Translations under genes and position numbers: made by a program
Part shown: positions 1 through 64,000 of the stretch, piece after piece
How positions within the stretch are numbered: the stretch's first letter is position 1
How the letters are laid out: the number at the start of each line of letters is the position of its first letter
Origin: an uncultured Actinomycetota bacterium
GTDB lineage: Bacteria; Actinomycetota; Actinomycetes; Mycobacteriales; Mycobacteriaceae
Length of the DNA stretch: 64,000 bases
Direction of reading: 5' to 3'
NCBI GenBank assembly: GCA_963801365.1
Contig: CAWDEZ010000007.1
Coordinates: forward strand, 276,124-340,123
The notes under the pieces: model-generated
The model's database searches: none
The model's input: only the letters and a program-made list of their open reading frames with translations
What the model was told of the DNA's origin: nothing

Positions 1-2522
1 TGAGCGTGCTGTTCGGGAGGACGCTGTGACCTCCCTCGTCAAGCACAGCACACGCAAACCGCTGCCCGCGGTCACTTCGATCGCCGCCGAGCAGCCAATG
101 CGGAATCGTCAGCTGCGCACCGAATTTCCACCACGGTCGGCCGAGCAATGGTGGCCGCACACGGCGGCGACGGCCGAGCAGGTGCAGCAGCGGTTGACCG
201 CTGCGCCGTTCGCTGCCGCAGCCAACGGAACACGAGCGGGCCGACGACGCGGTGTCGAGAAGCTGCTGCGCTGGTTGTCGTCGTTGCCCGGCGATACCTG
301 GCAGGACCGCTGGCTGGCCAGCGGCGCCGAGCAGCATCCGGGAGCCGAATGGATCCAGCTGCCGATGGCCTGGTTGGCGGCGCACGGCCAGGCCGCGTCC
401 TACGACTCGACAGACCTGCCGTCCGGCTTGCTGATGCTGATCTGCGGTGACGTGCTTCGCCCCGGCCTGCCGTGGATGCTCACCCGCACCCACCGGTATC
501 TGGCGTCGGTGATGGCACAAGTCAGGGATCCGAACGGGTTCGCCAGGCTCGCAGAGCTGGCCGCCGCCGAACCGGCCAGCTCCCAGGGCGACGCCAAGAT
601 CGCGGCGACCCGCATCGCCACGATCCTGGCCTGCAAGGGCGGCACCGTCGCCGACATCGTCGTCGGCGACTGCGTGGAACTGGTTGAAACCATGCGGCAG
701 GTCCACACCCGCGGCGGGCAGAAGAAGATCGACTTCTATCTGCGGTTGCGCGCTTTGGGCGTCTTCCCCGACAACGCACCCCACAGCATCCGCGCGTTCG
801 GACTGGCCGGCGGACGTTTGATGATCGAGCAACTGGTCGACCGATATCGCATACAGTGCCGACCGATTCGGCATCTGCTCGTCGACTATCTGCGGGAACG
901 CCAGCCGTCACTGGACTTCGCCAGCCTCGACGCTGTCTCGAGGACATTGGCCGGGCTGTTCTGGGCCCGCATCGAGGAACTGGCTCCCGGCATTGACACC
1001 CTGCAGCTTCCTCCCGAAGTTGTGCGCGCCTGGAAAGACCAGCTCAGCACCGTCGAACGCACCACTATCAGCGCCTCCGGCCAGCGGAGCAAAGTGCCGG
1101 TGCCGCGTCTGAATTTCAAAGACGAGCTGATCCGAGTGCGGGCGCTCTACCTCGACATCGCGCACTGGGCTGTCGAGGATCCCGCTCGGTGGGGGCCGTG
1201 GGTCGCGCCCTGCCCGATCACCGACGCCGAAGTGCAGAAAGCCAAGGACCTCAAGCACCGCAAGGCCCGCATGGACCAGCGCACCCGCGAACGGCTGCCC
1301 GTCTTGCCCGTGCTCGTGAGCACCGCCAACGACCGGCGTCTGGCCGCGGCCGGTCTGCTGGCCGCAGCGCAGGTGGCCGAACCCGGGGCGGTGATCGACG
1401 GCACCAACAAAGCGCTGCGAAAAGCATTCGCCCCCAAGGCGATCGGACGATTCGTCTGGGCTGACGACGTCACTACCGGTAAACGGCGCAACCTGTCCTA
1501 CGAAGAAGAGGAAGCGTTCTGGGCGTTCGCCACCATCGAGGTCCTGCGGCTGACCGGGATCCGCTGCGAGGAACTGCTCGAACTGTCCCACCACAGCATC
1601 ACCGAATACCGGCTGCCCAGCACCGGCGAACTGGTGCCGCTGCTGCAGATCGTCCCGTCCAAGACCGACACCGAGCGCCTGCTGTTGGTCAGCCCCGAAC
1701 TCGCCGACATCCTCAGCACCATCGTCCAGCGCTTACGCAACCCCGACGGTTCCATCCCGCTGGTCGTGTCCTACGACGTCAGGGAGAGAATCTGGAACCC
1801 GCCGATGCCGGTGCTGTTCCAGCGCGGCATCGGCAACGAGCGCCGCGCCTTCACCCCGACCGCGATCCGCAAGCTGCTCATCAATGCACTCGCCGCGACC
1901 GGCCTGACCGACGCAGGCGGGGACCCGCTGACCTTCCACCCCCACGACTTCCGAAGGATCTTCGTCACCGACGCCATCATGAACGGCCTACCGCCGCACA
2001 TCGCACAGGTCATCTGCGGGCATAAGACCATCGGCACCACCATCGCGTATAAGGCCGTCTACCCGGCCGAAACCATCGAAGCGCACCGGGCGTTCATCGC
2101 ACGCCGCCGAGCGGTCCGACCTGGCGAGGAATACCGCACACCCACCGACGAAGAATGGGATGCATTCCTGGCCCACTTCGAAAAGAGGAAGGTATCGGTC
2201 GGGACCTGCGCGCGAGCATTCTCCACACCCTGCATTCACGAACACGCATGTGTCAGGTGTTCGCTCCTGCGACCGGACCCCGCTCAACGCGCGAGGCTCG
2301 CAGAGATCCACGACAACCTCGAAGCCCGCATCATTGAGGCGAAACGCGAGGGCTGGCTCGGCGAAGTCGAGGGCCTGCAGATCAGCTACAGCGGCGTCAA
2401 AGACAAGCTCGCCCAGATCGATGCCACGCTCCAGCGAAAGGCGGCAACAACCGGACTCGGTATGCCCGCATTCACGTCCATCTCTGGAAGAGCTTCTGCC
2501 CCATGAGAATTAAGTTCAGAGA
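1..2522 (+). mobile_element. Tyrosine-recombinase element (right part) inserted into the TnpB-like gene of a second element
   Basis: Sequence switches at about 2522 (...ATTAAGTTCAGAGAA|GCCTGC) into the C-terminal tail of a different recombinase; left end lies outside the window. Confidence 0.65.
26..2506 (+). CDS. Large tyrosine recombinase (phage integrase family) with C-terminal Cys-rich tail
   Basis: 826-aa ORF with catalytic set R (TGIRCEE), K (PSKT), HxxR (HDFRR), H (CGHKT), Y (TIAY); C-terminal CARAFSTPCIHEHACVRC. GTG start overlaps the TGA (27-29) of an upstream gene cut by the window edge. Confidence 0.93.
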   Translation: MTSLVKHSTRKPLPAVTSIAAEQPMRNRQLRTEFPPRSAEQWWPHTAATAEQVQQRLTAAPFAAAANGTRAGRRRGVEKLLRWLSSLPGDTWQDRWLASGAEQHPGAEWIQLPMAWLAAHGQAASYDSTDLPSGLLMLICGDVLRPGLPWMLTRTHRYLASVMAQVRDPNGFARLAELAAAEPASSQGDAKIAATRIATILACKGGTVADIVVGDCVELVETMRQVHTRGGQKKIDFYLRLRALGVFPDNAPHSIRAFGLAGGRLMIEQLVDRYRIQCRPIRHLLVDYLRERQPSLDFASLDAVSRTLAGLFWARIEELAPGIDTLQLPPEVVRAWKDQLSTVERTTISASGQRSKVPVPRLNFKDELIRVRALYLDIAHWAVEDPARWGPWVAPCPITDAEVQKAKDLKHRKARMDQRTRERLPVLPVLVSTANDRRLAAAGLLAAAQVAEPGAVIDGTNKALRKAFAPKAIGRFVWADDVTTGKRRNLSYEEEEAFWAFATIEVLRLTGIRCEELLELSHHSITEYRLPSTGELVPLLQIVPSKTDTERLLLVSPELADILSTIVQRLRNPDGSIPLVVSYDVRERIWNPPMPVLFQRGIGNERRAFTPTAIRKLLINALAATGLTDAGGDPLTFHPHDFRRIFVTDAIMNGLPPHIAQVICGHKTIGTTIAYKAVYPAETIEAHRAFIARRRAVRPGEEYRTPTDEEWDAFLAHFEKRKVSVGTCARAFSTPCIHEHACVRCSLLRPDPAQRARLAEIHDNLEARIIEAKREGWLGEVEGLQISYSGVKDKLAQIDATLQRKAATTGLGMPAFTSISGRASAP

Positions 2523-2742
2523 AGCCTGCTTGACTTGCCCGATGTTCCTCACCACCCCCGAATTCCTGCCCCAGCACCGCGAACAGCGCAAGCAGACCCT
2601 GCAGCTCGTCACCGCCGCCGAGGCCCGTGGCCAACAACGACTCGCCGAGATGAACCGGCAGGTGCTCGCCAACCTGGACAGCATCATCACAGCCCTCCAC
2701 CCCCATGCAGCCGAACCGAAGGACACCGAACATGCGCGTTAA
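2523..2742 (+). pseudogene. C-terminal tail of a Tn554-like TnpB tyrosine recombinase
   Basis: ACLTCPMFLTTPEFLPQHREQRKQTLQLVTAAEARGQQRLAEMNRQVLANLDSIITAL is the typical tail of actinobacterial TnpB-like integrases; no catalytic domain; overlaps the next gene. Confidence 0.75.
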
Positions 2743-3172
2743 CAACAGCATTCACCTTGTCACCGCCGCCCAGCAACGCCACGAACTCACCCGAGCCAAA
2801 GCGATCGCGGCGATGCACGAGCTCGATCGGGCCGGTGCCGTGCTCACCTTCGAATCCATCGCCCGTCACGCCGGCGTCTCCCGCTCCTGGATCTACACCC
2901 AGCCCGACATCAAAGACGAGGTCCACCGATTGCGCGCACAGCATCGCGGCCCGACCGCGCCGATACCATCCCCGCAGCGCGCCAGCGACGAATCGTTGCG
3001 GCGGCGCCTCGAAATCTCGAACCGGCGCAACCACGAACTCGCCGACGAAAACCAGCGGCTACGCCGCCAACTCGCCAACGCGCTCGGTCAACTCCGCGAC
3101 AACGGACAAACCCGACCCGCCGCGCGGCAATCAGTCGCCCATCGCAACTCGGTAACAATCAGCCCGTGCTGA
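2732..3172 (+). CDS. DUF6262 / TnpC-like accessory protein of a Tn554-like element
   Basis: LTFESIARHAGVSRSWIY HTH followed by ASDESLRRRLE coiled coil; third-gene position after a TnpB tail. Confidence 0.85.
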   Translation: MRVNNSIHLVTAAQQRHELTRAKAIAAMHELDRAGAVLTFESIARHAGVSRSWIYTQPDIKDEVHRLRAQHRGPTAPIPSPQRASDESLRRRLEISNRRNHELADENQRLRRQLANALGQLRDNGQTRPAARQSVAHRNSVTISPC

Positions 3173-3268
3173 CCGACAAGCCAGCCAGTCACGCCGCCGC
3201 GTCGTAGACATCCTCCACGAAGCAAACCCCCAGGTCACACCGATTATCAGCCAAAGAACTTGAGATAA

Positions 3269-3534
3269 CCATCGAATCTACCTTCGCCACCGTGCGGAAC
3301 CGGAGCAAGATCACCAAGGGCCCCGGCTCGCGGGCCGCGGGAATCGCCATGGCCTACAAGCTGATCGAGGCCGCGCAGTCACGCTGGCGTGCCGTGAATG
3401 CCCCGCATCTGGTCGCGCTGGTCCGGGCCGGCGCTCGATTCGAGAACGGCAAACTCGTCGAACGCCCCGACGATGAAACGACCCCGAAGGAGGCCGCGTA
3501 AAAGATCTTGATCCACAGGTATTGACAATTCCTC
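3269..3534 (+). pseudogene. IS256-family transposase 3' part and right terminal repeat
   Basis: IESTFATVRNRSKITKGPGSRAAGIAMAYKLIEAAQSRWRAVNAPHLVALVRAGARFENGKLVERP (stop 3499-3501) is the IS256 C-terminus; followed by GATCCACAGGTATTGACAATTCCTC, an IS256-type end. Confidence 0.85.
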
Positions 3535-3720
3535 CCGACGAGCACGTTTCGATCTGTAACACAACAAACGGATTGTGGCACAGCCAAATCCACACGGCTG
3601 CTGATGCAGCCAACGTGGTGGGTGTACTTGCCGGCAACATCTACTTCGGCGTCAACCCAATCAAATTGGCCCCCGGCACCAACGGACAGCGCGGTACCGA
3701 ACGTGACGTGAACCGGCTAG
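3535..3720 (+). pseudogene. Internal fragment of a phage/plasmid primase-polymerase-like gene
   Basis: ...NIYFGVNPIKLAPGTNGQRGTERDVNRL resembles the YFGVNP...RG...DVxRL segment of actinophage primases; cut by IS256 on the left and IS630 on the right. Confidence 0.5.
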
Positions 3721-4866
3721 TGGTGTGTCCCGCAAATAATTGGCAGTGAGTCGGTATGATTTTCGGGCATGAGCAAACCCGTGCCCGCATTAACGGTGAC
3801 CGATGGACAGCGCGAGGTGTTGGAGTCGTTGGCTCGGTCGCAGTCCGGGGCGCATCGGGAAGTGGTGCGGGCCAAGGCTTTGCTGATGGCTGCCGACGGT
3901 GCGGCGAACGCGACGATCGCGGCCACGTTGTCGGTGTCGCGGACCACCGTGGCGAACTGGCGTAGTCGGTTCACCGAGGACGGTCTGGTCAAGTTCGGGC
4001 AGGTCCGTGAGGGTCGAGGCCGCAGGCCCTCGATCCCCGACGCCACGATCGAGAAGATCGTGACGCTCACCAAGGAATGCCGCCCGGAGGGCGAGACGCA
4101 TTGGAGCACAAGGACGATGGCCGGGACCGCCGGGGTGTCGAAGAGCACTGTGCAGCGGGTGTGGAAGGAGTTGGGCCTCAAACCGCACCGGGTCGACACG
4201 TTCAAGGTGTCGGGAGACCCCAAGTTCGAGGAGAAGCTGGTCGATGTCGTGGGTCTGTATCTGAACCCGCCGGAGAACGCGATCGTGCTGTGCGCCGACG
4301 AGAAGTCCTCGGTGCAGGCGCTCGACCGCACGCAGCCATCGCTGCCGATGACCAAGGGCCGCGGGCAGACGATGACCCACGACTACAAGCGCAACGGGAC
4401 CACCACCCTGTTCGCGGCGTTGAACGTGTTGACCGGGGTGGTGATCGGGCAATGCCTACCCCGCCACCGCCACCGGGAGTTCCTGAAGTTCCTGCGCACC
4501 ATCGACCGAGAGGTTCCCAAGGGCCTGCAGATCCACTTGATCCTGGACAACTACGCCACCCACAAGCACCCCGACGTGCAACGGTGGCTGGACAAACACC
4601 TCCGCTTCCACCTGCACTTCACGCCGACCTCCTCGTCGTGGCTCAACCAGGTCGAACGCTGGTTCCGGGAACTGACCGACAAAGCGCTGCGGCGCGGCGC
4701 CTTCGGGTCGGTGCCCGACCTGATCGCCAAGATCGAGGACTACCTCGCCGCGCACAACAACGACCCCAAACCATTCGTATGGACCGCCACCGCCGAGGAC
4801 ATCCTCGCCAAGGTCGCCCGCGGACGCGTCGCGCTTCAAGCGGTCAACCAATGACGAGACACACCA
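3721..4866 (+). mobile_element. IS630-family insertion sequence
   Basis: Terminal IR TGGTGTGTC / GACACACCA; CTAG on both sides (3717-3720, 4867-4870); 1146 bp. Confidence 0.95.
3769..4854 (+). CDS. IS630 transposase
   Basis: 361 aa with HTH, CADEKS, ILDNYATH and SSWLNQVERWF motifs. Confidence 0.96.
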   Translation: MSKPVPALTVTDGQREVLESLARSQSGAHREVVRAKALLMAADGAANATIAATLSVSRTTVANWRSRFTEDGLVKFGQVREGRGRRPSIPDATIEKIVTLTKECRPEGETHWSTRTMAGTAGVSKSTVQRVWKELGLKPHRVDTFKVSGDPKFEEKLVDVVGLYLNPPENAIVLCADEKSSVQALDRTQPSLPMTKGRGQTMTHDYKRNGTTTLFAALNVLTGVVIGQCLPRHRHREFLKFLRTIDREVPKGLQIHLILDNYATHKHPDVQRWLDKHLRFHLHFTPTSSSWLNQVERWFRELTDKALRRGAFGSVPDLIAKIEDYLAAHNNDPKPFVWTATAEDILAKVARGRVALQAVNQ

Positions 4867-5158
4867 CTAGTTCCGAAGCCAAAGGGCATGCCGAGCGGCA
4901 AGCAGACCCCGGCCAGCGACACCGGCCCCGAAACGTGACGGGCAACGGGTGCTGTGTGTGCGGAGAACGGCTAAATGGCGACGACTAGCTGCCGGTGATG
5001 CGGACGCGGACCGCCCTAACAGGTCCGAAGTCCGGAAAACTCCGCAGCGGTCCGCCCCATACGATCCCCGCCCCGGTCTGTTCGTGGCTGTGCGGCGCGC
5101 TCGGGGGCTGATTTTCACCAGCCTGTTTTCGGCCTGTGGTAAGCGCTCTGACAGACTT

Positions 5159-5440
5159 TCAGCGGTGGGCTGTGGCCGCAGGGTCCGGCCCGCCGATGTT
5201 CGACCACCCGTCCTCACCCGCCCCCAACTGGACAACCTCCGCCTCCAACGGCGCCGACCTCGCCAACTTCAGCAGCGGACCCGGCCCTGTGATCTTCAAC
5301 AGCTCCGCAGCGCGCCGCCCGAACTCGCTCTCGCTGATGCCGACCGCGAGTCGCTGCGGCGTGTCGAGCCCGAACAACCGAGAGCGCCGCTCCATGACAG
5401 CCAGCACCGCCTTCACTGCGCCCACATCACCGGAGATCGC
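5159..5440 (-). pseudogene. Phage small-terminase-like / helical protein C-terminal remnant
   Basis: SGDVGAVKAVLAVMERRSRLFGLDTP resembles the xxMERRAKLLGLDAP motif of actinophage proteins; no natural 5' end, butts head-to-head with the HNH fragment. Confidence 0.4.
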
Positions 5441-5785
5441 CGCGGAACCACTTATTGCCCCGAGCATGAACGGCAGCGCGGCTGGCAGCGCAAGACCGGC
5501 GTCACACGCACCGACACAACGCAACACCGCAAGCGCAGGCTGCGTGTCCTGGCCCGCGACAGCCACCAATGCCAGCTTCGCTACGACGGCATCTGCGTCG
5601 GCACCGCCACCATCTGCGACCACATCGTGGCGCTCGCGGAAGGCGGCGACGACACCGACGAAGCGTGTCAGGCTGTTTGCGAAAACTGCCACCGGAAGAA
5701 GACCAGCCGTGAAGGTCACCTCGCCAAAGGGAATGCCCTCTCAGAGCCTCCGAGAGCCACAAGACCCGGTCCTAATTTCTCGTGA
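5440..5785 (+). pseudogene. Phage HNH endonuclease, N-terminus missing
   Basis: GTTYCPEH...RDSHQCQLRYDGICVGTATICDHIVALAEGGDD...CENCHRKKTSRE; no start codon at the expected position. Confidence 0.8.
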
Positions 5786-6254
5786 CGTTCCCGCACGAGT
5801 CGACGAATAACACGCATCGCTGTTCGCCGTGATCGACGACCAACCCAAGCCAGATCACCGCCCATAGACCGCATGTCACTAACGTGAGCAGCAAGTGGAG
5901 GATGTGGTTCACGGGTCGGCCATAGACGACCACTGCCGTGTAGTCGGTGACGGATTCGACGCGGCCACGTTGCTGCATCAGTTCCTGCGATAGATAGTGC
6001 TGCAAGCGTTCGCACCGTACTTGATCTGATACGGGCGTGGTCGACAACGGCACTGCCGGTAGCCGTTGTGAACCGCGAGTGGTCACCAGCATGACTACGA
6101 GAGCGATGATCACGATGAATCCAATCACGCCGAGAGCAGCCATGTCGCCAGCAATGCCGAGCACCAAGCAGAACAGCCCGCCGATGAATAGCGGAAAGCC
6201 GTACTTGGCGAGCAGATCGTTTAGCCGGTCGCCGCCAGTACTTAGATTCGACAC
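5772..6254 (-). CDS. Hypothetical membrane protein
   Basis: 160 aa with two N-terminal TM helices and a C-terminal VNHILHLLLTLVTCGLW hydrophobic motif. Confidence 0.7.
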   Translation of the reverse strand: MSNLSTGGDRLNDLLAKYGFPLFIGGLFCLVLGIAGDMAALGVIGFIVIIALVVMLVTTRGSQRLPAVPLSTTPVSDQVRCERLQHYLSQELMQQRGRVESVTDYTAVVVYGRPVNHILHLLLTLVTCGLWAVIWLGLVVDHGEQRCVLFVDSCGNVTRN

Positions 6255-6761
6255 CCCGATATCCCCTCAGGAACTTTGCTGGGCAGCTTAGCTGCGGGAC
6301 GCCCCCAGGGGAAATCCCTTCGCGTCGCACGCCGCCACGGCGGATGCTGCGGGATTCCGCTGGCTGCAATGCAAAAACGTCCCACACTGGCGCTGACAGG
6401 CACACTGGGCGACGAACGAACAGCGGCCGGTGTGGCGCGCGGGGGGTGGGGAACCCCCTCGACCCACGCAGCGCCACGGCACGGACTGCAGATTCCGATG
6501 GCGACAAGTTACCGACTTTTTGTGCTGCGGTGCATCAGTGCGGCTAAGGCTGTCGGGTTGGCGCGGGTGATCGACCGGCTGCCCCGGCCGGTGTGACGGG
6601 CGCGCAAAGACGGTGCTTGCCGGTGGTGGCGGCGCACGGTGGTGAGCGCCGACGGCGCGGTGACGTTCTATTACGACGACGTTCGGCTGTGGTTGGAGGA
6701 GAACGGGCTCGCCTGACGCGAATCCGATTAGGGAGAGTTTGGCGCGGGGTATAACCAGAAA

Positions 6762-7394
6762 ATGTCGCATCCTGAACTTTTGGCCCCACCTGATACACGT
6801 CCGATCGAGCTAGGCGAGGTTTGGGAGAACCCGGTGACGCTGGAGCGCGCCGTCATCGTCGACCTGCCGTGGTTGAACGATGAGGGCCGTCTGGTCGTGG
6901 ACTTGACGGCACTGCCCGGTGCGCATGTGGTGGGTGAACACCTGCATCCCGCCCTGGTTGAGAGCTTCAGCGTCCAGGAAGGCGAGCTGACGATGCTGCG
7001 CGACGGTCGGAAGTCGGTTCTGCGAGCCGGTGAAGGGGCGAAGATCGAGCCGGGCATCTGGCACTACTGGTGGAACGAGGGAGACGTGGATGCGATCGTG
7101 CACGGGGAGATCACGCCGGGTGAACGTTTCCTCCACATGGCCGAAACGCTGTTCGGGCTCGCCCGCGAAGGGCACGTGAACATGCGCGGGATGCCGCACC
7201 CACTCCAGCTGGCGCTGTTCGCGATCGAATTCTCCGACGTGATCGTGTTGCGCAAGCCACCGGCTGCTGTTCAGCGCGTCCTGTTCAGCATCCTCGCGCC
7301 GCTCGCCCGCCGTCGCGGCTACCGCGCGACCTACCCCTCGCTGTCGAGAACGACGCTCGCACCGCGCCCGCCCCGCGACGCTCGCGCAGACTGA
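6762..7394 (+). CDS. Cupin-domain protein
   Basis: EHLHPALVESFSVQEGEL ... IEPGIWHYWWN cupin metal motifs. Confidence 0.88.
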   Translation: MSHPELLAPPDTRPIELGEVWENPVTLERAVIVDLPWLNDEGRLVVDLTALPGAHVVGEHLHPALVESFSVQEGELTMLRDGRKSVLRAGEGAKIEPGIWHYWWNEGDVDAIVHGEITPGERFLHMAETLFGLAREGHVNMRGMPHPLQLALFAIEFSDVIVLRKPPAAVQRVLFSILAPLARRRGYRATYPSLSRTTLAPRPPRDARAD

Positions 7395-7580
7395 ACGGCT
7401 CGGCTGGGAAGACCGACAGCGCCGGACGAGCGCCGCGTGACCAGCGGTGATCGTCGCTGAGAGAACTTGCCCACAAGGCGTCCTGCGACCTCGTCGAGCA
7501 GTTCTCGCTCAGCCCCGTCGGTCCTGTGGGGCCCCTGGGTCGCGGGGCTTCGACCTACATCGACCGCTGACGAGGCTTAG

Positions 7581-9265
7581 CCTCGATTTTGCATGCCTGT
7601 AGGTTTGGGTTGAGGGTTGGCTGCGGATTAGCCTGTGTGATGGGTCTTTTCGGGATGTCGTATGTTTGATGGCCCCGTGTCGCGGGGCGGGGCGGGCTTT
7701 CCAGGGCCGTGGTGGGTTCGTGGTCGTTGGGGGCTGGTGGGTCCGTGGGTCAGGGGAAGGCGGCGCGGATGCGGTGCCAGGCGGTTGCAATCGCGATGGC
7801 CCAACGCCAGCTGGCATCGACGCGTAACCGGAGTTGGCGGGCGCCGCGGGTGATGCGGGCAGCCACGTGCAGCACCCGGTAGCGGAAGGCGGCGATCTCG
7901 CAGCGGGAGATCTCGGGGTGGGCGGTGAATCCGATGAGTTTGGCCCAGGCGACGAGATCGGTTGCAGCCAGGACAATTTCGAGCCAGGCAGTATTGGCGT
8001 GGAATCCGTGGCAGGGCAGGTTGGCCAGTCCGGTCGCCTTGGCTTCGCGGATGCGGTCCTCCACGCGGGCGTGCTGGCGGTGGCGCAGCTCGAGGCCGGC
8101 CAGCTGCCCAGCGATCAAACCGGGGGCTGTGTCGGTGATGAACGCGGTGACCCGCATGCCGTCGGCGTCGGTGAACCGCAGCTGCGCACCGGGGTGGGGG
8201 CGTTCCTTGCGCAGGATCAGCCGGGTGCCGGCAGGCCACGCCGACATGTCGACCAGGTCGGTGGCCTCGGCCACCCACGCCCCGTCGCGGATCTCACCGT
8301 CTGACTCGATCGCCGGGTACCAGGCCTGACCGCGGTTGAGGGTGTCGGCCGCGTCTTGCACCCGGGTGTCGACCGGGTGGCCCAACGAGAACCCGACCCG
8401 GTGAGCTCGGCAGGCCGTGGCGAACGCGTGGGTGGCCCCAGCGGCGTCGGACCGCACCAGCACCTTCGGCGCCGCGGGATCCCGGCCCGGACGCCAGTCC
8501 GGCGGCAGCGACGCCAACGCCTGCTCCAGGACCGTGACGTGGTCGGCCGCGGTGTTGCTGCCCGCGTTGCCGGCCCGCAGCAGCCCGGCCAGCGCCTCGC
8601 CCCCGGCGATCTCCGGACGATCCAAAAACGCCAACAACGGGTGATGCCCGAAGGTCTTCTTCCAGGTCGGCGCCGCGTTCTGCTTGTTGTCGGAGTGGTC
8701 GATGGTCAATGTGGCGTCGATGTCGATATGCAGCCACCCGCCGCGCTTGGGGGCCGCCCCGGCGGCCCACGCCGCCGCCCTGGCCGCCGCGCGGGCAGCG
8801 CGCACCCGCGGCAGATGTATCGCATCGACACGCTGGTCAACCAGCCGCCACATCGTGGTCGTCGACGCCTTCGCCCCGAAAACATGCTCGCGGTCCCCGC
8901 ACCGCTGCCCGACCCCGTCGATACAGTCCGCGCCGTCGGCCACCGCTGCCGCCAGATCCGCGAACACTGCACCCGGCGCATACACCCACGGACCCTGGTA
9001 CGTGTCGGCCAACGCGGCGGTCACCTGCGCCGACAACCCGGTCAAGTCGGCCAACTCGCGCAACAAGCCCATCCCCGCATGCGACACCACGCCGTGCCCG
9101 TCCGCCGACACTTTCACCCGCCGCGCCGACGCGATACTCTTCACCTGCAAAGTGCCTCTCCTGCTTGTGCCGACCGGACCTTAGACAAGTCGATCCTGCA
9201 CTGCGGGACAGGCGCTTTCGCGCATCAACACCCCATCACCGACGAACTCGCACGAAAAATTCAGG
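7581..9265 (-). mobile_element. IS1380-family element, copy 1
   Basis: Ends CCTCGATTTT / AAAAATTCAGG; TTAG duplicated at 7577-7580 and 9266-9269; 1685 bp. Confidence 0.95.
7750..9150 (-). CDS. IS1380 transposase
   Basis: 466 aa with DIDAT, VRSDAAG and RARVEDRIREAK DDE motifs; translation identical to copy 2. Confidence 0.95.
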   Translation of the reverse strand: MQVKSIASARRVKVSADGHGVVSHAGMGLLRELADLTGLSAQVTAALADTYQGPWVYAPGAVFADLAAAVADGADCIDGVGQRCGDREHVFGAKASTTTMWRLVDQRVDAIHLPRVRAARAAARAAAWAAGAAPKRGGWLHIDIDATLTIDHSDNKQNAAPTWKKTFGHHPLLAFLDRPEIAGGEALAGLLRAGNAGSNTAADHVTVLEQALASLPPDWRPGRDPAAPKVLVRSDAAGATHAFATACRAHRVGFSLGHPVDTRVQDAADTLNRGQAWYPAIESDGEIRDGAWVAEATDLVDMSAWPAGTRLILRKERPHPGAQLRFTDADGMRVTAFITDTAPGLIAGQLAGLELRHRQHARVEDRIREAKATGLANLPCHGFHANTAWLEIVLAATDLVAWAKLIGFTAHPEISRCEIAAFRYRVLHVAARITRGARQLRLRVDASWRWAIAIATAWHRIRAAFP

Positions 9266-9362
9266 TTAGTGTGCGTGTTGTACCCGTCCACAGAACAGAT
9301 CACTCCCCGAACGGTTACCCCGGCGACCGCATCGGATAGACCCAGCCTCCAAGCCGATCGCT

Positions 9363-10250
9363 TTACTTCGGTTCGAGGGCAGCAAAGTAGTCGGTTTCAA
9401 CCTTTACGTCTTCCACAACCCGCTCGGTAGTCGTGATGCCGATGGCGTTCTCCTTCAAGAGATCGCACAGCCGGTCACCGTCGATCAGGTCGATGGGCGG
9501 CGCACCGTCGCGCTTTGCTTCCGCTCGGGCATCGCTAGTGAAGGTGCCGGTGGTGATAAGCAGGCCCTTGTCGCCTCGACCCGCCATCGCCCCACGGAAG
9601 TCGCGCACAGCAGAAGGGCCAACGCTGCCCGAATAACGCTTGCACTGAAAGAACACGGGAAACGTCAACAACGAAAGTTGATAGACGCCAAGTCCGTCAA
9701 TGCCGCCGTCACCCGATCGGCCCGTGACTTTCGCGCTAGTAAAACCGGATTCTCGCAAGAGCCGCTGGGCAAGCCGTTCGAAAGCGACCGGTGACAGCGC
9801 GAGGAGCGTGCTCAGCAATTCGTCCTTCCACTTCTCCTCAGCTTCAGCCTCGACCTGGTCAAGTTCGCTGCCGACGTCAGATCCGTCGTCTCCGCTCCGC
9901 TTCTTGCCCCTTTTGCTTGCCTTCTTACGATCCGCCGCGAACGCGGCGCGCAGCGGCTCAAGGCTCTCCTGTGTTGCAACCTGTCCTTCGGGCGTCACCG
10001 ACCAAACTCCCCGCGCGCTATTAGCGAAGAGGCCCATTCCCTTCAGGTAAGTCCGCGCCCACGCCAACCTGTTCTGGACTACCGTCTGCGGCCCGCCGCT
10101 GAGTAGGACGCTCTGCTGCTCGGGCGTGAGCTGCTCTCGTTCGATAACTGCGGCATCTAACTCAGCGATCGAGGCAGAGCCACCTAGCGCGATCGCCGTC
10201 TGCAGCGTCGGCCACAGGAGGTCGGAGTACGCAGGAACCACCACAGCCAT
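9363..10250 (-). CDS. mrr: Mrr-family type IV restriction endonuclease
   Basis: Mrr N-terminal wHTH (NRLAWARTYLKGMG) plus catalytic domain (GDGGIDG...FFQCKRY...GLLITT...IDLIDG). Confidence 0.92.
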   Translation of the reverse strand: MAVVVPAYSDLLWPTLQTAIALGGSASIAELDAAVIEREQLTPEQQSVLLSGGPQTVVQNRLAWARTYLKGMGLFANSARGVWSVTPEGQVATQESLEPLRAAFAADRKKASKRGKKRSGDDGSDVGSELDQVEAEAEEKWKDELLSTLLALSPVAFERLAQRLLRESGFTSAKVTGRSGDGGIDGLGVYQLSLLTFPVFFQCKRYSGSVGPSAVRDFRGAMAGRGDKGLLITTGTFTSDARAEAKRDGAPPIDLIDGDRLCDLLKENAIGITTTERVVEDVKVETDYFAALEPK

Positions 10251-10417
10251 AGGTAGAGCATGTCAAACCATCTTGACGATTCATCAGTGCACCGCGCACC
10301 GGTACCTACCCCGTACCTACGACGCAACCGAACCGCAGGCGAACCGCGACTGAACCGCCGCCGTGTGCCAGCCGCACTCAAACCAGAGGTCTGATCGGTT
10401 TTTGTGTTCGCCCCTAG

Positions 10418-12102
10418 CCTGAATTTTTCGTGCGAGTTCGTCGGTGATGGGGTGTTGATGCGCGAAAGCGCCTGTCCCGCAGTGCAGGATCGACTTGTCT
10501 AAGGTCCGGTCGGCACAAGCAGGAGAGGCACTTTGCAGGTGAAGAGTATCGCGTCGGCGCGGCGGGTGAAAGTGTCGGCGGACGGGCACGGCGTGGTGTC
10601 GCATGCGGGGATGGGCTTGTTGCGCGAGTTGGCCGACTTGACCGGGTTGTCGGCGCAGGTGACCGCCGCGTTGGCCGACACGTACCAGGGTCCGTGGGTG
10701 TATGCGCCGGGTGCAGTGTTCGCGGATCTGGCGGCAGCGGTGGCCGACGGCGCGGACTGTATCGACGGGGTCGGGCAGCGGTGCGGGGACCGCGAGCATG
10801 TTTTCGGGGCGAAGGCGTCGACGACCACGATGTGGCGGCTGGTTGACCAGCGTGTCGATGCGATACATCTGCCGCGGGTGCGCGCTGCCCGCGCGGCGGC
10901 CAGGGCGGCGGCGTGGGCCGCCGGGGCGGCCCCCAAGCGCGGCGGGTGGCTGCATATCGACATCGACGCCACATTGACCATCGACCACTCCGACAACAAG
11001 CAGAACGCGGCGCCGACCTGGAAGAAGACCTTCGGGCATCACCCGTTGTTGGCGTTTTTGGATCGTCCGGAGATCGCCGGGGGCGAGGCGCTGGCCGGGC
11101 TGCTGCGGGCCGGCAACGCGGGCAGCAACACCGCGGCCGACCACGTCACGGTCCTGGAGCAGGCGTTGGCGTCGCTGCCGCCGGACTGGCGTCCGGGCCG
11201 GGATCCCGCGGCGCCGAAGGTGCTGGTGCGGTCCGACGCCGCTGGGGCCACCCACGCGTTCGCCACGGCCTGCCGAGCTCACCGGGTCGGGTTCTCGTTG
11301 GGCCACCCGGTCGACACCCGGGTGCAAGACGCGGCCGACACCCTCAACCGCGGTCAGGCCTGGTACCCGGCGATCGAGTCAGACGGTGAGATCCGCGACG
11401 GGGCGTGGGTGGCCGAGGCCACCGACCTGGTCGACATGTCGGCGTGGCCTGCCGGCACCCGGCTGATCCTGCGCAAGGAACGCCCCCACCCCGGTGCGCA
11501 GCTGCGGTTCACCGACGCCGACGGCATGCGGGTCACCGCGTTCATCACCGACACAGCCCCCGGTTTGATCGCTGGGCAGCTGGCCGGCCTCGAGCTGCGC
11601 CACCGCCAGCACGCCCGCGTGGAGGACCGCATCCGCGAAGCCAAGGCGACCGGACTGGCCAACCTGCCCTGCCACGGATTCCACGCCAATACTGCCTGGC
11701 TCGAAATTGTCCTGGCTGCAACCGATCTCGTCGCCTGGGCCAAACTCATCGGATTCACCGCCCACCCCGAGATCTCCCGCTGCGAGATCGCCGCCTTCCG
11801 CTACCGGGTGCTGCACGTGGCTGCCCGCATCACCCGCGGCGCCCGCCAACTCCGGTTACGCGTCGATGCCAGCTGGCGTTGGGCCATCGCGATTGCAACC
11901 GCCTGGCACCGCATCCGCGCCGCCTTCCCCTGACCCACGGACCCACCAGCCCCCAACGACCACGAACCCACCACGGCCCTGGAAAGCCCGCCCCGCCCCG
12001 CGACACGGGGCCATCAAACATACGACATCCCGAAAAGACCCATCACACAGGCTAATCCGCAGCCAACCCTCAACCCAAACCTACAGGCATGCAAAATCGA
12101 GG
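10418..12102 (+). mobile_element. IS1380-family element, copy 2 (inverted relative to copy 1)
   Basis: Ends CCTGAATTTTT / AAAATCGAGG; CTAG duplicated at 10414-10417 and 12103-12106; 1685 bp. Confidence 0.95.
10533..11933 (+). CDS. IS1380 transposase
   Basis: Same 466-aa translation as 7750-9150. Confidence 0.95.
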   Translation: MQVKSIASARRVKVSADGHGVVSHAGMGLLRELADLTGLSAQVTAALADTYQGPWVYAPGAVFADLAAAVADGADCIDGVGQRCGDREHVFGAKASTTTMWRLVDQRVDAIHLPRVRAARAAARAAAWAAGAAPKRGGWLHIDIDATLTIDHSDNKQNAAPTWKKTFGHHPLLAFLDRPEIAGGEALAGLLRAGNAGSNTAADHVTVLEQALASLPPDWRPGRDPAAPKVLVRSDAAGATHAFATACRAHRVGFSLGHPVDTRVQDAADTLNRGQAWYPAIESDGEIRDGAWVAEATDLVDMSAWPAGTRLILRKERPHPGAQLRFTDADGMRVTAFITDTAPGLIAGQLAGLELRHRQHARVEDRIREAKATGLANLPCHGFHANTAWLEIVLAATDLVAWAKLIGFTAHPEISRCEIAAFRYRVLHVAARITRGARQLRLRVDASWRWAIAIATAWHRIRAAFP

Positions 12103-12153
12103 CTAGGGCCGTCTATCAGGCGATTCCGAACGCTCGTTCCCATCTGTAAACAC

Positions 12154-12198
12154 CTTCCCAAGCTGAATACGCGGGTTCGATTCCCGTCATCGGCTCCA
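12154..12198 (+). repeat. att core: 3' half of tRNA-Gly(CCC)
   Basis: CTTCCCAAGCTGAATACGCGGGTTCGATTCCCGTCATCGGCTCCA is anticodon loop, T-arm and acceptor 3' strand; D-arm and 5' acceptor strand are absent. Confidence 0.88.
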
Positions 12199-12472
12199 CG
12201 GAACCTCTGGTAGCGAGAGACTTCCGCCAGAGACTCCCGCCGCCAGCGCGATTCTGTACCCCCGACGTACCCCCCACCCCGAGTATGTGGCTGTAAGCTG
12301 GGGCTCTGCAGCGTCACGTGGGCTCCACAAGACGTCGCGTGGACAGGGCAGTTCCCGTCGAGGGATTATGTTCCTGTCAATTTCCTGCGATGTTGCGCTC
12401 TTCGCGAAGCGGCTCCGTCGCATCCTCGTAAGGTCAGCGCACAAGCAGCGGCGTTAGGGAGCGGGCAGTGAA

Positions 12473-13903
12473 TTGCGCGCGAGATTCACAACTAGCCCGA
12501 ACCCGCGTGTGCGACAAGCCGATTCCTTTCTTCACACGGTACTCAAGGGTCGACGGGTGGGAGAACAGCACGTGAACCAATCAACACAGTCAGTGCTCAG
12601 AGAGCAGGTCGCCGCGGCATTGGCGCAGCTGCCTGAGGTCAGTGTCGATCCGGAGGCCGTGGTGAGTCACGTGATGCGCCCAGAGCACATGACCACTGCC
12701 GCCGGGTATCACGGTCCCGTCGGACGGCTCGGTCCGGTCAGGCCGCCCAGCCCCCCGAGAACGCACCTCGTTCTGGATGTCGACGCGTTCATCGCCGCCC
12801 TCCAATACGTGCTGACCAACAATGTCGCCGGTTACGCCATCGGCCTCAACCAGAACGGATACGCGCTCAGACGTGCCCAGTGGGGTTACGCGCACGAGCC
12901 GCAGGACACGACCGGGCTTTGGACCTCCGATACCCGCAGCCACGTCGCGAGTCTGAGCAAACAGATCACCGCAATGGCGATGACCCAAGCCCTTGTCGAT
13001 ATTGGTATTCGGCCCGACGCAAAGATCATTGGCTACCTGCCGACCTACTGGGCGAAGGGGCCCAACATTGACCAGATCGACTTCGACCATCTACTGAAGC
13101 ACACAGCCGGCCTCAGGTTTGGGCAAGCCAACACCCAGTCGGACTACGAGACTATGAAGCAGGCGATCGCATCAGGGACATTCGACATCGACCATTACTC
13201 TTATCAGAACATCAACTACGGGCTGTGCCGCATTCTGCTGACCACAATCTACGACTACGTACCGGCCGCCTGGTCGCCCAACTATGGCATCTATGAGCTC
13301 GACCTCATTTGGGATTACCTGACCATCTACTTCTATGAAATCTACGTCGCCCAACACGTATTCGCACCAGCGGGAGTCAGCGACCCGACCGTATCCGCAC
13401 CAGCGGGAGTCCACGGCCCGAAGCTGCAGCACCAACCGGGCGATGCCTTGGCCTACCCGTTCCCGGTGGCCGGCCAAACGGGCTGGAACTCAGGAGACCT
13501 CAGTACAGGGGCCGGCGCCGACGGATGGCACATGACGGTCAACGAAGTGCTCGCGGTAATGGGGACCTTCCGCCGGACCAATGCGATCGTGACCATCGCG
13601 CAAGCCGAGGCCATGCTCGACGGCATGTGGGGCATCAACTATCGCGTGCAGACGTCGCTGGGCTGGTTCTATGCGAAGGTCGGCTATTGGCGTAACGACC
13701 CGCTGATTCCTTTTACCGAACAGGGAGTGCTGTTCTACCTCCCGGACGACATGGAGCTAGTGGTTCTCGCAAATTCGCCGATCGGGCCGGAGCCGGTAAG
13801 AAACATCGATACGAACGAAGAGGACAGATTGTATGAATATGTCAAAGGCGCCTACCTCAACAGCTTCGTCTACGTCCCGGTCCCGTGGGTAGTGCATCAG
13901 TAG
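12473..13903 (+). CDS. Serine hydrolase, beta-lactamase/PBP-like family (start uncertain)
   Basis: SxxK (ASLSKQIT), LLKHTAG, YxN (YSYQNINY), KVG at the KTG position. Confidence 0.8.
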   Translation: MRARFTTSPNPRVRQADSFLHTVLKGRRVGEQHVNQSTQSVLREQVAAALAQLPEVSVDPEAVVSHVMRPEHMTTAAGYHGPVGRLGPVRPPSPPRTHLVLDVDAFIAALQYVLTNNVAGYAIGLNQNGYALRRAQWGYAHEPQDTTGLWTSDTRSHVASLSKQITAMAMTQALVDIGIRPDAKIIGYLPTYWAKGPNIDQIDFDHLLKHTAGLRFGQANTQSDYETMKQAIASGTFDIDHYSYQNINYGLCRILLTTIYDYVPAAWSPNYGIYELDLIWDYLTIYFYEIYVAQHVFAPAGVSDPTVSAPAGVHGPKLQHQPGDALAYPFPVAGQTGWNSGDLSTGAGADGWHMTVNEVLAVMGTFRRTNAIVTIAQAEAMLDGMWGINYRVQTSLGWFYAKVGYWRNDPLIPFTEQGVLFYLPDDMELVVLANSPIGPEPVRNIDTNEEDRLYEYVKGAYLNSFVYVPVPWVVHQ

Positions 13904-14072
13904 GGCGCGCGCCATTTCATGAGACTGAGGTTCAGCGAGTCGCCCTTGCATCGGGAATACGCCCCGCTCACTTTCCGAACAACGCGATGACGGGCGGCAC
14001 CGCCTTTGGTTACAACGTCGTGCAGCCCGTCAAAGCCAGCATGCCAAGGCGGCGGCGCAAGTAGGGCGGCCG

Positions 14073-14441
14073 GTGACACTGGTCGTGCCCGGAGGCCTCA
14101 TTAGCGGCCATGTCGAAAACGCCAGCGACCACTACAACGAGCTGTCGAGGTATCTCCAAGACGGGGTCGCACGCTTCGGCGACGAACAGAAGAACGAAAC
14201 TGCAAAAACATTCGCAGAGTTCTTCTTTGAAGAGCCAGCCCAGGTAATGGCCGATCAGGTTCTAGCCGACGAACAAGCGTTCAAGGACGGCAAGCTGAGA
14301 GAACCACGCCACTTCATGACGCGCTATCTACACCTCAAGCAGGCCTACTACACCGCCCCAGGCCAAACATCAGTTTCGTTGGACCGCACTCGGGTCCTGC
14401 TGAGCCAGGTCGTCGCAGACCGCCTTCTGTTGACCTACTGA
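14073..14441 (+). CDS. Hypothetical protein, GvpU-like pattern
   Basis: TLVVPGGLISG...Y and YLHLKQA segments match the GvpU-like pattern; no gas-vesicle genes nearby. Confidence 0.4.
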   Translation: MTLVVPGGLISGHVENASDHYNELSRYLQDGVARFGDEQKNETAKTFAEFFFEEPAQVMADQVLADEQAFKDGKLREPRHFMTRYLHLKQAYYTAPGQTSVSLDRTRVLLSQVVADRLLLTY

Positions 14442-14463
14442 CCGGCACTCTCGATGCGGCTCC

Positions 14464-14636
14464 TCGGTTATCCCAAAGCGGCACAACATTTCCGCCGTAG
14501 CTCGGTTTGGGCGTGGCCAGCGCGCCGAGCGCGGCCATGTCCTCGGTCGCGTCGTCGTCGGGGAACAGGTGCACGTACACGTCGAGCGTCGTGCGGACGT
14601 TCGCGTGGCCCATGCGGCCGCTGAGCTTGTCGAATG
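14464..14636 (-). pseudogene. C-terminal stump of a tRNA-targeting tyrosine integrase
   Basis: RMGHANVRTTLDVYVHLFPDDD (H...Y catalytic tail), 170 bp downstream of the tRNA; same position as the M. tuberculosis Rv2309c integrase fragment. Confidence 0.8.
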
Positions 14637-14799
14637 TACTGCCTAGGCGGGGTGTGGACTACCGCGCTCTGGTCTCGTTGGGCCGCCCGAGTTAGCTAGC
14701 CGATCAAAGGCCCGCCCGCTCGCGTATAGGGCGCGTATATGAAACGGCGTAGCGGTCGTCACCAAGGCCCTGGCAAGCCTGCTACCAGCGCTTTCTCGG

Positions 14800-14873
14800 T
14801 AGGGCGGGCGGGACTCGAACCCGCGACCAACGGATTATGAGTCCGCGGCTCTAACCAACTGAGCTACCGCCCC
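14800..14873 (-). tRNA. tRNA with CAU anticodon (probably tRNA-Ile2; the locus annotated metV in M. tuberculosis)
   Basis: GGGGCGGTAGCTCAGTTGGTTAGAGCCGCGGACTCATAATCCGTTGGTCGCGGGTTCGAGTCCCGCCCGCCCTA folds as a cloverleaf; CCA is not fully encoded. Ile2 versus elongator Met is not resolved. Confidence 0.95.
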
Positions 14874-14884
14874 TGCGAGTCACC

Positions 14885-14890
14885 ATGGTA
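14885..14890 (-). promoter_or_regulatory. Likely -10 element of the tRNA promoter
   Basis: TACCAT (TANNNT) 11 nt upstream of tRNA position 1. Confidence 0.45.
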
Positions 14891-14897
14891 GGCCGCG

Positions 14898-15725
14898 TCA
14901 CACATACTCCGTCGAGCCGTCCGCCAGAATCCGGTATCGCTCGGTACCGTGCTTGACCCGCGGCACATCGGCGGCCATCGCGACGGCAATCTTGTTGCTG
15001 GCGTTGCGCATTACGTCGAACGTCATTTCGACGGCCTTGCTCTCCGAAAAATAGGTCCGGACCCCGGCGGCGACTTCAGGCGCGATGTGCGCCGGTGACC
15101 AGATCAGCGCGTCGACATACCGCAGCGCCGCCTTGTGCGCGTCGGTCAGCGAATTCGACGCTTCGTAGAACTCGATGTCGCCGTACATATCCTCTGTCCC
15201 ACCGGCATCCAACGCGGTGGCTTCACGCAGCGAGTTGCACAACCGGCAGTGGTGCTGCGCCGCGCCACGTAACCGCACGATCTCCGATGTCACCGGATCG
15301 AGCGCGCTCTCTCGGGCAACGGCCGGCAAGAAGTCGTTGAACACCGCGTCGGCGGGATCGATCGTGCGATCCATTTCGGTCATTCGCATCACCCCGCCCA
15401 AGTCCAGCGCTTCCAGCCCGGCCCGTACCCGCGGCACGAAGTCCGCGATGAACATCAGGAGCACCGCGCTGAAGGCTTCTCGCCCAAGCGATTCCAGCAA
15501 CCGGCGCCGCTGCTCATCGGAAATCACCGACACGTCCACGCTGAACTGTTCGGCGAAGTCGACGACCGCCTCCTCGGCTGCCGAGTGTGGAGTATCGACC
15601 TCCACCTCCGCGGGCAGCGGCGGCAGCCCCAACACTTGCGCGCAGGTCCGCCGGACCAGTCCGTTGATTCGCGCCATTGACCCGTCCGGCGACACCACCA
15701 CCAGTCGCGCTAATTCGTCGATCAC
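14898..15725 (-). CDS. Carboxymuconolactone decarboxylase / AhpD-like protein (Rv2313c-like)
   Basis: [21 protein letters not shown] CxxC motif; synteny. Confidence 0.85.
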
Positions 15726-15735
15726 ACGCCAGACG

Positions 15736-17097
15736 CTACTGCGCCTGGCTCACGCTCGACATATAGAAGTCCGGGATCATCAACGGAGGCATCGCGGCCC
15801 GCGTCGCCCAATCGCCCCATTCGCGGGGCAACGTCACCTCTGTGGCACCCACCTGAGTTGCCCGTCCCAGCAGGTCAAGCGGGCTTTCGTTGAACCGGAA
15901 GTTGTTCACCGCCGCCACCGCCTTGCCGTCCTCGACCAGATACACGCCATCGCGGGTCAGCCCGGTCAGCAGTAAGTTCGTCGGGTCGACCGTGCGGATG
16001 TACCACAGCGTCGTCAGCAGCAACGCGCGCTCTGTCTCGGCAATCATGTCCTGCAAGCTGGTGTCCCCGCCCGTCATCACCAGGTTGTCGGCGGCCACCG
16101 CGACCGGCGCGTCGAATTCGGAAGCCGCCGCGCGCGGATACGCCAATGCGTTGATCACCCCGTCACGGATCCAGTCAACGCGGTCGATGTCCATGCCGTT
16201 GTCGAACACCGACAACGTTTCCGACGAACTGTTTGTCGCCACGAACGGCCGGCACTCCAGCGGCCGCGCCGACGGATCCGAGTACAGCGTAACCGGCATC
16301 TGGGTCAGTCGCTCCCCGACGCGCGTGCCGCCGCCGGCCGCCGAGAACGCGGTGCGGCCCTCCTCGGCGCCGCGGCCGTCCATCATCCACGCCATGTAGA
16401 TCATCAAGTCGGCGACCGTCGACGGCGGCATCAGCGTCGGATACCGGCCCGCCGGCAGCGAAACCGTCCGCCGCGACCAGCCCAGCCGCGTCGAAAGATC
16501 CTCCAGCAGCTGCTCCGTCGGCACGTTCAGAAAGTCGGGTGTGCCGACTCCGGCCCACGCGCTGGCGCCGTCACGTTTCGCATTGATCTCGACCGAACCG
16601 GTCGGCTGCGTGAACCTGCGCAGCACGCCGGTCGACGTGGCCAGAAACGTCGTCGCCACCTCGTGACGGGCGTACCCGTACAGCGTGTCCGCACCGCGGA
16701 ATCCTTTCGACAACGACGCCGCCAGCGCCCCGAACACCTCCGGACCCGTCGCCGCGACCGCGAGATCCCAATCGCCCGGGCTGTCCGAACCCGTGACCAG
16801 CGGCGCATTGTCGCGGGCCTCCGGCGCGGCACGCGCCGCATCCTCACTCGCCGCGACCACGTCGCGAATCACCGACGGGTCGACTTCACTGGTCTGTACA
16901 GAGCCGAAGTGCGCCTTGTCGAAGTCCCGTTCAATGGAGATCACCGACATAAACCGGGCCGTGGAGACCCCATTGGTGGTCATCGAACTGTTCGCCCAGC
17001 GCAGCGACGCTTCGGCCCGGTCCGTGACGATCACGATCGTCTCGTCGGCCTTCGCCGCCTCCAAGACCTCGTCGACCACCTTCTGCGGCGCGATCAA
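15736..17097 (-). CDS. TldD/PmbA family protein, PmbA/TldE-like subunit (Rv2314c-like)
   Basis: TTG start overlaps the upstream stop; LTGLTRDG...NNFRFNESP motifs. Confidence 0.9.
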
Positions 17098-18611
17098 TGC
17101 CCGGCCTCCGTCACCGTGTTCAGCACCCGCACGCCGCGGAACAAACCCGACGGGCACCCATGGCTGACGGCCGCGACCTGCCCGGGCTGCGCCTTGCCGC
17201 AGTTGAACGCGCCGCCGAGCAGCCACGTCGACTCGCCGCCGACCGCCTCCAGCGACTCCCAGAAATCCGTCGTGGTGGCCTGGTAAGCCACGTCGCGTAG
17301 CTGCCCGTCGAGTTCTCCATTGCGGATCGCCCAGAAGCGTTGTCCGGTGAACTGAAAGTTGTAGCGCTGCATATCAATTGACCACGACTTGTCGCCGACG
17401 ATGTAGATGCCGTTTTCCACCCGGGCGATCAGGTCCTTGGTCGAGATGTCCTCATGCGCAGGCTGCAGCGACACGTTGGCCATCCGCTGAATCGGCACGT
17501 GGTGCGGCGAGTCGGCGTACGAGCAACCGTTGGACCGCTGCTCCCCCAGCCGCGGCGCGAACACCCGATCGAGTTGATAGCCGACGAACACGCCGTCGCG
17601 CACCAAGTCCCAGGTTTGTGCAGCGACGCCCTCGTCGTCGTAACCGACGGTGGCCAACCCGTAATCGACGCAGCGGTCAGCGGTCACGTTCATCACCGGC
17701 GAGCCGTAACGCAGCGTGCCGAGCTTGTCCGGCGTCGCGAACGACGTGCCAGCATACGCCGCCTCATACCCGATCGCCCGGTCGTATTCGGTGGCGTGGC
17801 CGATCGATTCGTGGATCGTCAGCCACAGATTGGACGGATCGATCACCAGATCCGTGTGCCCCGGTGTGACGGTCGGCGCCTTGACCTTCTCGGCCAACAG
17901 CGACGGCATTTCGGCGAGCTCGTTCGACCAGTCCCAGATCCCGTCGTCGACGACGGCCTCCCAACCCCGCGCGGTGGGCGGCCCCAGCGTGCGCATCGTG
18001 TCGAAGCTGCCGGCGGCGGCGTCGACGGCCACCGCCTCGAGCCTCGGTTGCACCCGGACTCGCTGCTGGGTGATCGACGACCCGTAGACGTCGGCGTAGA
18101 ACGTCTGCTCTTTGACGCCGTGATACATCGCGGATGCATGGTCGATGCCGTCGGCGGTCAGCAGGCGGTCCGCATAGTCCTGTAACAGCGCGAACTTCTC
18201 TGCGGCGGTCACCTCGAACGGGTCCGTCAGGTACGACGAGACCCACTCGGCGTCGCGGTAAACCGGCTCATCGGCGAGCTGGACGTTCTCCGCGTTCAGC
18301 GTGTGCAGGGTCCGGGCCACCTGCACGGCACGGCGAGCGGTGTCCGCGGCCATCTCGGGCGCAAGTTCGGCGTGCGACGCGAACCCCCACGTGCCGTCGA
18401 CGATCACGCGGACAGCCACCCCCACCTCCCGGGTGATCACCGAGGTCTCCAACCTCGCGTCGCGTAAGTGGATCAGCTCGCTGACGACCCGGTGGATGCG
18501 CAGGTCAGCGTGGCTGGCGCCGGCCTTGGTGGCCGCGCTCAGCGCGGCGTCAGCCAGATCGCGACGGGGCAGGGCCAGAAACTCCGGATCGATCCCCCCG
18601 CTCGCTGCCAC
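17094..18611 (-). CDS. tldD: TldD metalloprotease (Rv2315c-like)
   Basis: LTIHESIGHATE (HExxGH) and CGKAQPGQ C-terminal motif. Confidence 0.93.
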   Translation of the reverse strand: MAASGGIDPEFLALPRRDLADAALSAATKAGASHADLRIHRVVSELIHLRDARLETSVITREVGVAVRVIVDGTWGFASHAELAPEMAADTARRAVQVARTLHTLNAENVQLADEPVYRDAEWVSSYLTDPFEVTAAEKFALLQDYADRLLTADGIDHASAMYHGVKEQTFYADVYGSSITQQRVRVQPRLEAVAVDAAAGSFDTMRTLGPPTARGWEAVVDDGIWDWSNELAEMPSLLAEKVKAPTVTPGHTDLVIDPSNLWLTIHESIGHATEYDRAIGYEAAYAGTSFATPDKLGTLRYGSPVMNVTADRCVDYGLATVGYDDEGVAAQTWDLVRDGVFVGYQLDRVFAPRLGEQRSNGCSYADSPHHVPIQRMANVSLQPAHEDISTKDLIARVENGIYIVGDKSWSIDMQRYNFQFTGQRFWAIRNGELDGQLRDVAYQATTTDFWESLEAVGGESTWLLGGAFNCGKAQPGQVAAVSHGCPSGLFRGVRVLNTVTEAGH

Positions 18612-18658
18612 GCGTCCTACCGTAACCCGTCGGCCGGAGCGCGGCTTTAATATCCGGC

Positions 18659-19531
18659 ATGCCCCGCCCGCGTGTCCGAACAGCCATGCTGGCATACGCG
18701 CTGCTGACGCCCAGCCTGTTCGGGGTTGCGGTGTTTCTGCTGCTGCCGATGTTCGTGGTGGGCTGGCTGAGCCTGCACCGCTGGGATCTGCTGGGTCCGA
18801 TCCGCTATGTCGGACTGGACAATTGGCGCTCCGTCCTCACCGACGGCACGTTCGGCAACTCGCTGGCAGTGACCGCGGCGTTCGTCGCGCTGGTGGTGCC
18901 CGTGCAAAGTGCGTTCGGGCTGTTCGCGGCGTGGCTACTGGCCCGGCAACTGCCCGGCAGCACGTTCTTCCGTACGGTGTACGTGCTGCCATGGATCTGT
19001 GCGCCGATCGCGATCGCCGTGCTGTGGCGCTGGCTGCTGGCTCCCACCGACGGGGCCATCAACACGGTGCTGGACCGACGAGTCGAGTGGCTCACCGATC
19101 CCGGGCTGGCCTTGCCGGTGGTGTCGGCGGTCACCGTCTGGACCAATGTGGGCTACGTAACGCTGTTCTTCCTCGCCGGCATCCTCGCCATCCCGGAGCA
19201 GATTCACGACGCGGCGCGATTAGATGGCGCCAACGCGTGGCAGCGGTTCTGGAAGATCACCGTGCCGTTGCTTCGGCCAACGCTGTTCTTCGTGCTGGTG
19301 ACCGGAATTGTCAGTGTGGCACAAGTTTTCGATACTGTGTATGCACTGACGGGTGGCGGCCCGCAGAACCGGACGGACCTTGTCGCCCACCGGATCTACG
19401 CCGAGGCGTTCGGCGTTGCGGCTGTGGGCCGGGCCGCGGTGATGGCGATCGTGCTGTTCGCGATCCTGGTCGCGGCCACCGTGGTGCAGCACCTGTACTT
19501 CCGTCGGCGGATCAGCTATGACCTCGGCTAG
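18659..19531 (+). CDS. uspA: Carbohydrate ABC transporter permease
   Basis: EAA loop DAARLDGA, 6 TM helices; syntenic with Rv2316. Confidence 0.9.
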   Translation: MPRPRVRTAMLAYALLTPSLFGVAVFLLLPMFVVGWLSLHRWDLLGPIRYVGLDNWRSVLTDGTFGNSLAVTAAFVALVVPVQSAFGLFAAWLLARQLPGSTFFRTVYVLPWICAPIAIAVLWRWLLAPTDGAINTVLDRRVEWLTDPGLALPVVSAVTVWTNVGYVTLFFLAGILAIPEQIHDAARLDGANAWQRFWKITVPLLRPTLFFVLVTGIVSVAQVFDTVYALTGGGPQNRTDLVAHRIYAEAFGVAAVGRAAVMAIVLFAILVAATVVQHLYFRRRISYDLG

Positions 19532-20336
19532 CCGCGCCGTCGCCATCTACGCGATGCTGATCGTCGGCACGGTGATCACGCTGGTGCCGTTCGTTTTTGG
19601 GCTGTTGACGTCGTTCACCCCGGCACGGCAGTTCGCCACCGGCACGCCGCTTCAGCCGCCGAATCCGCCGACCTTGGCCAACTACGCCGGTCTTGCCGAC
19701 GCAGGGTTCGGCCTGGCCGTTGTGGTGACGGCGCTGATGACCGCGGTGATCGTGCTCGGCCAGTTAACGTTCTCGGTGTTGGCCGCCTATGCGTTCGCCC
19801 GGTTGACGTTTCCCGGACGCGACGCGCTGTTCTGGGTCTATATCGCGACGCTGATGGTGCCGCCGACCGTGACGATCGTCCCGCTGTATTTGATGATGGC
19901 CGAAGCGGGGCTACGCAACACTTTCTGGGCGCTGGTGTTGCCGTTCGTGTTCGGATCGCCGTATGCGATCTTCTTGCTGCGCGAGTACTTTCGCACCATC
20001 CCGGCCGATCTGATCAACGCGGCACGCCTCGACGGGGCGAGCACGCTCGACGTGCTCGTGCACGTGATGATCCCGGCCAGCAAGCCCATCCTCGTGACGC
20101 TCACCCTGATCACCGTCGTCTCTCAGTGGAACAACTTCATGTGGCCGCTGGTGATCACCAGCGGGCCGAAGTGGCGGGTGCTCACCGTTGCCACGGCCGG
20201 GCTGCAGTCGCAGTACAACGCGCAGTGGACACTGGTGATGGCCGCAACCACGCTCGCGATCGTCCCGTTGATCGTGCTGTTCGTCGCCTTCCAGCGCCAC
20301 ATCGTGCGCTCGATCGTCGTGACGGGGCTGAAATGA
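19518..20336 (+). CDS. uspB: Carbohydrate ABC transporter permease
   Basis: NAARLDGA loop and WNNFMWPL; syntenic with Rv2317. Confidence 0.9.
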   Translation: MTSASRAVAIYAMLIVGTVITLVPFVFGLLTSFTPARQFATGTPLQPPNPPTLANYAGLADAGFGLAVVVTALMTAVIVLGQLTFSVLAAYAFARLTFPGRDALFWVYIATLMVPPTVTIVPLYLMMAEAGLRNTFWALVLPFVFGSPYAIFLLREYFRTIPADLINAARLDGASTLDVLVHVMIPASKPILVTLTLITVVSQWNNFMWPLVITSGPKWRVLTVATAGLQSQYNAQWTLVMAATTLAIVPLIVLFVAFQRHIVRSIVVTGLK

Positions 20337-21607
20337 CTCTTCGGCCCAAGACTTCCACGGTCCTGGCCGTGTGCCTGGTGACCGTCATGGTGCTGCTGAT
20401 CGGCCTCGCCGTCTGGCTGGGCCGCGAGTCGGAACCGTCGGGCCGGACGGTTGTCACGATGCGGTTGTGGGATCAGCAGGTCGCTGCCGGGTATCGAAAG
20501 TCGTTCGATGCGTTCACCCGTCGCCATCCCGGCATCGAAGTCCGCGTCAACGTCGTAGCGTATTCCACGTATTTCGACACGTTGCGCACCGATGTCGCCG
20601 GCGGTAGCGCCGATGACGTCTTCTGGATCAGCAACGCCTACTTCGCACCGTACGCCGACAGTGGCCGGCTGATCGAGATCGCACCGCGACGCGATTGGGA
20701 ACCATCGGTCGTCCAGCAGTTCACCCGCAACCGCACCTTGTGGGGCGTGCCGCAGCTGAGCGACGGCGGAATCGCTCTGTACTACAACGCTGATCTGCTC
20801 GCGGCCGCCGGCATCGACCCCGGCGCGTTGAGCACGCTGCGCTGGAGCATCGGCGGCGCCGACGACACGTTACGCCCGCTGTTGCATCGACTAACCGGGG
20901 AGCGCCGGTGGGCGTACAACGCGGGCAACGACCTGCAGGGCATCTACCTCAACTACATCGGCTCCGCTAACGGGGCCTTCTCGGCGGGCGATCGTTTCGC
21001 ATTCGACAATCCGCAAGCCGCCGAAGCCTTCCGGTATCTCGTGGGCCTGATCAACGTCGACAAGGTCGCACCGCCCGCGTCCGACACCAACGACAACGGC
21101 GACTTCTCCCGCAACATGTTCCTGCAGGGACGGATGGCGCTGTTCCAGTCCGGCACGTACAACCTAGCGGAGGTCGCGGCCAATGCTGCGTTCCGGTGGG
21201 GGGTTGCATTGCTGCCTGCGGGTCCGGCCGGACGGGTCAGCGTCACCAATGGCATTGCAGTCGCGGGCAACTCGGCGTCGCGACATCCCGACGCGGTACG
21301 GACCGTCCTCGATTGGATGGGTTGCGCCGAGGGCAACTCGTACCTCGGGGCCGGTGGCGCGGCGATCCCGGCGGTGCTCGACGCGCGGCAGACCTACTTC
21401 GACTACTGGGCGGCCAAGGGTGTGGACGTCGCCCCTTTCTTCGACGTGCTGCGCGGCCCACGGATTCCGGCGCCGGGCGGAGCGGGGTTCGTGGCCGGGT
21501 TCAATGCGCTCAAACCGTACTTCGACGAAATGTTCCTCGGCCGACTCGACGTCGCACAGGCGCTGCACCAAGCACAGTCGGCGGCCAACGCCGCGGCCGA
21601 ACGCTAG
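20333..21607 (+). CDS. uspC: ABC transporter substrate-binding protein
   Basis: N-terminal anchor and SBP fold motifs (LYYNADL, FLQGRMA); syntenic with Rv2318. Confidence 0.9.
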   Translation: MTLRPKTSTVLAVCLVTVMVLLIGLAVWLGRESEPSGRTVVTMRLWDQQVAAGYRKSFDAFTRRHPGIEVRVNVVAYSTYFDTLRTDVAGGSADDVFWISNAYFAPYADSGRLIEIAPRRDWEPSVVQQFTRNRTLWGVPQLSDGGIALYYNADLLAAAGIDPGALSTLRWSIGGADDTLRPLLHRLTGERRWAYNAGNDLQGIYLNYIGSANGAFSAGDRFAFDNPQAAEAFRYLVGLINVDKVAPPASDTNDNGDFSRNMFLQGRMALFQSGTYNLAEVAANAAFRWGVALLPAGPAGRVSVTNGIAVAGNSASRHPDAVRTVLDWMGCAEGNSYLGAGGAAIPAVLDARQTYFDYWAAKGVDVAPFFDVLRGPRIPAPGGAGFVAGFNALKPYFDEMFLGRLDVAQALHQAQSAANAAAER

Positions 21608-21623
21608 CGGCCCGGCGAGAAAG

Positions 21624-22451
21624 CTAGATCCTGGTCGAGCCCAGCATCAGTTCACTGACGATTGCCATCGCCGACACCCCCGCCACGATCAGCAGCGCCA
21701 CCACATCGGGCCACCTCGGCCGCGAGGGTGCCGCCGAAATCTGGCCGGTGCCGCCGCGGGCCGCGATCGCGTCGCCCATTTCGTCGGCACGGCGCAGCGC
21801 GACGGTGATTGCGGCGGTGACCATGTCGATCAACTCGGCCCGCCACCAACGGCGGCGCGCCTGTCGGGTGGGCAGTGCGGGGCGGGGCCGCAACCGGCGC
21901 GCGGCGTAGAGAATACGGAACTCGTCGATCAGCATCGGGAATGCGCGCAAGGCCAAACCCAGCGCCGCGGCCCACTCGTCGATCGGGATGCGCAGCCACC
22001 GCAGCGGACGACCGAGCGTCGCAACCGCGGGCGCGACGTCGGCGACATTGGTGGTCCACGACACCATCGCGCCGATTCCGAGCAGCACGATCGACAGCGC
22101 GGTGATGCGCAGGAAGTACAGCAGCCCGCCCAATCCCACTGCCGCAGAGCCGATGTGAACGTTTGGCGGGCCGCCACCCAGAGCCGCTGTGACCCCCCCG
22201 AGCGCCACGATGACCCACAACCACCGCGGCACCGTCGGCAGTGCCATACGCGGGATCCGGGCGATCCGCGCCGCGGTCACCACCAGCGCCGCGACGAGAC
22301 CGATCGGCACCCAGCCTGGATAGTACGTGAGCAGTACGGAAATACCGAACGCGGCAATGAGTTTCGTGCCGGCCCACAACTCGTGAATCGCGGAGGTGCC
22401 CGGTATGGGGCGCAGCAGCACCACTGGCCGCCGCTGTGTCGACGCGCTCAT
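21624..22451 (-). CDS. ECF transporter transmembrane (T) component (Rv2325c-like)
   Basis: [22 protein letters not shown] (ARG motif). Confidence 0.9.
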
Positions 22452-24496
22452 GCCGCACCTCCTGCTGTCGCCGACGTGGGTCGAACCGCCCCATCATGCA
22501 GGTGGAGCGTGCGCGGGCACAGGTCCTCCAGTCCCGCGAAGTCGTGCGAGATCACGATCACCGTCAGACCTGTGCGGCGCCGCAAGTCGTCGAGCAGTCG
22601 CACCAGGCCGCGCTGGCTGGCGGCATCCACTCCTGCCAGCGGCTCATCGAGAATCAGCGCACGTGGCGAGCGCGCCAGCAGTCCAGCCAGCACCACGCGC
22701 CGCATCTGCCCGCCGCTGAGCTGATCGATCCGCCTGGTCGCCAAGGACGCATCCAAGCCGATGTTGGCCAGCGCAGCCGCAACGCGAGCGGTGTCGTGCG
22801 GTGAGAACCCGGCTGCCGATGCAACCTCGCGATCGACCTGACCACGCATCAGCTGTAGCCGCGCAGCCTGGAACGACATTGCGACGGCACCCACCTGATC
22901 GCTGACGGGCCTGCCCTCGAGCAGGCAGCTGCCGGAGGTCGGCACCGTCAGGCCCGCCATGATCCATGCCAGCGTCGACTTGCCCGAACCGTTGCCGCCG
23001 TGGATCAGCAGCCCGTCCCCCTCGTGCACATCGAAGCTGACGTCGCGCAAAGCGGTTGTCGCCCAAGGTGTTCCGCTGGCGTACTCATGTCCGACCCCGT
23101 CCACCTCGATCACCGCAGCGGCCGAGCCGACACCGGGCGGGGCAGTGGCGATCGGAGCCTCGGCCCGTTCCACCATCTCTGTGTTGTCCGTGCGGCCGCT
23201 GCCGGTCAGGTTCACCACCCGCTCGGCCGAGTCGGCCTCGTTGTTGTAGTGCGTGATGTGCACCAACGCCATTCGGTGCCGCTCCCGCAGTCCGGCGAGC
23301 AGCCCGAGCAGCGCCTCACGGCCAGCCTGGTCCACCATGCTCGTCACCTCGTCGGCGACCAGCAGCGACGGCTCCCGCGCGAGCGCGGCCGCGACCGCCA
23401 GCCGCTGCAACTCGCCGCCGGACAGGCCGCCGGTATCACGCTCGGCGAGGCCGGTTAGCCCGACCTCCTCGAGAATCCTGTCGACGTCGGTGCTCTGCCC
23501 TGGCGGCAAGCCCCAGACCACGTCGTCGGCGACGCGGGTGCCGAGGACCTGACTCTCCGGGTGCTGCATGATCACTGCGGTGCCCCCGACCCTGCCGAGG
23601 CCGACGGCTCCCACCCGCTCGATGGTTCCGGAGCTGGGCGGCTGCCCTGCGAGGACCAGCATCAGCGTCGTCTTTCCTGAGCCGTTCACTCCGGTGACCG
23701 CCAGGTGCTCACCGGGCTCGACGGTCACGGTGACCGGTCCGAGCGCGTCATGGTCGGCCTCCGGGTAGCGGAACGTCACGTCGTGCAAGCGCACCGGAAG
23801 CGGCGCGATCGGACCGGTGTCGGCGGGCGTGTCGAGTTTTTGGACCTCGCTGACTCCGGACAACCGGGTCAGCACATGTGACAGCGCCCACCAGCCGATC
23901 AGCGTGACGACGAGGATGCTCGCCACCGACGCGCCGCCAAACACCCACGGCCAGTAAGCCAGTACCGTGGCGAAGGCGTTCTTGAGCCACTCGCCAACTG
24001 GCTTCAGGTACGGAAGATGCGACAGGAACCGGGCCAGACCGTTCACGTTGGCGGTCATCGACTCGAAGAGCAGGTGTCGCAGCCGGGACAGCACCATCAG
24101 CGCAAAGACGGACACCACCCCGGAGACCAGGCCCGCGCAGAGGGCCACAACGATGATCGTGGGTGTGCCCCGGCCCTTGCGTTTGACCAGGCCGATCAAC
24201 ACGCCGATGTAGGCGCACTGCGCCACGGTCATCATTCCGCCCATTCCGGCGACCAGAAACGCGATCAAACCGCCGGCAACAGTGGCCGCGGCGAGCGCGC
24301 GGATGCGGTAGCGGTAGGCCAGAAGACCCATGGGAACCGTGCCAAGCAGGGACAACCCACCAGCGAACGGAACGACGACGGCGACGATCGCGGTGGCCGC
24401 GGACAGTGCCGCCATGACCGACGCCTGGGAAAGCTCTCCAGGCCTCAGCGGTCCGCGCCGCAACCTGGTTTTCTGGTCCGGCCCGATCCCGCGCAC
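22448..24496 (-). CDS. ECF-type transporter: membrane domain fused to two ABC ATPase domains (Rv2326c-like)
   Basis: GVNGSGKT / LSGGELQR / DE and GGNGSGKS / LSGGQMRR / DEP. Confidence 0.92.
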
Positions 24497-24579
24497 TTCT
24501 TGATTCTGCCAGCCGGTCTTGGCCGTCTGTGAACAGCAACACGTTGATCCTGCATAGGGAAGCTATGTAATTTGTAGGT

Positions 24580-25038
24580 ATGTCTGCTTCGACGCCCACC
24601 GGCGCGTCTCTCGGCGTCGACCTCCTTGGTGTAGTGGCCAAGCTGAACCGGCTGGCAACCCAACGCACCGGGCTACCAGTGCCGTGGGCGCAGGCGCGGC
24701 TGCTGGGGACGATCGAGGATCAGGGCCCCACCCGGATTTCGGATCTCGCCGCGCTGGACCACTGCTCGCAGCCGACGATGACGATGCAGGTGCGGCGCCT
24801 GGAAGACGCCGGTCTGGTCACCCGCACCACCGACCCCGCCGACGCGAGGGCGGTGCTCATCGAAATCACACCCGCCGGCATCGAAACGTTGCGCCACGTG
24901 CGGGCCGCCCGCGCGGGCGTCATCGATCCGCACATCGCCGCACTGAACGACGACGACCGGCAGACGCTGGCCGACGCCGTCAGCGTTTTGAAGCGCGTGC
25001 TCGACGACGTGGCGTCCTCACCACGAAAACAAGACTAG
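24580..25038 (+). CDS. MarR-family regulator (Rv2327-like)
   Basis: SQPTMTMQVRRLEDAGLVTRTTDPADARA wHTH. Confidence 0.93.
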   Translation: MSASTPTGASLGVDLLGVVAKLNRLATQRTGLPVPWAQARLLGTIEDQGPTRISDLAALDHCSQPTMTMQVRRLEDAGLVTRTTDPADARAVLIEITPAGIETLRHVRAARAGVIDPHIAALNDDDRQTLADAVSVLKRVLDDVASSPRKQD

Positions 25039-25186
25039 CCGCATCGAATGTGGCATCAACCCAACCCGTTTGGGCCGTCGCCTAGGCACCCCGCCACCGA
25101 ACACACGCAATATGGCCCACGATTCCGTTAGAGAGCGGAAGATCAATCCCGTCCGGGGCAAAAGACTTGAGAGAAGGGGAGCGCCC

Positions 25187-25561
25187 ATGTCTGCGAGTGA
25201 GAATATCGAGACCTCCAAACGAGGGTATGCCGCGTTCGGCGCCGGCGATGTCGACGCGGTCTTGGCCGATTATGACGACGACGTCGAGTTTGTCGTACCC
25301 GGCAACAGCACGGTCAGCGGAACGTATCGCGGTAAAGACGGGGTCAGGGAGCTGTTCACGAAAGTCGCAGAGCAGAACTTCAGAATAGAGCCCAGCCGTT
25401 TCCTCGCCGACGACGATGTCGTGGTCGTCCTCTCCCGAGTCACCGCGGGCGGAGAATCCGGACTCGAGGCCGATGTGTTCAGCTACCGCAACGGCAAAAT
25501 CGTCAAAGCCCAGAACCTCGGGGACACTGCCATGTTTGAACGGGTCTTCGGCACGAAGTAG
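25187..25561 (+). CDS. NTF2/SnoaL-like protein
   Basis: YAAFGAGDVDAV...GTYRGKDGV; preceded by a GGGGAG RBS. Confidence 0.85.
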   Translation: MSASENIETSKRGYAAFGAGDVDAVLADYDDDVEFVVPGNSTVSGTYRGKDGVRELFTKVAEQNFRIEPSRFLADDDVVVVLSRVTAGGESGLEADVFSYRNGKIVKAQNLGDTAMFERVFGTK

Positions 25562-25776
25562 CGGGCTCCGCCGGCGGCGCCGATTCGGCGCTGTCCCAAC
25601 CCTATTGGCTAACCCGACCGGCGATGCTTGGCCCGTCGAGCGTGGAGCCGCTTGCGCCGCTGGGAAACGACAGTTGATACTGCGGTTTTGCCGCCCGAAT
25701 GCGGCCCGCGGATTACCGTTGCCCAACATATGGCCAGTTCACGGTGATCCGTGACAGCAGCAAGGGGTGATCACAC

Positions 25777-26364
25777 ATGACCGTCACGACACGGCCGCGC
25801 ATCGTCATCGGCGCCATCGCACTCGCCGGACTCGCCGCCCTCGGCGGTATTGGTGCGGCGCTCGGCACGGATTCCGGAAAGACAACGGGCACAGTGGGAT
25901 TAAACATCAGTGCAGTCGCCACCACAACATCCGCGCCGACCAACGACTCCGCGATGTCGCAGTTGATGAGCCTGCTGCCCAAGGGGTTCAGCTCGAGCAA
26001 TTGCGCGCCGCCGGCTGCCGCCCCGAGGGGTTCGCTGGCGACCGTCGACTGCGACCAGAATTCACTGCCCAATGGTCCGACGAGCGGGCGGTTCTCGCTG
26101 TACCCGGACAGCGCCGCGCTGGACGCGCATTTCCAGACAGCCGCCAGCGAGGATCAGGTCTCGCAGTGCCCGGGAGGCGTTGCATCACCTGGCCCGTGGC
26201 ACTACAGCAGCACTCCTGACCAACCCGCCGGCCAGCTCGTCTGTGGCACATATGAAGGCACACCGGATTTGGTGTGGAGCCAATACGACAAAGGCCTGCT
26301 GGGCAACCTCCAGGGCGGCGACCTCGACTCACTGTACAAGTTCTGGTCGAACAACACCGCCTGA
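25777..26364 (+). CDS. Secreted Cys-containing protein resembling the extracellular domain of mycobacterial Ser/Thr kinases
   Basis: Signal/TM segment, then C...VDCDQN...CPGG..SPGPW...GQLVCGTY...LYKFW pattern. Confidence 0.7.
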   Translation: MTVTTRPRIVIGAIALAGLAALGGIGAALGTDSGKTTGTVGLNISAVATTTSAPTNDSAMSQLMSLLPKGFSSSNCAPPAAAPRGSLATVDCDQNSLPNGPTSGRFSLYPDSAALDAHFQTAASEDQVSQCPGGVASPGPWHYSSTPDQPAGQLVCGTYEGTPDLVWSQYDKGLLGNLQGGDLDSLYKFWSNNTA

Positions 26365-26367
26365 TGC

Positions 26368-27075
26368 TTACCCGGTCGAACCGATAAGCAGGCCAACGAC
26401 ATACGTCGCGCCGATCGCCACTGCGCCGAACGCGAGTTGACGCCCCGACGCCCACCACACCGGTTTGCCGGTGTACCTCGCGGCGACTCCACCGGCGACG
26501 AGCAGGCCGACCCCACCGCACACCAGGCTCGCCGCCAATGACGCGTACCCGACCAGGTACGGGATTAACGGGATGATCGCTCCGACCGCGAACAGAACGA
26601 ACGACGAGAGGGCGGCGACGCGGGCCGACGGCTTTTCGCGTGGATCGATGCCGAGCTCGGTAATCATGTGTAGATTGAGCGCCTGGTTCTCGTCCCGATG
26701 GATTTCTTTGGCCGCCGCACGCGCTGTCTGTTCGGTCATGCCCATCTGCGTGAGCATCAAAACCAGTTCGTTCATCTCGGCTTGCGGATGCGCGCGGAAC
26801 GCGCGACGTTCGAGGCGGACCTCGGAGTCGATCTGCTCGTTGGCCGTCGTGACGGACGTGTATTCCCCCAACGCCATCGAGAACGCGCCCGCGAGCAATC
26901 CAGCGATGCCGCTGAGGACGACGGTGTGGCGGTCCGCGCTGGCGGCGACCCCAGCAATCAATGCGGTGTTGCTGACCAGACCATCCATTGCACCGAAGCT
27001 CGCCGCCCTCAGCCAGCCGCCGGAGACGTCGCTGTGGGTGTGATCGAACTCGTGCGGCAGTCCGGTGGTCGTCAT
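26368..27075 (-). CDS. VIT1/CCC1 iron/manganese transporter
   Basis: FGAMDGLVS and AGAFSMALGEY motifs. Confidence 0.93.
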   Translation of the reverse strand: MTTTGLPHEFDHTHSDVSGGWLRAASFGAMDGLVSNTALIAGVAASADRHTVVLSGIAGLLAGAFSMALGEYTSVTTANEQIDSEVRLERRAFRAHPQAEMNELVLMLTQMGMTEQTARAAAKEIHRDENQALNLHMITELGIDPREKPSARVAALSSFVLFAVGAIIPLIPYLVGYASLAASLVCGGVGLLVAGGVAARYTGKPVWWASGRQLAFGAVAIGATYVVGLLIGSTG

Positions 27076-27174
27076 GCCGCCAATTCAACGCCGGTCGCGC
27101 GGCGCATTTCCATTCAGGTGACCTACGTTGCTGGGAGTAGTGCCCAAGGCGCCCGGTTCGGGTTACCGTCGGGT

Positions 27175-29136
27175 ATGGCGTCGACATCGACTCAGATCTC
27201 CCCCGAACTTCCCAATCACCTGCGCAACACTCTGGACGGCCGCTGGCATGTGGTGAGGGACCGGTGCCGCGAGCAGCTGTCCGACGAAATTTTTCGCCCG
27301 CACTTCACGCCGAACACGCTGATCGCGCGCACGAAGGCGTTGGAGCAGTTGAAGATCGTCGCGGCCGCCGGCGGAGCCGAGGACGGATTCCGCAAGGAGC
27401 ACGGCGGCACCGGAGACGTCGGGGCCGCGGTCACCACGATCGAGATGCTCGCGATGTCCGATTTGTCGCTGATGGTGAAGGCCGGTGTGCAGTGGGGCCT
27501 GTTCGGCGGCGCGATCGAGAATCTGGGCACCGAACGCCACCACGAAGCGTATGTGCAGAAGATCATCGACCTTGACCTGCTCGGCTGCTTCGCGATGACC
27601 GAAACCGGCCACGGCAGTGACGTGCAGTCCCTGGAGACCACGGCGACCTACGACAAAGACACCGATGAGTTCGTCATCAACTCCCCCACCAAGACGTCGC
27701 GCAAGGACTACATCGGCGGTGCGGCCGAAACAGCCAGAATGGCAGCGGTATTCGCACAGTTGATCACCGCGGGACCGGGCGAAGAACCGAAAAGCCACGG
27801 CGTGCACTGCTTCGCGGTGCCGATCCGCGATAACGACGGCAGCGACTTACCCGGCATCACCACGTCGGACTGCGACTACAAGGGTGGGTTGCCCGGCGTG
27901 GACAACGGCCGCATCATGTTCGACCACGTTCGGATTCCTCGCGACAACCTGCTCAACAAGTACGGGGACGTGGCCGACGATGGCACATACTCGTCGCCCA
28001 TCGACAATCCGAGCCGGCGATTCTTCACGATGCTGGGCACTCTGGTGCGGGGCAGGGTGACCGTCGGCGGCAGTGCGGCCGCAGCCGCCCGGGTGGCGCT
28101 GGACATCGCCACTCGGTATGCGTTGCAGCGCAGTCAGTTCAAGGCGCCAGGCGACGAGCACGAAGTAGTCTTGATGGATTATCTGGTGCATCAGCGTCGG
28201 CTGCTGCCGCTCATCGCGAAATCGTACGCGCTGCAGTTCGCGCAGAACGAGTTGGTAGGCAAGCTGCACGAAGTGCAGACCCCCGAGATCCCCGATCCCG
28301 AGGCACAGCGCGAACTGGAATCCCGGGCTGCCGGCCTGAAGGCGGTTAGCACGTGGCACGCTAGCGCCGCGATTCAGGAGGCCCGCGAAGCTTGTGGCGG
28401 CGCAGGCTATCTGGCGGAGAACAGGTTGATCGCACTGCGCGGTGACACGGATGTGTTCACCACCTTCGAAGGCGACAACCACGTGCTGATCCAACTCGTC
28501 GCCAAAGAGCTGCTGACCGCTTACGCGGACGACATCGAAAGCATGAGCCCGGTGGAGTGGGTACGGTTCGCGGCCGCCACGGTCAGCGAGAGCGTGATCA
28601 AACGCACGGCAGCGCAGGCCATCATGCAGAGGATCCTCGACAGCCGGCAGGACAATGAGGAAGAAGGCAGCCTGTTCAATCGCGGTACCCAGGTGAAGAT
28701 GTTCGAAGACCGCGAGGAGTACCTGTTGTCGACCGTTGCCCGACGGCTGCAGAGCAGATCGAAAGAGAAAAGTCAGTTCGACGCGTTCAACGAAGTGCAG
28801 GACCACGTGCTGCGCGCGGCGACGGCCCACATCGATCGAATCGTGTTGGAGGCCTTCATCGCCGGGATCGAGTCGTGCGATAGCAGGGAAGCCCAACGCG
28901 TGCTCAACATGGTGTGCGACCTGTATGCGTTGACGGTGATCGAGGAAGACAAAGCCTGGTTCACAGAGCACACGTTCATATCCACCGAGCGCGCGAAGGC
29001 CGTCACCCGCGGCATCAACGAACGCTGTCGGTCATTGCGGCCCTACGCGCAGGCGCTCGTCGACGGCTTCGGAATTCCCGAGCAGTTGCGCGACGTACCG
29101 ATGCTGCACCCGGAGCGCATCGGCGAAGACGACTAA
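27175..29136 (+). CDS. Acyl-CoA oxidase/dehydrogenase
   Basis: FAMTETGHGSDV, GVDNGRI, REACGGAGY and TFEGDN motifs. Confidence 0.93.
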   Translation: MASTSTQISPELPNHLRNTLDGRWHVVRDRCREQLSDEIFRPHFTPNTLIARTKALEQLKIVAAAGGAEDGFRKEHGGTGDVGAAVTTIEMLAMSDLSLMVKAGVQWGLFGGAIENLGTERHHEAYVQKIIDLDLLGCFAMTETGHGSDVQSLETTATYDKDTDEFVINSPTKTSRKDYIGGAAETARMAAVFAQLITAGPGEEPKSHGVHCFAVPIRDNDGSDLPGITTSDCDYKGGLPGVDNGRIMFDHVRIPRDNLLNKYGDVADDGTYSSPIDNPSRRFFTMLGTLVRGRVTVGGSAAAAARVALDIATRYALQRSQFKAPGDEHEVVLMDYLVHQRRLLPLIAKSYALQFAQNELVGKLHEVQTPEIPDPEAQRELESRAAGLKAVSTWHASAAIQEAREACGGAGYLAENRLIALRGDTDVFTTFEGDNHVLIQLVAKELLTAYADDIESMSPVEWVRFAAATVSESVIKRTAAQAIMQRILDSRQDNEEEGSLFNRGTQVKMFEDREEYLLSTVARRLQSRSKEKSQFDAFNEVQDHVLRAATAHIDRIVLEAFIAGIESCDSREAQRVLNMVCDLYALTVIEEDKAWFTEHTFISTERAKAVTRGINERCRSLRPYAQALVDGFGIPEQLRDVPMLHPERIGEDD

Positions 29137-29143
29137 GCCTCGA

Positions 29144-29632
29144 CTACTGGCTCGGGATCGCGTCCAGCGCCTTGAGCTTGCCGTCGTCGCCGAGTTGGAA
29201 GCGCACCTGAGCGATCCCGGTCGGCCGGCCGGGGGCGTCGCCGCCCTGCTGCCACTGGTACTGCACCGTCACGGTGTTCTCGGCGGAGCTCAGCACTTCG
29301 GTGTACGGCTTCGGTTGCGGTGTCGCCGTGCCGATCGGCGTATTGCGGTCAAACAACAGCAAGTGCTGCGGCGCAGCTGAATCGGTGCCTGCGCTTACCT
29401 GTACCCAATACAGCCGGCAGTTCTTGGTGTGGCCGTCGCCCGCTTTCCGCCACGTCTCGCCGGATTCGGGAGGCAACTCGATGATTGCAGCCGTCACAGT
29501 GTCAGCGGCGGGTGCATCGGCGGGTGCGCACGTATCGGCCTGGGGCGGTGGTGCGCTCGATGGACGCCAGCCGCAACCTGCGGCGACAACTCCGAACATC
29601 AGCAGAATTGCCGTCACGCGGCGTAATCGCAT
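29144..29632 (-). CDS. lppP: LppP/LprE-family lipoprotein
   Basis: Lipobox VAAGC; HLLLFDRNTPIGTAT...VTVQYQW; synteny with Rv2330c. Confidence 0.85.
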   Translation of the reverse strand: MRLRRVTAILLMFGVVAAGCGWRPSSAPPPQADTCAPADAPAADTVTAAIIELPPESGETWRKAGDGHTKNCRLYWVQVSAGTDSAAPQHLLLFDRNTPIGTATPQPKPYTEVLSSAENTVTVQYQWQQGGDAPGRPTGIAQVRFQLGDDGKLKALDAIPSQ

Positions 29633-29752
29633 AGGCCCCACCTTAAGGCCGATTGAGAATCCGCGGGAAAAACCGTCACCGCCGGACGTGCTGGTCGCTC
29701 CTAGCAGGTGAACGCATCCCACAGGGGGTGCGACGACCTGAAGGAGAACACC

Positions 29753-30127
29753 ATGATCAAGATTGCTGCCGCCATGCTGGCCACCGCCGGCGCCGTCGTC
29801 GCCGGGGCGCTGGGCGCTGCGGCACCGGCCAGTGCCCAGGCCGACAGGTTCGTCGCCATCTCCTACTCGCCGGAGACCGGCTCCTACGGGTGGGGCAACA
29901 ACTACAACGACCTCGACGGGGCCAGAATCCGCTCGCTGAGCGAGTGCCAGAACTATGGCGGGAACCATTGTGTGTTCCTGGCCTGGTCGAAAAACGGGTG
30001 TGCTGCTCTGGCCGTCAACGGCAACAACTACTACGGCTGGTACGGCACGACTCGTTCGGACGCCGAGCAAGGTGCGCTGCAGCGCAACGGCGGCGGCCAC
30101 ATCCTCGTGTCGCAGTGCTCGACATAA
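29753..30127 (+). CDS. DUF4189 secreted protein
   Basis: Signal peptide; FVAISYS...C...NGCAALA...AEQGALQ; AAGGAG RBS. Confidence 0.85.
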   Translation: MIKIAAAMLATAGAVVAGALGAAAPASAQADRFVAISYSPETGSYGWGNNYNDLDGARIRSLSECQNYGGNHCVFLAWSKNGCAALAVNGNNYYGWYGTTRSDAEQGALQRNGGGHILVSQCST

Positions 30128-30136
30128 CCCCAGGCC

Positions 30137-30178
30137 CACGTCGGCCCGTCACCCTGGGCCCGGTGGCGGGCCGGCGTG
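30137..30178. terminator. GC-rich hairpin between convergent genes
   Basis: CACGTCGGCCCGTCACC pairs with GGTGGCGGGCCGGCGTG (17 bp, two G-U pairs). Confidence 0.65.
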
Positions 30179-30493
30179 CTACAGCCGGCCCGCTGCGAAG
30201 GTTGCTGCCTGGCTTGTCATTCCGGTGTGCACATACTGGACGTGCGGGCCCATGCTGACGCCTTCGGTGCAAATCGGATCGCCGGGCACACACAAGTCAA
30301 TAGTCTTTGGGAGGTACAGCGCGCCGATGCCGGGCAGCGCACCGGCCCACAATCGCCTCGAGAGTGAGCCTGCCGGCGACGGGTTTCCGAAAACGGCAAC
30401 CGCGGCGACATGATCAGCCACCTCGGGTGGCATCTGCGTGGTGACGACGTCGATTACGGCGGCACCTTGGGAGTACCCGCCGAGCACCATCCT
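30179..30493 (-). pseudogene. Cutinase, 5'-truncated
   Basis: [13 protein letters not shown] nucleophile motif, GNP and [10 protein letters not shown]; nothing cutinase-like upstream of 30494. Confidence 0.88.
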
Positions 30494-32675
30494 GTTCATC
30501 GACGAACTGCACACGCTGGTTGGCGCCGGTGCTGGCGAGAGCGCGATCGACGCCGCGTCGATCCTCAAGCCCAAGCTGGCGCGCGGCGAGCTGCAGACGA
30601 TTGGTGCCACCACGCTCGACGAATACCGCAAGTACATCGAAAAGGATCCCGCACTAGAGCGCCTCATCCAGCCGATTCAGATCGGCGAAATGACCGTCAA
30701 GAACACCATCGAAATGCTCAAGGGTATGCGCGACCGGGATGAAGCGCACCACCGGGTGTCCATCACAGACAGCGCGATCCGCGCGGCGGCGATGCTGGCC
30801 GACCGATACATAAACGACGGGTTCTTGCCGGGAAAGGCCATCGACTTGATCGATGAGGCCGGTGCCCAGATGCAGGTCCGCCGGATGAGCGCACCGCCAG
30901 ACCTCCGCGACTTCGACGATGCGATCGCCGATACCCGAAGTGAGAAGGAGGCCGCGATCGATGCGCAGGACTGGCAGAAGGCGGCCAACCTGCGCGACCG
31001 TGAAAAGCAACTGGTGGCCCAGCGCGGCGAGCGCGAAAAGCGATGGTACTCGGATGATCTCGGTGTCGTGGTCGAGGTGGACGAGGAATGTATTGTCGCG
31101 ATGATCGCCGACGTAACCAACGTTGCCGCGGACGAACTCCGCGCAGCGCTTCCATGGGCGATTCAGCCGGAAGCGTTGCCGGAAACAGACACCGACACCG
31201 AGCACCAATATGTAATGTTGAACGACAAGCCTGTCGATAACGCCGACGATGACATGCTTGGCACGGCAAACATCGTCCAGAGAATCGCATCGATTCTCCA
31301 GGAGTCACGGAATGCGGCGCCCTTTGTCATGGCTATCGACGGCGGATGGGGTGTTGGTAAGAGCACCCTGCTAACGCAGATCGAAGCGCGACTTCCTGGC
31401 GAGCCTGAGGTCGTCACGCTCCAATTCAACGCATGGACAGCCCAGGGCGAAAACGCACTTGAAAGCCTGATCAAATCAGTCCTCCTGAAACTCGACCCAA
31501 ATATCGTGCGGCGCTGGGCGCGCAAAATAGTAAAGCGGCGAGGCTTAGTCGGCCTGGCGCGGATCGGATTCGGTATCGCTGCAAGGTTTCTCGGCGTAAC
31601 ACGACTTGTCGACGCGATGTGGACCCAACTCGAAGTCGACGCACAGGCGCGCAACCAGCTCCGCGAGAACATCCAGGGAATGCTCTCCGAGTGGGTCAAG
31701 CAAGGCGGTAAAACAGCTGGCGGTCGAACGCTTGTCGTGTTCATCGATGACCTCGACCGCTGCCCAGACGATGTCGTCGTCCGCGTATGTGAAGCGGTGA
31801 AGCTCTACCTCGATGCACCGGGACTGATCTTTGTCATCGCCTGCGACCTTGCGGTGCTTGCTCGCGGTGTTGCTGGTCCCGCCCGAGGCGGTGTTGGGGA
31901 AGGGCGGACGTATCTAGAAAAGATCATCCAGGTTGCTTACCGGGTACCTGCGCCGGGTAGCGATGTCGTGCGCGGGCTGATCAAAGGCTACGGCAAACGG
32001 TCTGGCATATCACACCTGCTCGACCCCACTGTGGTCAACATACTTTCCGACGCGACGGGGCGGAATCCTCGGCGAATCAAACGGATCATCAACAGTTTCG
32101 TGTTGGAACATCACCTGGACCCAGCGTGGCGGCGCGCGCCCTTGAACAGCGCTCTGCTCATCACAGCAATCCTTCTCCAGCAACTTAACCCGTCGTTCTA
32201 TGCAGTAGTTGTCGACGAGAATTCTGGGGAAGATCCCATCGGGGATTTCCTGGACTACGCTACCGTCCGCGCTAAGGCGTCGAACCCGCCTCTTGGCGAT
32301 AATGCGTGGTGGTCGGCGGTACGTCGGACATTCAAACAACGCGGCCTACCGGCACCCAGTCCAGTTTCACTCCCGGTGGGCGAAGCTTTACCGCTCGAAG
32401 ACCTCGAAAAGTCGTTATCAGATGAATATCCAGCGCTTGACTACCCGCGCCTCGCGCGCAACGAAGCGTTCGTCGCACGGCTGCGACGTATCGGCGGACT
32501 GAGCACCCGCCAGGCACTTCGCGCGCATCTACTTAGCAGTCCGCTCGGCACCGAAAGGGTCGTTGAATCGGCTAGCTCTGTGGCCGGTATGGCTCCAGTG
32601 GATGAATTCGCATCGACAACCGACGTCGAGTCCCTTATGGACGAGGCGTCCTCATCACTCAGTCATCATCAATGA
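30438..32675 (+). CDS. Fusion of a ClpC-like fragment (NBD1 C-half, lid, UVR/M domain) to a KAP-family P-loop NTPase; 5' end deleted
   Basis: [14 protein letters not shown]...[18 protein letters not shown], then KAP Walker [13 protein letters not shown], Walker [10 protein letters not shown] and YLEKIIQ. Confidence 0.85.
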
Positions 32676-32740
32676 GCAACATGCGTCCTGAAGTCCACGG
32701 TGAACCGCAGGACGCTGCCGGTAGCACATGACTGCGACTG

Positions 32741-32777
32741 ACTTTCGAGACGCTCGTAACTCGTCTATTTCGAGACC
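32741..32777 (+). repeat. 37-bp dyad repeat, copy 1
   Basis: ACTTTCGAGACGCTCGTAACTCGTCTATTTCGAGACC; contains the TAG stop (32765-32767) of the minus-strand cyclase-ATPase gene. Confidence 0.8.
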
Positions 32778-35429
32778 GCGTTCAGCTCTGCTCGGGCCTG
32801 GTCGATTTGGTCGTATGCGTAGGTCGCCATCGCGGCGGTGGTCATCGTCTCGCCCTTGCGGGCAAGCGATTCGTAGGTCTGGTCGCCGAGCACGTTGCGG
32901 AGATGGGCGATCGCGGTGGTGATTTCGAGGTACGCCATTTCGGTGAGGGACTGAGCGCGAACCCGGCGATGGTGGCCGCCGGTTCATGGCGTCCGAGCCG
33001 GTCCAAGACCGTGGCGAGGCGAGCCAGTGGGTTGCGCATCGTGGTGGTGTCGCCCGCGTCGTGCATGTTTCGGATGGCCAGACTGATCTGGTCGAACGCG
33101 GACGCCATGTCGCCGTGCGTGGCCTCGAGGCGGGGCAGGTTGGATGCAATTGTGGATTCGATGAAGCGGTTGCCGCTGTCTTGAGCGATCACCAGGCCCC
33201 GGCGCAACGCGTCGAGTGCGCGGGCGGGATCTGTGTCGGCGTACGCGGTGCCGTAGGCGTAGAGCACGAAGGAAAGCACAAACGGGTTCCCCGTTGCCTC
33301 CGCAGCCTCCATCAGGCCATCCGCAACAACCCTGGCCTCCTGTCCCGAACCGGCGAACACAAGCCCCAGAACCAGACTCGCCCGGATCGTCACCGGGGCG
33401 TCGCGGCGGCGGCGCAGCTCGGCGCGGCACACCTCCAGCCACCGTTCGGGCTGCCCGACGAACAAGTAGGCACCTCCAAGCCCGCAGCCGTGCGGCAGCG
33501 CATCGCGGTTCCTGCCCAGAACGAACTGGCCGTCGTCGCAGTATCGAACGGCCTCCTCGACCCGCCCCGCCGTGTAGCACAACGACGCCATCAGGTACAA
33601 AGCGGCAAGCCGGGGATGGTCTATCGCACGGGCGGGCGCGATCAGCTCTTCAACCCAGGCGATCGGCTCATAGTTCTCGATCGCCGCGCCAAGAAACCCG
33701 GCATAGGTGGCGATCGCGGCAGCGGTGTCGAGGTCGCCGTGGTCGGCGGCCCAGCGGAATGCGGTGCGCAAGTTGGCCAGCTCGGTGCTGAACCACGTGT
33801 ACGACTCGCGCTGGCGGGGGCTGTTCCACATGGCCATGATGTCGGATTCGCGGCCAGCGAAGTGGCGGGCATGCGCGGCCCGAACCTCTGTGCGCCGCAC
33901 CGCTCGCCACGAGTTGCTCCTCGGCGAATTGGCGGATCGTCTCCAGCATTGAAAACCGGGTCCGCCCCGAAGACCGGTCCGCGACGAGTAGCGACTTGCG
34001 CACCAGAGCGTCCAGCAGATCGAGGACGGCGTACTCGTCGATGTCATCGAATCCGACTACGGCGCAGGCGCTCTGGAGGTCGAATCCGCCCGCGAACACC
34101 GAACACCTTGCCAGCAGAGACTTTTCGGCGTCATCGAGCAGGTCATAAGACCACGCCACCGCGTGACGCAGCGTGTGGTGGCGTTCCAGTCCGCGCCGCG
34201 AGCCGACCAGCAGCCGGAATCGGTGATCGAGACGATCACGGACCTCACTGGCCGTCATCGACGCCATCCGCGAGGCCGCCAACTCGATCGCCAGTGGTAT
34301 CCCGTCGAGGCGTCGGCAGATTTCCACCACCGCGCCCGCCTCATCAGCTGTGGCCATCGAGAAGCGCGGCGCCACACTCCGGGCGCGTTCGACGAACAGA
34401 TTGACTGCGGCAGAGTCGACTCCCCCGCTGAGATCCAGCGAGGGCACCGGCCACACTTGCTCGTCGGCGCCCCCCAGCCCTTCGCGGCTGGTGGCCACGA
34501 TTCGCACCGTCGCCGAGGCCGCCAGGATGGCTTCGATCAGATCGGCGGCGGCGTCGAGCACGTGCTCGCAGTTGTCGAACACCAACAGCCGGATTCTGCC
34601 CTCCAACGCGGCGGCCACACTCTCGCCCACGCTCTTGCCCGGCTGTTGAGTGATACCCAGCACCGCCGCCACCGCGTCGGGCACCGCCGCCGGATCGGTG
34701 ACCGCCGCCAGTTCGAAAACCCAGACGCCATCGGGAAATTCACCGGTCAGCCGTGCCGCGACTTCGGTGGCCAGGCGGGTCTTGCCGACCCCGCCGACAC
34801 CGGTCAAGGTGACCAGCCGATGTGTTCGCAGCGCGGCTTGCACCTCGACGACGTCGGACTCGCGCCCGATGAAGCTATTGGTTGCAGGCCGCAGGTTGCC
34901 CGAACTCGTATCGAGCGCACGCAGAGGCGGGAACTCGATGGCGCAGGCCGGGCGCCCGCAGCTGAAACACCGTGATCGGGTTCGGCACATCCCGCAGCCG
35001 TCGCCGCCCCAGATCGAGCAGATCAACACCGGTGAGCAGGACCGCCGTCGACTCGGCCACCAGAATCTGACCGCCATGCCCGGCGGCCATCACCCGCGCA
35101 GCACGGTTGAGCACCGCACCGAAGTAGTCCCCGTCGCGCAGTTCGGCCTCACCGGTTGCGATGCCCATCCGCACCGGCAACTCCAAGGCCCGCTGTGCGG
35201 CTACAGCTGCATCGACAGCAGATTTCGGCGACGAGAACGCGGCGCATACCCCGTCACCGGTGTGCTTGAACATGAAGCCGCCGTGCGTCTCGATCGCGGC
35301 GCGCAACACCTCGTCATGTGCGACGAGGGCCGCCCGCATCCCATCCGCGTCGGCCTCCCACCGACGGGTCGAACCCTCGACATCGGTGAACAGAAACGTC
35401 ACCACCCCCGAAGGAGCAGCCGCCGTCAC
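32765..35429 (-). pseudogene. Class III adenylate cyclase - NB-ARC/STAND ATPase - TPR-like protein, three frameshifts
   Basis: FLFTDVEGST, KHTGDG, LNRAAR; Walker A GVGGVGKT; ends DQARAELNAVSK*. Frame breaks near 34940, 33890 and 32945. Confidence 0.9.
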
Positions 35430-38400
35430 GTCATCGCCTCGGCCCACGCCATATGCCCTTCGAAGCCAAGCGATGTGGCCATCGCGCGGTAGCGATCCCG
35501 ATAGTCGCGATACGCGGTCTCGTCGTTGTGAGCTCGTGCCAGTAGCGCGCGCAGGCGCAGTAGGGGGAGTTCGTGTAGGACGAACCCAGGGTCGGTCGGT
35601 ACAGCTGCCAACCTGTCGATCGCGGCCTTGGCTTCCTGCAGGTCGGCGTCGGCACCCCTGCGCAACAGCGCTTCCACGAGAACGGCGGTCGCCGGGCCGC
35701 GAAACACCATTTCGCCCGTGTCGAACAGAAACTCGATATTAGAACGGGCCCCTTGGATCGCATCGTCGATATCGCCAAGCTGAGTCTTCACCTTCGCGGT
35801 GAGGAACTCGACCCTCTCGACCAACCTCTCTGCGTAATGCTGCCGCAGCATGGCATCACGTAATTTGGTGAACTCGTCGATGCTGAGAGCCAGTTGCGGC
35901 GCATCGCGATTGACTAGTGCCATGCCGCGAACGGTCCGGGCAATCAGCAGCGCGAAGTCGTCGCCCGATTGCTCAGCCATCTGCAGCGCGTCAGCGGTCT
36001 GGGCCATGACCGATGGGTCGAATCGCAATGCCCCGTTGAGGGTGGCGAATCCTTTGTACAAGATGACCCCGATATGCGAGGTCGTGTCTCCCGCCTCGCG
36101 GGTCATGTCGATGGCGTGCTCGAGGTCGTCTGTCCAGCCCGCACGTCCAAGACAGCATCGGCCGCCGCCGCGCACCGCGAGGGCAAACGCCAGCGGTGAT
36201 CCGATTATCAGGGCGCCCTTGGTTGGGTCGCCGTCGGCGAGGTCGATGACGCGCTGCGCCAGCCGCAGCGCTTCGGTGACTTCCCCGGCTTGGATTTTGG
36301 CGTTGCTTGCCGCGATGGTCAGTCCGACTGTCAGTTCAGGATTGCCAATTTTCTCGACGAGCGCGGTCAACTCCGAGGCCATGCGCGCCGCCTCGCGGAA
36401 CCGACATTCGAACATATGCGACGTGAGCACCCCAGCCATGCCGATAGCCAACGACACCGGATCGTTAGCGGTAGTGCATAGGTCGTGGAATTGTTCGAAG
36501 CGGTGGTCGGCGATGGTTGCCTGCGTTCTCCACGAGTTCCCGCAAACTAGGGTCCAGGGGGCGATTCGCATCGAGGTCCGGTCGGGATCGTCCTCAGGCA
36601 ACCGTTCCGCAACAGCCCGCGCTCGCTGCCAGCTCAGCTGTGCCGCGCCGATATCGCGGCTTGACGACCATTGTGCTGCCCGCATGTGCCAGCGGTATGC
36701 GGCGCGCAAATCACCGGCGGCCTCGCGGTGCTCGGCAATCAGCGCCGCGTTCTCATCGATGGATGCCGGGTCGCGGGTCTCGATCGCGTCGGCCAGGCGA
36801 CGGTGCAGCTCGGCGCGATCGGATTTGAGCTGTGATTCATAGGCCACTGTGCGAATCAACGGATGGTGAAACACGTACTCCGGTTCACGGGTGAATCGGA
36901 TCTGATCGATGAGCTCGCCCCCGACGAGGTCCTGCAGGGCAGGATCAATCCCCAGCGTTTCCAGTAGGCCCCGGCTGAACCGCGAGCCAATGACCGCCGC
37001 CGCGCTCAAGGTGCGCTTCGCTTTCGGGTCGAGCCGGTCGATCCGTGCGGCGATGGCCGACTGCAAGGTGGCGGGCACACTGACCTCACGCACATCTTCG
37101 CTTGACATGTATGCGCCGGGGCCGCCGCTTAACACACCCCTCTCAGCCAACTCGCGCACAATCTCCTCAGCGAAAAATGGTGTACCGGCTGCCCTTTCAG
37201 TGATCGTCTCGATCAAAGCGGCCACCGAGGGGTCCGAACCGAGCAACTGGGACACCAGGGCGGCAGTCTCGGTATCGCTCAGCGGCGCAAGGGCTACCGT
37301 TTGCGCACCAGTCAACTGGGTCAATGGACCGCGATATTCGGGTCGGTAGGTGAGCAGCATCAGCGAGGGCGTCTGCGCGACCACCGTGAGGAAGTCCGCC
37401 AGCAGCGACTCGCTGACCTCATCAATCCAATGAGCGTCCTCAACGACATAGACCGCTGGGCTTTCGCGGGCCAACGACGCGGCGTTCACCAACGCGGTCA
37501 ACCGCCGCCGCCGCGCATCGGGATCTATTGCCGGTAATGGAGTGTCCGGGTCGGCGATGCCCAGCAGGTCATCAAAGACCATCCAATCCTCGGGGTCCGC
37601 GTCGGGAACCCGGTCGCGCACTTGCTCGCGAGCGATGTGCGCGTCAAGACCCTCGACACCAAGGGCCGCGCGGAGCAGGCGCGCGACCGCATGGAACGGG
37701 ACCTGACTGGTATGGGACTCGCAAAACGCGGTGAACACTTGCACACCACGGCGACCCGCCATCGCAGAAACTTCACGCACGAGACGGCTCTTGCCGATGC
37801 CTGGTGGCCCCACGACCCCTACGACTGCGCCGTGGCCGTCGATCGCGCGGTCCAACAAGGCCTCAACGGCGGACAACTCCCACCGCCGACCGACGAGTTT
37901 CGACTCAGCACGGCTGACAGCGCGATGCCGTTCGCCCATGCCCAACAGCCGCCGGGCCGAGACCGGTTCATCGGCACCCTTGATCCGCACCATCTCCGGC
38001 TCACCAAGCGCCGCTGCGCCATCAACCAGTCGCGCGGTGGACGCGCTGAGCATCACCGCACCCGGCGGTGCGATCGACTCCATCCGCTGAGCCATCCCCA
38101 CCTGCTCACCGATGGCGGTGTAACCCAAAGCACCCGAGCCGATCTCACCAGCGATCACCTGCCCCGAGTTCAGACCGATCCGCAGCCGCAGATCCGCGCC
38201 GTCGCAGCGTTGGACCTCTTCGGCAAGCCGCTTCGCCTCGTCTTGCACACCCAACGCCGCCAGGCAGGCGCGAACGGCGTGGTCCTCCAACGCAACCGGC
38301 GCACCAAACACCGCCATGATGCCGTCGCCGGTGAACTTGTCCACCGTGCCGCCGTAGCGCTGCACCACCGCCGCGCAGCGGTCGGCGAGTTCTGCCATGA

Positions 38401-38626
38401 TCTCGCGCAGCCGCTCCGCACCGACGGCTGCCGCAATGTCCATCGAATGAACAACATCGGCGAACAAGACGGTGACTTGCTTGTACTCCGCCGATCGACT
38501 GGCGTGTGTGAGCGGTGCACCGCACTCGTTACAGAACTTGGAGCTCGGTGGCAGTTCGGTACCGCACGACCCACAGAACAGCCCCGTCCCGGTCCGTCCA
38601 CCGCCACCATCCCCGCTGGGGTCCAC
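35426..38626 (-). CDS. Zinc-ribbon - class III adenylate/guanylate cyclase - AAA/STAND ATPase - helical repeat protein
   Basis: CGSC/CNEC, VLFADVV, DKFTGDG, GPPGIGKS, VVEDAHWID; intact 1066 aa; stop overlaps the start of the next gene. Confidence 0.93.
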   Translation of the reverse strand: MDPSGDGGGGRTGTGLFCGSCGTELPPSSKFCNECGAPLTHASRSAEYKQVTVLFADVVHSMDIAAAVGAERLREIMAELADRCAAVVQRYGGTVDKFTGDGIMAVFGAPVALEDHAVRACLAALGVQDEAKRLAEEVQRCDGADLRLRIGLNSGQVIAGEIGSGALGYTAIGEQVGMAQRMESIAPPGAVMLSASTARLVDGAAALGEPEMVRIKGADEPVSARRLLGMGERHRAVSRAESKLVGRRWELSAVEALLDRAIDGHGAVVGVVGPPGIGKSRLVREVSAMAGRRGVQVFTAFCESHTSQVPFHAVARLLRAALGVEGLDAHIAREQVRDRVPDADPEDWMVFDDLLGIADPDTPLPAIDPDARRRRLTALVNAASLARESPAVYVVEDAHWIDEVSESLLADFLTVVAQTPSLMLLTYRPEYRGPLTQLTGAQTVALAPLSDTETAALVSQLLGSDPSVAALIETITERAAGTPFFAEEIVRELAERGVLSGGPGAYMSSEDVREVSVPATLQSAIAARIDRLDPKAKRTLSAAAVIGSRFSRGLLETLGIDPALQDLVGGELIDQIRFTREPEYVFHHPLIRTVAYESQLKSDRAELHRRLADAIETRDPASIDENAALIAEHREAAGDLRAAYRWHMRAAQWSSSRDIGAAQLSWQRARAVAERLPEDDPDRTSMRIAPWTLVCGNSWRTQATIADHRFEQFHDLCTTANDPVSLAIGMAGVLTSHMFECRFREAARMASELTALVEKIGNPELTVGLTIAASNAKIQAGEVTEALRLAQRVIDLADGDPTKGALIIGSPLAFALAVRGGGRCCLGRAGWTDDLEHAIDMTREAGDTTSHIGVILYKGFATLNGALRFDPSVMAQTADALQMAEQSGDDFALLIARTVRGMALVNRDAPQLALSIDEFTKLRDAMLRQHYAERLVERVEFLTAKVKTQLGDIDDAIQGARSNIEFLFDTGEMVFRGPATAVLVEALLRRGADADLQEAKAAIDRLAAVPTDPGFVLHELPLLRLRALLARAHNDETAYRDYRDRYRAMATSLGFEGHMAWAEAMT

Positions 38627-38689
38627 GTCAGTATCGTTTCACTGCTGGTCAACGATTTATGTCATATCGCCGTGCCATCTCCGACACGA

Positions 38690-38726
38690 AGTTCTGAGAC
38701 CCTCGTATGTCGTCTATTTAGAGACG
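38690..38726 (+). repeat. 37-bp dyad repeat, copy 2
   Basis: AGTTCTGAGACCCTCGTATGTCGTCTATTTAGAGACG. Confidence 0.8.
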
Positions 38727-38932
38727 CCGTAGCCAGCGGATATCCTTGCTTCGGCTGCGCCCCTCCTGGCCCTCGAAGGCCAGCCAGAACGAGATAATTG
38801 CCATCGTGCCCATCCTCGGCGACGACCCCTGGGTACACATACGACTCCCAGAGCTTCACCGGCGAATGGGATCAGTGCACCGAGGCTGAGGCCGGACGGA
38901 AAAACAAAGCAGCTCTTCTGAACGGCGACTCG

Positions 38933-39613
38933 TTACATCGCTTCTAGCTTTGCCACCTGATCGTTGAAGAGCTTCACTAAGGCGTTTGTATCGTTCGGTG
39001 AAATGTCGCCGCCGGGCTTTTGACCGAAGGCCACGGAAACGTAAAGACCACGGCAAAGGCCAATGACGCCAGCGCCGTCAGCTCCTGGGCTGGTAACGCG
39101 CGTTGCGTTAGCCCAACTGGGCAGCCCCGGCAGCGGCAAAGGCGAGACCGTGCCGGTGTGTCCTTGATATTCGATCGTTCCACACTTGCCAAGCAGGCTC
39201 CTGAGGTCTGGCCGCTCTGCGGGCACCACAAGGTACAAACTAAAGAGTTTGCCTTCGTTGTTCGTCGACGTACCAACGGATCTCATCGTCGACCAAGTAA
39301 CGGATCCCATTTGGGTGTGGGCCGGTCCCCAAAAGATCGGCCCACACTCCGGCGGATCAACCGGGTCATTCGGCCCTTGCGTGTCGCTACTTATGCTGGG
39401 TGCCGTAAATTCCATTGCGGGACTGTTGGGGACAGCCGACCGATCAACGAACATCGAACTGGTCACCTGCGTGAACTCCGGTTTCTGCGGCGTTTCATTG
39501 CTCCCCGGCGCTGCGGACTTGCTCGCAGCCGAAGAGCAGGAGACCGTCATCACCACCATGCATACCGCTGCGGTCACTGCCAACAGTCTCGCGTGAGTCG
39601 CACCTACAGCCAC
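38933..39613 (-). CDS. Putative lipoprotein (possible PknH-like sensor fold)
   Basis: Signal peptide ending MTVSC; DPPECGP...KC...C pattern. Confidence 0.65.
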   Translation of the reverse strand: MAVGATHARLLAVTAAVCMVVMTVSCSSAASKSAAPGSNETPQKPEFTQVTSSMFVDRSAVPNSPAMEFTAPSISSDTQGPNDPVDPPECGPIFWGPAHTQMGSVTWSTMRSVGTSTNNEGKLFSLYLVVPAERPDLRSLLGKCGTIEYQGHTGTVSPLPLPGLPSWANATRVTSPGADGAGVIGLCRGLYVSVAFGQKPGGDISPNDTNALVKLFNDQVAKLEAM

Positions 39614-40215
39614 TATGTCTTCCCCCGCCCGAAGGCGGCCAGCTGGAGCCTGGCCCCCTTCTGCAGACAGGTCTTGTCTGGTAGTTGAGTATCGCGTAGT
39701 GGCTGGCTGTATGGCTAGTTGTGGTGCGGACTTGGTTGTCGATTCGGGGCTATCTGGTCAGCGGTCATGGCGAGTATTGCTGGCCACTCCCGGGTCGATC
39801 AGCGGACCCGGAATCTGGTGAGTGACGGCGGGCAGGCCGAGGCTCTTGTTGCCGACCACTCGCGCCGGATCTGCTTGGTGCAGAGCAGAGGTCAGAGGCC
39901 CTTGATGCCCATAGTCATTGAGGGCGTCGAGGGTTTGCTGCTGGTTGCTCATCAGTGGTGTGCCTCGTTCCAACCAGAAACCGACTCGATCCCGCATGAC
40001 CGTCACAGACCCCGGTGCTGGACCTCAACGCCGCGTAGAGGTTTCCCTGGCAGAATCGCTACGCCCCGTTGAAGTTGCCGATGTCGAGTGCTCCCGCTGC
40101 AACGCCGTGTTCGTCGACTAGGGCGCCTACGACAGACATCGGCCTGACGGCAAGTGCTCGAGTCCATCGGCTGTCGGGTTGGTCGTCGCCGCCAAGGTGC
40201 CCTCGGCCACCGAAC

Positions 40216-40648
40216 CTAGACCGCGTCGTGGATCTTGGTCCGATATGCGTCAAATGTGCGTTGTCCGAGCAGCTTCCAGAGTATCCGTGGCGCCACGGGG
40301 ATACCGGAGAGAAACTGCCGTTGCTCGTCGGGAGCGGCATCTTGGAGCGCGAGGCCGAGGAATACGAGGGCCAACTTGTTCTTGGGCAGGAACTCCGCCC
40401 CGCGCGCGACGCAATCCTTCCATTCGTCATTGGTGATGTGCTCGCGGATCAGCGGAAGGATGTCCCGTTCTTCGTTCTCGAGATGCGTATCGACTCTGGC
40501 CGATAGGTCCTCGGTGGCTCCGATCAACTGCGCTGCCAGTTCGGGGTCAGCCGACTTGCCCCAGGGTCTTCGAACGATCTGTACTTTCTCGACTGACTCG
40601 GCGATACCGGCGTGCTCGTCTTCCATCTGCTGGATCTTGAGGTCAGGT
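40216..40648 (-). pseudogene. Hemerythrin-domain protein, 5'-truncated
   Basis: MEDEHAGI...DTHLENEERDILPLIREHIT; fused at its 5' side to the P450 N-half. Confidence 0.78.
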
Positions 40649-41107
40649 CGGGTATGGCCTGGCGATGTCGGCGACCACATCGCAGCGCCCCACGGTGGTG
40701 AGCGGCTCCACCAACTTGGTGATGATCTCGACCATCGTTTCCCGCAACCGCTCGACGGCCCTGGGCATGAACGCCTTTGACACGAGTCGGCGCAGCCGGA
40801 GGTGTTCTTCGCCGTCGAGACTCAGGATCATCTTGACCATCCTCTCCCAAAGGGGACCAGAGGTAATGCCTTGTGCCACAAGGCCGATCCCCGTCGGCGA
40901 GCAAAACTGCGGATCGCGCAGCACGGTTCGCACCAGGTCATAGGTCAGCACTTCGGGACCGAACGGCCCCAGCGCGATCGGCGCCTGCTGCCGTGCTTGG
41001 CGGATGATCCGGTGCGCGTCGTCGGGTTTAGCGTCGTGATATGCAATGGTCGGTAGCCCGGCGTCGAAGACGCTGCGGCTGGATTGCTGGCCGGTGTGGA
41101 CAGTCAC
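40646..41107 (-). pseudogene. Cytochrome P450, N-terminal half
   Basis: LDGEEHLRLRRLVSKAFMPRAV...DVVADIARPYPT, then stop. Confidence 0.88.
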
Positions 41108-41155
41108 GGTGGTCCCCCTGGAGTCTGAACGAGTCGACTATGCGGTTGCTGACCC

Positions 41156-41238
41156 CTCGACGGCCTCGATTCACGCACGGGGTGGGCTGTAGGCCGCCTA
41201 TAGCCGAGGTGGTCGAAAATCACGTTTGTGCCGACGGC
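41156..41238 (+). repeat. 83-bp direct repeat, copy A (copy B at 42742-42824)
   Basis: CTCGACGGCCTCGA...CTGTAGGCCGCCTAT.GCCGAGGTGGTCGAAA.T.ACGTTTGTGCCGACGGC is shared between the two copies. Confidence 0.8.
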
Positions 41239-41258
41239 CCGATAGCCTGACGCGGACG

Positions 41259-42035
41259 ACTCCCATCATCTGCACGTTGCTCGGCACCCCGCGTGAGGAC
41301 TGGCAGCTGTTCTCTGACTGGGCCGACGACATCAAGAAGGCCTTCGACTGGAACGTCGCCAACGACGAACCCGACATTCTGCGCGCCTGGGAGGCGCTCG
41401 ACGGCTACATCGACGACATGATCGCCAAGCGGCGCCACCACCTCACCGACGACCTGATCTCCGAACTGATCCGCGCCGAAGACAACGGCGACCGCCTCAC
41501 CCACGACGAGCTGCTCATGCTCGCCACCATCCTGCTCGGCGCCGGAACCGACACCACCCGCAACCAGCTGGCCGCCTCGGCGCAGGTACTCTGCGACCAC
41601 CCCGAGCAGTGGGCGCTGCTGGCCGAGCATCCCGAACTGGCACCGAAAGCGGTCGAGGAGACCATGCGCCACTCCCCGGTCTTGCTCACCCCGATGCGCA
41701 AAGCCGCCGCCGACGTCGAACTCGGCGGGGTTATCATCCCGGCTGGCACACTGGTCATTGCCAATACCGGTGCCGCCAACCGCGATCCCGCCGTCTACGA
41801 CGAACCCGACCGCCTCGACATCACCCGCGACGCGCCTGCGCCCATGCTGACCTTCGGCGGCGGCGCCCACTACTGCCTCGGGGCCAACCTCGCCAGACTC
41901 GAACTCGCCGAAGCCCTGACCGTTATGACCCAGCGAATGCCCAACCCCCGCCGCACCGGGCCCGCCCCCTGGAAATCACTAGGCGGAGTCACCGGCCCGA
42001 CCGCCCTGCCCATCGAGTTCGACGCCGGACACTGA
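41259..42035 (+). pseudogene. Cytochrome P450, C-terminal half (opposite strand to N-half)
   Basis: TPIICTLLG..., AGTDTT, EETMR, FGGGAHYCLG heme motif. Confidence 0.9.
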
Positions 42036-42741
42036 ACATCGCACGCAACCGGGATGGATGCGGTTAGCCCAGCCGTTGAGGTCGATTTCGCGGTCGATCA
42101 GCTTCCGGGCCAGGAACTGCACGAACTGCTCGCCGGTATCCGCAGCGGCTCGCTCGCCAGGTTCTCCGGCCTTGCTGTGCCGATTTTGACTAACGAAGAC
42201 ACGGGCCAGGTGTGAAGGCAGGTTCGCGACCAGCGTGTACAGCCCGCTGGGTGTGGTGAGCGCCGACCTGACCGCCTGATGAACTCTGCGCGCGGTTCCT
42301 CGCCGTCCCGCGTGTGATGAGACCGTCGGGTGGCTGTTTCTCTCGGTTTCGCCACCCCACGGGACCACCAAAGGAGCCACGATGAGGCCTGTTTGTGAGC
42401 AGGAGGCCCGAGACCTGCTGGAAGACCTCGGGCTGGTCCCCGACGACCGAGAACGGGCCGACGTGCTCCGCCGTAGGCGAACGGACGCGATCGACGGGGT
42501 GTGAGGGGATGGGCCGCGCGCATCAGCGCAGTGCACGCACCCTCGTGGCCCGCACCTGACGTTGCCAGCCGCTGGCGATCGCATAGACCCGGTGCGGAGT
42601 CCCTCTGGGCGCCAGCACACAGCGCCCATAGCCACAGTCGCCGGGGTGAGCGGCCAGCTGGGCCAGGTAACGCTCGACGTCACCGACGGTGACGCGCTGG
42701 CGGGTCTGCTCGGCGAGGTTGAAGACGTGGCAGGCAACCAG

Positions 42742-42824
42742 CTCGACGGCCTCGACCATGCGCACGCGGTGGACTGTAGGCCGCCTATGGCCGAGGTGGT
42801 CGAAATTACGTTTGTGCCGACGGC
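42742..42824 (+). repeat. 83-bp direct repeat, copy B
   Basis: Ungapped, mostly identical match to 41156-41238. Confidence 0.8.
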
Positions 42825-43049
42825 AAGTGTAAAACGGACTAGCCGTGACACGGGGTGCGCAGGCATCGGTGACCTGCATCTTCGCCCCAAATACCCTGTG
42901 GCACAGGTCTAGTCAAGTGCGCCCAAGGGGTTAATTTCTTCGTACTTAATGGGAGCTGCTCTGTGGCTCCCATACGGGACTCTGCAACCCGTCAGAGTTC
43001 GTATGATCGAACAGCTTCAAGCAACCCGAGGCGGGCACAGAGGAGCGCA

Positions 43050-43586
43050 ATGACGGTTATACGTAGCGGCGGTGCGCGAGAAGGCTGGGGTGCACAGAAG
43101 TCGCGCATGATCACTTGGCATGATCCTGCACCGAGTGCAGCAATCGGCGCGGCGATGGACGGCCTGGAGTACGTGCGGGCGACCATCGATGGGCAGCTTC
43201 CATCGCCGCCCATTACCCAGTTGATGCAGTTCGAACCGGTGAGCGTCGAGCCTGGCAAGGCAGTGTTCACCTGTATGCCAGACGAGTCGGCCTACAACGC
43301 CGTCGGCGCCGTTTGTGGCGGTCTTGTTTGCACACTGCTGGACACCGCGATGGGCTGTGCGCTACACAGCACGATGCCGAAGGGCAAGGGTTTCACCTCG
43401 ATCGAGATCAAGGTCAACTTCCTGAAGGCAGTACGCCCTTCCAGCGGAGTACTAACGGCCACGGGAACAGTGGTCAAGTCTGGATCTCGCGCGGCTTTTA
43501 CCGAAGGCACGGTAACCGACGCCTCGGGGGCGCTGGTGGCCACTGCATCGAGCAGCTTGCTCATCGTCGACTTTCCACGCAGCTGA
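43050..43586 (+). CDS. PaaI-family thioesterase
   Basis: YNAVGAVCGGLVCTLLDTAMGCA and TSIEIKVNFL; AGGAG RBS. The usual His of the HGG motif is Cys here. Confidence 0.88.
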   Translation: MTVIRSGGAREGWGAQKSRMITWHDPAPSAAIGAAMDGLEYVRATIDGQLPSPPITQLMQFEPVSVEPGKAVFTCMPDESAYNAVGAVCGGLVCTLLDTAMGCALHSTMPKGKGFTSIEIKVNFLKAVRPSSGVLTATGTVVKSGSRAAFTEGTVTDASGALVATASSSLLIVDFPRS

Positions 43587-43734
43587 GCGGAGGGACCTCG
43601 AAGTCGCTGCCCGTCGAGGTATCTGAGCGTGCCAGTGAGGTCCAATGCCGAGCGTCCTTGTTACCGCGAATGCCCCGTCCACATCGGCAGCGGTCCCCAT
43701 TGCCCTCGGTGAAGGCGCGCTGCGGAGGTCAAAA

Positions 43735-44218
43735 CTAGTCGTCCGGCTCGGCGAACTCCATGGGGTCATAGGGGTCATCGTCGTCGTCATCGAAGGAGTT
43801 CGTGCCGACGTTGAGGGCCGCTGGGTGCTGCTCCAGCTGCTCCAGCTTCTCGACGATCGCCCCCCACATCGACTGCGGGACAACAGCACGCACCGCCTCA
43901 CTGATCTGGCCCACTTGGACCTTCAGCTCGAGGACGTCGGTGCCGCGCTCACGCCCGTCGAGGACGGACTGAAGCTTCTCGGCGGCTCGCAGGCCGGTCT
44001 CCACACTGACCTCGGCGCCGTCGTCCACCAGGGTACGGAACGCCTTGATCATAACGACCTCGTAGAACGCCATCGGGGTGAGCGCAACCGCGACGCCTTC
44101 GACGAAGTCGACTTGATTCTCGCGAGCCCGCCGCTCCAGGATCTCCCGGTACGTGGCATGAGTGGTCTGCTGCACGGGGAAGTGGCGCGCGCAGTGGTTC
44201 CTGACCGAGTCGATCGTG
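43735..44218 (-). pseudogene. 5'-truncated paralog of hypothetical protein 54539-55248
   Basis: TIDSVRNHCARHFPV...FDDDDDDPYDPMEF aligns with the intact paralog. Confidence 0.8.
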
Positions 44219-44540
44219 CCCGCTCTGGTTGCAGCGGGCCGCGATCAATGACCGCCTGCAGATCCTCGCCCGCGATCAGTCGCATGGTCACATACAAGCG
44301 TCCGTCTACCTCGCCGAAGTCGTGGATTGGCACGACGTGCGGCTCGTTGAGTCCCGCCGCCGTACGCGCCTCCCGGCGGAAGCGCTCCTGGAAAACCTGG
44401 TCGTCCGCGAAACTTGGGGGCAACACCTTCAGGGCGATCACCCGGTTGATGGCGGTGTCATATGCCCGCCAGATTTCGCCCATGCCGCCACGGCCCAGCA
44501 ACTCGACTAGGCGGTAGCGTCCGAACGGAGTCCCGTCCAC
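44219..44540 (-). pseudogene. Hanks-type Ser/Thr kinase, N-lobe only
   Basis: LGRGGMGEIW, IALKVL, FRREARTAAGL, HVVPIHDFG; HRD and DFG motifs missing. Confidence 0.9.
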
Positions 44541-44588
44541 TGACCCTCCCCACGGAAGCAGTCATCAAGTTGCCAGCACCATCCGCCA

Positions 44589-44725
44589 GATCAGCGGACA
44601 CCCACGCAGAATCTCACACCGGACACGCGCCTACCTCATACATCGGCTGATCCGGCCCGGTCACCGGATACACGTGTTATTGAGACGAACTTCCGCGAGT
44701 TGCGGTTGTGGTCTGTTCCGAGACC
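44589..44725 (+). repeat. About 137-bp repeat (other copy 60267-60403) ending in 37-bp dyad repeat copy 3 (44689-44725)
   Basis: GATCAGCGGACACC...CCGGCCCGGTCACCGGATACACGTG...GGTCTGTTCCGAGACC. Confidence 0.85.
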
Positions 44726-44809
44726 CGCGTCAGCACAAAGCGCATGCACGTCGATCTGGCTGGGTGCAGGTTGAGCGAGTCTGCGGACCCCGGGGCTCCT
44801 CTAGAGTAA

Positions 44810-45625
44810 GTGGCCGTGCTGACCTGGATCGCCCCGCTCGTCCTCGTCGTGATGGTCACGGCGGCGATCACCGTGAAGCTGCTTGTGCGCCGCCGCGCGC
44901 CCATGGGCGGCTGGTTCGCCGACTCTCCCCGCAGCGCCGGTACGTTGTCGGTGATCGGCACGATGTTCGCAGTCGTGCTCGCGTTCGTCATCCTCCTCGC
45001 GCTCCAGAGCTATCAGCGCGCGCGAGACGGGTCGAGCGTCGAGGCCATCGCCGTCACCGAACTCCACTCCGTCGCTGACCTGTTCCAGGCGCCCTCGCGC
45101 GATCGTCTGCACGGCGGACTGGTCTGCTACGCGCGCGCCGTCATCGAGGATGAATGGCCCGCGATGAGGGAGGGGCGCTCCAGCGAGCTGGTGCAGTCCT
45201 GGATCGACAAGCTGGGCCGGGAGTTCGCGATCGCCGACCCCCACGGCGCGCGGCAGGAGACGGCCTACGCACAGTGGTTCGACCTGCAGTCGCAGCGCCG
45301 CGAAGGTCGGCGCGAGCGCCTCGCCGAGGCGGCCCCGTTCGTGCCTCTCCCGCTGTGGTTCGTGCTGGGCATCGGCGCTTCGCTCACGATCGCTTACATG
45401 TGCGCCCAAGCCGACCGTCGCGAGGGGGTCCTTATCCAGTCGATACCGGTCGGCTTCGTCACCGCCCTCATGACCGCTGGCCTTCTCGTGGTCTTTTTCC
45501 TCGACCATCCGTACGCGGGCGAGAGCGGCAGCATCGCGCCGACCGAGATGCGCCAGACGCTCGCGCTCATTGATCACGGGAGCGCCGCGCCGTGCGACGA
45601 GCACGGCATCCCCCGTTCGACCTGA
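44810..45625 (+). CDS. DUF4239 / bestrophin-like membrane protein
   Basis: IGTMFAVVLAFVI, YARAVIEDEWPAM, RRERL, LDHPYAG. Confidence 0.82.
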   Translation: MAVLTWIAPLVLVVMVTAAITVKLLVRRRAPMGGWFADSPRSAGTLSVIGTMFAVVLAFVILLALQSYQRARDGSSVEAIAVTELHSVADLFQAPSRDRLHGGLVCYARAVIEDEWPAMREGRSSELVQSWIDKLGREFAIADPHGARQETAYAQWFDLQSQRREGRRERLAEAAPFVPLPLWFVLGIGASLTIAYMCAQADRREGVLIQSIPVGFVTALMTAGLLVVFFLDHPYAGESGSIAPTEMRQTLALIDHGSAAPCDEHGIPRST

Positions 45626-45948
45626 TGATTCTCGGGTTTACCGGTAGAACCACGTAATCTGCTTAGCCCCAACATTTCTCGCCGCCTCCGCCTGGGCCTG
45701 CCGGACAAGATGCATCTGATCCATCCCTCGGTAAGGCCCGATTGTGCTATCAGTAAGGTCCTAGCCGTGCAGTGGATGGCGATTCGAATCGCTAAGCCCG
45801 AGTCGGGCGATGGGGGGAGCTAGCTTTTCCTCAAAGCCACACGGCACGATGCGCGTTCGCTCCGGCCTACAGCGAGTTGCACCGAGAGTCTCGGATCTGC
45901 GACACGCATCGAACCCCTTGCGGGGCGCGTGATTCCGCACGTCGCGAT

Positions 45949-46002
45949 GTCTCAGAAGTTGGTCTCACAACCACGTGTCTCGTCTTCCGGCTCTAAGTAG
46001 AC
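45949..46002 (-). repeat. Inverted, rearranged copy of the GAGAC/dyad repeat array
   Basis: Minus strand reads GTCTACTTAGAGCC...CACGTGGTTGTGAGACCAACTTCTGAGAC; 22 of 29 positions match 44671-44699. Confidence 0.7.
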
Positions 46003-46030
46003 GCCTGCGAGGGTTGCAGAATGGCCGCCG

Positions 46031-49000
46031 TCATGGCATCGCCTCGGCCCACTTCATGTGCCCCTCGTACCCGAGGGATGTCGCCATCGCGCGGTAGCGG
46101 TCTCGGAACTCCCGATACCCGGCCTCGTCGCCATGGACGCGGGCCAGCAGAGCCCGTAGCCGCAGCAGCCAAATCTCCCGTACCGCCAAGCTACTATCCG
46201 CCTGTGCGGCGCAAGCCAAAGGCCGCGCCTGCGCGTCGGCTTCGCCGATGTCGGCGTTGGTACCGCGAGCCAGCAGTGACTCCACGAGTGCGGCGACGGC
46301 CACAGCGTGGAAGACGGCATCTCCTGAGCGCAATTCGCGGTCGACGACGGCACGAAGCAGCTCTATCGCCGCGTCGAAATCGCGCGTGCGGGCCTTATCC
46401 TTGGCGAATTCGAGGTCGATCAGCGGCAAGGAGAAACCCAGAATTCGCTCCAGGTCGGCTTCACGCGCCGTGCCGAGCAGGCGCAGGCCTTCCTCTCGTT
46501 GGGGGCTGTCCTGCTGCGCCAGGATGAGGCCGCGCAAGAAAAGGGCGGTGTCAAGTGCGAGATCGTCGCCGTATCGCTGCGTAAGCTCCAGCGTGTCCGC
46601 CGAGTCCTGTATCGCACCGGCATCCGCCAGTAGCGCCCCGCTGGGAATGCCCAAGCCGTACTTCCAGTACAGCAGCATGGGATACCCGACCGGCGCGTAG
46701 TCTCGACCCATCGCTGCGGCGCGCTCAATGTCCTGTTTCCAGCCCGGCTCTCCACGGCAGAGCCCCGCTGCGGCACGCGCCATCGTCGCAGCGCTCAGCG
46801 GCGATTCGAGGAACAGGTCCCCCTTGCGCACATCGCCGTCGGCCAGTTCGATGACCCTTGACGCCAGCCGCACGATTTCGCCGGTCTCGCCAGCCGCCAG
46901 CTTCGGAACCATGGCCGTGCACATCAGCGCCACCGTCAACGTTGGGTCGCCGATTGACTCAATCAGGCCGACGAGCTCTGAAGCCAGAAGCGACGATTCC
47001 CGATAAGAACCCGTGAAGGCCAGCGCCATCACATGCCCGGCCATTGCCATGGCGAGCGACACCTTGTCGTCTGCGGCGGTGGACAGTTCGCGCAACTCGT
47101 TGAAGCCCGCCTCATCGGGGCTGCTGACGCGAAAGGTCGTCCCGCACAGCAGGGCGCGCGGTGCGATACGCATTCCGGCGCGATCCGGCTCATCGGCAGG
47201 CAGTCGGTCGGCGACCTGGCGTGCGCACTGCCAGCTCAGGCGCGCCGCCTTGATGTCCCGGAAGGTCAACCACGTTCCGGCGCGCATGTGCCAACCGAAC
47301 GCCTGGCGCAGATCACCCGCCGCCTCCAGGTGTTCGGCGATCAGAGCGGTGTTTTCGTCAGCCGATTCCGGGTCACGTGATTCGATCGCGGTCGCGACGC
47401 GCCGATGCAGCTCGGCCCGATCGGATTTCAGTTGTGATTCGTAGGCCACGGTGCGAATCAGCGGATGGTGGAACACATACTCGGGTTGTCCGGTGAACCT
47501 GACCCGATCGATGAGCTGGGCCGCCACCAAGTCAGTAACGACCGGTTCGACCCCCAGCGCAGTCAGCAAGTCGGGACCAAAACGCGACCCGATGACCGCC
47601 GCTGCACTCAACGTGCGTTTTGCTTTCGGGTCAAGCCGATCGATGCGTGCGGCGATGGTCGCCTGCAACGTGGCAGGCACACTCACCTCGGCGACGTCTG
47701 CCGTCGACAGGTATGTGCCGAGCTTCCCTTGCAGCACACCACGTTCCGCGAGTTCGCGTACGATCTCCTGGGCGAAAAACGGGTTCCCGGCGGCCCTGTC
47801 GGCAATCAAGGACCTGACCGCTGCGACTGACGAATCGTGGCCCAGTAACTCGTCGAGCAGCGCGGCGGTGTCCGAATCAGTCAGGGGTGCCAGCGAAATC
47901 GTCTGCGCGCCGGGTACGTGGGCGAGTGTTCCCCGGTACTCGGGGCGGTAGGTGATCAGCACCGTGGAATGTGTCTGCGGAATCACGCTCAGAAAATCGG
48001 CGAACATCGACTCGCTGACCTCGTCGATCCAGTGCACATCCTCGATCACGTAGACGACCGGATCGGTGCGGGCCAGCGAGACCGAGTCGATCAGCGCGGT
48101 CAACCGCCGCCGCCGCGCGTCCGGATCGATGTTGGGCAGCGACATGTCGGGGTCACGAATTCCCAGCAGGTCGTCGAGCAGCACCACATCCTCGGGATCG
48201 GCGTCGGGAACCTGCACACGCACCCGTGCCCGCGCCATCTCATCATCGACATCTGCTATCCCAGCGACATCGCGCAGCAGCCGCGCCGCCACATGGAACG
48301 GGATCTCACGGGTATGCGACTCGCAGAAGGCCGAAAAACCTCGACGCCGCGACTTTTCGCGAGCGCCACCGTCTCACGGACGAGTCGGCTCTTGCCGATG
48401 CCCGCCGGTCCCGCCACGCCGATGACACACCCGTGTCCGCTGACCGATCGATCCAACATGCCGGTGATGGTGTGCAGTTCAACATCGCGGCCCACCAGAG
48501 TCGGCTGCGACCGACCCGTCGATTCGCGCTCCGCACCGACACCCAGCAGGCGATGCGCCGTCACCGGCTCGTCGCTCTCCTTGATACTCACCAGCTCCGG
48601 TTCGCCCAACACGGCGGCACATTCAGCCAGTCGCGCGGTGGACACACTGAGCATCACCCCACCCGGCGGAGCGACAGACTCCATCCGCTGAGCCATACCG
48701 ACCTGCTCACCGATAGTGGTATATCCGAAAGAGCCTGAACCGATCTCACCGGCGATCACCTGACCGGAGTTCAGTCCCACACGCAGCCGCAGTTCCACAC
48801 TGTCGCACTCTCGGACATCGACGGCGAGCCGCTTCGCCTCCTCTTGGACGCCTATCGCGGCCATGCAGGCTCGAACAGCGTGATCCTCCAACGCCACCGG
48901 CGCCCCGAACACCGCCATGACCCCGTCGCCGGTGAACTTGTCCACCGTGCCGCCATAACGTTGCACCACCGCCGCGCAGCGATCGGCGAGGTCGGCCATG

Positions 49001-49227
49001 ATCTCCCGCAGCCGCTCCGCACCCACCGCCGCCGCGATGTCCATCGAATGGACAACGTCGGCGAACAGCACCGTCACCTGCTTGTACTCCGCCGATCGGC
49101 TGAGATGTGTGAGTGGTGCACCGCACTCGTTACAGAACTTGGAGTTCGGTCGCACTTCTGTGCCGCACGACCCACAGAACAACCCCGTCGCGGTCAGTCC
49201 ACCGCCACCATCCCCGCTGGGGTCCAC
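46031..49227 (-). pseudogene. Paralog of the zinc-ribbon cyclase-STAND gene with one frameshift
   Basis: Nearly identical N-terminus to 35426-38626; a 1-nt deletion in the A5 run at 48334-48338 joins ORFs 48256-49227 and 46031-48292. Confidence 0.9.
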
Positions 49228-49290
49228 GACAGTATCGTTTCACTGCTGGTCAACGATGTCCGTCATATCGCCGTGCCATCTCCGACACGA

Positions 49291-49327
49291 AGTTCTGAGA
49301 CCCGCGTACGTCGTCTATTGAGAGAAC
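49291..49327 (+). repeat. 37-bp dyad repeat, copy 4
   Basis: AGTTCTGAGACCCGCGTACGTCGTCTATTGAGAGAAC. Confidence 0.78.
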
Positions 49328-49437
49328 AGCGGCGACGGGGTTTCGGGCGGAACTCGATTCGAGGTCTACTCACCCCCGGATCGGGGAAGACCTCGAATCC
49401 GGATCGCTGTCGCGGCCTGCGCCAAGCTGCGCGAGCG

Positions 49438-50253
49438 TCATGCCAGTTTGCGGCCCCAAGCCTGAATGTACGGCCCGTGAAACACGGTCGTGTCCGGGTT
49501 GTCGTGATGCTTTGCAAGGGCCTCTTTTAATTCGACTAGCTCCTCTTCTGAGACGAGGTCCAGCGCGAGGATCCGTTCTCTCATATTGTCGATGAAGTCC
49601 ACCAGAATGGCCCGGCGCGGATGACCCGGCGGGTAGACGTGGACAATCGGATTGACGTGCAGGTCCACCAGGCCAGCCTCTCGAAGTAATCGAGGCAGCT
49701 TGCGACCGAGATAGAAGTCATTGCCGTTCTTCGCGGCGACAGCCATAAAGAGCTTCACCACCGTGGTCCATGCCTGCGACGGTGGATCGCACATCAGTGC
49801 CGCCCAGTCCATCTCATGAAAAGCAACCACACCTCCCGGTCGCGCCAGCGCCACCGCCTCAGCAATCACTTGCTCGGGCTGCGGAATGAGCACGAGGACA
49901 AGCCGGGAGGTGACCAGATCGAACACCCCCCTAGGCAGACCGGTAGAGCGAGCGTCGGCGGCGATGATTTCGATGTTCTGCAGTGCCTGTTCCGCGACGA
50001 ACGTCCGCGCGAGCGCGACCGCGTCGCCGTTGATCTCGACCCCAACCACTTTTCCCGTTACGCCTACACGTGTGGCGAGCAGATCAAGACAGCCGCGCGG
50101 ACCACAACCGATCTCTACCACGCGGGCGCCTTCTGCTATTGCGATCTCATCGAACAAGCGCGCGGACTCATGACCAAGTTCGTAGGATTGGCGCTGCAAC
50201 CGTTTCTGCTCTGCCAACCTGTAGCCGAGGACGTATTGATCGCCTCCAGCCAT
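49438..50253 (-). CDS. Class I SAM-dependent methyltransferase
   Basis: VVEIGCGPRG, VGVEI, FDLVTSR, RPGG. Confidence 0.9.
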   Translation of the reverse strand: MAGGDQYVLGYRLAEQKRLQRQSYELGHESARLFDEIAIAEGARVVEIGCGPRGCLDLLATRVGVTGKVVGVEINGDAVALARTFVAEQALQNIEIIAADARSTGLPRGVFDLVTSRLVLVLIPQPEQVIAEAVALARPGGVVAFHEMDWAALMCDPPSQAWTTVVKLFMAVAAKNGNDFYLGRKLPRLLREAGLVDLHVNPIVHVYPPGHPRRAILVDFIDNMRERILALDLVSEEELVELKEALAKHHDNPDTTVFHGPYIQAWGRKLA

Positions 50254-50439
50254 GCCAGCCTCCCAGCGACGACACCAGCTGCACCGGACTGTGGGATCGG
50301 ACCGGCAGCGCCGCCGATGGTACCCGCCACTGTGTCCTGCTATGGCTAATTATGTCGCAAGCTCGGGTGGGCGACGCGCCTGCATCGCCTCCAAGTGCGA
50401 TCCTTCCGCAGAAGCGAAGTCTCCTGACATGCCGGTTCA

Positions 50440-51240
50440 CTATCCGCTGGGCGTCATCGCCGACGCGGCGACAGACGTATGTTCATCCCGCGCACGTCTC
50501 CGGTTTGCCAGCAGCACGCGGATCGTGGTGATGTGCAGGATGATTGAGAAGGGCACCAGGTAGGCCGGAAAGAGGACCATCGGCCATCGGGTGAACACCG
50601 ACGTTGGTGGGTCGGTATGCACCACGGCGAGGGTTTGGGTCGCCAGGAATGCGGTTCCCACGGCGCCGACAAAATCGAGAAGGCCCAGCACCGACCACGC
50701 AATCGGAATGCTGGTCGACGTCGACCAGATCAGGGCGATCACGGCGACGCAGGCAGTCAGACCGACCGCGATGTCGCCGAACGCGGCTGGGTAGGCGAAG
50801 AAGTCGGGAAGCTGACCGTCGACCTCCAACACCAGGAACACGCATCCCAACCAACGAGCGGTCTGTGAGATCAGCAGCTCGGCGAGCGTTCGCCGGTCGG
50901 CCAACAGCTCATCCAGCGACGACCAGCGTGCCACCGCGATCGGTCCAATAACGACCAGCGCGAAGAACAAGTACACCAGCCACGGCGCCCGGTCCGGAGC
51001 ATCGTGAAAAGCCTCCACCTGGGTGCATCCCGCTGACAAGCCGAACCAGACCGCGAACACGACCATCAGGGCACCCGCCAGCCTGAGCGACTCACCGGTC
51101 GAACGGCCATGGCGAATCGCAGCGCGATACATGATCACCGGCACCCACACGGTAAAGACGACAGCTACCGAGACCACCAAGATCGTGATGCTCACCGGAA
51201 CGTCGGGAATCCGATGATCCACCGCTTCCTCCCCAACCAT
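50440..51240 (-). CDS. Multi-pass membrane protein (start uncertain)
   Basis: Seven hydrophobic segments; FAYPAAFGDIAVG...WSVLGLLDF...PAYLVP motifs. Confidence 0.75.
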   Translation of the reverse strand: MVGEEAVDHRIPDVPVSITILVVSVAVVFTVWVPVIMYRAAIRHGRSTGESLRLAGALMVVFAVWFGLSAGCTQVEAFHDAPDRAPWLVYLFFALVVIGPIAVARWSSLDELLADRRTLAELLISQTARWLGCVFLVLEVDGQLPDFFAYPAAFGDIAVGLTACVAVIALIWSTSTSIPIAWSVLGLLDFVGAVGTAFLATQTLAVVHTDPPTSVFTRWPMVLFPAYLVPFSIILHITTIRVLLANRRRARDEHTSVAASAMTPSG

Positions 51241-52018
51241 TCTCTTCGAACGTAAGCTGCTGTGATCCGGCGGCACAACCCCTTGCCTGCCAGCGGTCGG
51301 TCATCTGCTCCGGCAGACCTTCCGGCCCCCGGGCGGTGTATGGCGGAGCCTTTCAGCATCATTACCCGCCCGAGCACACCTTCGCGCTGCCTTCAGGTAG
51401 GAGCCATCTGTGGATTCGGTCTTCGACGGCTACGGCGCGGCTTCCCGGCCGGGACAAACGACTCCCGCAGCGCGACCAACGACTCCGCACCTGGGGACTT
51501 CGGTCCCTACTACCCCGGGGGTACGGGCTGTCGGATGGAGACGGTAAAGGTTCGTAATCGGAAGGTGCGCATCAACACCGTCGGTGAGTTCTGCCCTTGG
51601 ACCGCAACGATCGTAAAGGAGCGAGACATGATCGAATACGACCTCGATACCGAGCATTCCATCCTGCTCGTGCAACCAAAATCTGCGATCGAGCAGGACG
51701 ACTTCGTGAAGATCGCGAAGGCCGTCGACCCGCACATCGAGGCCACCGGCGGCTTGGCTGGCCTCATCATCGAAGCCCCGGCGTTCCCCGGATGGACAGA
51801 GTCTTGGGGCAATGGTCAACCAGTTTCGCTTCGTTCGAGATCATCACAAGCGCATCAAGAGAATCGGCGTCGTCACCGACTCCCACCTCGGGGATGTCGC
51901 AGAGCACTTGACGTCACACTTTGTGTCAGCGGAGATCAGGCACTTCCCCGCTGGGCAGATCGAGGCAGCAAGACAATGGGCTGCCCCGCGTTTTCCGGAC
52001 TGTTGATTTTGCGTTCAT

Positions 52019-52927
52019 TTATGCGGCGAGCTGCGAATTCAGGTATTCGGTGCGGACTTCGTGTGGTGTCCGGTAGCCGAGTGCGGAGTGAATTCGTCGT
52101 TGATTGTAGAACAGTTCGATGTAGCGGGCAATGTCCTCCTTGGCTTTCGTTCGGGTCGGATACACCATGTGGTGCACTCGCTCGTTCTTCAGGCTGGCGA
52201 AAAACGATTCGGCGAGCGCATTGTCCCAGCATTGACCGGTGCGGCCGACGGAATGGCGCAGCCCCAGATCGCTCAGCGTGGCACGGTAGGTATGGGACAC
52301 GTATTGTGTACCGCGGTCGGAATGCAGAATACAATCCGGTTCGAGTCGGTGATTCCGCACCGCCATCTCCAGCGCATCGGTGACCAATTCGGTGCGCAGA
52401 TGATCGGCAATGGACCAGCCGATCACCTCGCGGTTGAAACAATCGATAAGCGTCGCCAAATAGAGCCAGCCCTGCCACGTCCGGATATAGGTGATGTCGC
52501 CGACGACCTTGATGCCGGGCCGGTCGGCGGTGAAGTCCCGCCGGACCAGGTCGACGGTGTCGGGTGCGTCCGGGTCGGGCACGGTGGTGGTGCGGAACGG
52601 CCTGGGCTGCACCGGAACCAAGCCCAGCTCGCGCATCAGCCGACGGACCAGCTCGGGGCCGACCCGCTCGTCGGCGCGGAGGAGTTCGGCGTGGATGCGG
52701 CGGTAGCCGTAGGTGCCGCCGAACGCCTCGAACAACGCCCGGATCTTGTCCGCGAGCAGCTCGCGGCGCCGAGCGGCGGCGCTGGGCCGGCGGTCGAGCC
52801 ACTCGTAGTAGCCGGATTTCGACACGCCGATCCACGCGCACATCCGCACCATGGTGGGAGCATCACCCGAATTCTCCGAAGAATGTGTTGCGCGCTCCGC
52901 GGCGATGAACGCGTATTTGTCGCTCAC
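52019..52927 (-). CDS. IS3 OrfB (rve integrase/DDE)
   Basis: GDITYI, HSDRGTQY, WDNALAESFF. Confidence 0.93.
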   Translation of the reverse strand: MSDKYAFIAAERATHSSENSGDAPTMVRMCAWIGVSKSGYYEWLDRRPSAAARRRELLADKIRALFEAFGGTYGYRRIHAELLRADERVGPELVRRLMRELGLVPVQPRPFRTTTVPDPDAPDTVDLVRRDFTADRPGIKVVGDITYIRTWQGWLYLATLIDCFNREVIGWSIADHLRTELVTDALEMAVRNHRLEPDCILHSDRGTQYVSHTYRATLSDLGLRHSVGRTGQCWDNALAESFFASLKNERVHHMVYPTRTKAKEDIARYIELFYNQRRIHSALGYRTPHEVRTEYLNSQLAA

Positions 52928-53214
52928 CGCTGCTCCCTCGCGAAGTACGCACTGGCTTTTTTCAGGAATGCATTCTCCATTTCGAGTTCGCGGTTGCGGC
53001 GTTCGAGTTCGCGCAGCCGGGCGCGTTCGGATAATTCCAGCGGCGGCTCGTCGGCCGCGTGCATGGCCCGGTATTTCTTCACCCAACCGCCGACCGTGGT
53101 CTCATTGAGCCCGTATTCACGGGACACGTCTGCGATCGACCGAGTAGTTTCGACCACCAGTCTCGCTACCTCGTCACGAAACTCGGGCTTGTATTTCTCG
53201 TATTTTCCTGCCAA
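52924..53214 (-). CDS. IS3 OrfA
   Basis: HTH plus ELEMENAFLKKA; CTGAAAAAAG (A6G) -1 frameshift site. Confidence 0.9.
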   Translation of the reverse strand: MAGKYEKYKPEFRDEVARLVVETTRSIADVSREYGLNETTVGGWVKKYRAMHAADEPPLELSERARLRELERRNRELEMENAFLKKASAYFAREQR

Positions 53215-53484
53215 CTCCTCGATTCCTTTCCGAAGCGGACCCTATTCGGTCCGCAGTCCGGAAGGTTGGAGGCACGCCACAATGGATCATTAACGGCTCG
53301 TGATGCGTTGACGTGGCGCTCTCCGCCCAATGAAAGGGCCAGGCGAGCTACTACGACCTGGTGACCAAGACGCGGGGTCGCGCCCAAAGCCGCGTGGAGC
53401 AACCTGAATCCAACCCCCGGCTTCGAGCCGATCGCTGGTGCGGTCGCGGTGATGGCGCGGCCATTGGCGTATTGTCCCCAAGCC

Positions 53485-54306
53485 ATGGCTGATGCGATCC
53501 ATTTCGTCGACGCGAACGGGCTGAAATTCGCCCATCTCGAGGAGGGTTCTGGGCCTCTCGTGCTCATGCTTCACGGGTTCCCGGACACGGCGCATACGTG
53601 GGACGATCTTCGTCCGCAAATCGCCGCCAAGGGATACCGCGCGGTCAGTCCGTTTATGCGCGGGTACCACCCCAGCGCGATCCCGGATCGCGACCCTGAT
53701 CAAGAGACCTTGGCGCGCGATCCGGTTGCGTTGATTGATGCACTCGGCGCTCGTGACGCCGTCGTCATCGGGCACGATTGGGGAGCCTCGGCCGCATACG
53801 GCGCGGCGGCGCTCGCCCCGGATCGAGTGAAAAAGCTGATTGCTATCGGCATTCCCCACCCAGCAGCGGTCAAACCGTCGCTGAAGAAGCTCTGGGGCGT
53901 CCGCCACTTCGCGGCATACAAGCTGCCTGGGGCGGCGGACCGCTTCGCGCGCAATGACTTCGCGGCGCTCCCCGCTATCTATCGGCGATGGTCCCCCGCA
54001 TGGAACCCCGATCCAAAGGAGTTCGACGCCGTCCGCGCGAGCTTCTCAAACCCGGCGAGCTTAAATGCGGCGTTCGGCTATTACCGAAAGCTTTCGCCTA
54101 TCCCGTCCGCGTCACTGAAGGCGCGGATCACGGTACCGGTGGTCGTCTTTGCGGGGCTCGATGATCCAATCGTCGAGCCCTCGGACGATCGGGGCGCGGC
54201 CCGGATGTTCGAAAGCGGATACATCGTCGAGGAGGTCCCTGGCGGACATCTCATGCATAGAGAGCATCCCGAGACGTTCGCCGAGCGACTCTTGGCTCAT
54301 CTGTGA
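53485..54306 (+). CDS. Alpha/beta hydrolase (epoxide hydrolase-like)
   Basis: HGFPD, GHDWGA, GGHLMH. Confidence 0.9.
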   Translation: MADAIHFVDANGLKFAHLEEGSGPLVLMLHGFPDTAHTWDDLRPQIAAKGYRAVSPFMRGYHPSAIPDRDPDQETLARDPVALIDALGARDAVVIGHDWGASAAYGAAALAPDRVKKLIAIGIPHPAAVKPSLKKLWGVRHFAAYKLPGAADRFARNDFAALPAIYRRWSPAWNPDPKEFDAVRASFSNPASLNAAFGYYRKLSPIPSASLKARITVPVVVFAGLDDPIVEPSDDRGAARMFESGYIVEEVPGGHLMHREHPETFAERLLAHL

Positions 54307-54538
54307 TTGGAGTTGTCCTTAGCGTATGCCCAGCTCGAATCGCACAACAAGTTAGCTGCCGAGTATGCGGCGTTTCTCGGCCTCGAACTCCTCCTCGGCG
54401 AGCGCAGCGCGGAGCCGCTCGCTTTCTTCCCGACTCAGATCTGCCACGGCCACTCCTCCTCCAACCGCTTTGACCGATAACCGATAACCCGGCGGTACGT
54501 CTCGGAATCGCCCTCGGTAGCGCCAGTCGAGATCGACA

Positions 54539-55248
54539 TCAAAACTCGTCGTCCTCGTCGATGAACTCCATGGGGTCGAAGGCGTCGTCGTCAGCGTCAT
54601 CGAAGGAGTCCGTGCCGACGTCAAGCGCCTCCGGATGCTGCTCCGCCTCATCCAGCTTCTCGATGATCGCCGCCCACATCGACTCCGGGACAACAGAACG
54701 CACCGCCTCACGGATTTGGCCTAACTGGACCTTCATCACCAACAAATCGTGGCCATAGTCCCTGGAGTCGATCAGCGACTGCAGCCGACCCGCCGCGACG
54801 ATGCCAGTGTTCACATCAACCTTGGTGTCCGAGTCGACAAGGGTCTCATAACTTTTCACCATGACGGTCTCGAAGAACGCAATGGGTGTGATCGCGGTGA
54901 CCACGCCCTCGACGAAGTCGACGCCATTCGCCTTTGCCCGGCGTTCGAGGATCTCCCTATAGGTTGCTTTGGCCACGTTCTGAACCGGAAAGTGCCGCGC
55001 GCAGTGGGTTCTGACCGAGTCGATCGTGACCCGATCACACTTGGCCAGTTCGGCATTGTCCGCCGCGAGTGCGCGCACGACCATGGCATAGCTGGCTCCG
55101 GCGGCCAGCATGTCGTTGACCTTCTTGCGCAACACATCGTTTCGGCACACCCGGCATCGCGGCTCCAGGTGAAACCCATTGCGTGTGACCAACTCCGTCG
55201 ACTCCATGATCTCGTCGACCGGAGTGGCGAGCGCCTGGGACAGCGTCA
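54539..55248 (-). CDS. Hypothetical protein with CxxC and HxxxH motifs and an acidic tail
   Basis: EPRCRVC...DSVRTHCARHF...FDPMEFIDEDDEF; ATG follows an AGGAG RBS. Confidence 0.75.
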
Positions 55249-55784
55249 TGATTCTTCTCCTCGATCCGACGAAGACGCACCGCGCTCTTCGCTTCAATCC
55301 CACTCTCCCAGGGCGACTCAACGAAGTCGACTATCAGGGCTACACGTACAGCCGACAACGCCCGACAAGGATCTCGGCGAGGCGTTCCGGCTCGCTGAAG
55401 CCACTTCCTCTGGACGATTGAACCTGCTTGTGAGTACGTTCGTGCGGCGGTGACAACACTCGTGGGCTGTCGAATTTGGCCTGGCGGCAAGCAAACGCAG
55501 GGGTGTGAAGATCGATCTTGGTCGAGGCATGGACGGTGCCGCGTGTGAGTGCGCTGACTGCCCCAGCAAGGTGGCTGCGCGGAGGCATGAGGCCTGGACT
55601 GATGCCGGAACGGTGCTGCTGGTCACCTTAGGCGGGCGTTGTTTCGCGATCTGACGGTTCGCGAAACTGTGAGTTCGCTTATGGCACTTAGCCAATAACG
55701 GCCAGTGCGGTACCACCGGGGAATTCGCTGTCGCCCGCCATGAAGTACTATTCAGCGTAGTAGGTAATGGCTAAAGTCTGAACC

Positions 55785-56415
55785 ATGACCTTCGCCAGAA
55801 GAGCACTCCAGGGTGCCGTGCTCGTGGCCATGATGAGCGCCATGGCCGTGTTGACCGCCGGGCCAGCCTGGGCACGTCAAAGTCACCGCAGATCACACGT
55901 GGCGCGGCGGAGTGGCCATCCTCACCTTTGAAGTGCCCAACGAGTCCGAGACGGGTTCACCCACAACACAGTTGAGCATCGCGCTGCCGAATGTCACCTC
56001 GGCGCACACCGAGGTGATGCCGGGCTGGACGAGTCGGCTTGACCACGAACTGACCGCAGGCATCTTCCATTCGGCCACATGGACCGCCACGCCACCCAAC
56101 CCAGGCATCCCTGCTGACCAGTTCGCGCTGTTCCGCATCGAGGTATCTCTGCCCAATAGTGATAGCGCCAGTTTCCCGGCCACGCAGACCTACGCGGACG
56201 GCACGGTAGTGAAATGGGATCAGCCGCCGCTACCCGGCGGGGCCGAACCTGACCATCCAGCGCCGATGCTGACTCTCACCAAGTTCACCGCAGAATCCGA
56301 TAACCGTAACGGGACACCAGAACCCGACCATCTCGCACGGTGGCTGGCTGCTGCCGCCTTGGCCGTTGGCGCGCTCGGCGTTGTCCTCGTATTGGTACTG
56401 CGGCGACGAACATGA
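55785..56415 (+). pseudogene. ycnI: YcnI/DUF1775 copper-binding membrane protein, frameshifted
   Basis: Signal peptide ...GPAWA, frameshift at about 55875, then VKVTAD...LTFEVPNES...FPATQTYADG...HPAP and a C-terminal TM helix. Confidence 0.8.
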
Positions 56416-56924
56416 GAATTGCGGTGCCCCCTCTAGTGGCCGCCTTTCTAGTGGCCATCGCCCTTGCTGCAGCGGCACCGGCAGCGGCGCACTCCGTTCG
56501 CATCGCCACCGACCCCGCCGTGGATGCGTCTCTGACGACCGGCCCCTCACACGTCAGCGCAACGTTCAACGAACATCTGCAGACAACATTCGCCGCCATG
56601 ACCGTGGTCGGCCCCGACGCCAACCTGTGGTCAACCGGTGAGCCGCGAGTGGACGGCGCGGTGATCAGCATCGACGTGATGCCGCTCGGCCCAGTCGGCA
56701 CCTACACCGTCAACTACCGGGTTACCTCCGCCGACGGTCACGTCGTGTCAGGCTCGTGGCCGTTCCACTTAACCAGAGCAGGCACCGGCCGACCAGGCCC
56801 ACCGGCCAAAGCGGCGTCCGGCAAACCTGACGGAATCCCACAGTGGCCCGTCGTGGCCGCTGCTGTGACGCTCGCAGTGGTCGGCGGCTGGTGGGCGTTG
56901 TACCGACGGTCGAGAAGGCGCTAA
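56412..56924 (+). CDS. copC: CopC copper-binding protein
   Basis: Signal peptide, mature N-terminal His (AAAHSV), YRVTSADGHVVSGS, C-terminal TM helix. Confidence 0.9.
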   Translation: MRIAVPPLVAAFLVAIALAAAAPAAAHSVRIATDPAVDASLTTGPSHVSATFNEHLQTTFAAMTVVGPDANLWSTGEPRVDGAVISIDVMPLGPVGTYTVNYRVTSADGHVVSGSWPFHLTRAGTGRPGPPAKAASGKPDGIPQWPVVAAAVTLAVVGGWWALYRRSRRR

Positions 56925-57507
56925 CCGAAAGGAATTTCACGCGGCTAGGTTGGCACCGGGCGCGCTCTCGCTGAAGGCAACATCAATTCACCAATGCCGG
57001 AGGCTATCCGCAGGGGCGGCACATTCGTCGGAGACGGCGCGCTGGGAACCAGGTGGTCAGGATTGGTAGTGCGGTGAACGTAGCATTCGCGCCTTTCGTC
57101 CAGCGCCGCCAGACTGAACACGGTTCGCGCACCGCCGAAGAAGGCTTCGGTCGGGACAGCGAGGATATGCCAGCGCGGCTTCCAAACCGCCATACCGCTG
57201 AACCGGTGCAGCGCATCGCGTAACAGCGCGGGGCGGTGATTCCACCGCACCAGAGACAGCTCATGAATGTGGGGTCATTGGCCAGCACAGAGCATTGGCG
57301 TCGGCCCGGACTGTGCCCGTCGTTAGGTTTAAGGACGGCAAAACGGTCGTGACGCATATCGCCGAGCTGCCCGCTGATGCTCCTGGTCGCCTGCATTAGC
57401 GTGCGGCCACTAATTGTGCCGATCCCGGTACGCTGAGCGGACCGAAGCCTTGCCCGCCAGCACGGCTCCGGTGACCATTGCGAGAAATTGTGTGCCAGAA
57501 GGAGGTT

Positions 57508-57759
57508 GCCATGGGTAGTCCAGGCGTCGGGCAATTCGTAACGGACTGCGGTGGTGGCGTATGGGTCAATAGCAATACGTCGTGCCCGTTCGCCCAGAAT
57601 GTCCACGAACAGTGGATGTCCCAGGCCGGAGGGTCTTCGGCGTTGATCGAGGCCTCCAGCCCCACAACGGGGCGGACCTACACGATGGCCTGTGTGAGGT
57701 CAGGCGATTCAGTCACTTGCCTTGGCGGAAACGAGGCGGCGGTTTGGTTCCAGGTTTGA
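57508..57759 (+). pseudogene. Isolated Cys-rich C-terminal domain of an actinobacterial exported protein
   Basis: TSCPFAQNV...SPTTGRTYTMAC...VTCLGGNEAAV; no signal peptide or linker. Confidence 0.5.
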
Positions 57760-58253
57760 GTAGGCCCTACGACGTCGGCAGTAATCCCCTTTAGGAATTG
57801 ACTAGGCACATCATCGCCCTCGATGTGCACCAGCCCGTCGTCATCTAGCGCCGCGATGACGGGGATGACCACCGACGGCTCCCGCATGGAGTGGTTGAAA
57901 TGGATCCAATGAATCAGATGGCCCGGCGCGTACGAGGCGCACTGCTTGTCTATGCCAGAAAGATCCCAGACAAACCCGGACATGGAGACTCCAGACTTTC
58001 GAGCCTCCGCATGGGAGGCGCTCCTGCCTGCACCGGTCGGTGCTGGCCGCTTCGTCATCCGAGCCACCCGCGAGCGTGGGGTTGGCGTGCCGCCCAGTCG
58101 GAGCTTGTCGACGGCATCTCATGAAGCGTCGTCAGTTTATGCGACACCACCGACGGCGGGTACAGCCCCCTGGCACAGCGGAGGGGAGAGCGTGCAACGC
58201 TGGTGACCATGCCGACGTTCGATGAGTTAGAGAGCGGTCTACCCTACTCTTTC

Positions 58254-60248
58254 GCCGGACTTCCGCAGATGATGGGCACACTAATCCTCTGATATGGGTG
58301 GTGACCTGCGGGAATGCGGAAATGCCGATTTCGGGTCGTGTTACTACACGACCCGGCCAGCTCGTTTAGCTGTTGGCGGTGGTGGTGAAGTCGAGGTACT
58401 TGGGTGGTTCGGGCACGTCGAGCGCGGACAGGATGGACCTCTGCCCGGTGGTGATCACGGAGCGTTGGGTGACCTGGCCGTCGGGTGTGGCGAGGGTGAC
58501 CAGGTGCATGCGGTCGAGTTCGTGGCGCAGGTTGCGCCAGGTGTCGCCGGTGGCGGTTTCGGCGACGCGGATCAGCAGCAGCGCGAGCCAGCACAGCTGC
58601 ACGTGGGCGCGGATACGATCTTCGCGGTAGTGGTGGACGGGGCGAAGACCTAAGGCGCTCTTGCAGTCTCGCCATCCGCGTTCGACGGCGATGAGCTGCT
58701 TGTAGGCGGCGGCCAGATCCTCGGGTGTCAGTGTCAGGTCGGAGGTGCGCAGCAGCCACTTGCCGTCCAGGTGGGTCTGGCGTGCGACGGTGCCGCGGTC
58801 GATGCGCAGCAGCCCGGCCTTGGTGCGGCGCAGATAGCGGCGCAGCCCTGGCTTGTCGCGCAGCGAGCCGACCAACTCGTCTCGGTTGCTCGCGGTCCCG
58901 GCGTCGGAGCCCTCGATCAAGCTCTGCAGGTGGGCGACGAGGCGCTCGCGCACCGCGGCGTCGCGGGCGGCGGCCTGGGGGTTGTGACAGATCACGAACC
59001 GTTCGGCGCGGGCCCCGTCGTCGGCGCCGCCGCCGGGTGAGACGAAGACTTCCTTGACCCGCAGGTTGCCCTCGACGTCGCGGAACCGGCCGGGGCGGGC
59101 CAGCGCCGCGGCGGCCTCGGTGTTGGTGTGGCGCAGCTTCTCGGCGTGGATGTAGTGCCCGCCGCCGCGTTGCAGCCAGGCGCGGTTGGCCGCGGAGGCG
59201 AAGCCGGCATCGACCGCCCACACCATCCGGCGCAGGTTCCACGCCCCGAGGTCGTCCTTGACCGTGCGGATGATCCGCTGGTCCTGTGTGTTGCCGGGAA
59301 AGGTCCAGCAGCGCACCGGGATTCCGTCGCGGGTGACCGCCATCGCGATCACCACCTGCGGCAGGTCGTCGCGGTGGTCCTTGGACTTGCCGAACCGTCG
59401 CGTCCCGGATTCGACCGGCGTGCTCACACCGTCCTCGCCGGGCGGGTCGTCGTCGAGGTCGGCGAGGTCGTCGGCGACCTCGACCTCCCAGTAGGTGGAG
59501 GTGGTGTCGACGAACACGATCTCCACGTCCAAGCTGAGCAGATGCGCGACCGAGGCGACGATCTCCGCGGCGATCTCGCCCAGCCCGGCGAGCAGGAAGC
59601 CCATCGCCTGATACGCCGCGTCGTCGCTGAATCCGGGGCAGTTCTCGATCGCGACCCGCTCGGCCACCCAGCGGGTGCCGGCCAGCTTGCTGTCGGGCTC
59701 CAGCGCCCGCTGCGCCACCAACGCGAAAATCACCCGCTCCGTGGCGGTTCCGTCGAGGCGTCTGCCCGCGGCGACGCGGCGCAATGCGGCATCGATGCCC
59801 AGGCGTTGCCACAGCTGGTCCAGCGCCCAGGCCCCGCCCAGATGCCGGGAGTCGAGCACCTCGACCTCGGCGCCCTCGGCCGCGATCAGCGCCTGCTCGG
59901 GCTCGATGAACCGCGAGATCGAGGCGACCAGCCGCGCCAGCGCGTCGCGGTCGACGCAGTCGGCGCGGCCGAAGTTGTGGATCACCTTCGCCGAGGGGAC
60001 CCCGGTGTCCGGATGCCGCTGGCTGTGCGCGAGCTGCAGATAGCTCACCGTCGACCCGTCCCAGTTGCGCCGCTTCGTCTCCCGCAGCTACACCCCTACA
60101 TCATTGCACTAGCATGCTGGCAACACGGCAGACACGCCCAAAGTCGTGTGCCTACACAATTTCACGGTTCCAGCATCCTGCAACACACCTACCAGCACAA
60201 ACACGCGCGCGCATACCCGAAAATGCCTACCAACTGCGGAAGTCCGGC
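58254..60248 (-). mobile_element. IS1634-family (IS1549-like) element
   Basis: Perfect 15-bp IR GCCGGACTTCCGCAG at 58254-58268 and 60234-60248; no direct repeat of the flanks. Confidence 0.88.
58366..60093 (-). pseudogene. IS1634 transposase with an amber stop at codon 2
   Basis: GTG TAG CTG CGG GAG ACG AAG CGG...; DDE motifs FVDTTS, AVDAGF, VERGWR; open frame from GTG 60048. Confidence 0.82.
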
Positions 60249-60279
60249 CCGAAGGAGCAGCCGCCCGATCAGCGGACAC
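60249..60279 (-). pseudogene. First codons (MSADRAAAPSG) of a third cyclase-ATPase gene
   Basis: CCCGAAGGAGCAGCCGCC is identical to 35407-35424, the AAAPSG start of the 32765-35429 gene; truncated by IS1634. Confidence 0.7.
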
Positions 60280-60403
60280 CCCCGCAGAATCTCACATAGA
60301 CACGCGACTACCTCGCACATCGGCGGATCCGGCCCGGTCACCGGATACACGTGGTTTTTGAGATGAACTTCCGCGAGCCGCAGATGTCGTCTGTTTTAAG
60401 ACC
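60267..60403 (+). repeat. About 137-bp repeat ending in 37-bp dyad repeat copy 5 (60367-60403)
   Basis: ACTTCCGCGAGCCGCAGATGTCGTCTGTTTTAAGACC; long match to 44589-44725. Confidence 0.85.
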
Positions 60404-60422
60404 TTGATTTCAAGGTCTTAAA
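60395..60422. repeat. Perfect 28-bp palindrome
   Basis: TTTAAGACCTTGA TT TCAAGGTCTTAAA; 13-bp arms; contains the stop codon of the OLD-like gene. Confidence 0.9.
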
Positions 60423-62313
60423 CGTTTCCGTGATTGCCGCCCTTGGCCCAAGCGATGACTTCATCGACTACCGCTCGGATTGATGGAAGCTGGACTCCAG
60501 CGAGGTCGAGTGCGTGAACGACGCTGCGTACGCCGTCTGAGGTGGTGAGGGGTAGCTGGTAGTGCTCCTCGACATATGCCTTCCAGTCGACTGAATCCGA
60601 TGGACCTTTACCCAACGCTTGGCGGCATTCCTCCCGCATCTCAACCCATCCCGGAAATGTGGATGCTGTACTCGAAAAGCATTGTCGTATGCCGTCCGCC
60701 GGTAGCTCGAACAGCAGGTCATCCTCGCCAACTCCGAACCAGTCCGGCGGCGGTAGATGCCTGTCTTCAAACATCCTTTTCAGCTTCAAGACCTTCTTCT
60801 CCTCGCTCGTTCGCTTCGTGTTGGAGCGGTCAGCGATGGTCGAGGTGACAGTGTTGTCGGTCAGAATCCCCATCGGAAGGCCGAGTCGAATTGTGAACTC
60901 GCTATCGATTAACCCTTCGAGATTCTTCGTGCCGTGGATGGGGATCATCATTACTCCGGCAGCCTCCAGCGCAGCCCCGCTGTACTCGTCGAGTACCGCC
61001 ACGTCGAGCGGTCCCTCGACAAACAGGATCGCTCGGTGAAGGGACAGCACCGTGGCCGGATGCATGCCGACTTCGGTTGCGAGCCACTGCAGCAACGGGG
61101 TTGCGGAGTTCAGCAAGGTGCGGGCGTGAGTCGTTAGGTTGTCACTATCGCGTGTGACCTCAACCAGGGTGACATCGTCGCCCGAAGCTCGCAAGAACGC
61201 CTCATGGTGCGACGCCACGACGATATTGAATCCGGACTCAACCATCCGTTGGCACCAGCGCAGGATGCTGGCCACCGCTGAGGGGTGAAGGTGCGCTTCA
61301 GGCTCATCGATAAAGAGAACATCCCCACTGAATGACCGCTTGTCAGGTCGTATTAGGTCCGATATGTCCGCAAGGGGATTTGCTATGGCATGCATGGCGA
61401 TTTGCGTGGACGCGGCGATCCAACGCGCTGCACCGCGACCGACATCATGGACGGAGCGTGCGTACTGCTCGGTGCCTCGCTCCTCATAGGCCACCTTCAC
61501 CGACGGTACCTCTCCCAACTTCGTCGGAACCTCCAATTGTGCCCGGATGGAGCCGTCAAGGAAATCGGGCAGAAGTAGGGTCGCCAACTCTTCGACCAGG
61601 TGGATCGTTGCGTGGACTATCGGTTTAACGCGCCACAAACTTCCGTCATCAGAGTCGACTTTTTCGAGCCAGCGGTTATCTACAGTCGATTCTCCGAACA
61701 GTTTGTTGATCCCGGCGGTGACCGTATCGCTGAGGTCGGCGAATTCCCAGTCCAGGAACAACGGACGTGGCCGGGGTCCGTCGAAACAGCATTGCTCGTT
61801 GAAATCGTCGCTCAGTTCAACATCGACTTTGACGTACTCGTATTTTAAGTTCTCGTTGATTGCCAGCTCGAAGTACGGTTGTGGGTCCGCAAAACACAAC
61901 CCCGATTTGACGGAATCGAACCCAAATGAAACTTGACCGAACGGCAGCACGTCGACTTGAATAGATTCTACCTCGCTATTCAACCTAATAAATTCACCCT
62001 CGATATTCAGATAAAAGTATTTCTCGCGGGTACGTGGTTCGAGTACGGCGTCATCGAAGAGAAGACCCGATTCCAAATCCGCGTAGATTGCTCCAACCGG
62101 AAGCGATGTGTCATCGCCTCGTACCGCGCGAGCGAGATCCTCCGCCCCAGGGTAGCCCCGCATAGTTTCGGGAGCGAGAATCCCGTAGATGGCTTCAAGC
62201 ACGTTGGTCTTGCCAACGTTGTTCTTCCCGAAAAGGACAGTAAGCGGCCCGATTTCGATTTCCAGGTAATTCACTGAGCGATACCGCATGATGAGCGCCT
62301 TGCGTAGTCGCAT
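60418..62313 (-). CDS. OLD-family ABC-ATPase - TOPRIM nuclease
   Basis: Walker A GKNNVGKT, Walker B FIDEPEAHLHP, H-loop VASHH, TOPRIM FVEGPLD and LTDN. Confidence 0.85.
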   Translation of the reverse strand: MRLRKALIMRYRSVNYLEIEIGPLTVLFGKNNVGKTNVLEAIYGILAPETMRGYPGAEDLARAVRGDDTSLPVGAIYADLESGLLFDDAVLEPRTREKYFYLNIEGEFIRLNSEVESIQVDVLPFGQVSFGFDSVKSGLCFADPQPYFELAINENLKYEYVKVDVELSDDFNEQCCFDGPRPRPLFLDWEFADLSDTVTAGINKLFGESTVDNRWLEKVDSDDGSLWRVKPIVHATIHLVEELATLLLPDFLDGSIRAQLEVPTKLGEVPSVKVAYEERGTEQYARSVHDVGRGAARWIAASTQIAMHAIANPLADISDLIRPDKRSFSGDVLFIDEPEAHLHPSAVASILRWCQRMVESGFNIVVASHHEAFLRASGDDVTLVEVTRDSDNLTTHARTLLNSATPLLQWLATEVGMHPATVLSLHRAILFVEGPLDVAVLDEYSGAALEAAGVMMIPIHGTKNLEGLIDSEFTIRLGLPMGILTDNTVTSTIADRSNTKRTSEEKKVLKLKRMFEDRHLPPPDWFGVGEDDLLFELPADGIRQCFSSTASTFPGWVEMREECRQALGKGPSDSVDWKAYVEEHYQLPLTTSDGVRSVVHALDLAGVQLPSIRAVVDEVIAWAKGGNHGNV

Positions 62314-62512
62314 GAGCCGTGACGTTACCTGCCCCCATCTCAGACCCTCACAGTCTCCGGGCGACCGGTGACCGCACGAAGTTCACTGTGGCATCGCCAC
62401 CGGCCTCGTTGACGCCGATGACCGGTTATGCGTACGGAGGCGGACCTCCAGACAAAGTCCGTGCGAGACGCTCTGGGGTACTAACGAGTCCGTCGCAGCC
62501 TCTTCGAGGATG

Positions 62513-62971
62513 TCACCGATAACCCTCGGCGTAAGGGTCCCAGATGACCTTGCCAAAGTACTTGGCTGGATGTAGCCCGACGACCGCCTTTTCGCGCAAG
62601 AGTCGGGGTGTCGCGTTGTTGCTCGTCGCGAGCCAGGTCCGAACAGCTTCTACCGCATCAGCGTCCGGTTCCACTGGCAGCGCCCTCCCCATCAGGTCGA
62701 CGTGCCGCCCCACGAAGTGCGGCCTCTTGTTGGGGTGGTAGCCGAACTCCGACTCGCCGAAGTCCGACACGCCGTGACGCCGGTAAGGCCACGGGATCCC
62801 GGGGTCATCGGCGTAGAAGCTGTAGACATCGAGGTCCTTCACGCCGTTCGTCTTCTCGGCGTCGTTCTTACAGTCCAGGTAGTGCAGCGCACCCCCTGGC
62901 ATAGGGCGACCAACAAGCGCCGACGACCGTAGACCGCGAGATGCGGGTTGCGCTGGAAGAACGACTTCAGG
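62513..62971 (-). pseudogene. Putative nucleotidyltransferase-fold protein, frameshifted and 5'-interrupted
   Basis: FFQRNPHL...LCQG, frameshift in the C5 run at 62892-62896, then ALHY...GVKDLDVYSF...RHVDLMGR. Confidence 0.5.
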
Positions 62972-63245
62972 TGTTCGGGGGCATTCAGGTTGAGCACCAC
63001 GGGGTGGCGATCCGGCGTTGACGATGGGCAGCTCGTCAGCTGGTCGTAGCTGGTTTGGTGCTTGCGGTGTCGGGGCGGCACGGTGATCACGTCGTTGTAG
63101 GCGACGGCCCCCCCGGTAGGTGTCTCTAGCAGGAGTCTTGCGGGAGGGCCGTCTGTTGCGCTTGGAGGCGCAGTGGTCACGGTAGAGGTGGATGTCGATC
63201 GAGTCGAGCGCAGGTTGGCGGCGGGTGAGCTGCGGTGCCCGGGAT
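62972..63245 (+). mobile_element. Left end and first ORF start (DUF6431-type) of an actinobacterial DDE element, interrupted by IS3
   Basis: TGTTCGGGGGCATTCAGG end; ORF from 63173 reads MVTVEVDVDRVERRLAAGELRCP. Confidence 0.6.
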
Positions 63246-64000
63246 TGGGCTGCCCCGCGTTTTCCGGACTGTTGATTTTGCGTTCATTTATGCGGCGAGC
63301 TGCGAATTCAGGTATTCGGTGCGGACTTCGTGTGGTGTCCGGTAGCCGAGTGCGGAGTGAATTCGTCGTTGATTGTAGAACAGTTCGATGTAGCGGGCAA
63401 TGTCCTCCTTGGCTTTCGTTCGGGTCGGATACACCATGTGGTGCACTCGCTCGTTCTTCAGGCTGGCGAAAAACGATTCGGCGAGCGCATTGTCCCAGCA
63501 TTGACCGGTGCGGCCGACGGAATGGCGCAGCCCCAGATCGCTCAGCGTGGCACGGTAGGTATGGGACACGTATTGTGTACCGCGGTCGGAATGCAGAATA
63601 CAATCCGGTTCGAGTCGGTGATTCCGCACCGCCATCTCCAGCGCATCGGTGACCAATTCGGTGCGCAGATGATCGGCAATGGACCAGCCGATCACCTCGC
63701 GGTTGAAACAATCGATAAGCGTCGCCAAATAGAGCCAGCCCTGCCACGTCCGGATATAGGTGATGTCGCCGACGACCTTGATGCCGGGCCGGTCGGCGGT
63801 GAAGTCCCGCCGGACCAGGTCGACGGTGTCGGGTGCGTCCGGGTCGGGCACGGTGGTGGTGCGGAACGGCCTGGGCTGCACCGGAACCAAGCCCAGCTCG
63901 CGCATCAGCCGACGGACCAGCTCGGGGCCGACCCGCTCGTCGGCGCGGAGGAGTTCGGCGTGGATGCGGCGGTAGCCGTAGGTGCCGCCGAACGCCTCGA
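63246..64000 (-). mobile_element. IS3-family element, copy 2 (partial, OrfB 3' part)
   Basis: Matches copy 1 from 51977 onward; identical OrfB translation. Confidence 0.93.

Follow-up and report, generated by a model that had tools for sequence, protein, structure and literature searches.

ClpC1 is essential in mycobacteria and a leading drug target, and its N-terminal domain is bound by several cyclic peptides of soil actinomycetes, namely cyclomarin, ecumicin, rufomycin/ilamycin, and lassomycin. ClpC2 of mycobacteria, a partial homologue of ClpC1, acts as a sponge and sensor for cyclomarin, and F2, F80, and E89 have been named as the residues of the ClpC1 N-terminal domain that contact this peptide (PMC10030653). 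On ClpC, the surfaces bound by MecA, McsB, and Gp53 comprise the N-terminal domain and the 412–471 linker (PMC6873191). KAP NTPases fused to regions of unidentified kind are validated anti-phage proteins, and defence loci are marked by small serine recombinases; the single-polypeptide representatives comprise EF_KAP and three proteins of metagenomic origin (PLoS Biol 2026, PMC13552941).

The window, a 64,000-nucleotide stretch of actinobacterial DNA, holds a plus-strand open reading frame (30438–32675) that encodes 745 residues without an internal stop. As the earlier note had proposed, a ClpC-like part is fused in frame to a KAP NTPase in this protein: about 207 residues with 80% identity to the genome's own ClpC1, comprising Walker B, the lid, and the M/UVR domain, lead via a linker into a complete KAP NTPase, to which a helical C-terminal domain is attached. 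Residues 18–215 align to residues 283–480 of the resident ClpC1 at 80% identity, and Pfam assigns an AAA fragment (residues 15–59), AAA_lid_9 (87–187, E 4e-28), and UVR (163–193). The ClpC1-like remnant (30489–31109, plus strand, residues 18–224; 79–80% nucleotide identity to the genome's own clpC1) contains D1 from Walker B on, sensor 1, a degenerate arginine finger, the AAA lid, and the M/UVR coiled coil, and ends at the junction common to the family, while the N-terminal domain, Walker A, and the pore loop are missing. The M-domain, a UVR-like coiled coil following the D1 lid as in class I Clp-Hsp100 unfoldases, is thus present (AAA_lid_9 plus UVR, conservation 0.70–0.85). Two substitutions at functional sites, to which the earlier note had drawn attention, are indeed found, as the arginine finger reads ALERLIQ instead of ALERRFQ and DRFLPDKAID of ClpC1 is replaced by a different ten-residue segment; however, the same or similar changes occur in intact relatives and are therefore not peculiar to this copy.

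A linker, variable in the junction alignment across lineages and modelled with low confidence (31110–31208, plus strand), connects the remnant to the KAP NTPase core (31209–32102, plus strand), which starts at the family motif YxLLNDxP. Pfam KAP_NTPase (PF07693) covers residues 278–555 (E 4e-34, 118.6 bits against a cut-off of 20, profile positions 3–287 of 293). Walker A (GWGVGKS, residue 303; 31344–31364, plus strand) and Walker B (DDLDRC, residue 437; 31746–31763, plus strand) are invariant in 79 relatives, and all 45 columns that are invariant across these 79 KAP family members are kept, in line with the proposal of intact KAP motifs. PADLOC matches the protein to QatA and PifA, both at about 1e-32 (PifA E 6e-32), restricted to the NTPase core (PifA profile positions 5–262 of 720, QatA 195–286 of 646). 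Between Walker A and Walker B, where many KAP NTPases typically, if not universally, have transmembrane helices, residues 354–398 form an amphipathic helical hairpin with several arginines (31497–31631, plus strand; model helices 130–174, pLDDT 72–79), which is not a clear membrane span. In the AF2 model (pLDDT 85.7), an all-helical C-terminal domain (32103–32537, plus strand; pLDDT > 90) continues from the core to about residue 700 with high confidence, and is conserved throughout the KAP family, whether or not a ClpC module is present. The final ~35 residues are disordered and belong to an acidic tail that runs to the stop codon (32538–32675, plus strand; pLDDT < 50). The C-terminus, previously noted as unassigned, is thus modelled with confidence as a domain continuous with the core, yet the fold search recognized no effector fold in it: the best Foldseek matches of the KAP plus C-terminal model are RdrA, ORC/Cdc6, and RFC, i.e., generic AAA+/ORC-like folds and RdrA only. 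A PDB sequence search with the KAP profile gave no match.

The 5′ end of the gene has been lost, as the earlier note suspected when it called this copy a possible relic. Homology to ClpC1 begins only at residues 17–18 (nucleotide ~30489), which corresponds to residue 297 of the full-length relative P0005, so that about 296 N-terminal residues are missing. The first 16 codons (30438–30485, plus strand) show no homology to ClpC or any family member; they run antisense to a cutinase gene fragment, and their GTG start is fortuitous. This fragment is the 3′ part of the gene (30179–30490, minus strand; Pfam Cutinase, E 4e-26, profile positions 79–172 of 173 only) and retains the GYSQGA serine motif with everything downstream of it, while the 5′ part, amounting to ~78 profile positions and the signal peptide, is deleted. 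Next to it lies an LppP/LprE-family lipoprotein gene (29144–30139, minus strand; Pfam Lipoprotein_21, E 1e-22), an upstream neighbour outside the system. At the junction of the two beheaded, head-to-head genes (30486–30490), the minus strand reads the cutinase codons M-V-L and the plus strand the ClpC segment TILFIDELH. Since the cutinase gene lacks its 5′ end at the same site, base-level reading points to a single deletion that clipped both genes, and the copy in the window is very probably beheaded. On the ClpC-KAP side, the deletion would have taken the promoter as well as the coding sequence of the N-terminal domain and of the leading half of D1, and on the cutinase side, the 5′ end of that divergent gene. 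Without the N-terminal domain and half of D1, the window copy cannot work as the sensor proposed below; its bait function is lost, and its own value is that of a pointer to the family.

At the deletion junction, a search for repeats, promoter, and terminator yielded nothing above chance, and no IS ends were found. Flank synteny in 30 relatives gave neither date nor size of the deletion: the upstream acyl-CoA oxidase is conserved, but the nearest genome shares only ~80% DNA identity, and a multi-copy cyclase-STAND family occupies the downstream flank. Likewise, the KAP part has no close relative in 200 same-genus genomes, of which nine contain any match at E ≤ 1e-10 and the best reaches 30% identity; consequently, there is no intact orthologue from which the deletion could be reconstructed. 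Recent gene conversion of the window copy was rejected, as the remnant shows 79–80% DNA identity to both resident clpC1 genes and no high-identity tract.

How its two halves have changed bears on whether this copy is dead. On the window branch, the ClpC remnant has accumulated 17 nonsynonymous and 17 synonymous changes, compared to 6 and 22 on the branch of intact P0005 (Fisher p 0.03). The KAP part, in contrast, is equally constrained in the window copy (5 nonsynonymous, 19 synonymous) and in P0005 (7 and 25), a pattern that fits poorly with a dead pseudogene, except if the deletion happened recently. Expression of a live copy, starting at the fortuitous GTG or internally, would yield a shortened lid-M-KAP protein with partial activity and would be compatible with our main explanation of the family. 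The fully open 2.2-kb frame, the complete set of 45 family-invariant KAP residues, the low KAP ratio, and the existence of natural variants without an N-terminal domain speak for it. However, the native promoter and start are gone, the DNA upstream is the antisense of another gene and has no promoter-like site, a remnant starting halfway through the large subdomain of D1 is unlikely to fold, and constraint on the ClpC remnant is relaxed. The open frame itself is weak evidence because frames decay slowly in DNA of 63% GC. A live window copy is therefore unlikely.

The family to which this remnant belongs is real beyond reasonable doubt. The search for full-length homologues suggested in the earlier note recovered them from dozens of genomes and metagenomes: proteins of 950–1040 residues with the order Clp_N, D1, lid, M, and KAP occur in Mycolicibacterium, Kribbella, Streptomyces, Amycolatopsis, Actinocrispum, Arthrobacter, and Sinomonas as well as in many metagenomes (examples are P0005–P0012, P0020, P0022, and P0112, with P0005 being a metagenomic protein of the mycobacterial clade and P0012 the M. 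vulneris protein). A ClpC-like N-terminal part is present in 63 of the best 120 database matches to the KAP half, the fusion is found in nine species genomes from five orders, and clustering at 50% identity gives about 14 clusters that cover both modules. Many members share 60–85% identity with ClpC1 over the N-terminal domain, D1, and the M-domain. In all lineages, the junction lies at the same residue, just after TGIPV of ClpC1 (~residue 497). ClpC1 homology thus ends before D2, and D2 and the ClpP-docking part are absent. A subfamily of ~820 residues lacks the N-terminal domain and has D1, lid, and M-domain, while a sister clade within the KAP family carries CheY-like receiver domains. Other fusions of the ClpC front half among the representative matches are mostly true ClpC proteins with inteins or N-terminal extensions. 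The family is a single-gene accessory protein, so far seen in Actinomycetota only, in at least five orders.

The architecture is apparently undescribed, in agreement with the earlier note: the literature search found no paper on a ClpC-KAP fusion and none combining "KAP NTPase" and "ClpC", and neither the Aravind-group conflict-system paper nor the 2026 STAND survey mentions it. A family definition for ClpC-KAP proteins is missing from current annotation. The proteins are presently labelled "P-loop NTPase fold protein", "UvrB/UvrC motif-containing protein", or "Clp ATP-binding subunit", and some genes are split such that only the KAP part is called.

We compared the motifs of 64 fusions with those of six true ClpC1 proteins, all six of which are perfect at every motif. 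Walker A is intact in 11 of the 64 fusions, Walker B (DE) in 30, and the arginine finger in 23; only three retain these ATPase motifs together. The pore-loop tyrosine is lost in 62 and intact in two. By these motifs, the ClpC module is a pseudo-unfoldase in which the pore-loop tyrosine and the ATP-site motifs have mostly been lost. The fraction of fusions that keep ClpC1-invariant residues is 0.28 in the pore-loop segment, 0.75 in the N-terminal domain, 0.73 in the lid, and 0.70–0.85 in the M-domain. Among fusions that bear an N-terminal domain, the cyclomarin contacts F2, F80, and E89 are preserved in 35, 40, and 38 of 47, respectively; all three are absent from the window copy and from the ~820-residue subfamily, neither of which has this domain. 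The dN/dS ratio, a check proposed in the earlier note, is 0.18–0.28 for the ClpC part, 0.11–0.19 for KAP, and 0.12–0.21 for the C-terminal domain. Judged from these values, the partner-binding surfaces, namely the N-terminal domain groove, the lid, and the M-domain, are under purifying selection.

The two halves of the protein differ in their histories. In the maximum-likelihood tree and the identity matrix, the ClpC halves nest in the ClpC1 clade of each host lineage, and monophyly of the fusion ClpC parts is rejected (AU test, delta lnL 95.5, p 0.0027). Of the lineage-diagnostic residues, the M. vulneris fusion has 7 of 7 mycobacterium-specific ClpC1 states and the Arthrobacter fusion 7 of 15 Micrococcales-specific states, and shared derived residues are spread along the whole module. 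Moreover, dS of the fusion ClpC parts is lowest relative to the clpC1 of the host lineage. The KAP halves, in contrast, fit a single fusion origin: on the 79-row KAP tree, the ClpC label requires two changes compared to 26.8 when shuffled, and monophyly of the fused KAP halves is not rejected (p-AU 0.20). Support for the fused KAP clade is moderate (SH 84), which leaves some room for independent fusions at the same domain boundary. One origin of the KAP halves together with grouping of the ClpC halves by host ClpC1 indicates that the module was renewed from the resident clpC1, by replacement or by conversion; such renewal appears to have taken place several times. As dS to host clpC1 amounts to 0.4–0.7, the renewal is old and would represent tracking at the level of lineages rather than ongoing mimicry at the level of strains.

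About half of the loci are situated on mobile elements or islands. The M. vulneris gene lies in a Prim-Pol/TIR/resolvase island, P0005 adjoins a resolvase, further loci are accompanied by IS elements and an integrase, another belongs to a RepSA-Xis-Int element, a Streptomyces locus is on a plasmid, and the Kribbella gene is inserted between dnaX and ybaB-recR. The other half is found among ordinary metabolic genes, surroundings that count against a defence-type reading. No partner gene is conserved across the family loci, so the gene travels alone; neither is a neighbourhood with clp genes conserved, and no Qat partners (a QueC- or TatD-like set) were found near the window locus and nine homologous loci. 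Of ~13 loci with flanks, 2 lie beside a small serine recombinase gene, which was rejected as a general neighbour. A contractile injection system neighbours the subfamily without an N-terminal domain at one locus and is absent from a second.

We read the family as a single-gene bait-type sensor, a statement that, taken whole and with its bait mechanism, has roughly an even chance of being correct. A role as conflict or defence protein is slightly favoured, and the probability that the ClpC module serves as bait falls a little below even. Motif decay, retained adaptor and drug surfaces, and tracking of host ClpC1 across the family fit a dead ClpC mimic acting as a sensor, the idea first raised for the window protein, better than a single copy could. 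The ClpC1 look-alike would be bound by molecules that target ClpC1; candidate triggers are a phage protein resembling SPO1 Gp53, either adaptor-like or inhibitory, and a ClpC1-binding cyclic peptide. Binding to the mimic would release the KAP NTPase, which might then hydrolyse NTP or oligomerize, its nearest solved fold being the ring ATPase RdrA, and could thereby stop infection or growth. As there is no recognisable effector domain, this output step is a guess. Further, the N-terminal domain cannot be the universal bait surface, since the ~820-residue subfamily lacks it. The fullest version, a bacterial "integrated decoy" immune receptor in which an NTPase switch carries a dead ClpC1 copy as bait for phage or antibiotic molecules and is renewed by repeated recombination with the resident clpC1, is tentative and somewhat unlikely.

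The same kept surfaces would be expected if the proteins dealt with antibiotics rather than phages, the mimic soaking up or sensing ClpC1-binding cyclic peptides and the KAP NTPase serving as response module. ClpC2 provides the precedent, a proven sponge and sensor derived from a copy of the ClpC1 N-terminal domain (PMC10030653). Preservation of F2, F80, and E89 in 35–40 of 47 fusions, confinement of the family to soil actinobacteria, and the ordinary chromosomal context of several loci agree with such a role. However, an entire subfamily dispenses with the N-terminal domain and still has D1, lid, and M-domain; a sponge could do without the ~350 additional residues that D1 and M-domain contribute and without an NTPase; and frequent siting on mobile elements and plasmids together with the validated role of KAP proteins (PMC13552941) points to phage conflict. 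Overall, an antibiotic sensor or sponge seems improbable.

Alternatively, the dead D1 and M-domain could join ClpC1 hexamers, or their resting state, as co-assembled or docked components, and the KAP NTPase would thereby be recruited to the protease for a proteostasis or stress function unrelated to invaders. M-domain and lid are the best-conserved parts, a partner that fits ClpC1 would also be expected to track the ClpC1 of its host lineage, and the CheY-like receiver domains of the KAP sister clade are ordinary signalling inputs. Against such a regulator stand the patchy distribution, with none of the 200 same-genus genomes containing a close relative of the KAP part, the mobility of the gene, which unlike a core regulator is sometimes found on plasmids, and the lack of a conserved neighbourhood containing clp genes. 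In addition, for the shared derived residues along the whole module and the lower dS, recombination is a simpler explanation than co-adaptation. We consider a ClpC1-associated regulator quite improbable. That the ClpC-KAP join is a chance in-frame junction or an assembly chimera of this genome, the outcome that the earlier note named as fatal to its idea, is practically negligible: the locus does have one accidental join, at the 5′ deletion junction with the cutinase gene, but the ClpC-to-KAP junction recurs at the same residue in dozens of independent genomes and metagenomes across at least five actinobacterial orders.

If the bait-type sensor reading is true, the family would be a natural reporter of ClpC1 attackers that presents a faithful but inert front half of ClpC1 to the cytoplasm. 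It would then offer a route to Clp-hijacking proteins of mycobacteriophages and streptomycete phages and to the ways in which natural products directed at ClpC1 bind it, and a sequence-explicit test case of bacterial decoy sensing in which the bait can be identified and compared with the original. The differing histories of the two halves would further allow asking how a decoy keeps pace with its model. To our knowledge, no integrated decoy has been demonstrated in bacteria, and we know of no immune receptor for which periodic renewal of the bait from a host gene has been described; decoy renewal by recombination with the resident clpC1 would thus be a new mechanism for an immune receptor.

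Like the KAP anti-phage proteins (PMC13552941) and PifA of the F plasmid, ClpC-KAP is encoded by a lone gene, combines a KAP core with intact Walker motifs and a variable fused region, resides on mobile DNA, and twice adjoins a small serine recombinase. It differs from the former (PMC13552941) in that its fused region is N-terminal and an identifiable copy of a host housekeeping protein, whereas theirs is a C-terminal domain of unidentified kind, and from both in having no clear transmembrane helices and in being restricted to Actinomycetota. Only the first ~260 of 720 PifA profile positions match the window protein, and the PADLOC models of QatABCD, PDC-S20, and PifA are matched in the NTPase core alone rather than at full length. 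As in ClpC2, a non-proteolytic partial copy of ClpC1 with conserved N-terminal-domain ligand contacts is kept in actinobacteria beside the essential ClpC1. ClpC2, however, comprises a copy of the N-terminal domain only, linked to a DNA-binding region that serves autoregulation. In ClpC-KAP, the copied stretch also takes in D1 and the M-domain, and an NTPase follows; in the window copy, the N-terminal domain is missing altogether. In contrast to ClpC1 and other class I Hsp100 proteins, the family has neither D2 nor a ClpP-binding loop, and its ATP-site motifs are mostly degenerate. Structurally, the model of KAP and C-terminal domain matches RdrA of RADAR best (PDB 8hr8, 8hrb; Foldseek E 7e-6, at a low TM-score of 0.34–0.42 and 13% identity). 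RdrA is a ring-forming defence ATPase that works with the deaminase RdrB, and the ClpC-KAP loci, in contrast, contain no RdrB-type partner. Finally, ClpC-KAP differs from plant integrated-decoy NLRs and bacterial STAND/Avs sensors in using a KAP rather than a STAND NTPase and in having no effector domain, but shares with them the logic of an NTPase switch fused to a sensor, which in the plant receptors is a copy of a host protein targeted by the pathogen.

The fusion ORF (30438-32675, + strand) comprises 745 open codons. Its Pfam matches are AAA (fragment, aa 15-59), AAA_lid_9 (aa 87-187), UVR (motif, aa 163-193), and KAP_NTPase, the last as a complete domain (aa 278-555) scoring 118.6 bits where the cut-off is 20. 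The NTPase core is also matched by the PADLOC models for QatA, PifA, and PDC-S20 at ~1e-32. Two resident ClpC1 genes align with aa 18-224 in the whole-genome comparison, and this remnant is 80% identical to the genome's ClpC1 over ClpC1 aa 283-480. As the earlier note had described, the KAP motifs are intact, with Walker A, Walker B, and 45 of 45 family-invariant columns kept, while the listed substitutions in the ClpC part are indeed found in the ORF. Both full-length clpC1 genes of this genome (C6:584889-587438 and C15:15430-17973; 93% protein identity) lie outside the window. The copy on contig C15 looks like an accessory second copy because it is set among a UPF0236 transposase, a SpoIIE/STAS regulator, and a Usp gene, and it may be foreign given the assembly contamination of 2.9%.

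ClpC homology begins within D1 at 'ILFIDELH' (nt 30489), which aligns with residue 299 of P0005, a full-length relative. Codons 1-16 are without homologue; their antisense strand encodes the serine-motif region of a cutinase, of which only profile positions 79-172 of 173 remain. Since cutinase and ClpC homology are both partial, the 5′ ends of these head-to-head genes and the DNA between them appear to have been lost in one deletion, with the junction at 30486-30490. The promoter, N-terminal domain, Walker A, and pore loop are gone (~296 aa altogether compared to P0005), which bears out the loss of the 5′ end stated in the earlier note. A scan of the junction for a repeat, IS end, promoter, or terminator found none there. 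In the nearest sampled relative of the genus (G012:C39:969-2221, on a contig of only 2.4 kb), a cutinase homologue directly follows the end of the acyl-CoA oxidase gene, whereas in the window an LppP lipoprotein gene lies between the two.

Full-length ClpC(UVR)+KAP homologues, whose recovery had been proposed as a check, are many and occur in several genera. Among the best 120 of 745 relatives of the KAP half, 63 carry a ClpC-like N-terminal part. The usual fusion spans 950-1040 aa (Clp_N, AAA, AAA_lid_9, UVR, and KAP_NTPase) and is found at full length in Mycolicibacterium vulneris, two Kribbella, two Streptomyces (one plasmid-borne), Actinocrispum, two Amycolatopsis, Arthrobacter, and Sinomonas; after clustering of a library at 50% identity, about 14 representatives still align across both modules at once. 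A subfamily of ~820 aa begins at D1 and lacks the N-terminal domain, and a sister clade in the KAP tree is without any ClpC part, being stand-alone or carrying a C-terminal CheY-like receiver or ABM domain. Thus, the KAP core with its helical tail stays the same across the family, and what varies is the module joined to it. No close relative of the window gene is present among 200 genomes of its own genus, so the fusion gene is rare and accessory there. Architecture, truncation, family, and spread are established.

On the plasmid of Streptomyces sp. NBC_00829 (L017 4363-7371), public annotation gives only a 478-aa 'KAP family NTPase' (P0027), upstream of which the ClpC-like part lies in the same unbroken frame of 1002 codons. 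P0028 and P0029, whose place in the KAP tree is among full-length fusions, may be similar clipped annotations. The family is under-annotated. P0045 has its M-domain segment duplicated ahead of the KAP part. P0171, P0135, and P0141 appear to be other recruitments of ClpC front-half pieces: in this set, one protein joins a papain-like protease to Clp_N-D1-lid and lacks D2, one comprises 1064 aa with eight Clp_N repeats, and one carries two ClpC front halves in tandem.

The AF2 model of the KAP half, which is of high confidence (pLDDT 85.7, pTM 0.80), shows a P-loop core, an all-helical C-terminal domain, and a disordered tail. Between the Walker motifs it places an amphipathic helical hairpin, at a position occupied by membrane helices in many KAP proteins. 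Among PDB folds, the closest is RdrA, from the RADAR defence system, followed by ORC/Cdc6 and clamp loaders, all with low TM-scores. A PDB search with the KAP profile returned no solved relative by sequence, and the model contains no enzymatic effector fold.

The ClpC module has mostly lost its catalytic and threading motifs but kept its surfaces. In 64 non-redundant fusions aligned with six genuine ClpC1, the latter perfect at every motif, Walker A is intact in 11, Walker B (DE) in 30, the pore-loop Tyr in 2, the Arg finger in 23, and all ATPase motifs together in 3. ClpC1-invariant residues are kept in a fraction of 0.75 of fusions in the N-terminal domain, 0.73 in the lid, and 0.70 in the M-domain (up to 0.85 at aa 451-465), compared to 0.28 in the pore-loop segment. 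In all fusions, ClpC1 homology ends just after 'TGIPV', followed by a variable linker and the KAP start motif YxLLNDxP; none of them has D2 or the ClpP-docking loop. Judged by sequence, the module is a pseudo-unfoldase with preserved surfaces. Pairwise dN/dS within the mycobacterial clade is 0.18-0.28 for the ClpC part, where the earlier note had asked about selection, 0.11-0.19 for KAP, and 0.12-0.21 for the C-terminal domain, indicating purifying selection on all parts. Motif decay with surface conservation and selection on all parts are established for the family.

The window copy departs from this pattern in one half. With M. vulneris as outgroup, its branch carries 17 nonsynonymous and 17 synonymous changes in the ClpC remnant versus 6 and 22 on the branch of intact P0005 (Fisher p 0.03); the KAP counts are 5 and 19 on the window branch and 7 and 25 on that of P0005. 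These counts suggest that the remnant is drifting, while the KAP half would either still be useful or have been orphaned too recently for visible decay.

The two halves of the fusion have different histories. Compared with genuine ClpC1 from nine genomes that carry a fusion, the ClpC part of each fusion is closest to the ClpC1 of its own lineage (M. vulneris 82% vs 70-75% to others, Streptomyces 84% vs 72-80%, Actinocrispum 76% vs 68-75%). Some columns, scattered from aa 48 to aa 469, set the ClpC1 of one lineage apart from all others; there the M. vulneris fusion shows mycobacterial states at 7 of 7 and the Arthrobacter fusion Micrococcales states at 7 of 15, compared to 0-2 in fusions of other lineages. 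In a ClpB-rooted ML tree, fusion modules nest within the ClpC1 clades of mycobacteria (99), Pseudonocardiales (95), and Streptomyces (88), and a tree that holds them together as a single clade is worse by 95.5 log-likelihood units (p-AU 0.0027); long-branch attraction would act in the opposite direction, toward uniting them. Synonymous distance is lowest to host-lineage clpC1, and its values of 0.4-0.7 indicate that the events are old. The KAP parts of all fusions, in turn, form one clade, the ClpC label requiring two changes on a 79-row IQ-TREE vs 26.8 when shuffled, and their monophyly is compatible with the data (p-AU 0.20). The simplest account is one fusion, after which resident clpC1 replaced or converted the ClpC module early in several lineages, at their base. 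That fusions arose independently at one shared domain boundary is possible but less parsimonious. For P0008 and P0010, in the mycobacterial KAP clade, identity of the ClpC part to ClpC1 is only 46%, compared to 75-85% in their sisters, and the mycobacterial states are missing.

No conserved neighbour accompanies the gene across the fusion loci examined. Several loci, the Streptomyces plasmid among them, are mobile or resemble islands: Prim-Pol, an excisionase-like HTH, TIR, DUF6602, and a resolvase lie near the M. vulneris fusion, a resolvase near P0005, and a RepSA-Xis-Int element at the P0045 locus. P0013 has IS110 and an integrase nearby, is cut at its 3′ end by a transposase, and is flanked on both sides by cyclase-STAND genes, like the window. 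Other loci are ordinary settings; in Kribbella sp. NPDC056861 (L164 9213-16064) the gene sits between dnaX and ybaB-recR in a core housekeeping cluster. P0037 (821 aa, D1-M-KAP without the N-terminal domain; metagenome contig L165 26-7777) directly follows contractile-injection-system genes (sheath, tube (gp19), baseplate, Pvc16_N, WHD), which are absent beside a second member of its subfamily. The window also carries cyclase-STAND operons and, near its start, an integrase-family gene (26-2506) and a DDE transposase (7750-9150), as well as an AAA_15/AAA_21 (OLD/AbiEii-like) ATPase (60418-62313), which agrees with a mosaic, partly mobile region. Directly 3′ of the relic (32676-35400) lies a STAND/TPR gene in two overlapping frames, TPR (32842-34047) and NB-ARC (33668-35077), which is one of many copies in this genome: its family has a member of 96% identity at C7:352818-355463 and others on C15, C18, and C26. 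Host-lineage tracking of the ClpC module and the lone, often mobile nature of the gene are established.

As a tentative reading, somewhat short of an even chance, the ClpC1 look-alike serves as bait for molecules that target ClpC1. Such a molecule would meet the look-alike, and its binding would turn on the KAP NTPase. MecA, McsB, and phage SPO1 Gp53 bind ClpC through its N-terminal domain and its 412-471 linker (PMC6873191). Phage protection was recently demonstrated for KAP NTPases that carry unknown fused regions, and defence loci were found to be marked by small serine recombinases (PMC13552941). A ClpC2-like role as antibiotic sponge or sensor is unlikely, though the ClpC1 residues in contact with cyclomarin (PMC10030653) persist in most of 47 fusions, F2 in 35, F80 in 40, and E89 in 38. 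A regulator docking onto ClpC1 is more doubtful still. Our literature search found no ClpC-KAP fusion, in line with the earlier impression that the architecture is undescribed. Its known kin are single-polypeptide KAP conflict proteins and partial homologues of ClpC1, and what would set the fusion family apart, in a testable way, is that the host gene renews the proposed bait.

Follow-up and report, generated by a model that had tools for sequence, protein, structure and literature searches.

The open reading frame at positions 30438-32675 of the window (here, the whole stretch of 64,000 nucleotides that was analysed) leads to a rare and apparently undescribed family of actinobacterial proteins, in which a mimic of ClpC1 is followed by a KAP NTPase. 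We are highly confident of three points taken together, namely that the fusion family is conserved, that its ClpC1-derived module is disarmed and that the copy in the window is a truncated relic. The best explanation as a whole, which adds to this ClpC1-mimic relic family a mechanism in which the module serves as bait, has in our estimate a probability of roughly 0.45.

Architecture of the open reading frame and of the fusion family

The frame lies on the forward strand, comprises 745 codons with a GTG start, exactly as first listed, and contains the ClpC1-like part, linker and KAP NTPase that the first-pass annotation had described. Codons 1-16 (30438-30485) are antisense cutinase sequence, outside the ancestral protein. 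The ClpC1-derived fragment (aa 17-229, about 213 aa; 30486-31124) corresponds to ClpC1 residues ~283-494 and retains Walker B (ILFIDELH, 30489-30512), sensor-1 (IGATT, 30600-30614), the lid, the M/UVR coiled coil and the first helix past the M domain, the N-terminal domain (NTD), Walker A and the pore loop being all missing. Two substitutions at functional sites, noticed earlier, are real: the arginine finger ALERRFQP of ClpC1 is degenerate (ALERLIQP, 30651-30674, aa 72-79) and DRFLPDKAID is replaced by another ten-residue stretch (30816-30845, aa 127-136). A short, family-specific linker of 27 residues (31125-31205), conserved in the fusion proteins, unlike ClpC1, and disordered in the model, leads to the KAP P-loop NTPase unit (31206-32102), which begins at the N-terminal motif Y-x-(L/M)-L-N-D-x-P of the family. 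The ten-residue Walker A (31338-31367, aa 301-310) and the eleven-residue Walker B (31731-31763, aa 432-442) of this unit fit every invariant column of a 51-member family alignment, in agreement with the claim that the KAP motifs are intact. The remainder (32103-32675) encodes a conserved helical C-terminal domain (aa 556-~706) and a disordered acidic/Ser-rich tail and ends with the stop codon; the unassigned C-terminus, first put at about 200 aa, amounts to about 190 aa (556-745) without a Pfam family.

Profile searches agree with this layout. Pfam assigns AAA_lid_9 to aa 87-187 (E 4e-28), UVR to aa 163-193 and KAP_NTPase (PF07693) to aa 278-555 (E 4e-34, 118.6 bits vs a cut-off of 20), the last match spanning profile positions 3-287 of 293, which places the protein in the KAP family. 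NCBIfam models of the ClpB/ClpA/ClpK type align with aa 15-215, and aa 17-228 share 75-76 % identity with the products of the genome's own two ClpC1 genes.

The same architecture recurs in full-length homologs, with ClpC (NTD-D1-M) followed by KAP, and thus extends beyond this strain. The fusion is present in at least 60 sequence clusters, about 15 at 50 % identity, the latter being the fusion-spanning clusters from a profile search of 1.84 billion representatives; carriers include Mycolicibacterium vulneris (gene B8W69_00410; the fusion carrier among the contig matches listed), Kribbella, Actinocrispum, one Streptomyces plasmid and many metagenome contigs. Among the 120 best KAP-part relatives, 63 have Clp_N/AAA/AAA_lid_9/UVR domains ahead of KAP. 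Full-length members have ~960-1040 aa and are composed of the ClpC1 NTD, D1 and M domain, a disordered linker of ~35 aa, and KAP; ClpC1 homology stops at residue ~494 in all fusion proteins, so that KAP takes the place of the D2 motor and the ClpP-docking part of ClpC1. AF2 folds all domains of a full-length member. The family is sparse: no close relative of the KAP part was present in 200 sampled genomes of the genus, no junction-spanning fusion in 400 sampled genomes of the class, no large Clp_N + KAP cluster in the ESM Atlas, and the phage collection held ClpC-like matches only, with no full-length relative.

Automated annotation under-calls the fusion. On the Streptomyces plasmid, an uninterrupted 993-aa fusion frame is annotated as a 478-aa KAP protein, and at least one of the "stand-alone" Streptomyces KAP genes nested among the fusions, which might have been read as cases of module loss, is such an artefact.

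A catalytically dead module with conserved surfaces

The pore-loop YRG tyrosine is kept in none of 58 family modules, and Walker A is intact in 9, the Walker B DE pair in 25 and Arg 341 in 23 of them. Without the pore-loop tyrosine, and with Walker A and arginine finger defective in most members, the module, judged by its residues, is a structural mimic and not an enzyme; the catalytic death first proposed for the window copy thus extends over the whole family. Median identity to ClpC1 reaches 0.76-0.81 for the NTD and 0.74 for the lid but falls to 0.43 close to the pore loop, the D1 core (residues 236-345) being the least conserved part of the module (0.43-0.56).

In the NTD, the TEH-type motifs of both repeats are near-invariant (E31, H32, T105 and H107), positions which we take to be the phospho-arginine pockets of the ClpC NTD. 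Residues F2, F80 and E89 are retained in 29-34 of the 41 NTD-bearing modules, and over residues 77-92 the sequence is often the same as in ClpC1 throughout. Two phospho-arginine sites have been described in the ClpC NTD (bioRxiv 10.64898/2026.06.30.735635), and F2, F80 and E89 act in cyclomarin binding (PMC10030653). The Clp_N double repeat is present in the 41 full-length relatives mentioned, lacking in a subclade of ~17 and deleted in the window copy, while D1, lid and M domain are always kept, also in the NTD-less subclade. As this well-supported subclade has no NTD, the NTD groove is not a universal bait, which weakens the simple idea that the drug/adaptor groove is what is being presented.

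Selection and descent of the module

Purifying selection acts on both parts of the fusion, with dN/dS of 0.13-0.35 in the ClpC module, the segment for which the first-pass annotation had asked for this check, and of 0.07-0.19 in KAP. The phylogenies of the two parts disagree. In a quick maximum-likelihood tree of the modules, six of mycobacterial type nest within the ClpC1 clade of the genus Mycobacterium, and their sisters in the KAP tree (P0008 and P0009) have very divergent modules; monophyly of the fusion modules is rejected by an AU test (delta lnL 81, p 4e-5). Diagnostic ClpC1 columns agree in that modules track the ClpC1 of their host, and a step in GC3 between module (0.78-0.85) and KAP (0.60-0.63) is found only in copies with host-like modules. 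In the window, the ClpC1-derived fragment has a GC3 of 0.80, like resident genes, and the KAP unit one of 0.63.

The conflict between the trees arises from repeated re-derivation of modules from the resident clpC1, most simply by gene conversion. The re-derivation is not recent, since comparisons of fusion and host clpC1 in M. vulneris and Kribbella gave no recent conversion tracts, windows reaching at most 90 % nucleotide identity. Independent fusions, the other possible source of module polyphyly, are less likely because clades with old modules and clades with young ones share a conserved junction and linker. Homology-driven gene conversion could, as a neutral side effect, itself produce the tracking of the host gene.

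The KAP unit and its C-terminal domain

Classical KAP proteins typically have transmembrane helices within the NTPase domain, placed between Walker A and Walker B. At this position, the KAP unit of the window copy has an amphipathic helical insert (helices 103-171 of the model, pLDDT 53-64 in part), whose most hydrophobic 19-mer reaches a Kyte-Doolittle value of only 1.52 and has arginines within it, so the insert is probably soluble or peripheral. The region past KAP is conserved across the 51 family members, and in the AF2 model pLDDT exceeds 90 up to model residue ~450 and falls below 50 in the tail. The NTPase part is matched by the PADLOC models PifA and QatA and by PDC-S20. A search of PDB sequences with the KAP profile gave no match; the best fold match of the KAP unit in the PDB is RdrA of RADAR (8hr8, Foldseek E 2e-5, TM 0.42), a model-based likeness that suggests assembly into a ring.

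Genomic context

Mobile DNA was found at 5 of the 10 full-length homolog loci examined, in the form of an integrative element, an AICE-like element, integrase fragments/IS elements and a plasmid. Some of these loci, and a sixth one, carry conflict-type genes (TIR_2, a NucC-like PD-(D/E)xK nuclease, GIY-YIG and CHAT), and small serine recombinases lie directly upstream of two fusion copies. Recombinases of this kind have been published as markers of defence loci, and for KAP fusion proteins anti-phage activity has been validated (PMC13552941). Several homolog loci, on the other side, lie amid ordinary metabolic genes, no conserved partner gene or recognisable effector domain was found across the homolog loci, and PADLOC recognised 1 of 10 neighbouring proteins tested. 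The context evidence for a role in defence is suggestive only.

In the window, the neighbours of the fusion frame are a DUF4189 gene, a cutinase stump, a STAND-TPR gene and a cyclase-AAA_16 gene. The STAND NTPase (NB-ARC/nSTAND1 and TPR by Pfam; 32842-35089, reverse strand) is split into two overlapping frames and is probably frameshifted; its frame has 473 aa here vs open frames of ~890 aa in intact paralogs and orthologs. It lies outside the fusion protein and shows that there are other decayed NTPase genes nearby.

Truncation of the window copy

The copy in the window has lost its 5' end, as had been noted at first reading. By blastn, homology to the nearest full-length gene (L026) begins at position 30485, which is codon 296 of 1017. 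On the reverse strand, positions 30179-30487 hold the 3' remnant of a cutinase gene, ~103 codons and a stop, which begins ...VLGGYSQGA and lacks its 5' part; its translation covers positions 79-172 of the 173 of the Pfam Cutinase profile (E 4e-26), and the homology stops at ~30487. The stumps of the divergent cutinase and ClpC-KAP genes abut at 30485-30490. One deletion took the first 295 codons of the fusion gene together with the head of the cutinase gene; promoter and start codon went with it, as did the NTD, Walker A, the pore-loop region and, from the D1 fold, ~115 residues. Because it removed everything from the NTD through part of D1, the bait, if such it was, is destroyed in this copy.

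The missing 5' part was found nowhere else in the 30-contig assembly, which is 94 % complete, and this leaves an inversion or translocation unsupported. A recent duplication of the genome's own clpC1 is ruled out by a nucleotide identity of just 79-80 % to either copy. Among 30 relatives, none was syntenic and could show the ancestral locus. The suspicion that the frame may be a relic is borne out: it is probably a non-functional, 5'-truncated remnant of a single-gene system, and its anatomy points to a complete loss of function.

We consider it unlikely that the window copy is still alive, be it as a shortened protein (partial D1, lid, M domain and KAP) that is made and useful, or as a KAP-only product from an internal codon such as Met258. 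The 745 codons are open, over 2.2 kb, with no frameshift, and the KAP motifs are intact; within this KAP family, a sister clade does without the ClpC module, and constraint on the window branch is not relaxed relative to an intact homolog, with no excess of non-synonymous change (67/88 vs 84/94, p 0.5). A recent deletion would, however, equally give an open frame and an unchanged ratio. Further, the gene has lost its native promoter and start codon and now starts within antisense cutinase sequence, the cut falls inside the D1 beta-sheet, whereas natural NTD-less forms retain the whole of D1, and neighbouring genes are broken too.

Proposed mechanism and alternative explanations

We hypothesize that in intact members the ClpC module plausibly has a defence role as bait, resembling ClpC1 to whatever attacks or hijacks ClpC1. 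The trigger would most likely be a phage or mobile-element protein or, alternatively, a ClpC1-directed natural product; the listed titles and abstracts on mycobacteriophage and ClpC1 described no phage protein that targets ClpC1. Engagement of the bait would free the KAP NTPase or drive its assembly into an RdrA-like ring, and the assembled ring would execute or signal defence. Taken to its full extent, this would make the fusion a bacterial "integrated decoy", a single-protein receptor whose disarmed ClpC1 bait, refreshed by gene conversion, fires a ring-forming KAP once it is seized by a protein of a phage or mobile element, or by a ClpC1-directed toxin. We put this complete version forward tentatively, and regard it as possible at best.

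Among the alternatives, the dead module may instead be the effector. KAP would then be activated by some other signal and the module would co-assemble with, or cap, host ClpC1 hexamers, acting as a dominant-negative subunit that stops the essential ClpC1-ClpP1P2 proteolysis and arrests the infected cell. NTPase-centred conflict proteins (STAND/KAP architectures) usually carry their effectors at the N-terminus, which is where the module stands. Co-assembly demands a match to the host ClpC1 and so fits the host-tracking, a poison subunit would show the loss of pore loop, Walker A and arginine finger, and the parts always kept are D1, lid and M, the NTD being dispensable in one subclade. The D1 core that would make the inter-subunit contacts is, however, the very part with the lowest conservation, and the NTD, needless for a pure ring poison, is strongly conserved where present. 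We judge this reading improbable, to the same degree as a live window copy.

Slightly less probable still is that the proteins are sensors or sponges for ClpC1-directed natural products of competing actinomycetes (cyclomarin, rufomycin and ecumicin-type peptides), with no link to phage. This would be an elaboration of the principle of ClpC2, which binds such drugs and protects (PMC10030653); the hosts are soil actinomycetes, and the retention of F2, F80, E89 and the 77-92 stretch speaks for it. Nevertheless, members of the NTD-less subclade have no way to bind these drugs at the known site, and a sponge has no need of an NTPase. The rare and patchy occurrence of the copies, their link to mobile elements and the match of their KAP part to defence models fit conflict with phage or mobile elements better than a general antibiotic response.

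A housekeeping or regulatory role in proteostasis and none in conflict, for instance as a receptor for phospho-arginine-tagged or adaptor-bound proteins coupled to KAP, seems very unlikely. The near-invariance of the TEH-type motifs in both NTD repeats and the position of some loci among metabolic or regulatory genes would suit it; yet the absence of the fusion from the 400 class genomes, and of a close KAP relative from the 200 genus genomes, together with its frequent location on plasmids and integrative elements, is a distribution unlikely for housekeeping.

Finally, a chance in-frame junction of unrelated, strain-private gene debris, of which the cutinase stump, antisense leader codons and frameshifted neighbour could be taken as signs, is refuted, its probability being negligible: dozens of independent full-length genes, distributed over several genera, share the ClpC-to-KAP junction and the linker with the window copy and are under purifying selection.

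The window relic matters mainly as a pointer to the fusion family. For KAP NTPases fused to unknown regions an anti-phage role has only just been shown, and here the fused region can be read, as a copy of ClpC1, an essential protease component and leading tuberculosis drug target, that is without catalysis, keeps its outer surfaces and has been refreshed repeatedly from the host gene. A testable hypothesis on the trigger follows, namely something that binds ClpC1. Under the bait reading, the family would be a clear case of decoy-based immune sensing in bacteria, and it could lead to ClpC1-acting factors from phages or among natural products; the integrated decoy, if true, would make ClpC1 a recurrent target of actinophage takeover.

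Comparison with known systems

The fusion proteins share the NTPase family PF07693 with KAP defence proteins such as PifA of the F plasmid and EF_KAP and others in Enterococcus (PMC13552941), which are likewise single-gene systems in which the NTPase is joined to a further, otherwise unrelated part, and for whose loci small serine recombinases were reported, as seen beside two fusion copies. In those proteins it is the C-terminal domain that is unknown, whereas here the fused region is N-terminal and a copy of a host housekeeping protein, and no transmembrane helix is predicted. The window frame lacks full-length similarity to PifA, the PADLOC model matching the NTPase at 6e-32 but only over profile positions 5-262 of 720.

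In relation to ClpC1, a class I Hsp100 unfoldase, the NTD, D1, lid and M domain are homologous (at most 84 % identity in full-length members, 76 % in the window), but the family lacks the D2 motor and ClpP-docking part and is not an unfoldase; the window copy has neither two AAA+ modules, nor a functional D1, nor the Clp_N double repeat by which a ClpC is recognised. ClpC2, a ligand-sensing repressor and antibiotic sponge, also reuses a ClpC1-NTD-like domain outside the protease and is a precedent for such a sensor or sponge (PMC10030653; bioRxiv 10.64898/2026.06.30.735635). It has an NTD homolog only (~40 % identity) with a dimerising DNA-binding part, whereas the fusion family keeps the whole NTD-D1-M half at 60-84 % identity, joined to an NTPase. 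Of the ClpC2/C3 decoys that had been invoked as precedent, the ClpC2 sponge is documented and "ClpC3" does not occur in the same source (PMC10030653). A separate ClpC2-like frame is also present in the window's genome.

The likeness to RdrA of RADAR is at the fold level of the NTPase only (TM 0.42), with a sequence identity of 13-14 %, and no RdrB adenosine deaminase lies beside the window copy or at homolog loci, which sets the family apart from RADAR. As for Qat, the NCBIfam QatA model scores 120.6 bits vs a cut-off of 600, below the equivalog level, and the homolog loci have no QueC/TatD-type genes, so the QatB/C/D neighbours are lacking as well.

Plant NLRs carry integrated decoys, for example WRKY or HMA domains. 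The fusion proteins likewise combine a copy of a host target, stripped of its native activity and kept target-like, with an immune-type NTPase, and so have the composition by which an integrated decoy is recognised; NLRs belong to another kingdom and another NTPase class, and in the fusion proteins the ClpC1 copy may act as bait.

The ClpC-KAP fusion and its distribution

The 745-codon open frame at 30438-32675 (+) contains, according to Pfam, AAA_lid_9 (aa 87-187), UVR motif (aa 163-193) and KAP_NTPase (aa 278-555) regions. The Hsp100 models ClpB, ClpA, ClpK and ClpV align to aa 15-215, and the NTPase part is matched by the PADLOC models PifA, QatA and PDC-S20. Residues 17-228 are 75-76 % identical in protein and 79-80 % in DNA to the two ClpC1 genes of the same genome, so that the ClpC fragment is ClpC1-derived, yet no fresh copy of the resident gene. 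The ClpC substitutions quoted in the first-pass annotation ([18 protein letters not shown]) are confirmed, and the KAP Walker A and Walker B motifs are intact, as it had said. The two resident ClpC1 genes (G000:C6:584889-587438, L002, and G000:C15:15430-17970, L003) are full-length and 94 % mutually identical. Mycobacteria normally have one ClpC1 gene, and the second is either a true paralog or derives from another mycobacterium whose DNA entered the assembly (estimated contamination 2.9 %).

The in-frame fusion reported in the same annotation recurs in dozens of full-length proteins. Queried with aa 240-745, the KAP part, a collection of 5.8 billion proteins yielded proteins of ~960-1040 aa with Clp_N, AAA, AAA_lid_9, UVR and KAP_NTPase domains, and 63 of the 120 best matches have a ClpC-like N-terminus. 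Named carriers include Mycolicibacterium vulneris (1016 aa, "hypothetical protein B8W69_00410"), Kribbella (three proteins) and Actinocrispum wychmicini, the remaining fusion proteins being of metagenomic origin. A 29-member full-length profile, searched against 1.84 billion representatives, recovered about ten full-span and about five clusters lacking the N-terminal domain (NTD), at 50 % identity. The family is rare: 200 genomes of the genus contained no close relative of the KAP part, 400 from the class gave no match across the junction, no large ESM Atlas cluster shows this architecture, and a literature search returned no paper joining "KAP NTPase" with ClpC. Genomes marked as unpublished in the class-wide sample added nothing but ordinary ClpC1 matches to that negative count, and no conclusion here depends on them. 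It is also under-called by automated annotation. The 432 kb linear plasmid of Streptomyces sp. NBC_00829 (NZ_CP108868.1) bears an uninterrupted 993-aa ClpC-KAP frame (L160 5986-8967). The incomplete gene table of the plasmid lists no gene there, and the sole protein-database entry for the frame is a 478-aa "KAP family NTPase" (P0027) that corresponds to its C-terminal part; this annotation artefact probably explains all the "stand-alone" members P0027-P0029.

Other ClpC-like proteins were observed in these searches. The profile search also returned proteins with 8-10 tandem Clp_N-like copies (P0134, 1762 aa; P0174, 1375 aa; and others) and many "half-ClpC" proteins of ~470-530 aa with NTD-D1-M alone, which may be ClpC-like modules put to other uses, or fragments of genes. 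ESM Atlas clusters of ~360-460-aa AAA + AAA_lid_9 (ClpC-D1-like) proteins (ranks 8 and 10) are labelled viral (Uroviricota), and phages may encode ClpC-D1-like proteins of their own. On a Methanophagales MAG contig (L088, 1620-4435), a ClpC-like gene, 47 % identical to ClpC1 residues 2-470, lies divergent beside a KAP NTPase gene from the broader family, an unfused adjacency that may be coincidental.

Domain organisation and structural models

Aligned with genuine ClpC1, the fusion proteins are homologous from residue 1 to ~494, comprising the NTD, linker, D1, lid, M domain and first post-M helix. A family-specific proline/acidic linker follows, and then a KAP unit opening with Y-x-L-L-N-D-Q-P, so that the D2 motor and the ClpP-docking region are replaced by KAP. 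In the AlphaFold2 model of the M. vulneris protein every domain is confidently folded (mean pLDDT 78); the linker comes out as disordered, and the placement of the domains relative to one another is not defined (pTM 0.48). For the window protein, the KAP unit was modelled well (pLDDT 82), and among solved structures it matches the heptameric RADAR ATPase RdrA best and ORC/Cdc6 next. It contains no convincing transmembrane helix.

ClpC-fused members of the KAP tree occupy a clade of 32 rows and three others; a sister clade of 48 rows is devoid of the ClpC module, in place of which a C-terminal receiver domain is often found. A well-supported clade of ~820-aa proteins lacks the NTD and begins at the N-D1 linker, which argues that D1, lid and M domain, and not the NTD groove alone, carry the essential function.

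A disarmed module under purifying selection

Among 58 modules, the D1 pore-loop YRG is retained in none (an aromatic residue is present in two), the full Walker A in nine, the Walker B DE in 25 and the arginine at position 341 in 23. Since this loss is family-wide, the functional-site substitutions that had been noted are family traits and not decay of the relic: the ClpC part is indeed catalytically degenerate, in the whole family and not in this copy alone. Conservation lies at the periphery: module identity to ClpC1 peaks in the NTD (median 0.76-0.81) and lid (0.74) and falls to 0.43, its minimum, in the region of the pore loop and Walker B. Residues 77-92, which line the drug/adaptor groove, are letter-identical to ClpC1 in many members, and Phe2, Phe80 and Glu89, critical for cyclomarin binding (PMC10030653), are retained in 29, 34 and 32 of 41 modules, respectively. 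Pairwise dN/dS ranges over 0.13-0.35 in segments of the module and 0.07-0.19 in KAP. The ratios are approximate, some of the dS estimates being close to saturation, and indicate purifying selection on the ClpC segment, for which the first-pass annotation had proposed this test.

The module tracks the host ClpC1

Modules resemble genuine ClpC1 from the lineage that carries them more than they resemble one another across lineages: for the M. vulneris fusion, identity is 80 % with M. vulneris ClpC1 and 54 % with a Kribbella fusion. At 54 columns separating mycobacterial from Kribbella ClpC1, mycobacterial-type fusions have 29-41 mycobacterial versus 1-5 Kribbella states, while two of the four Kribbella-clade fusions examined lean towards Kribbella (18-21 versus 7-10) and the remaining pair is close to parity (13:13, 14:11). 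In a tree including 29 genuine ClpC1 sequences, six modules nest in the Mycobacterium-genus ClpC1 clade and eight more in the wider ClpC1 clade, all others falling outside on long branches; a single clade of fusion modules is rejected by the AU test (delta lnL 81, p 4e-5).

Host-like modules could stem from repeated re-fusion instead of gene conversion. In the KAP tree, the mycobacterial-type group pairs with P0008 and P0009 as its sister (support 100), and the modules of those two have diverged strongly. Linker and junction are common to these groups, which makes re-fusion the less likely course. The simplest reading of these sequences is one old fusion, whose module gene conversion would later have replaced with resident clpC1 sequence on two or more occasions. 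GC3 agrees independently with this re-derivation: in precisely those copies that have host-like modules, it is 0.78-0.85 across the module and drops to 0.60-0.63 across KAP (0.80 and 0.63 in the window copy). Copies with old modules have no such step, and resident clpC1 genes reach 0.87-0.91. Very recent conversion tracts between fusion module and clpC1 were not seen in M. vulneris or Kribbella. Such evolutionary behaviour is unusual.

The window copy is a truncated relic

The lost 5' end, already suspected, is confirmed. DNA homology to L026, the metagenome contig with the closest full-length relative (82 % identity over 2.1 kb), begins at 30485, codon 296 of a 1017-codon gene, and the missing part was not found elsewhere in the same assembly. 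Codons 1-16 are the antisense reading of a cutinase stump (30179-30487, -) that retains the C-terminal ~103 residues (VLGGYSQGA... to stop; Pfam Cutinase profile 79-172 of 173). Two divergently oriented genes are therefore beheaded at one point, the signature of a single deletion. It removed the NTD, N-D1 linker, Walker A, pore loop and ~115 residues of the D1 large subdomain; its edge falls within the D1 fold, leaving lid and M domain as the only complete ClpC structural units.

The remnant frame has no stop or frameshift, and the window lineage shows no non-synonymous excess relative to intact L026 (67 N / 88 S versus 84 / 94, Fisher p 0.5), which points to a recent deletion or to a remnant that remains under constraint; we favour a recent deletion. 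Other decayed genes lie nearby, as the next downstream gene, a STAND NB-ARC/nSTAND1 + TPR gene (32842-35089, -), is split into two overlapping frames (intact relatives ~890 aa); this family is multicopy in the genus, with nine matches in the window's genome, several likewise shortened. The copy is a relic, of little significance in itself.

Two genes from the relic lies a 1070-aa zinc-ribbon, adenylate/guanylate cyclase and AAA_16 protein (35426-38638, -); similar cyclase-AAA_16-HTH_77 genes flank the family member P0013, which is ~130 aa shorter than its relatives and whose 3' end overlaps an adjacent DDE transposase gene by ~80 nt. The segment 38600-40600 has lower G+C (0.58-0.62) and, unlike its flanks, no long high-GC3 frame. 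Farther away, two 1692-bp arms (7578-9269 and 10414-12105), 100 % complementary and 1144 bp apart, each code for a 477-aa DDE_Tnp_1_4 transposase; these identical IS copies in inverted orientation are possibly a composite transposon or an invertible segment.

Genomic context and possible role

The distribution is patchy and mobile, with no conserved partner gene across homolog loci. Around the M. vulneris copy the DNA resembles an integrative element (Prim-Pol/AAA_25, two HTH_17, one TIR_2 and one NucC-like PD-(D/E)xK protein), and a small serine recombinase immediately precedes the gene; such a recombinase, reported to mark defence loci (PMC13552941, 2026), likewise precedes the closest relative of the window gene. 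One copy is within an AICE-like element (integrase, HTH_17, RepSA, IS elements), some are beside integrase fragments and IS elements, one is near a CHAT protein, the plasmid copy is flanked by a GIY-YIG nuclease and a TIGR02391 protein, and two are amid metabolic genes.

The decoy-sensor interpretation of the first-pass annotation is supported in part, namely in the fusion family, the dead ClpC module, the purifying selection and the truncated relic. The mimic would be a bait for something that binds ClpC1, and the KAP unit would form an RdrA-like ring that signals or kills. Two rival readings account for these facts too: in one the mimic would sense or soak up antibiotics directed at ClpC1, as ClpC2 does, and in the other it would act on ClpC1 as a dominant-negative effector. 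Walker-B-dependent protection of Enterococcus against phages by KAP NTPases with fused unknown regions is reported in a study that makes no mention of Clp (PMC13552941); the ClpC-KAP family is a new variant among KAP NTPase conflict proteins, one whose fused domain is unusually interpretable.

What the first reader, a model, noticed from the sequence alone, without database searches (positions are those of the whole stretch)
32741..60403. A 37-bp dyad repeat (GTCT-N6-AGAC) marks sharp boundaries between unrelated cargo genes: candidate cassette/recombination site or new operator family
Seen: five ungapped direct copies (32741, 38690, 44689, 49291, 60367) and an inverted copy (45989-46002). Each has a TTnnGAGAC-like half-site 25 bp before a palindromic core. 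The cores are CGTCT-ATTTCG-AGACC, CGTCT-ATTTAG-AGACG, GGTCT-GTTCCG-AGACC, CGTCT-ATTGAG-AGAAC and CGTCT-GTTTTA-AGACC. The outer bases co-vary (C..G versus G..C), and the 6-bp spacer is asymmetric and consistently oriented. Left of the repeat (downstream on the minus strand) are signalling-gene starts: two cyclase-STAND genes, a kinase and a cyclase-ATPase stump. Right of it, similarity stops at the same base and the neighbours are unrelated: a cyclase C-terminus, a lipoprotein, DUF4239, a methyltransferase and an OLD nuclease. One stop codon lies inside the core and another 14 nt from it, recalling integron cassettes. Inference, two models: (a) a site-specific recombination or transposon-end site (dyad with oriented 6-bp spacer plus accessory arm sites) that shuffles signalling and defence modules; (b) an operator with CRP/FNR geometry (5-6-5) controlling cyclase and kinase genes, spread by duplication. 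No cognate recombinase is visible in this part of the window.
Basis: partly seen in the sequence, partly recalled or inferred. Interest (0 to 1): 0.78.

Follow-up and report, generated by a model that had tools for sequence, protein, structure and literature searches.

The report
Resolvase recombination sites bounding STAND-cyclase modules
The repeat is real and matches the recombination site (res) of a family of small serine recombinases encoded elsewhere in this Mycobacterium-like genome; about 30 copies mark the exact edges of signalling or defence gene modules, which suggests recombinase-driven module shuffling that has not been described in the literature I searched.

Summary
The five direct copies exist and exceed chance: 5 PWM hits against 0.03 expected. 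The conserved unit is TGTCTCGAAATAGACGACAT on the minus strand. This is the left arm and centre of a 28-bp dyad, TGTCTCGAAATA-GACC-ACATnTGAGACA, followed by further TGTCTC half-sites.

The same architecture lies 120-180 nt upstream of Resolvase+HTH_7 genes at six or more places in this genome and in 39 loci from other mycobacteria. A profile built only from those foreign loci finds four of the five copies and ranks them as its best minus-strand hits in the window. It also finds a sixth, inverted remnant whose centre is deleted.

The genome holds about 29 copies. No pair shares both flanks, and homology always starts or stops at the site. Copies on one contig nearly all point the same way. The window copies are compact res variants in front of cyclase-STAND operons. 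The stop codon of the second operon gene lies inside the next site.

Best reading: res-derived recombination sites that probably also act as operators. Model (a) is supported in essence and the cognate recombinase is now identified. The CRP/FNR model and the outer-base covariation are not supported.

The parts
32728..32777 (-). Copy 1, a compact res-like site of class C. Site-I-like 28-mer at 32777->32750: GGTCTCGAAATA-GACG-AGTTACGAGCGT. A second GTCTCGAAAG repeat starts 25 nt downstream. No gene follows. The TAG stop of the upstream STAND gene 2 lies inside the left arm.
   Evidence: (foreign res profile matches model positions 2-25 and 71-92)
38677..38726 (-). Copy 2, a compact res-like site of class A. 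CGTCTCTAAATA-GACG-ACATACGAGGGT, then GGTCTCAGAACTTCGTGTCGGAGAT. The leader runs on to the GTG start of gene 1 at 38626.
   Evidence: (model 2-25 and 73-95)
44653..44725 (-). Copy 3, a class B site with a nearly full 28-bp dyad: GGTCTCGGAACA-GACC-ACAACCGCAACT. It is followed by an accessory-like CGCGGAAGTTCGTCTCAA and a conserved leader.
   Evidence: (E 0.0046, model 2-61)
49278..49327 (-). Copy 4, a degenerate class A site: GTTCTCTCAATA-GACG-ACGTACGCGGGT. Its leader is paralogous to that of copy 2.
   Evidence: PWM 18.3. The foreign res profile did not report it.
60346..60403 (-). Copy 5, a class B site: GGTCTTAAAACA-GACG-ACATCTGCGGCT. Its leader is paralogous to that of copy 3.
   Evidence: (model 2-34)
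45886..46003 (+). Inverted res-like remnant of class E. The centre of site I has lost about 10 bp (AGTCTCGG|ATCTGCGACA). The spacer and three TGTCTC accessory repeats are intact. It abuts the 3' end of the frameshifted gene 1 and the first four codons of gene 2.
   Evidence: (E 8.3e-11, model 19-109)
35426..38626 (-). Gene 1 of the module: zinc ribbon, class III nucleotidyl cyclase and AAA_16 STAND ATPase, 1066 aa. Its stop overlaps the start of gene 2 (GTGA).
   Evidence: (PycC-like cyclase domain)
32765..35429 (-). Gene 2 of the module: cyclase, NB-ARC and TPR STAND protein. Here it is split over at least three reading frames, either as a pseudogene or through assembly indels. It ends ...ARAELNAVSK with the TAG stop inside copy 1.
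46031..49227 (-). Paralogue of gene 1 behind copy 4, with one apparent frameshift (46034-48373 and 48259-49239).
44052..44561 (-). Ser/Thr protein kinase N-terminal fragment behind copy 3. It shares the leader and the first four codons (MSAD) with gene-2-type modules.
58366..60087 (-). IS1634-family transposase. It follows the 11-codon gene-2 stump behind copy 5.
60418..62313 (-). OLD-family ATPase/TOPRIM nuclease gene. It ends 15 nt upstream of copy 5 and is unrelated to the upstream flank of any other copy.
49438..50253 (-). SAM-dependent methyltransferase gene upstream of copy 4.
44810..45625 (+). Bestrophin-like (formerly DUF4239) gene, divergent from copy 3.
38933..39613 (-). Putative lipoprotein (signal peptide with ...TVSC lipobox, no Pfam family) upstream of copy 2.
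30438..32675 (+). KAP-family P-loop NTPase ORF, convergent on copy 1. It is N-terminally shorter than its ~1000-aa homologues.

Best explanation
Each copy is a res-type site of a mycobacterial family of small serine recombinases (Resolvase catalytic domain plus C-terminal HTH_7; closest solved relatives are Gin invertase and gamma-delta/Tn3 resolvase).

The full site lies just upstream of the recombinase genes. It has a 28-bp crossover site, TGTCTCGAAATA-GACC-ACATnTGAGACA, made of two 12-bp arms around a 4-bp centre. A spacer of about 45 bp follows. Then come three direct TGTCTC half-sites 15-16 bp apart and an inverted TGTCTCAT over the start codon.

The window copies are orphan variants. Classes A and C (copies 1, 2 and 4) keep site positions 1-25 and join them directly to the accessory repeats. 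Class B (copies 3 and 5) keeps an almost full dyad.

Shown here: the homology to res; the genetic linkage of res-resolvase to the cyclase-STAND operon; the exact coincidence of homology boundaries with the site; and the direct orientation of copies.

Inferred: recombinase dimers bind the TGTCTC arms through the HTH domain. Two sites synapse. The catalytic serine cuts at the central dinucleotide, predicted to be AC at positions 14-15, and the half-sites rotate and religate. Between the direct copies in this window, that reaction would excise the intervening module as a circle carrying one site. The reverse reaction, or exchange with sites elsewhere, would insert or swap modules, which would explain the mosaic neighbours.

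The class A leader is homologous to the resolvase gene's own upstream control region. The bound recombinase therefore probably also represses the STAND operon, as Tn3 resolvase represses at res.
For: 1. Genome census. About 29 copies match the same 20-mer. Their upstream and downstream sequences fall into several distinct classes.
2. Link to recombinase genes. Copies lie 125-165 nt upstream of Resolvase+HTH_7 genes at C6:375207, C13:8247 and C26:200574, with a degenerate one at C2:182627.
3. Other genomes. Of 80 loci holding resolvase relatives, 39 carry the site 120-180 nt upstream. The 28-bp dyad and the TGTCTC accessory repeats are conserved in them.
4. Co-variation. More distant resolvase paralogues carry matching variants of the repeats, TGTCTCGTTTCT or TGTCCCGAAAG.
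5. Independent profile. An nhmmer profile built only from foreign res regions hits the window at 45895-45985 (E 8e-11). It also hits copies 3, 2, 5 and 1, which are its top minus-strand hits. Copies 1 and 2 match in two parts, consistent with a deletion of about 46 nt.
6. Boundaries. No pair of the 29 copies shares both flanks. Eight class A modules have eight different upstream flanks. Seven gene-2 ends are joined to modules of classes A, B, C, D and E. In other genomes, res-resolvase modules 90-93% identical sit beside unrelated DNA, and identity starts at site position 1.
7. Orientation. On contig C7, 10 of 10 copies point the same way; on C6, 4 of 4; on C26, 4 of 4. All 13 extra sites upstream of foreign resolvase genes point the same way as res.
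8. Linkage to the STAND operon. The STAND gene 2 C-terminus (...AELNAVSK*) abuts site I in 9-11 of 39 foreign loci, and the gene 1 end does so in 4 of 39.
9. Protein identity. The closest solved relatives are Gin invertase (E 1e-39) and gamma-delta/Tn3 resolvase (E 1e-28), and the catalytic RxS motif is present.
10. Geometry. Tn3 site I is also 28 bp, with outer TGTCTG...CAGACA (PMC4499144). Accessory sites made of direct repeats are known from Sin site II (PMC9943657).
11. Site recognition by other elements. IS110-family elements sit exactly at the centre of site I in two different res sites of one genome.
Against: - No recombination product was observed.
- Copies 1, 2 and 4 lack the outer three bases (ACA) of the right arm, so they may not bind a full dimer.
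- Only one closely cognate resolvase gene in this assembly reads as intact (C6:374488-375081). Several others are frameshifted or partial.
- Diagnostic bases around the centre do not place the crossover consistently. The C at position 16 follows the left flank in C8:388223, whereas the GAGC centre follows the right flank elsewhere.
- Stretches between sites hold mixed gene content in both orientations plus insertion sequences, so they are not tidy cassettes.
- No site follows the resolvase gene itself, so how the res-resolvase module multiplies is unexplained.
- Homology also breaks at points other than the site. It breaks after the fourth codon of gene 2 in copies 3 and 4 and at C10:312670.
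- Typical resolvases favour deletion over insertion.
Confidence: 0.62

Rival explanations
1. Operator only. The compact sites in front of STAND operons are bound by the resolvase-type protein, or a catalytically idle paralogue, purely as a repressor. They no longer recombine. The sharp boundaries are relics of old events.
For: The class A leader is homologous to the resolvase gene's own upstream region through to about 40 nt before the start codon. The right arm of copies 1, 2 and 4 lacks its outer three bases. The compact form, with 25-26 nt between the two GTCTC elements, is conserved across species. The resolvase gene directly follows the STAND operon in about a third of foreign loci.
Against: The best-conserved part is the left arm and centre of the crossover site, about 60-70 nt upstream of any plausible -10 element, rather than the promoter. 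Class C copies, including copy 1, have no gene behind them. The promoter scan found no sigma-70-like site near copy 2. Identity boundaries exactly at site position 1 in recently diverged modules need a site-specific process.
Confidence: 0.2
2. Inert by-product. The copies are simply the 5' ends of duplicated paralogous genes or decayed res scars, with no present function.
For: Copies 2 and 4, and copies 3 and 5, are paralogous pairs whose homology extends hundreds of bases into the genes. The region is rich in insertion sequences, gene fragments and apparent frameshifts. Copy 4 is degenerate.
Against: The 20-mer is far better conserved than the leaders that follow it, across classes and across species. 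The left arm persists where it is not coding, as at copies 2, 4 and 5. Ordinary duplication does not predict that every one of about 29 copies has its homology boundary at the same base.
Confidence: 0.1
3. Operator with CRP/FNR geometry (5-6-5) for a cAMP-responsive regulator of cyclase and kinase genes.
For: GTCT-N6-AGAC is present in 4 of 5 copies, and the downstream genes encode cyclases.
Against: The inner AGAC is not conserved in homologous sites, which often read CGAC. The 6-bp 'spacer' is conserved as strongly as the 'arms', and the outer bases do not co-vary. The same site also precedes resolvase, integrase, DUF1254/DUF1214 and oxidoreductase genes. It overlaps coding sequence at gene-2 ends.
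Confidence: 0.02
4. Terminal repeat of a transposon or MITE, or a structured RNA element in the 5' leader.
For: The element is multi-copy with sharp ends.
Against: No matching inverted terminus, target duplication or transposase is associated with it. Nothing conserved follows the resolvase stop codon. The RNA folds of the five copies differ from one another, with z-scores from +0.98 to -1.47. Rfam finds nothing at these positions.
Confidence: 0.03

Closest known systems
res of Tn3/gamma-delta resolvase (site I plus accessory sites II and III)
   Same: The crossover site is 28 bp with 12-bp inverted arms, and its outer bases TGTCT match Tn3 site I (TGTCTGATAATTTATAAATTATCAGACA, PMC4499144). 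Accessory recombinase sites lie between the crossover site and the recombinase gene. The site sits immediately upstream of that gene. The copies are direct repeats, which are the natural substrates for a resolvase. The protein matches gamma-delta/Tn3 resolvase at E 1e-28.
   Different: No Tn3-type transposase or terminal repeats are present. There are about 30 dispersed copies per genome, most of them orphans beside non-recombinase genes. The centre is GAC[C/G] with an asymmetric predicted AC overlap, not AT. The accessory part consists of three direct repeats after a spacer of about 45 bp. Compact variants lack the spacer.
Sin / beta-recombinase res
   Same: The accessory site is built from directly repeated half-sites, as in Sin site II (PMC9943657). 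A non-conserved spacer separates the crossover site from the accessory site.
   Different: Sequence similarity to Sin is weaker (E 7e-16). Sin res occurs once per plasmid or transposon and does not mark gene-module boundaries.
Gin/Hin/Min DNA invertases and their gix/hix/mix sites
   Same: Gin is the closest solved protein (E 1e-39). The crossover site adjoins the recombinase gene, and a coding sequence runs into the site. Multi-site versions exist (Min in p15B; this point is from my own knowledge).
   Different: Invertase sites are 26 bp, lie in inverted orientation around a segment, and need a Fis-bound enhancer. Here the sites are direct repeats, accessory sites are present, and Fis is not known in Actinobacteria (my own knowledge).
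pdif modules of Acinetobacter (genes flanked by XerC/D sites)
   Same: Discrete gene modules are bounded by copies of a short recombination site. The same modules occur in different contexts, and homology ends at the site (PMC12907356).
   Different: Those sites serve tyrosine recombinases XerC/D and alternate in orientation. Here the recombinase is a serine enzyme linked to the modules, and the sites lie in direct orientation.
Integron attI/attC cassette arrays
   Same: An array of sites lies next to a recombinase gene with its own primary site. The neighbouring cargo is unrelated from one position to the next, and some of it is defence-like.
   Different: There is no IntI tyrosine integrase and no attC-like folded single-strand structure. 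The sites carry a promoter-like leader at the 5' side of a module. The stretches between sites are multi-gene and run in both orientations.

Membership tests
res-type site of a small serine recombinase (resolvase/invertase family) | The site lies adjacent to, usually upstream of, a gene for a Resolvase-domain plus HTH recombinase. | tested here: met
   Met for the site family: four or more loci in this genome and 39 of 80 foreign loci. The five window copies themselves are orphans. tblastn finds no recombinase gene in the window.
res-type site of a small serine recombinase (resolvase/invertase family) | The crossover site is an imperfect inverted repeat of two roughly 12-bp arms around a short centre, 24-30 bp in total. 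| tested here: inconclusive
   The 28-bp dyad is clear in the full sites. Copies 3 and 5 fit moderately, with right arms ...GCAACT and ...GCGGCT. Copies 1, 2 and 4 keep positions 1-25 but lack the outer ACA.
res-type site of a small serine recombinase (resolvase/invertase family) | Additional accessory recombinase-binding sites lie beside the crossover site. | tested here: met
   Three direct TGTCTC repeats and one inverted repeat are conserved in 39 loci. One or two such repeats follow each window copy. Binding itself was not tested.
res-type site of a small serine recombinase (resolvase/invertase family) | The recombinase binds the arms and cuts at the central dinucleotide. | not testable with these tools
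   This needs EMSA or footprinting and a cleavage assay.
res-type site of a small serine recombinase (resolvase/invertase family) | Recombination products between two sites (deletion, inversion or fusion). | tested here: inconclusive
   The evidence is only comparative: homology boundaries at the site. Read mapping and further genome comparison were not possible.
Integron cassette site (attC/attI) | An IntI tyrosine integrase; attC with R''-L''/L'-R' imperfect palindromes; single promoterless ORFs as cassettes. | tested here: not met
   The associated enzyme is a serine recombinase. The strand folds show no special stability. The stretches between sites are multi-gene and of mixed orientation.
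CRP/FNR-type operator | Two conserved 5-bp inverted arms around a variable 6-bp spacer. | tested here: not met
   The 'spacer' CGAAAT is conserved as strongly as the arms. The inner arm AGAC is replaced by CGAC in several homologous sites. There is no covariation of the outer bases.
DNA invertase crossover sites (gix/hix) | Two sites in inverted orientation flanking an invertible segment; 26 bp; dependent on an enhancer. | tested here: not met
   The window copies and nearly all copies on each contig lie in direct orientation. The site is 28 bp with accessory sites. An enhancer was not tested.

The most novel reading that the evidence does not exclude
Environmental mycobacteria may carry a module-exchange system run by a Gin/gamma-delta-like small serine recombinase. 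A full res next to the recombinase gene would act as the primary site. Compact res variants carried by gene modules (cyclase-STAND operons, kinases and others) would act as partner sites. Modules would then be excised as circles, re-inserted and reshuffled among about 30 sites per genome, each bringing its own recombinase-repressible promoter. This would be a serine-recombinase counterpart of integrons or pdif modules.
Probability: 0.3. Interest if true: 0.85.

Novelty: new variant of a known kind. Interest (0 to 1): 0.64.

Why it matters
If the sites are active, they would be a way for actinobacterial genomes to gain, lose and rearrange large STAND NTPase-cyclase operons. These are candidate signalling or anti-phage modules: the cyclase domain resembles Pycsar cyclases. 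The exchange would use a resolvase rather than an integron integrase or Xer.

It would explain why this gene family, with more than 3000 relatives of gene 2, is multi-copy and mosaic in environmental mycobacteria.

It also gives a defined 28-bp site and a 198-aa enzyme that can be tested directly and might be useful as a recombination tool in mycobacteria.

For annotation, the finding explains a recurrent 'intergenic repeat' and the fact that the stop codon of the second STAND gene lies inside a recombination site.

Tried and rejected
- Rfam at gathering thresholds found only a SAM-IV riboswitch and a tRNA. Nothing lies at the repeats.
- RNA folding of the five copies gave no shared or unusually stable structure.
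- The sigma-70 promoter and terminator scan around copy 2 found nothing.
- My first thoughts of an ECF-sigma promoter or an ANTAR hairpin were dropped once the resolvase link appeared. The loop and hexamer patterns did not fit.
- I tried to place the crossover using diagnostic bases around the centre. The result was inconsistent.
- I looked for a conserved site or terminus after the resolvase stop codon. There is none.
- Exact-protein look-ups of the OLD nuclease and the methyltransferase, meant to find sister strains, returned only short contigs from one metagenome run (ERR12037367). Those contigs end near the repeats.
- Homologues of the KAP NTPase were too distant (81% identity or less, on short contigs) to give an orthologous empty site.
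- The look-up of sequencing runs and the genome search (after two successful searches) were closed. No read evidence and no further strain comparison were possible.
- Literature searches found no description of this system.
- The earlier notes of this scan hold only one other note on the same stretch and no look-alike sequence.
Full report
**1. The observation**

The five direct copies are real. They sit at the stated coordinates, all in one orientation.

- GTCT-N6-AGAC occurs four times in the window against 0.62 expected. The copy at 49312 reads AGAA.
- A 20-nt weight matrix scores at least 18 at exactly these five places, against 0.03 expected in shuffles.
- GTCTCGAAATAGACGACAT with up to three mismatches occurs three times against 0.02 expected.

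Read on the minus strand, which is the sense strand of the genes on the left, the copies share (N)GTCTCGAAATAGAC(G/C)ACAT.

**2. Census in the genome**

The window is C7:276124-340123 of a 6.65-Mb assembly with 30 contigs and 65% G+C. The assembly holds about 29 good copies of this 20-mer.

After the conserved 20-mer the sequence falls into a few classes.

| Class | Sequence after the 20-mer | Window copies |
|---|---|---|
| A | ACGAGGGTCTCAAAACTTCGTGTCGGAGAT... | 2, 4 |
| B | CTGCGACTCGCGGAAGTTCGTCTCAAAAAC... | 3, 5 |
| C | (AGTT)ACGAGCGTCTCGAAAGTCAGTCGCAG, then nothing shared | 1 |
| D, E | full res (see part 3) | none |

The sequence before the 20-mer also falls into classes. The commonest is the 3' end of a STAND gene, ...ARAELNAVSK, whose TAG stop lies inside the motif.

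The exact 14-mer is rare in the family. It was found in 4 of 201 genomes including this one. It is multi-copy in a few genomes of the same genus.

**3. The link to a recombinase**

In classes D and E the first gene downstream is a small serine recombinase. Pfam finds Resolvase and HTH_7 domains, and tblastn maps the genes. The motif lies 125-165 nt upstream of the start codon.

There the motif is the left arm and centre of a 28-bp dyad, TGTCTCGAAA(T/C)A-GACC-ACATnCAAGACA. A spacer of about 45 nt follows. Next come three direct TGTCTC repeats 15-16 nt apart. Last is an inverted TGTCTCAT overlapping the ATG.

I fetched 80 loci that encode relatives of the intact recombinase (C6:374488-375081). 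Nearly all come from Mycobacterium or Mycolicibacterium isolates and metagenome-assembled genomes.

- 39 of them carry the site 120-180 nt upstream.
- The consensus of the crossover site is TGTCTCGAAATAGACCACAT(t/a)TGAGACA.
- The conserved accessory blocks are CCAGGTCG, three TGTCTC repeats, and TTATGAGACA at the start codon.
- More distant recombinase paralogues in this genome carry matching variants, TGTCTCGTTTCT-AG-AGAAACGAGACA or TGTCCCGAAAG repeats. This is what one expects if the repeats are the protein's binding sites.

The protein is closest to Gin invertase (E 1e-39) and to gamma-delta/Tn3 resolvase (E 1e-28), and it has the catalytic RxS motif. Tn3 site I is likewise 28 bp, with outer TGTCTG...CAGACA and a central AT (PMC4499144). 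Accessory sites made of direct repeats are known from Sin (PMC9943657).

**4. The window copies are res variants**

I built an nhmmer profile only from the 39 foreign res regions and searched the window with it.

| Hit | Coordinates and strand | E-value | Profile positions matched |
|---|---|---|---|
| Inverted remnant | 45895-45985 (+) | 8e-11 | 19-109 |
| Copy 3 | 44724-44665 (-) | 0.005 | 2-61 |
| Copy 2 | 38725-38702 and 38700-38678 (-) | 0.098 and 2.5 | 2-25 and 73-95 |
| Copy 5 | 60402-60370 (-) | 0.12 | 2-34 |
| Copy 1 | 32776-32753 and 32753-32732 (-) | 0.2 and 0.6 | 2-25 and 71-92 |

- Copies 3, 2, 5 and 1 are the profile's best minus-strand hits. Copy 4 was not reported.
- Copies 1 and 2 each match in two collinear parts. 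Classes A and C are therefore res with the end of site I and the spacer missing, which joins positions 1-25 directly to the accessory repeats.
- The class A leader stays alignable with the resolvase upstream region as far as ...CGTTGACC, shortly before the start codon of gene 1.
- The compact form is itself conserved in other species.
That remnant has lost about 10 bp at the centre of its site I.

**5. Genes**

- Behind copy 2 lies gene 1: zinc ribbon, class III cyclase and AAA_16 STAND ATPase, 1066 aa. Its stop overlaps the start of gene 2 (GTGA here, ATGA in paralogues). This agrees with the other first-stage note on this stretch.
- Gene 2 is a cyclase, NB-ARC and TPR protein that ends in copy 1. 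The interval from copy 2 to copy 1 is therefore one 5.9-kb two-gene module flanked by direct sites.
- Gene 2 in this module, and the gene 1 paralogue behind copy 4, show frameshifts. The genome looks like a metagenome assembly, so these could be assembly errors.
- Copy 3 precedes a kinase fragment.
- Copy 5 precedes an 11-codon gene-2 stump and then an IS1634-family transposase.
- The upstream neighbours are unrelated to one another: a lipobox protein, a bestrophin-like protein, a methyltransferase and an OLD nuclease.

**6. Boundaries**

- Among the 29 genome copies, no pair shares both flanks.
- Eight class A modules share up to 480 nt downstream and nothing upstream.
- Seven gene-2 ends share up to 575 nt upstream and are joined to modules of classes A, B, C, D or E.
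- In other genomes, res-resolvase modules that are 90-93% identical sit beside unrelated DNA, and identity begins at site position 1. The pairs are L011/L014, L001/L054, and L017/L061 from one assembly.
- Gene 2 ends abut site I in 9-11 of the 39 foreign loci, and gene 1 ends do so in 4.
- Of the 120 best gene 2 homologues, about 57 end in VSK, the residues encoded by the left arm. About 22 end in ...ELEHPS instead.
- Orientation is strongly biased. All 10 copies on C7, 4 of 4 on C6 and 4 of 4 on C26 point the same way. All 13 extra sites upstream of foreign resolvase genes point the same way as res.

**7. Interpretation**

The site is homologous to a res. That part I regard as close to certain.

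The pattern of boundaries is what recombination between conserved sites would leave, and ordinary duplication does not predict it. Direct repeats are the substrates of resolvases. Recombination between two window copies would excise the DNA between them as a circle, and rarer intermolecular events would insert or swap modules.

An operator role is likely as well, because leader A derives from the resolvase gene's own control region.

The following are not shown: binding, the cut position, and any present-day product.

The following argue for caution:
- The right arm of copies 1, 2 and 4 lacks its outer three bases.
- Only one closely cognate recombinase gene reads as intact.
- The stretches between sites are heterogeneous.
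- No site follows the resolvase gene.
- Homology also breaks at other points, for example after the fourth codon of gene 2.
- Bases around the centre do not place the crossover consistently.

**8. Rivals**

- An operator-only role is the main rival.
- Inert scars are possible for some copies, such as copy 4 and the inverted remnant.
- The CRP/FNR reading fails. The 5-6-5 palindrome is not what is conserved, and the outer bases are complementary in only 5 of 29 copies.
- RNA-element and transposon-end readings have no support.

**9. Novelty**

The searches of the paper library found no description of such a system.

The closest known kinds are Tn3/gamma-delta and Sin res for the anatomy, and pdif modules (PMC12907356) or integrons for the role. 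I file the finding as a new variant of a known kind: a res-type site that has multiplied to about 30 copies per genome and bounds STAND-cyclase modules.

The two most decisive computations, junction reads and strain comparison, could not be run.

Noticed in passing
L008:2430-3886 and L031 (same assembly); G000 C13:191335-192111: A 1457-bp IS110-family element (DEDD_Tnp_IS110 plus Transposase_20) is inserted exactly at the centre of res site I: TGTCTyGAAATAGA | IS | GACCACAT, with GA present on both sides. This occurs in two different res sites of one genome. An IS110-like remnant splits a site the same way in the window's own genome. IS110 elements choose targets through a guide RNA (PMC11187229), so this one appears to be aimed at the crossover site.
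   Followed up: partly
window 58015-58126 (-): A SAM-IV riboswitch (Rfam RF00634, 75.6 bits) lies just downstream of the IS1634-family transposase gene.
   Followed up: no
window 51977-52276 and 63246-63545: A 100% identical direct repeat belongs to two copies of an IS3-family element (the rve-domain transposase is at 52022-53101). One copy lies just upstream of the OLD nuclease gene.
   Followed up: no
window 7750-9180 (-) and 10503-11933 (+): Two 477-codon ORFs in inverted orientation have identical codon-position G+C values and identical flanking 20-mers (at 7674 and 12009). They are probably an inverted pair of one insertion sequence or duplicated gene.
   Followed up: no
L035, 176 to 148 nt upstream of the resolvase start: The left arm of site I is duplicated in tandem: CGTCTCGAAATAGC CGTCTCGAAATAGACC. 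This is the kind of lesion expected from aberrant events at the crossover site.
   Followed up: no
window 44575-44700 and 60253-60375 (class B leader): The leader shared by copies 3 and 5, about 90% identical, contains a palindrome ATCCGGTGACCGGGCCGGAT. It continues into a shared start, GTG TCC GCT GAT (MSAD), after which a kinase follows at copy 3 and a gene-2 stump at copy 5. This is a second recurrent breakpoint that is not explained by the res site.
   Followed up: partly
proteins P0001-P0120 (gene 2 family): Gene 2 homologues have two alternative C-terminal tails after ...AR(A/T)EL. About 60% end in NAVSK, which is encoded by the left arm of the site. About 18% end in EHPS. The second tail may go with a different site or with none.
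   Followed up: no
window 30438-32675 (+): The KAP-NTPase ORF is 745 aa, whereas its nearest homologues (81% identity) are about 1012 aa and carry an N-terminal Clp_N domain. The window copy may be truncated or mis-started.
   Followed up: no
G000 C26:200574, C13:181297, C12:9108, C26:197800: A subset of sites has the centre GAGC instead of GAC(C/G). This would change the predicted overlap dinucleotide from AC to AG and could define a second compatibility group of sites.
   Followed up: no
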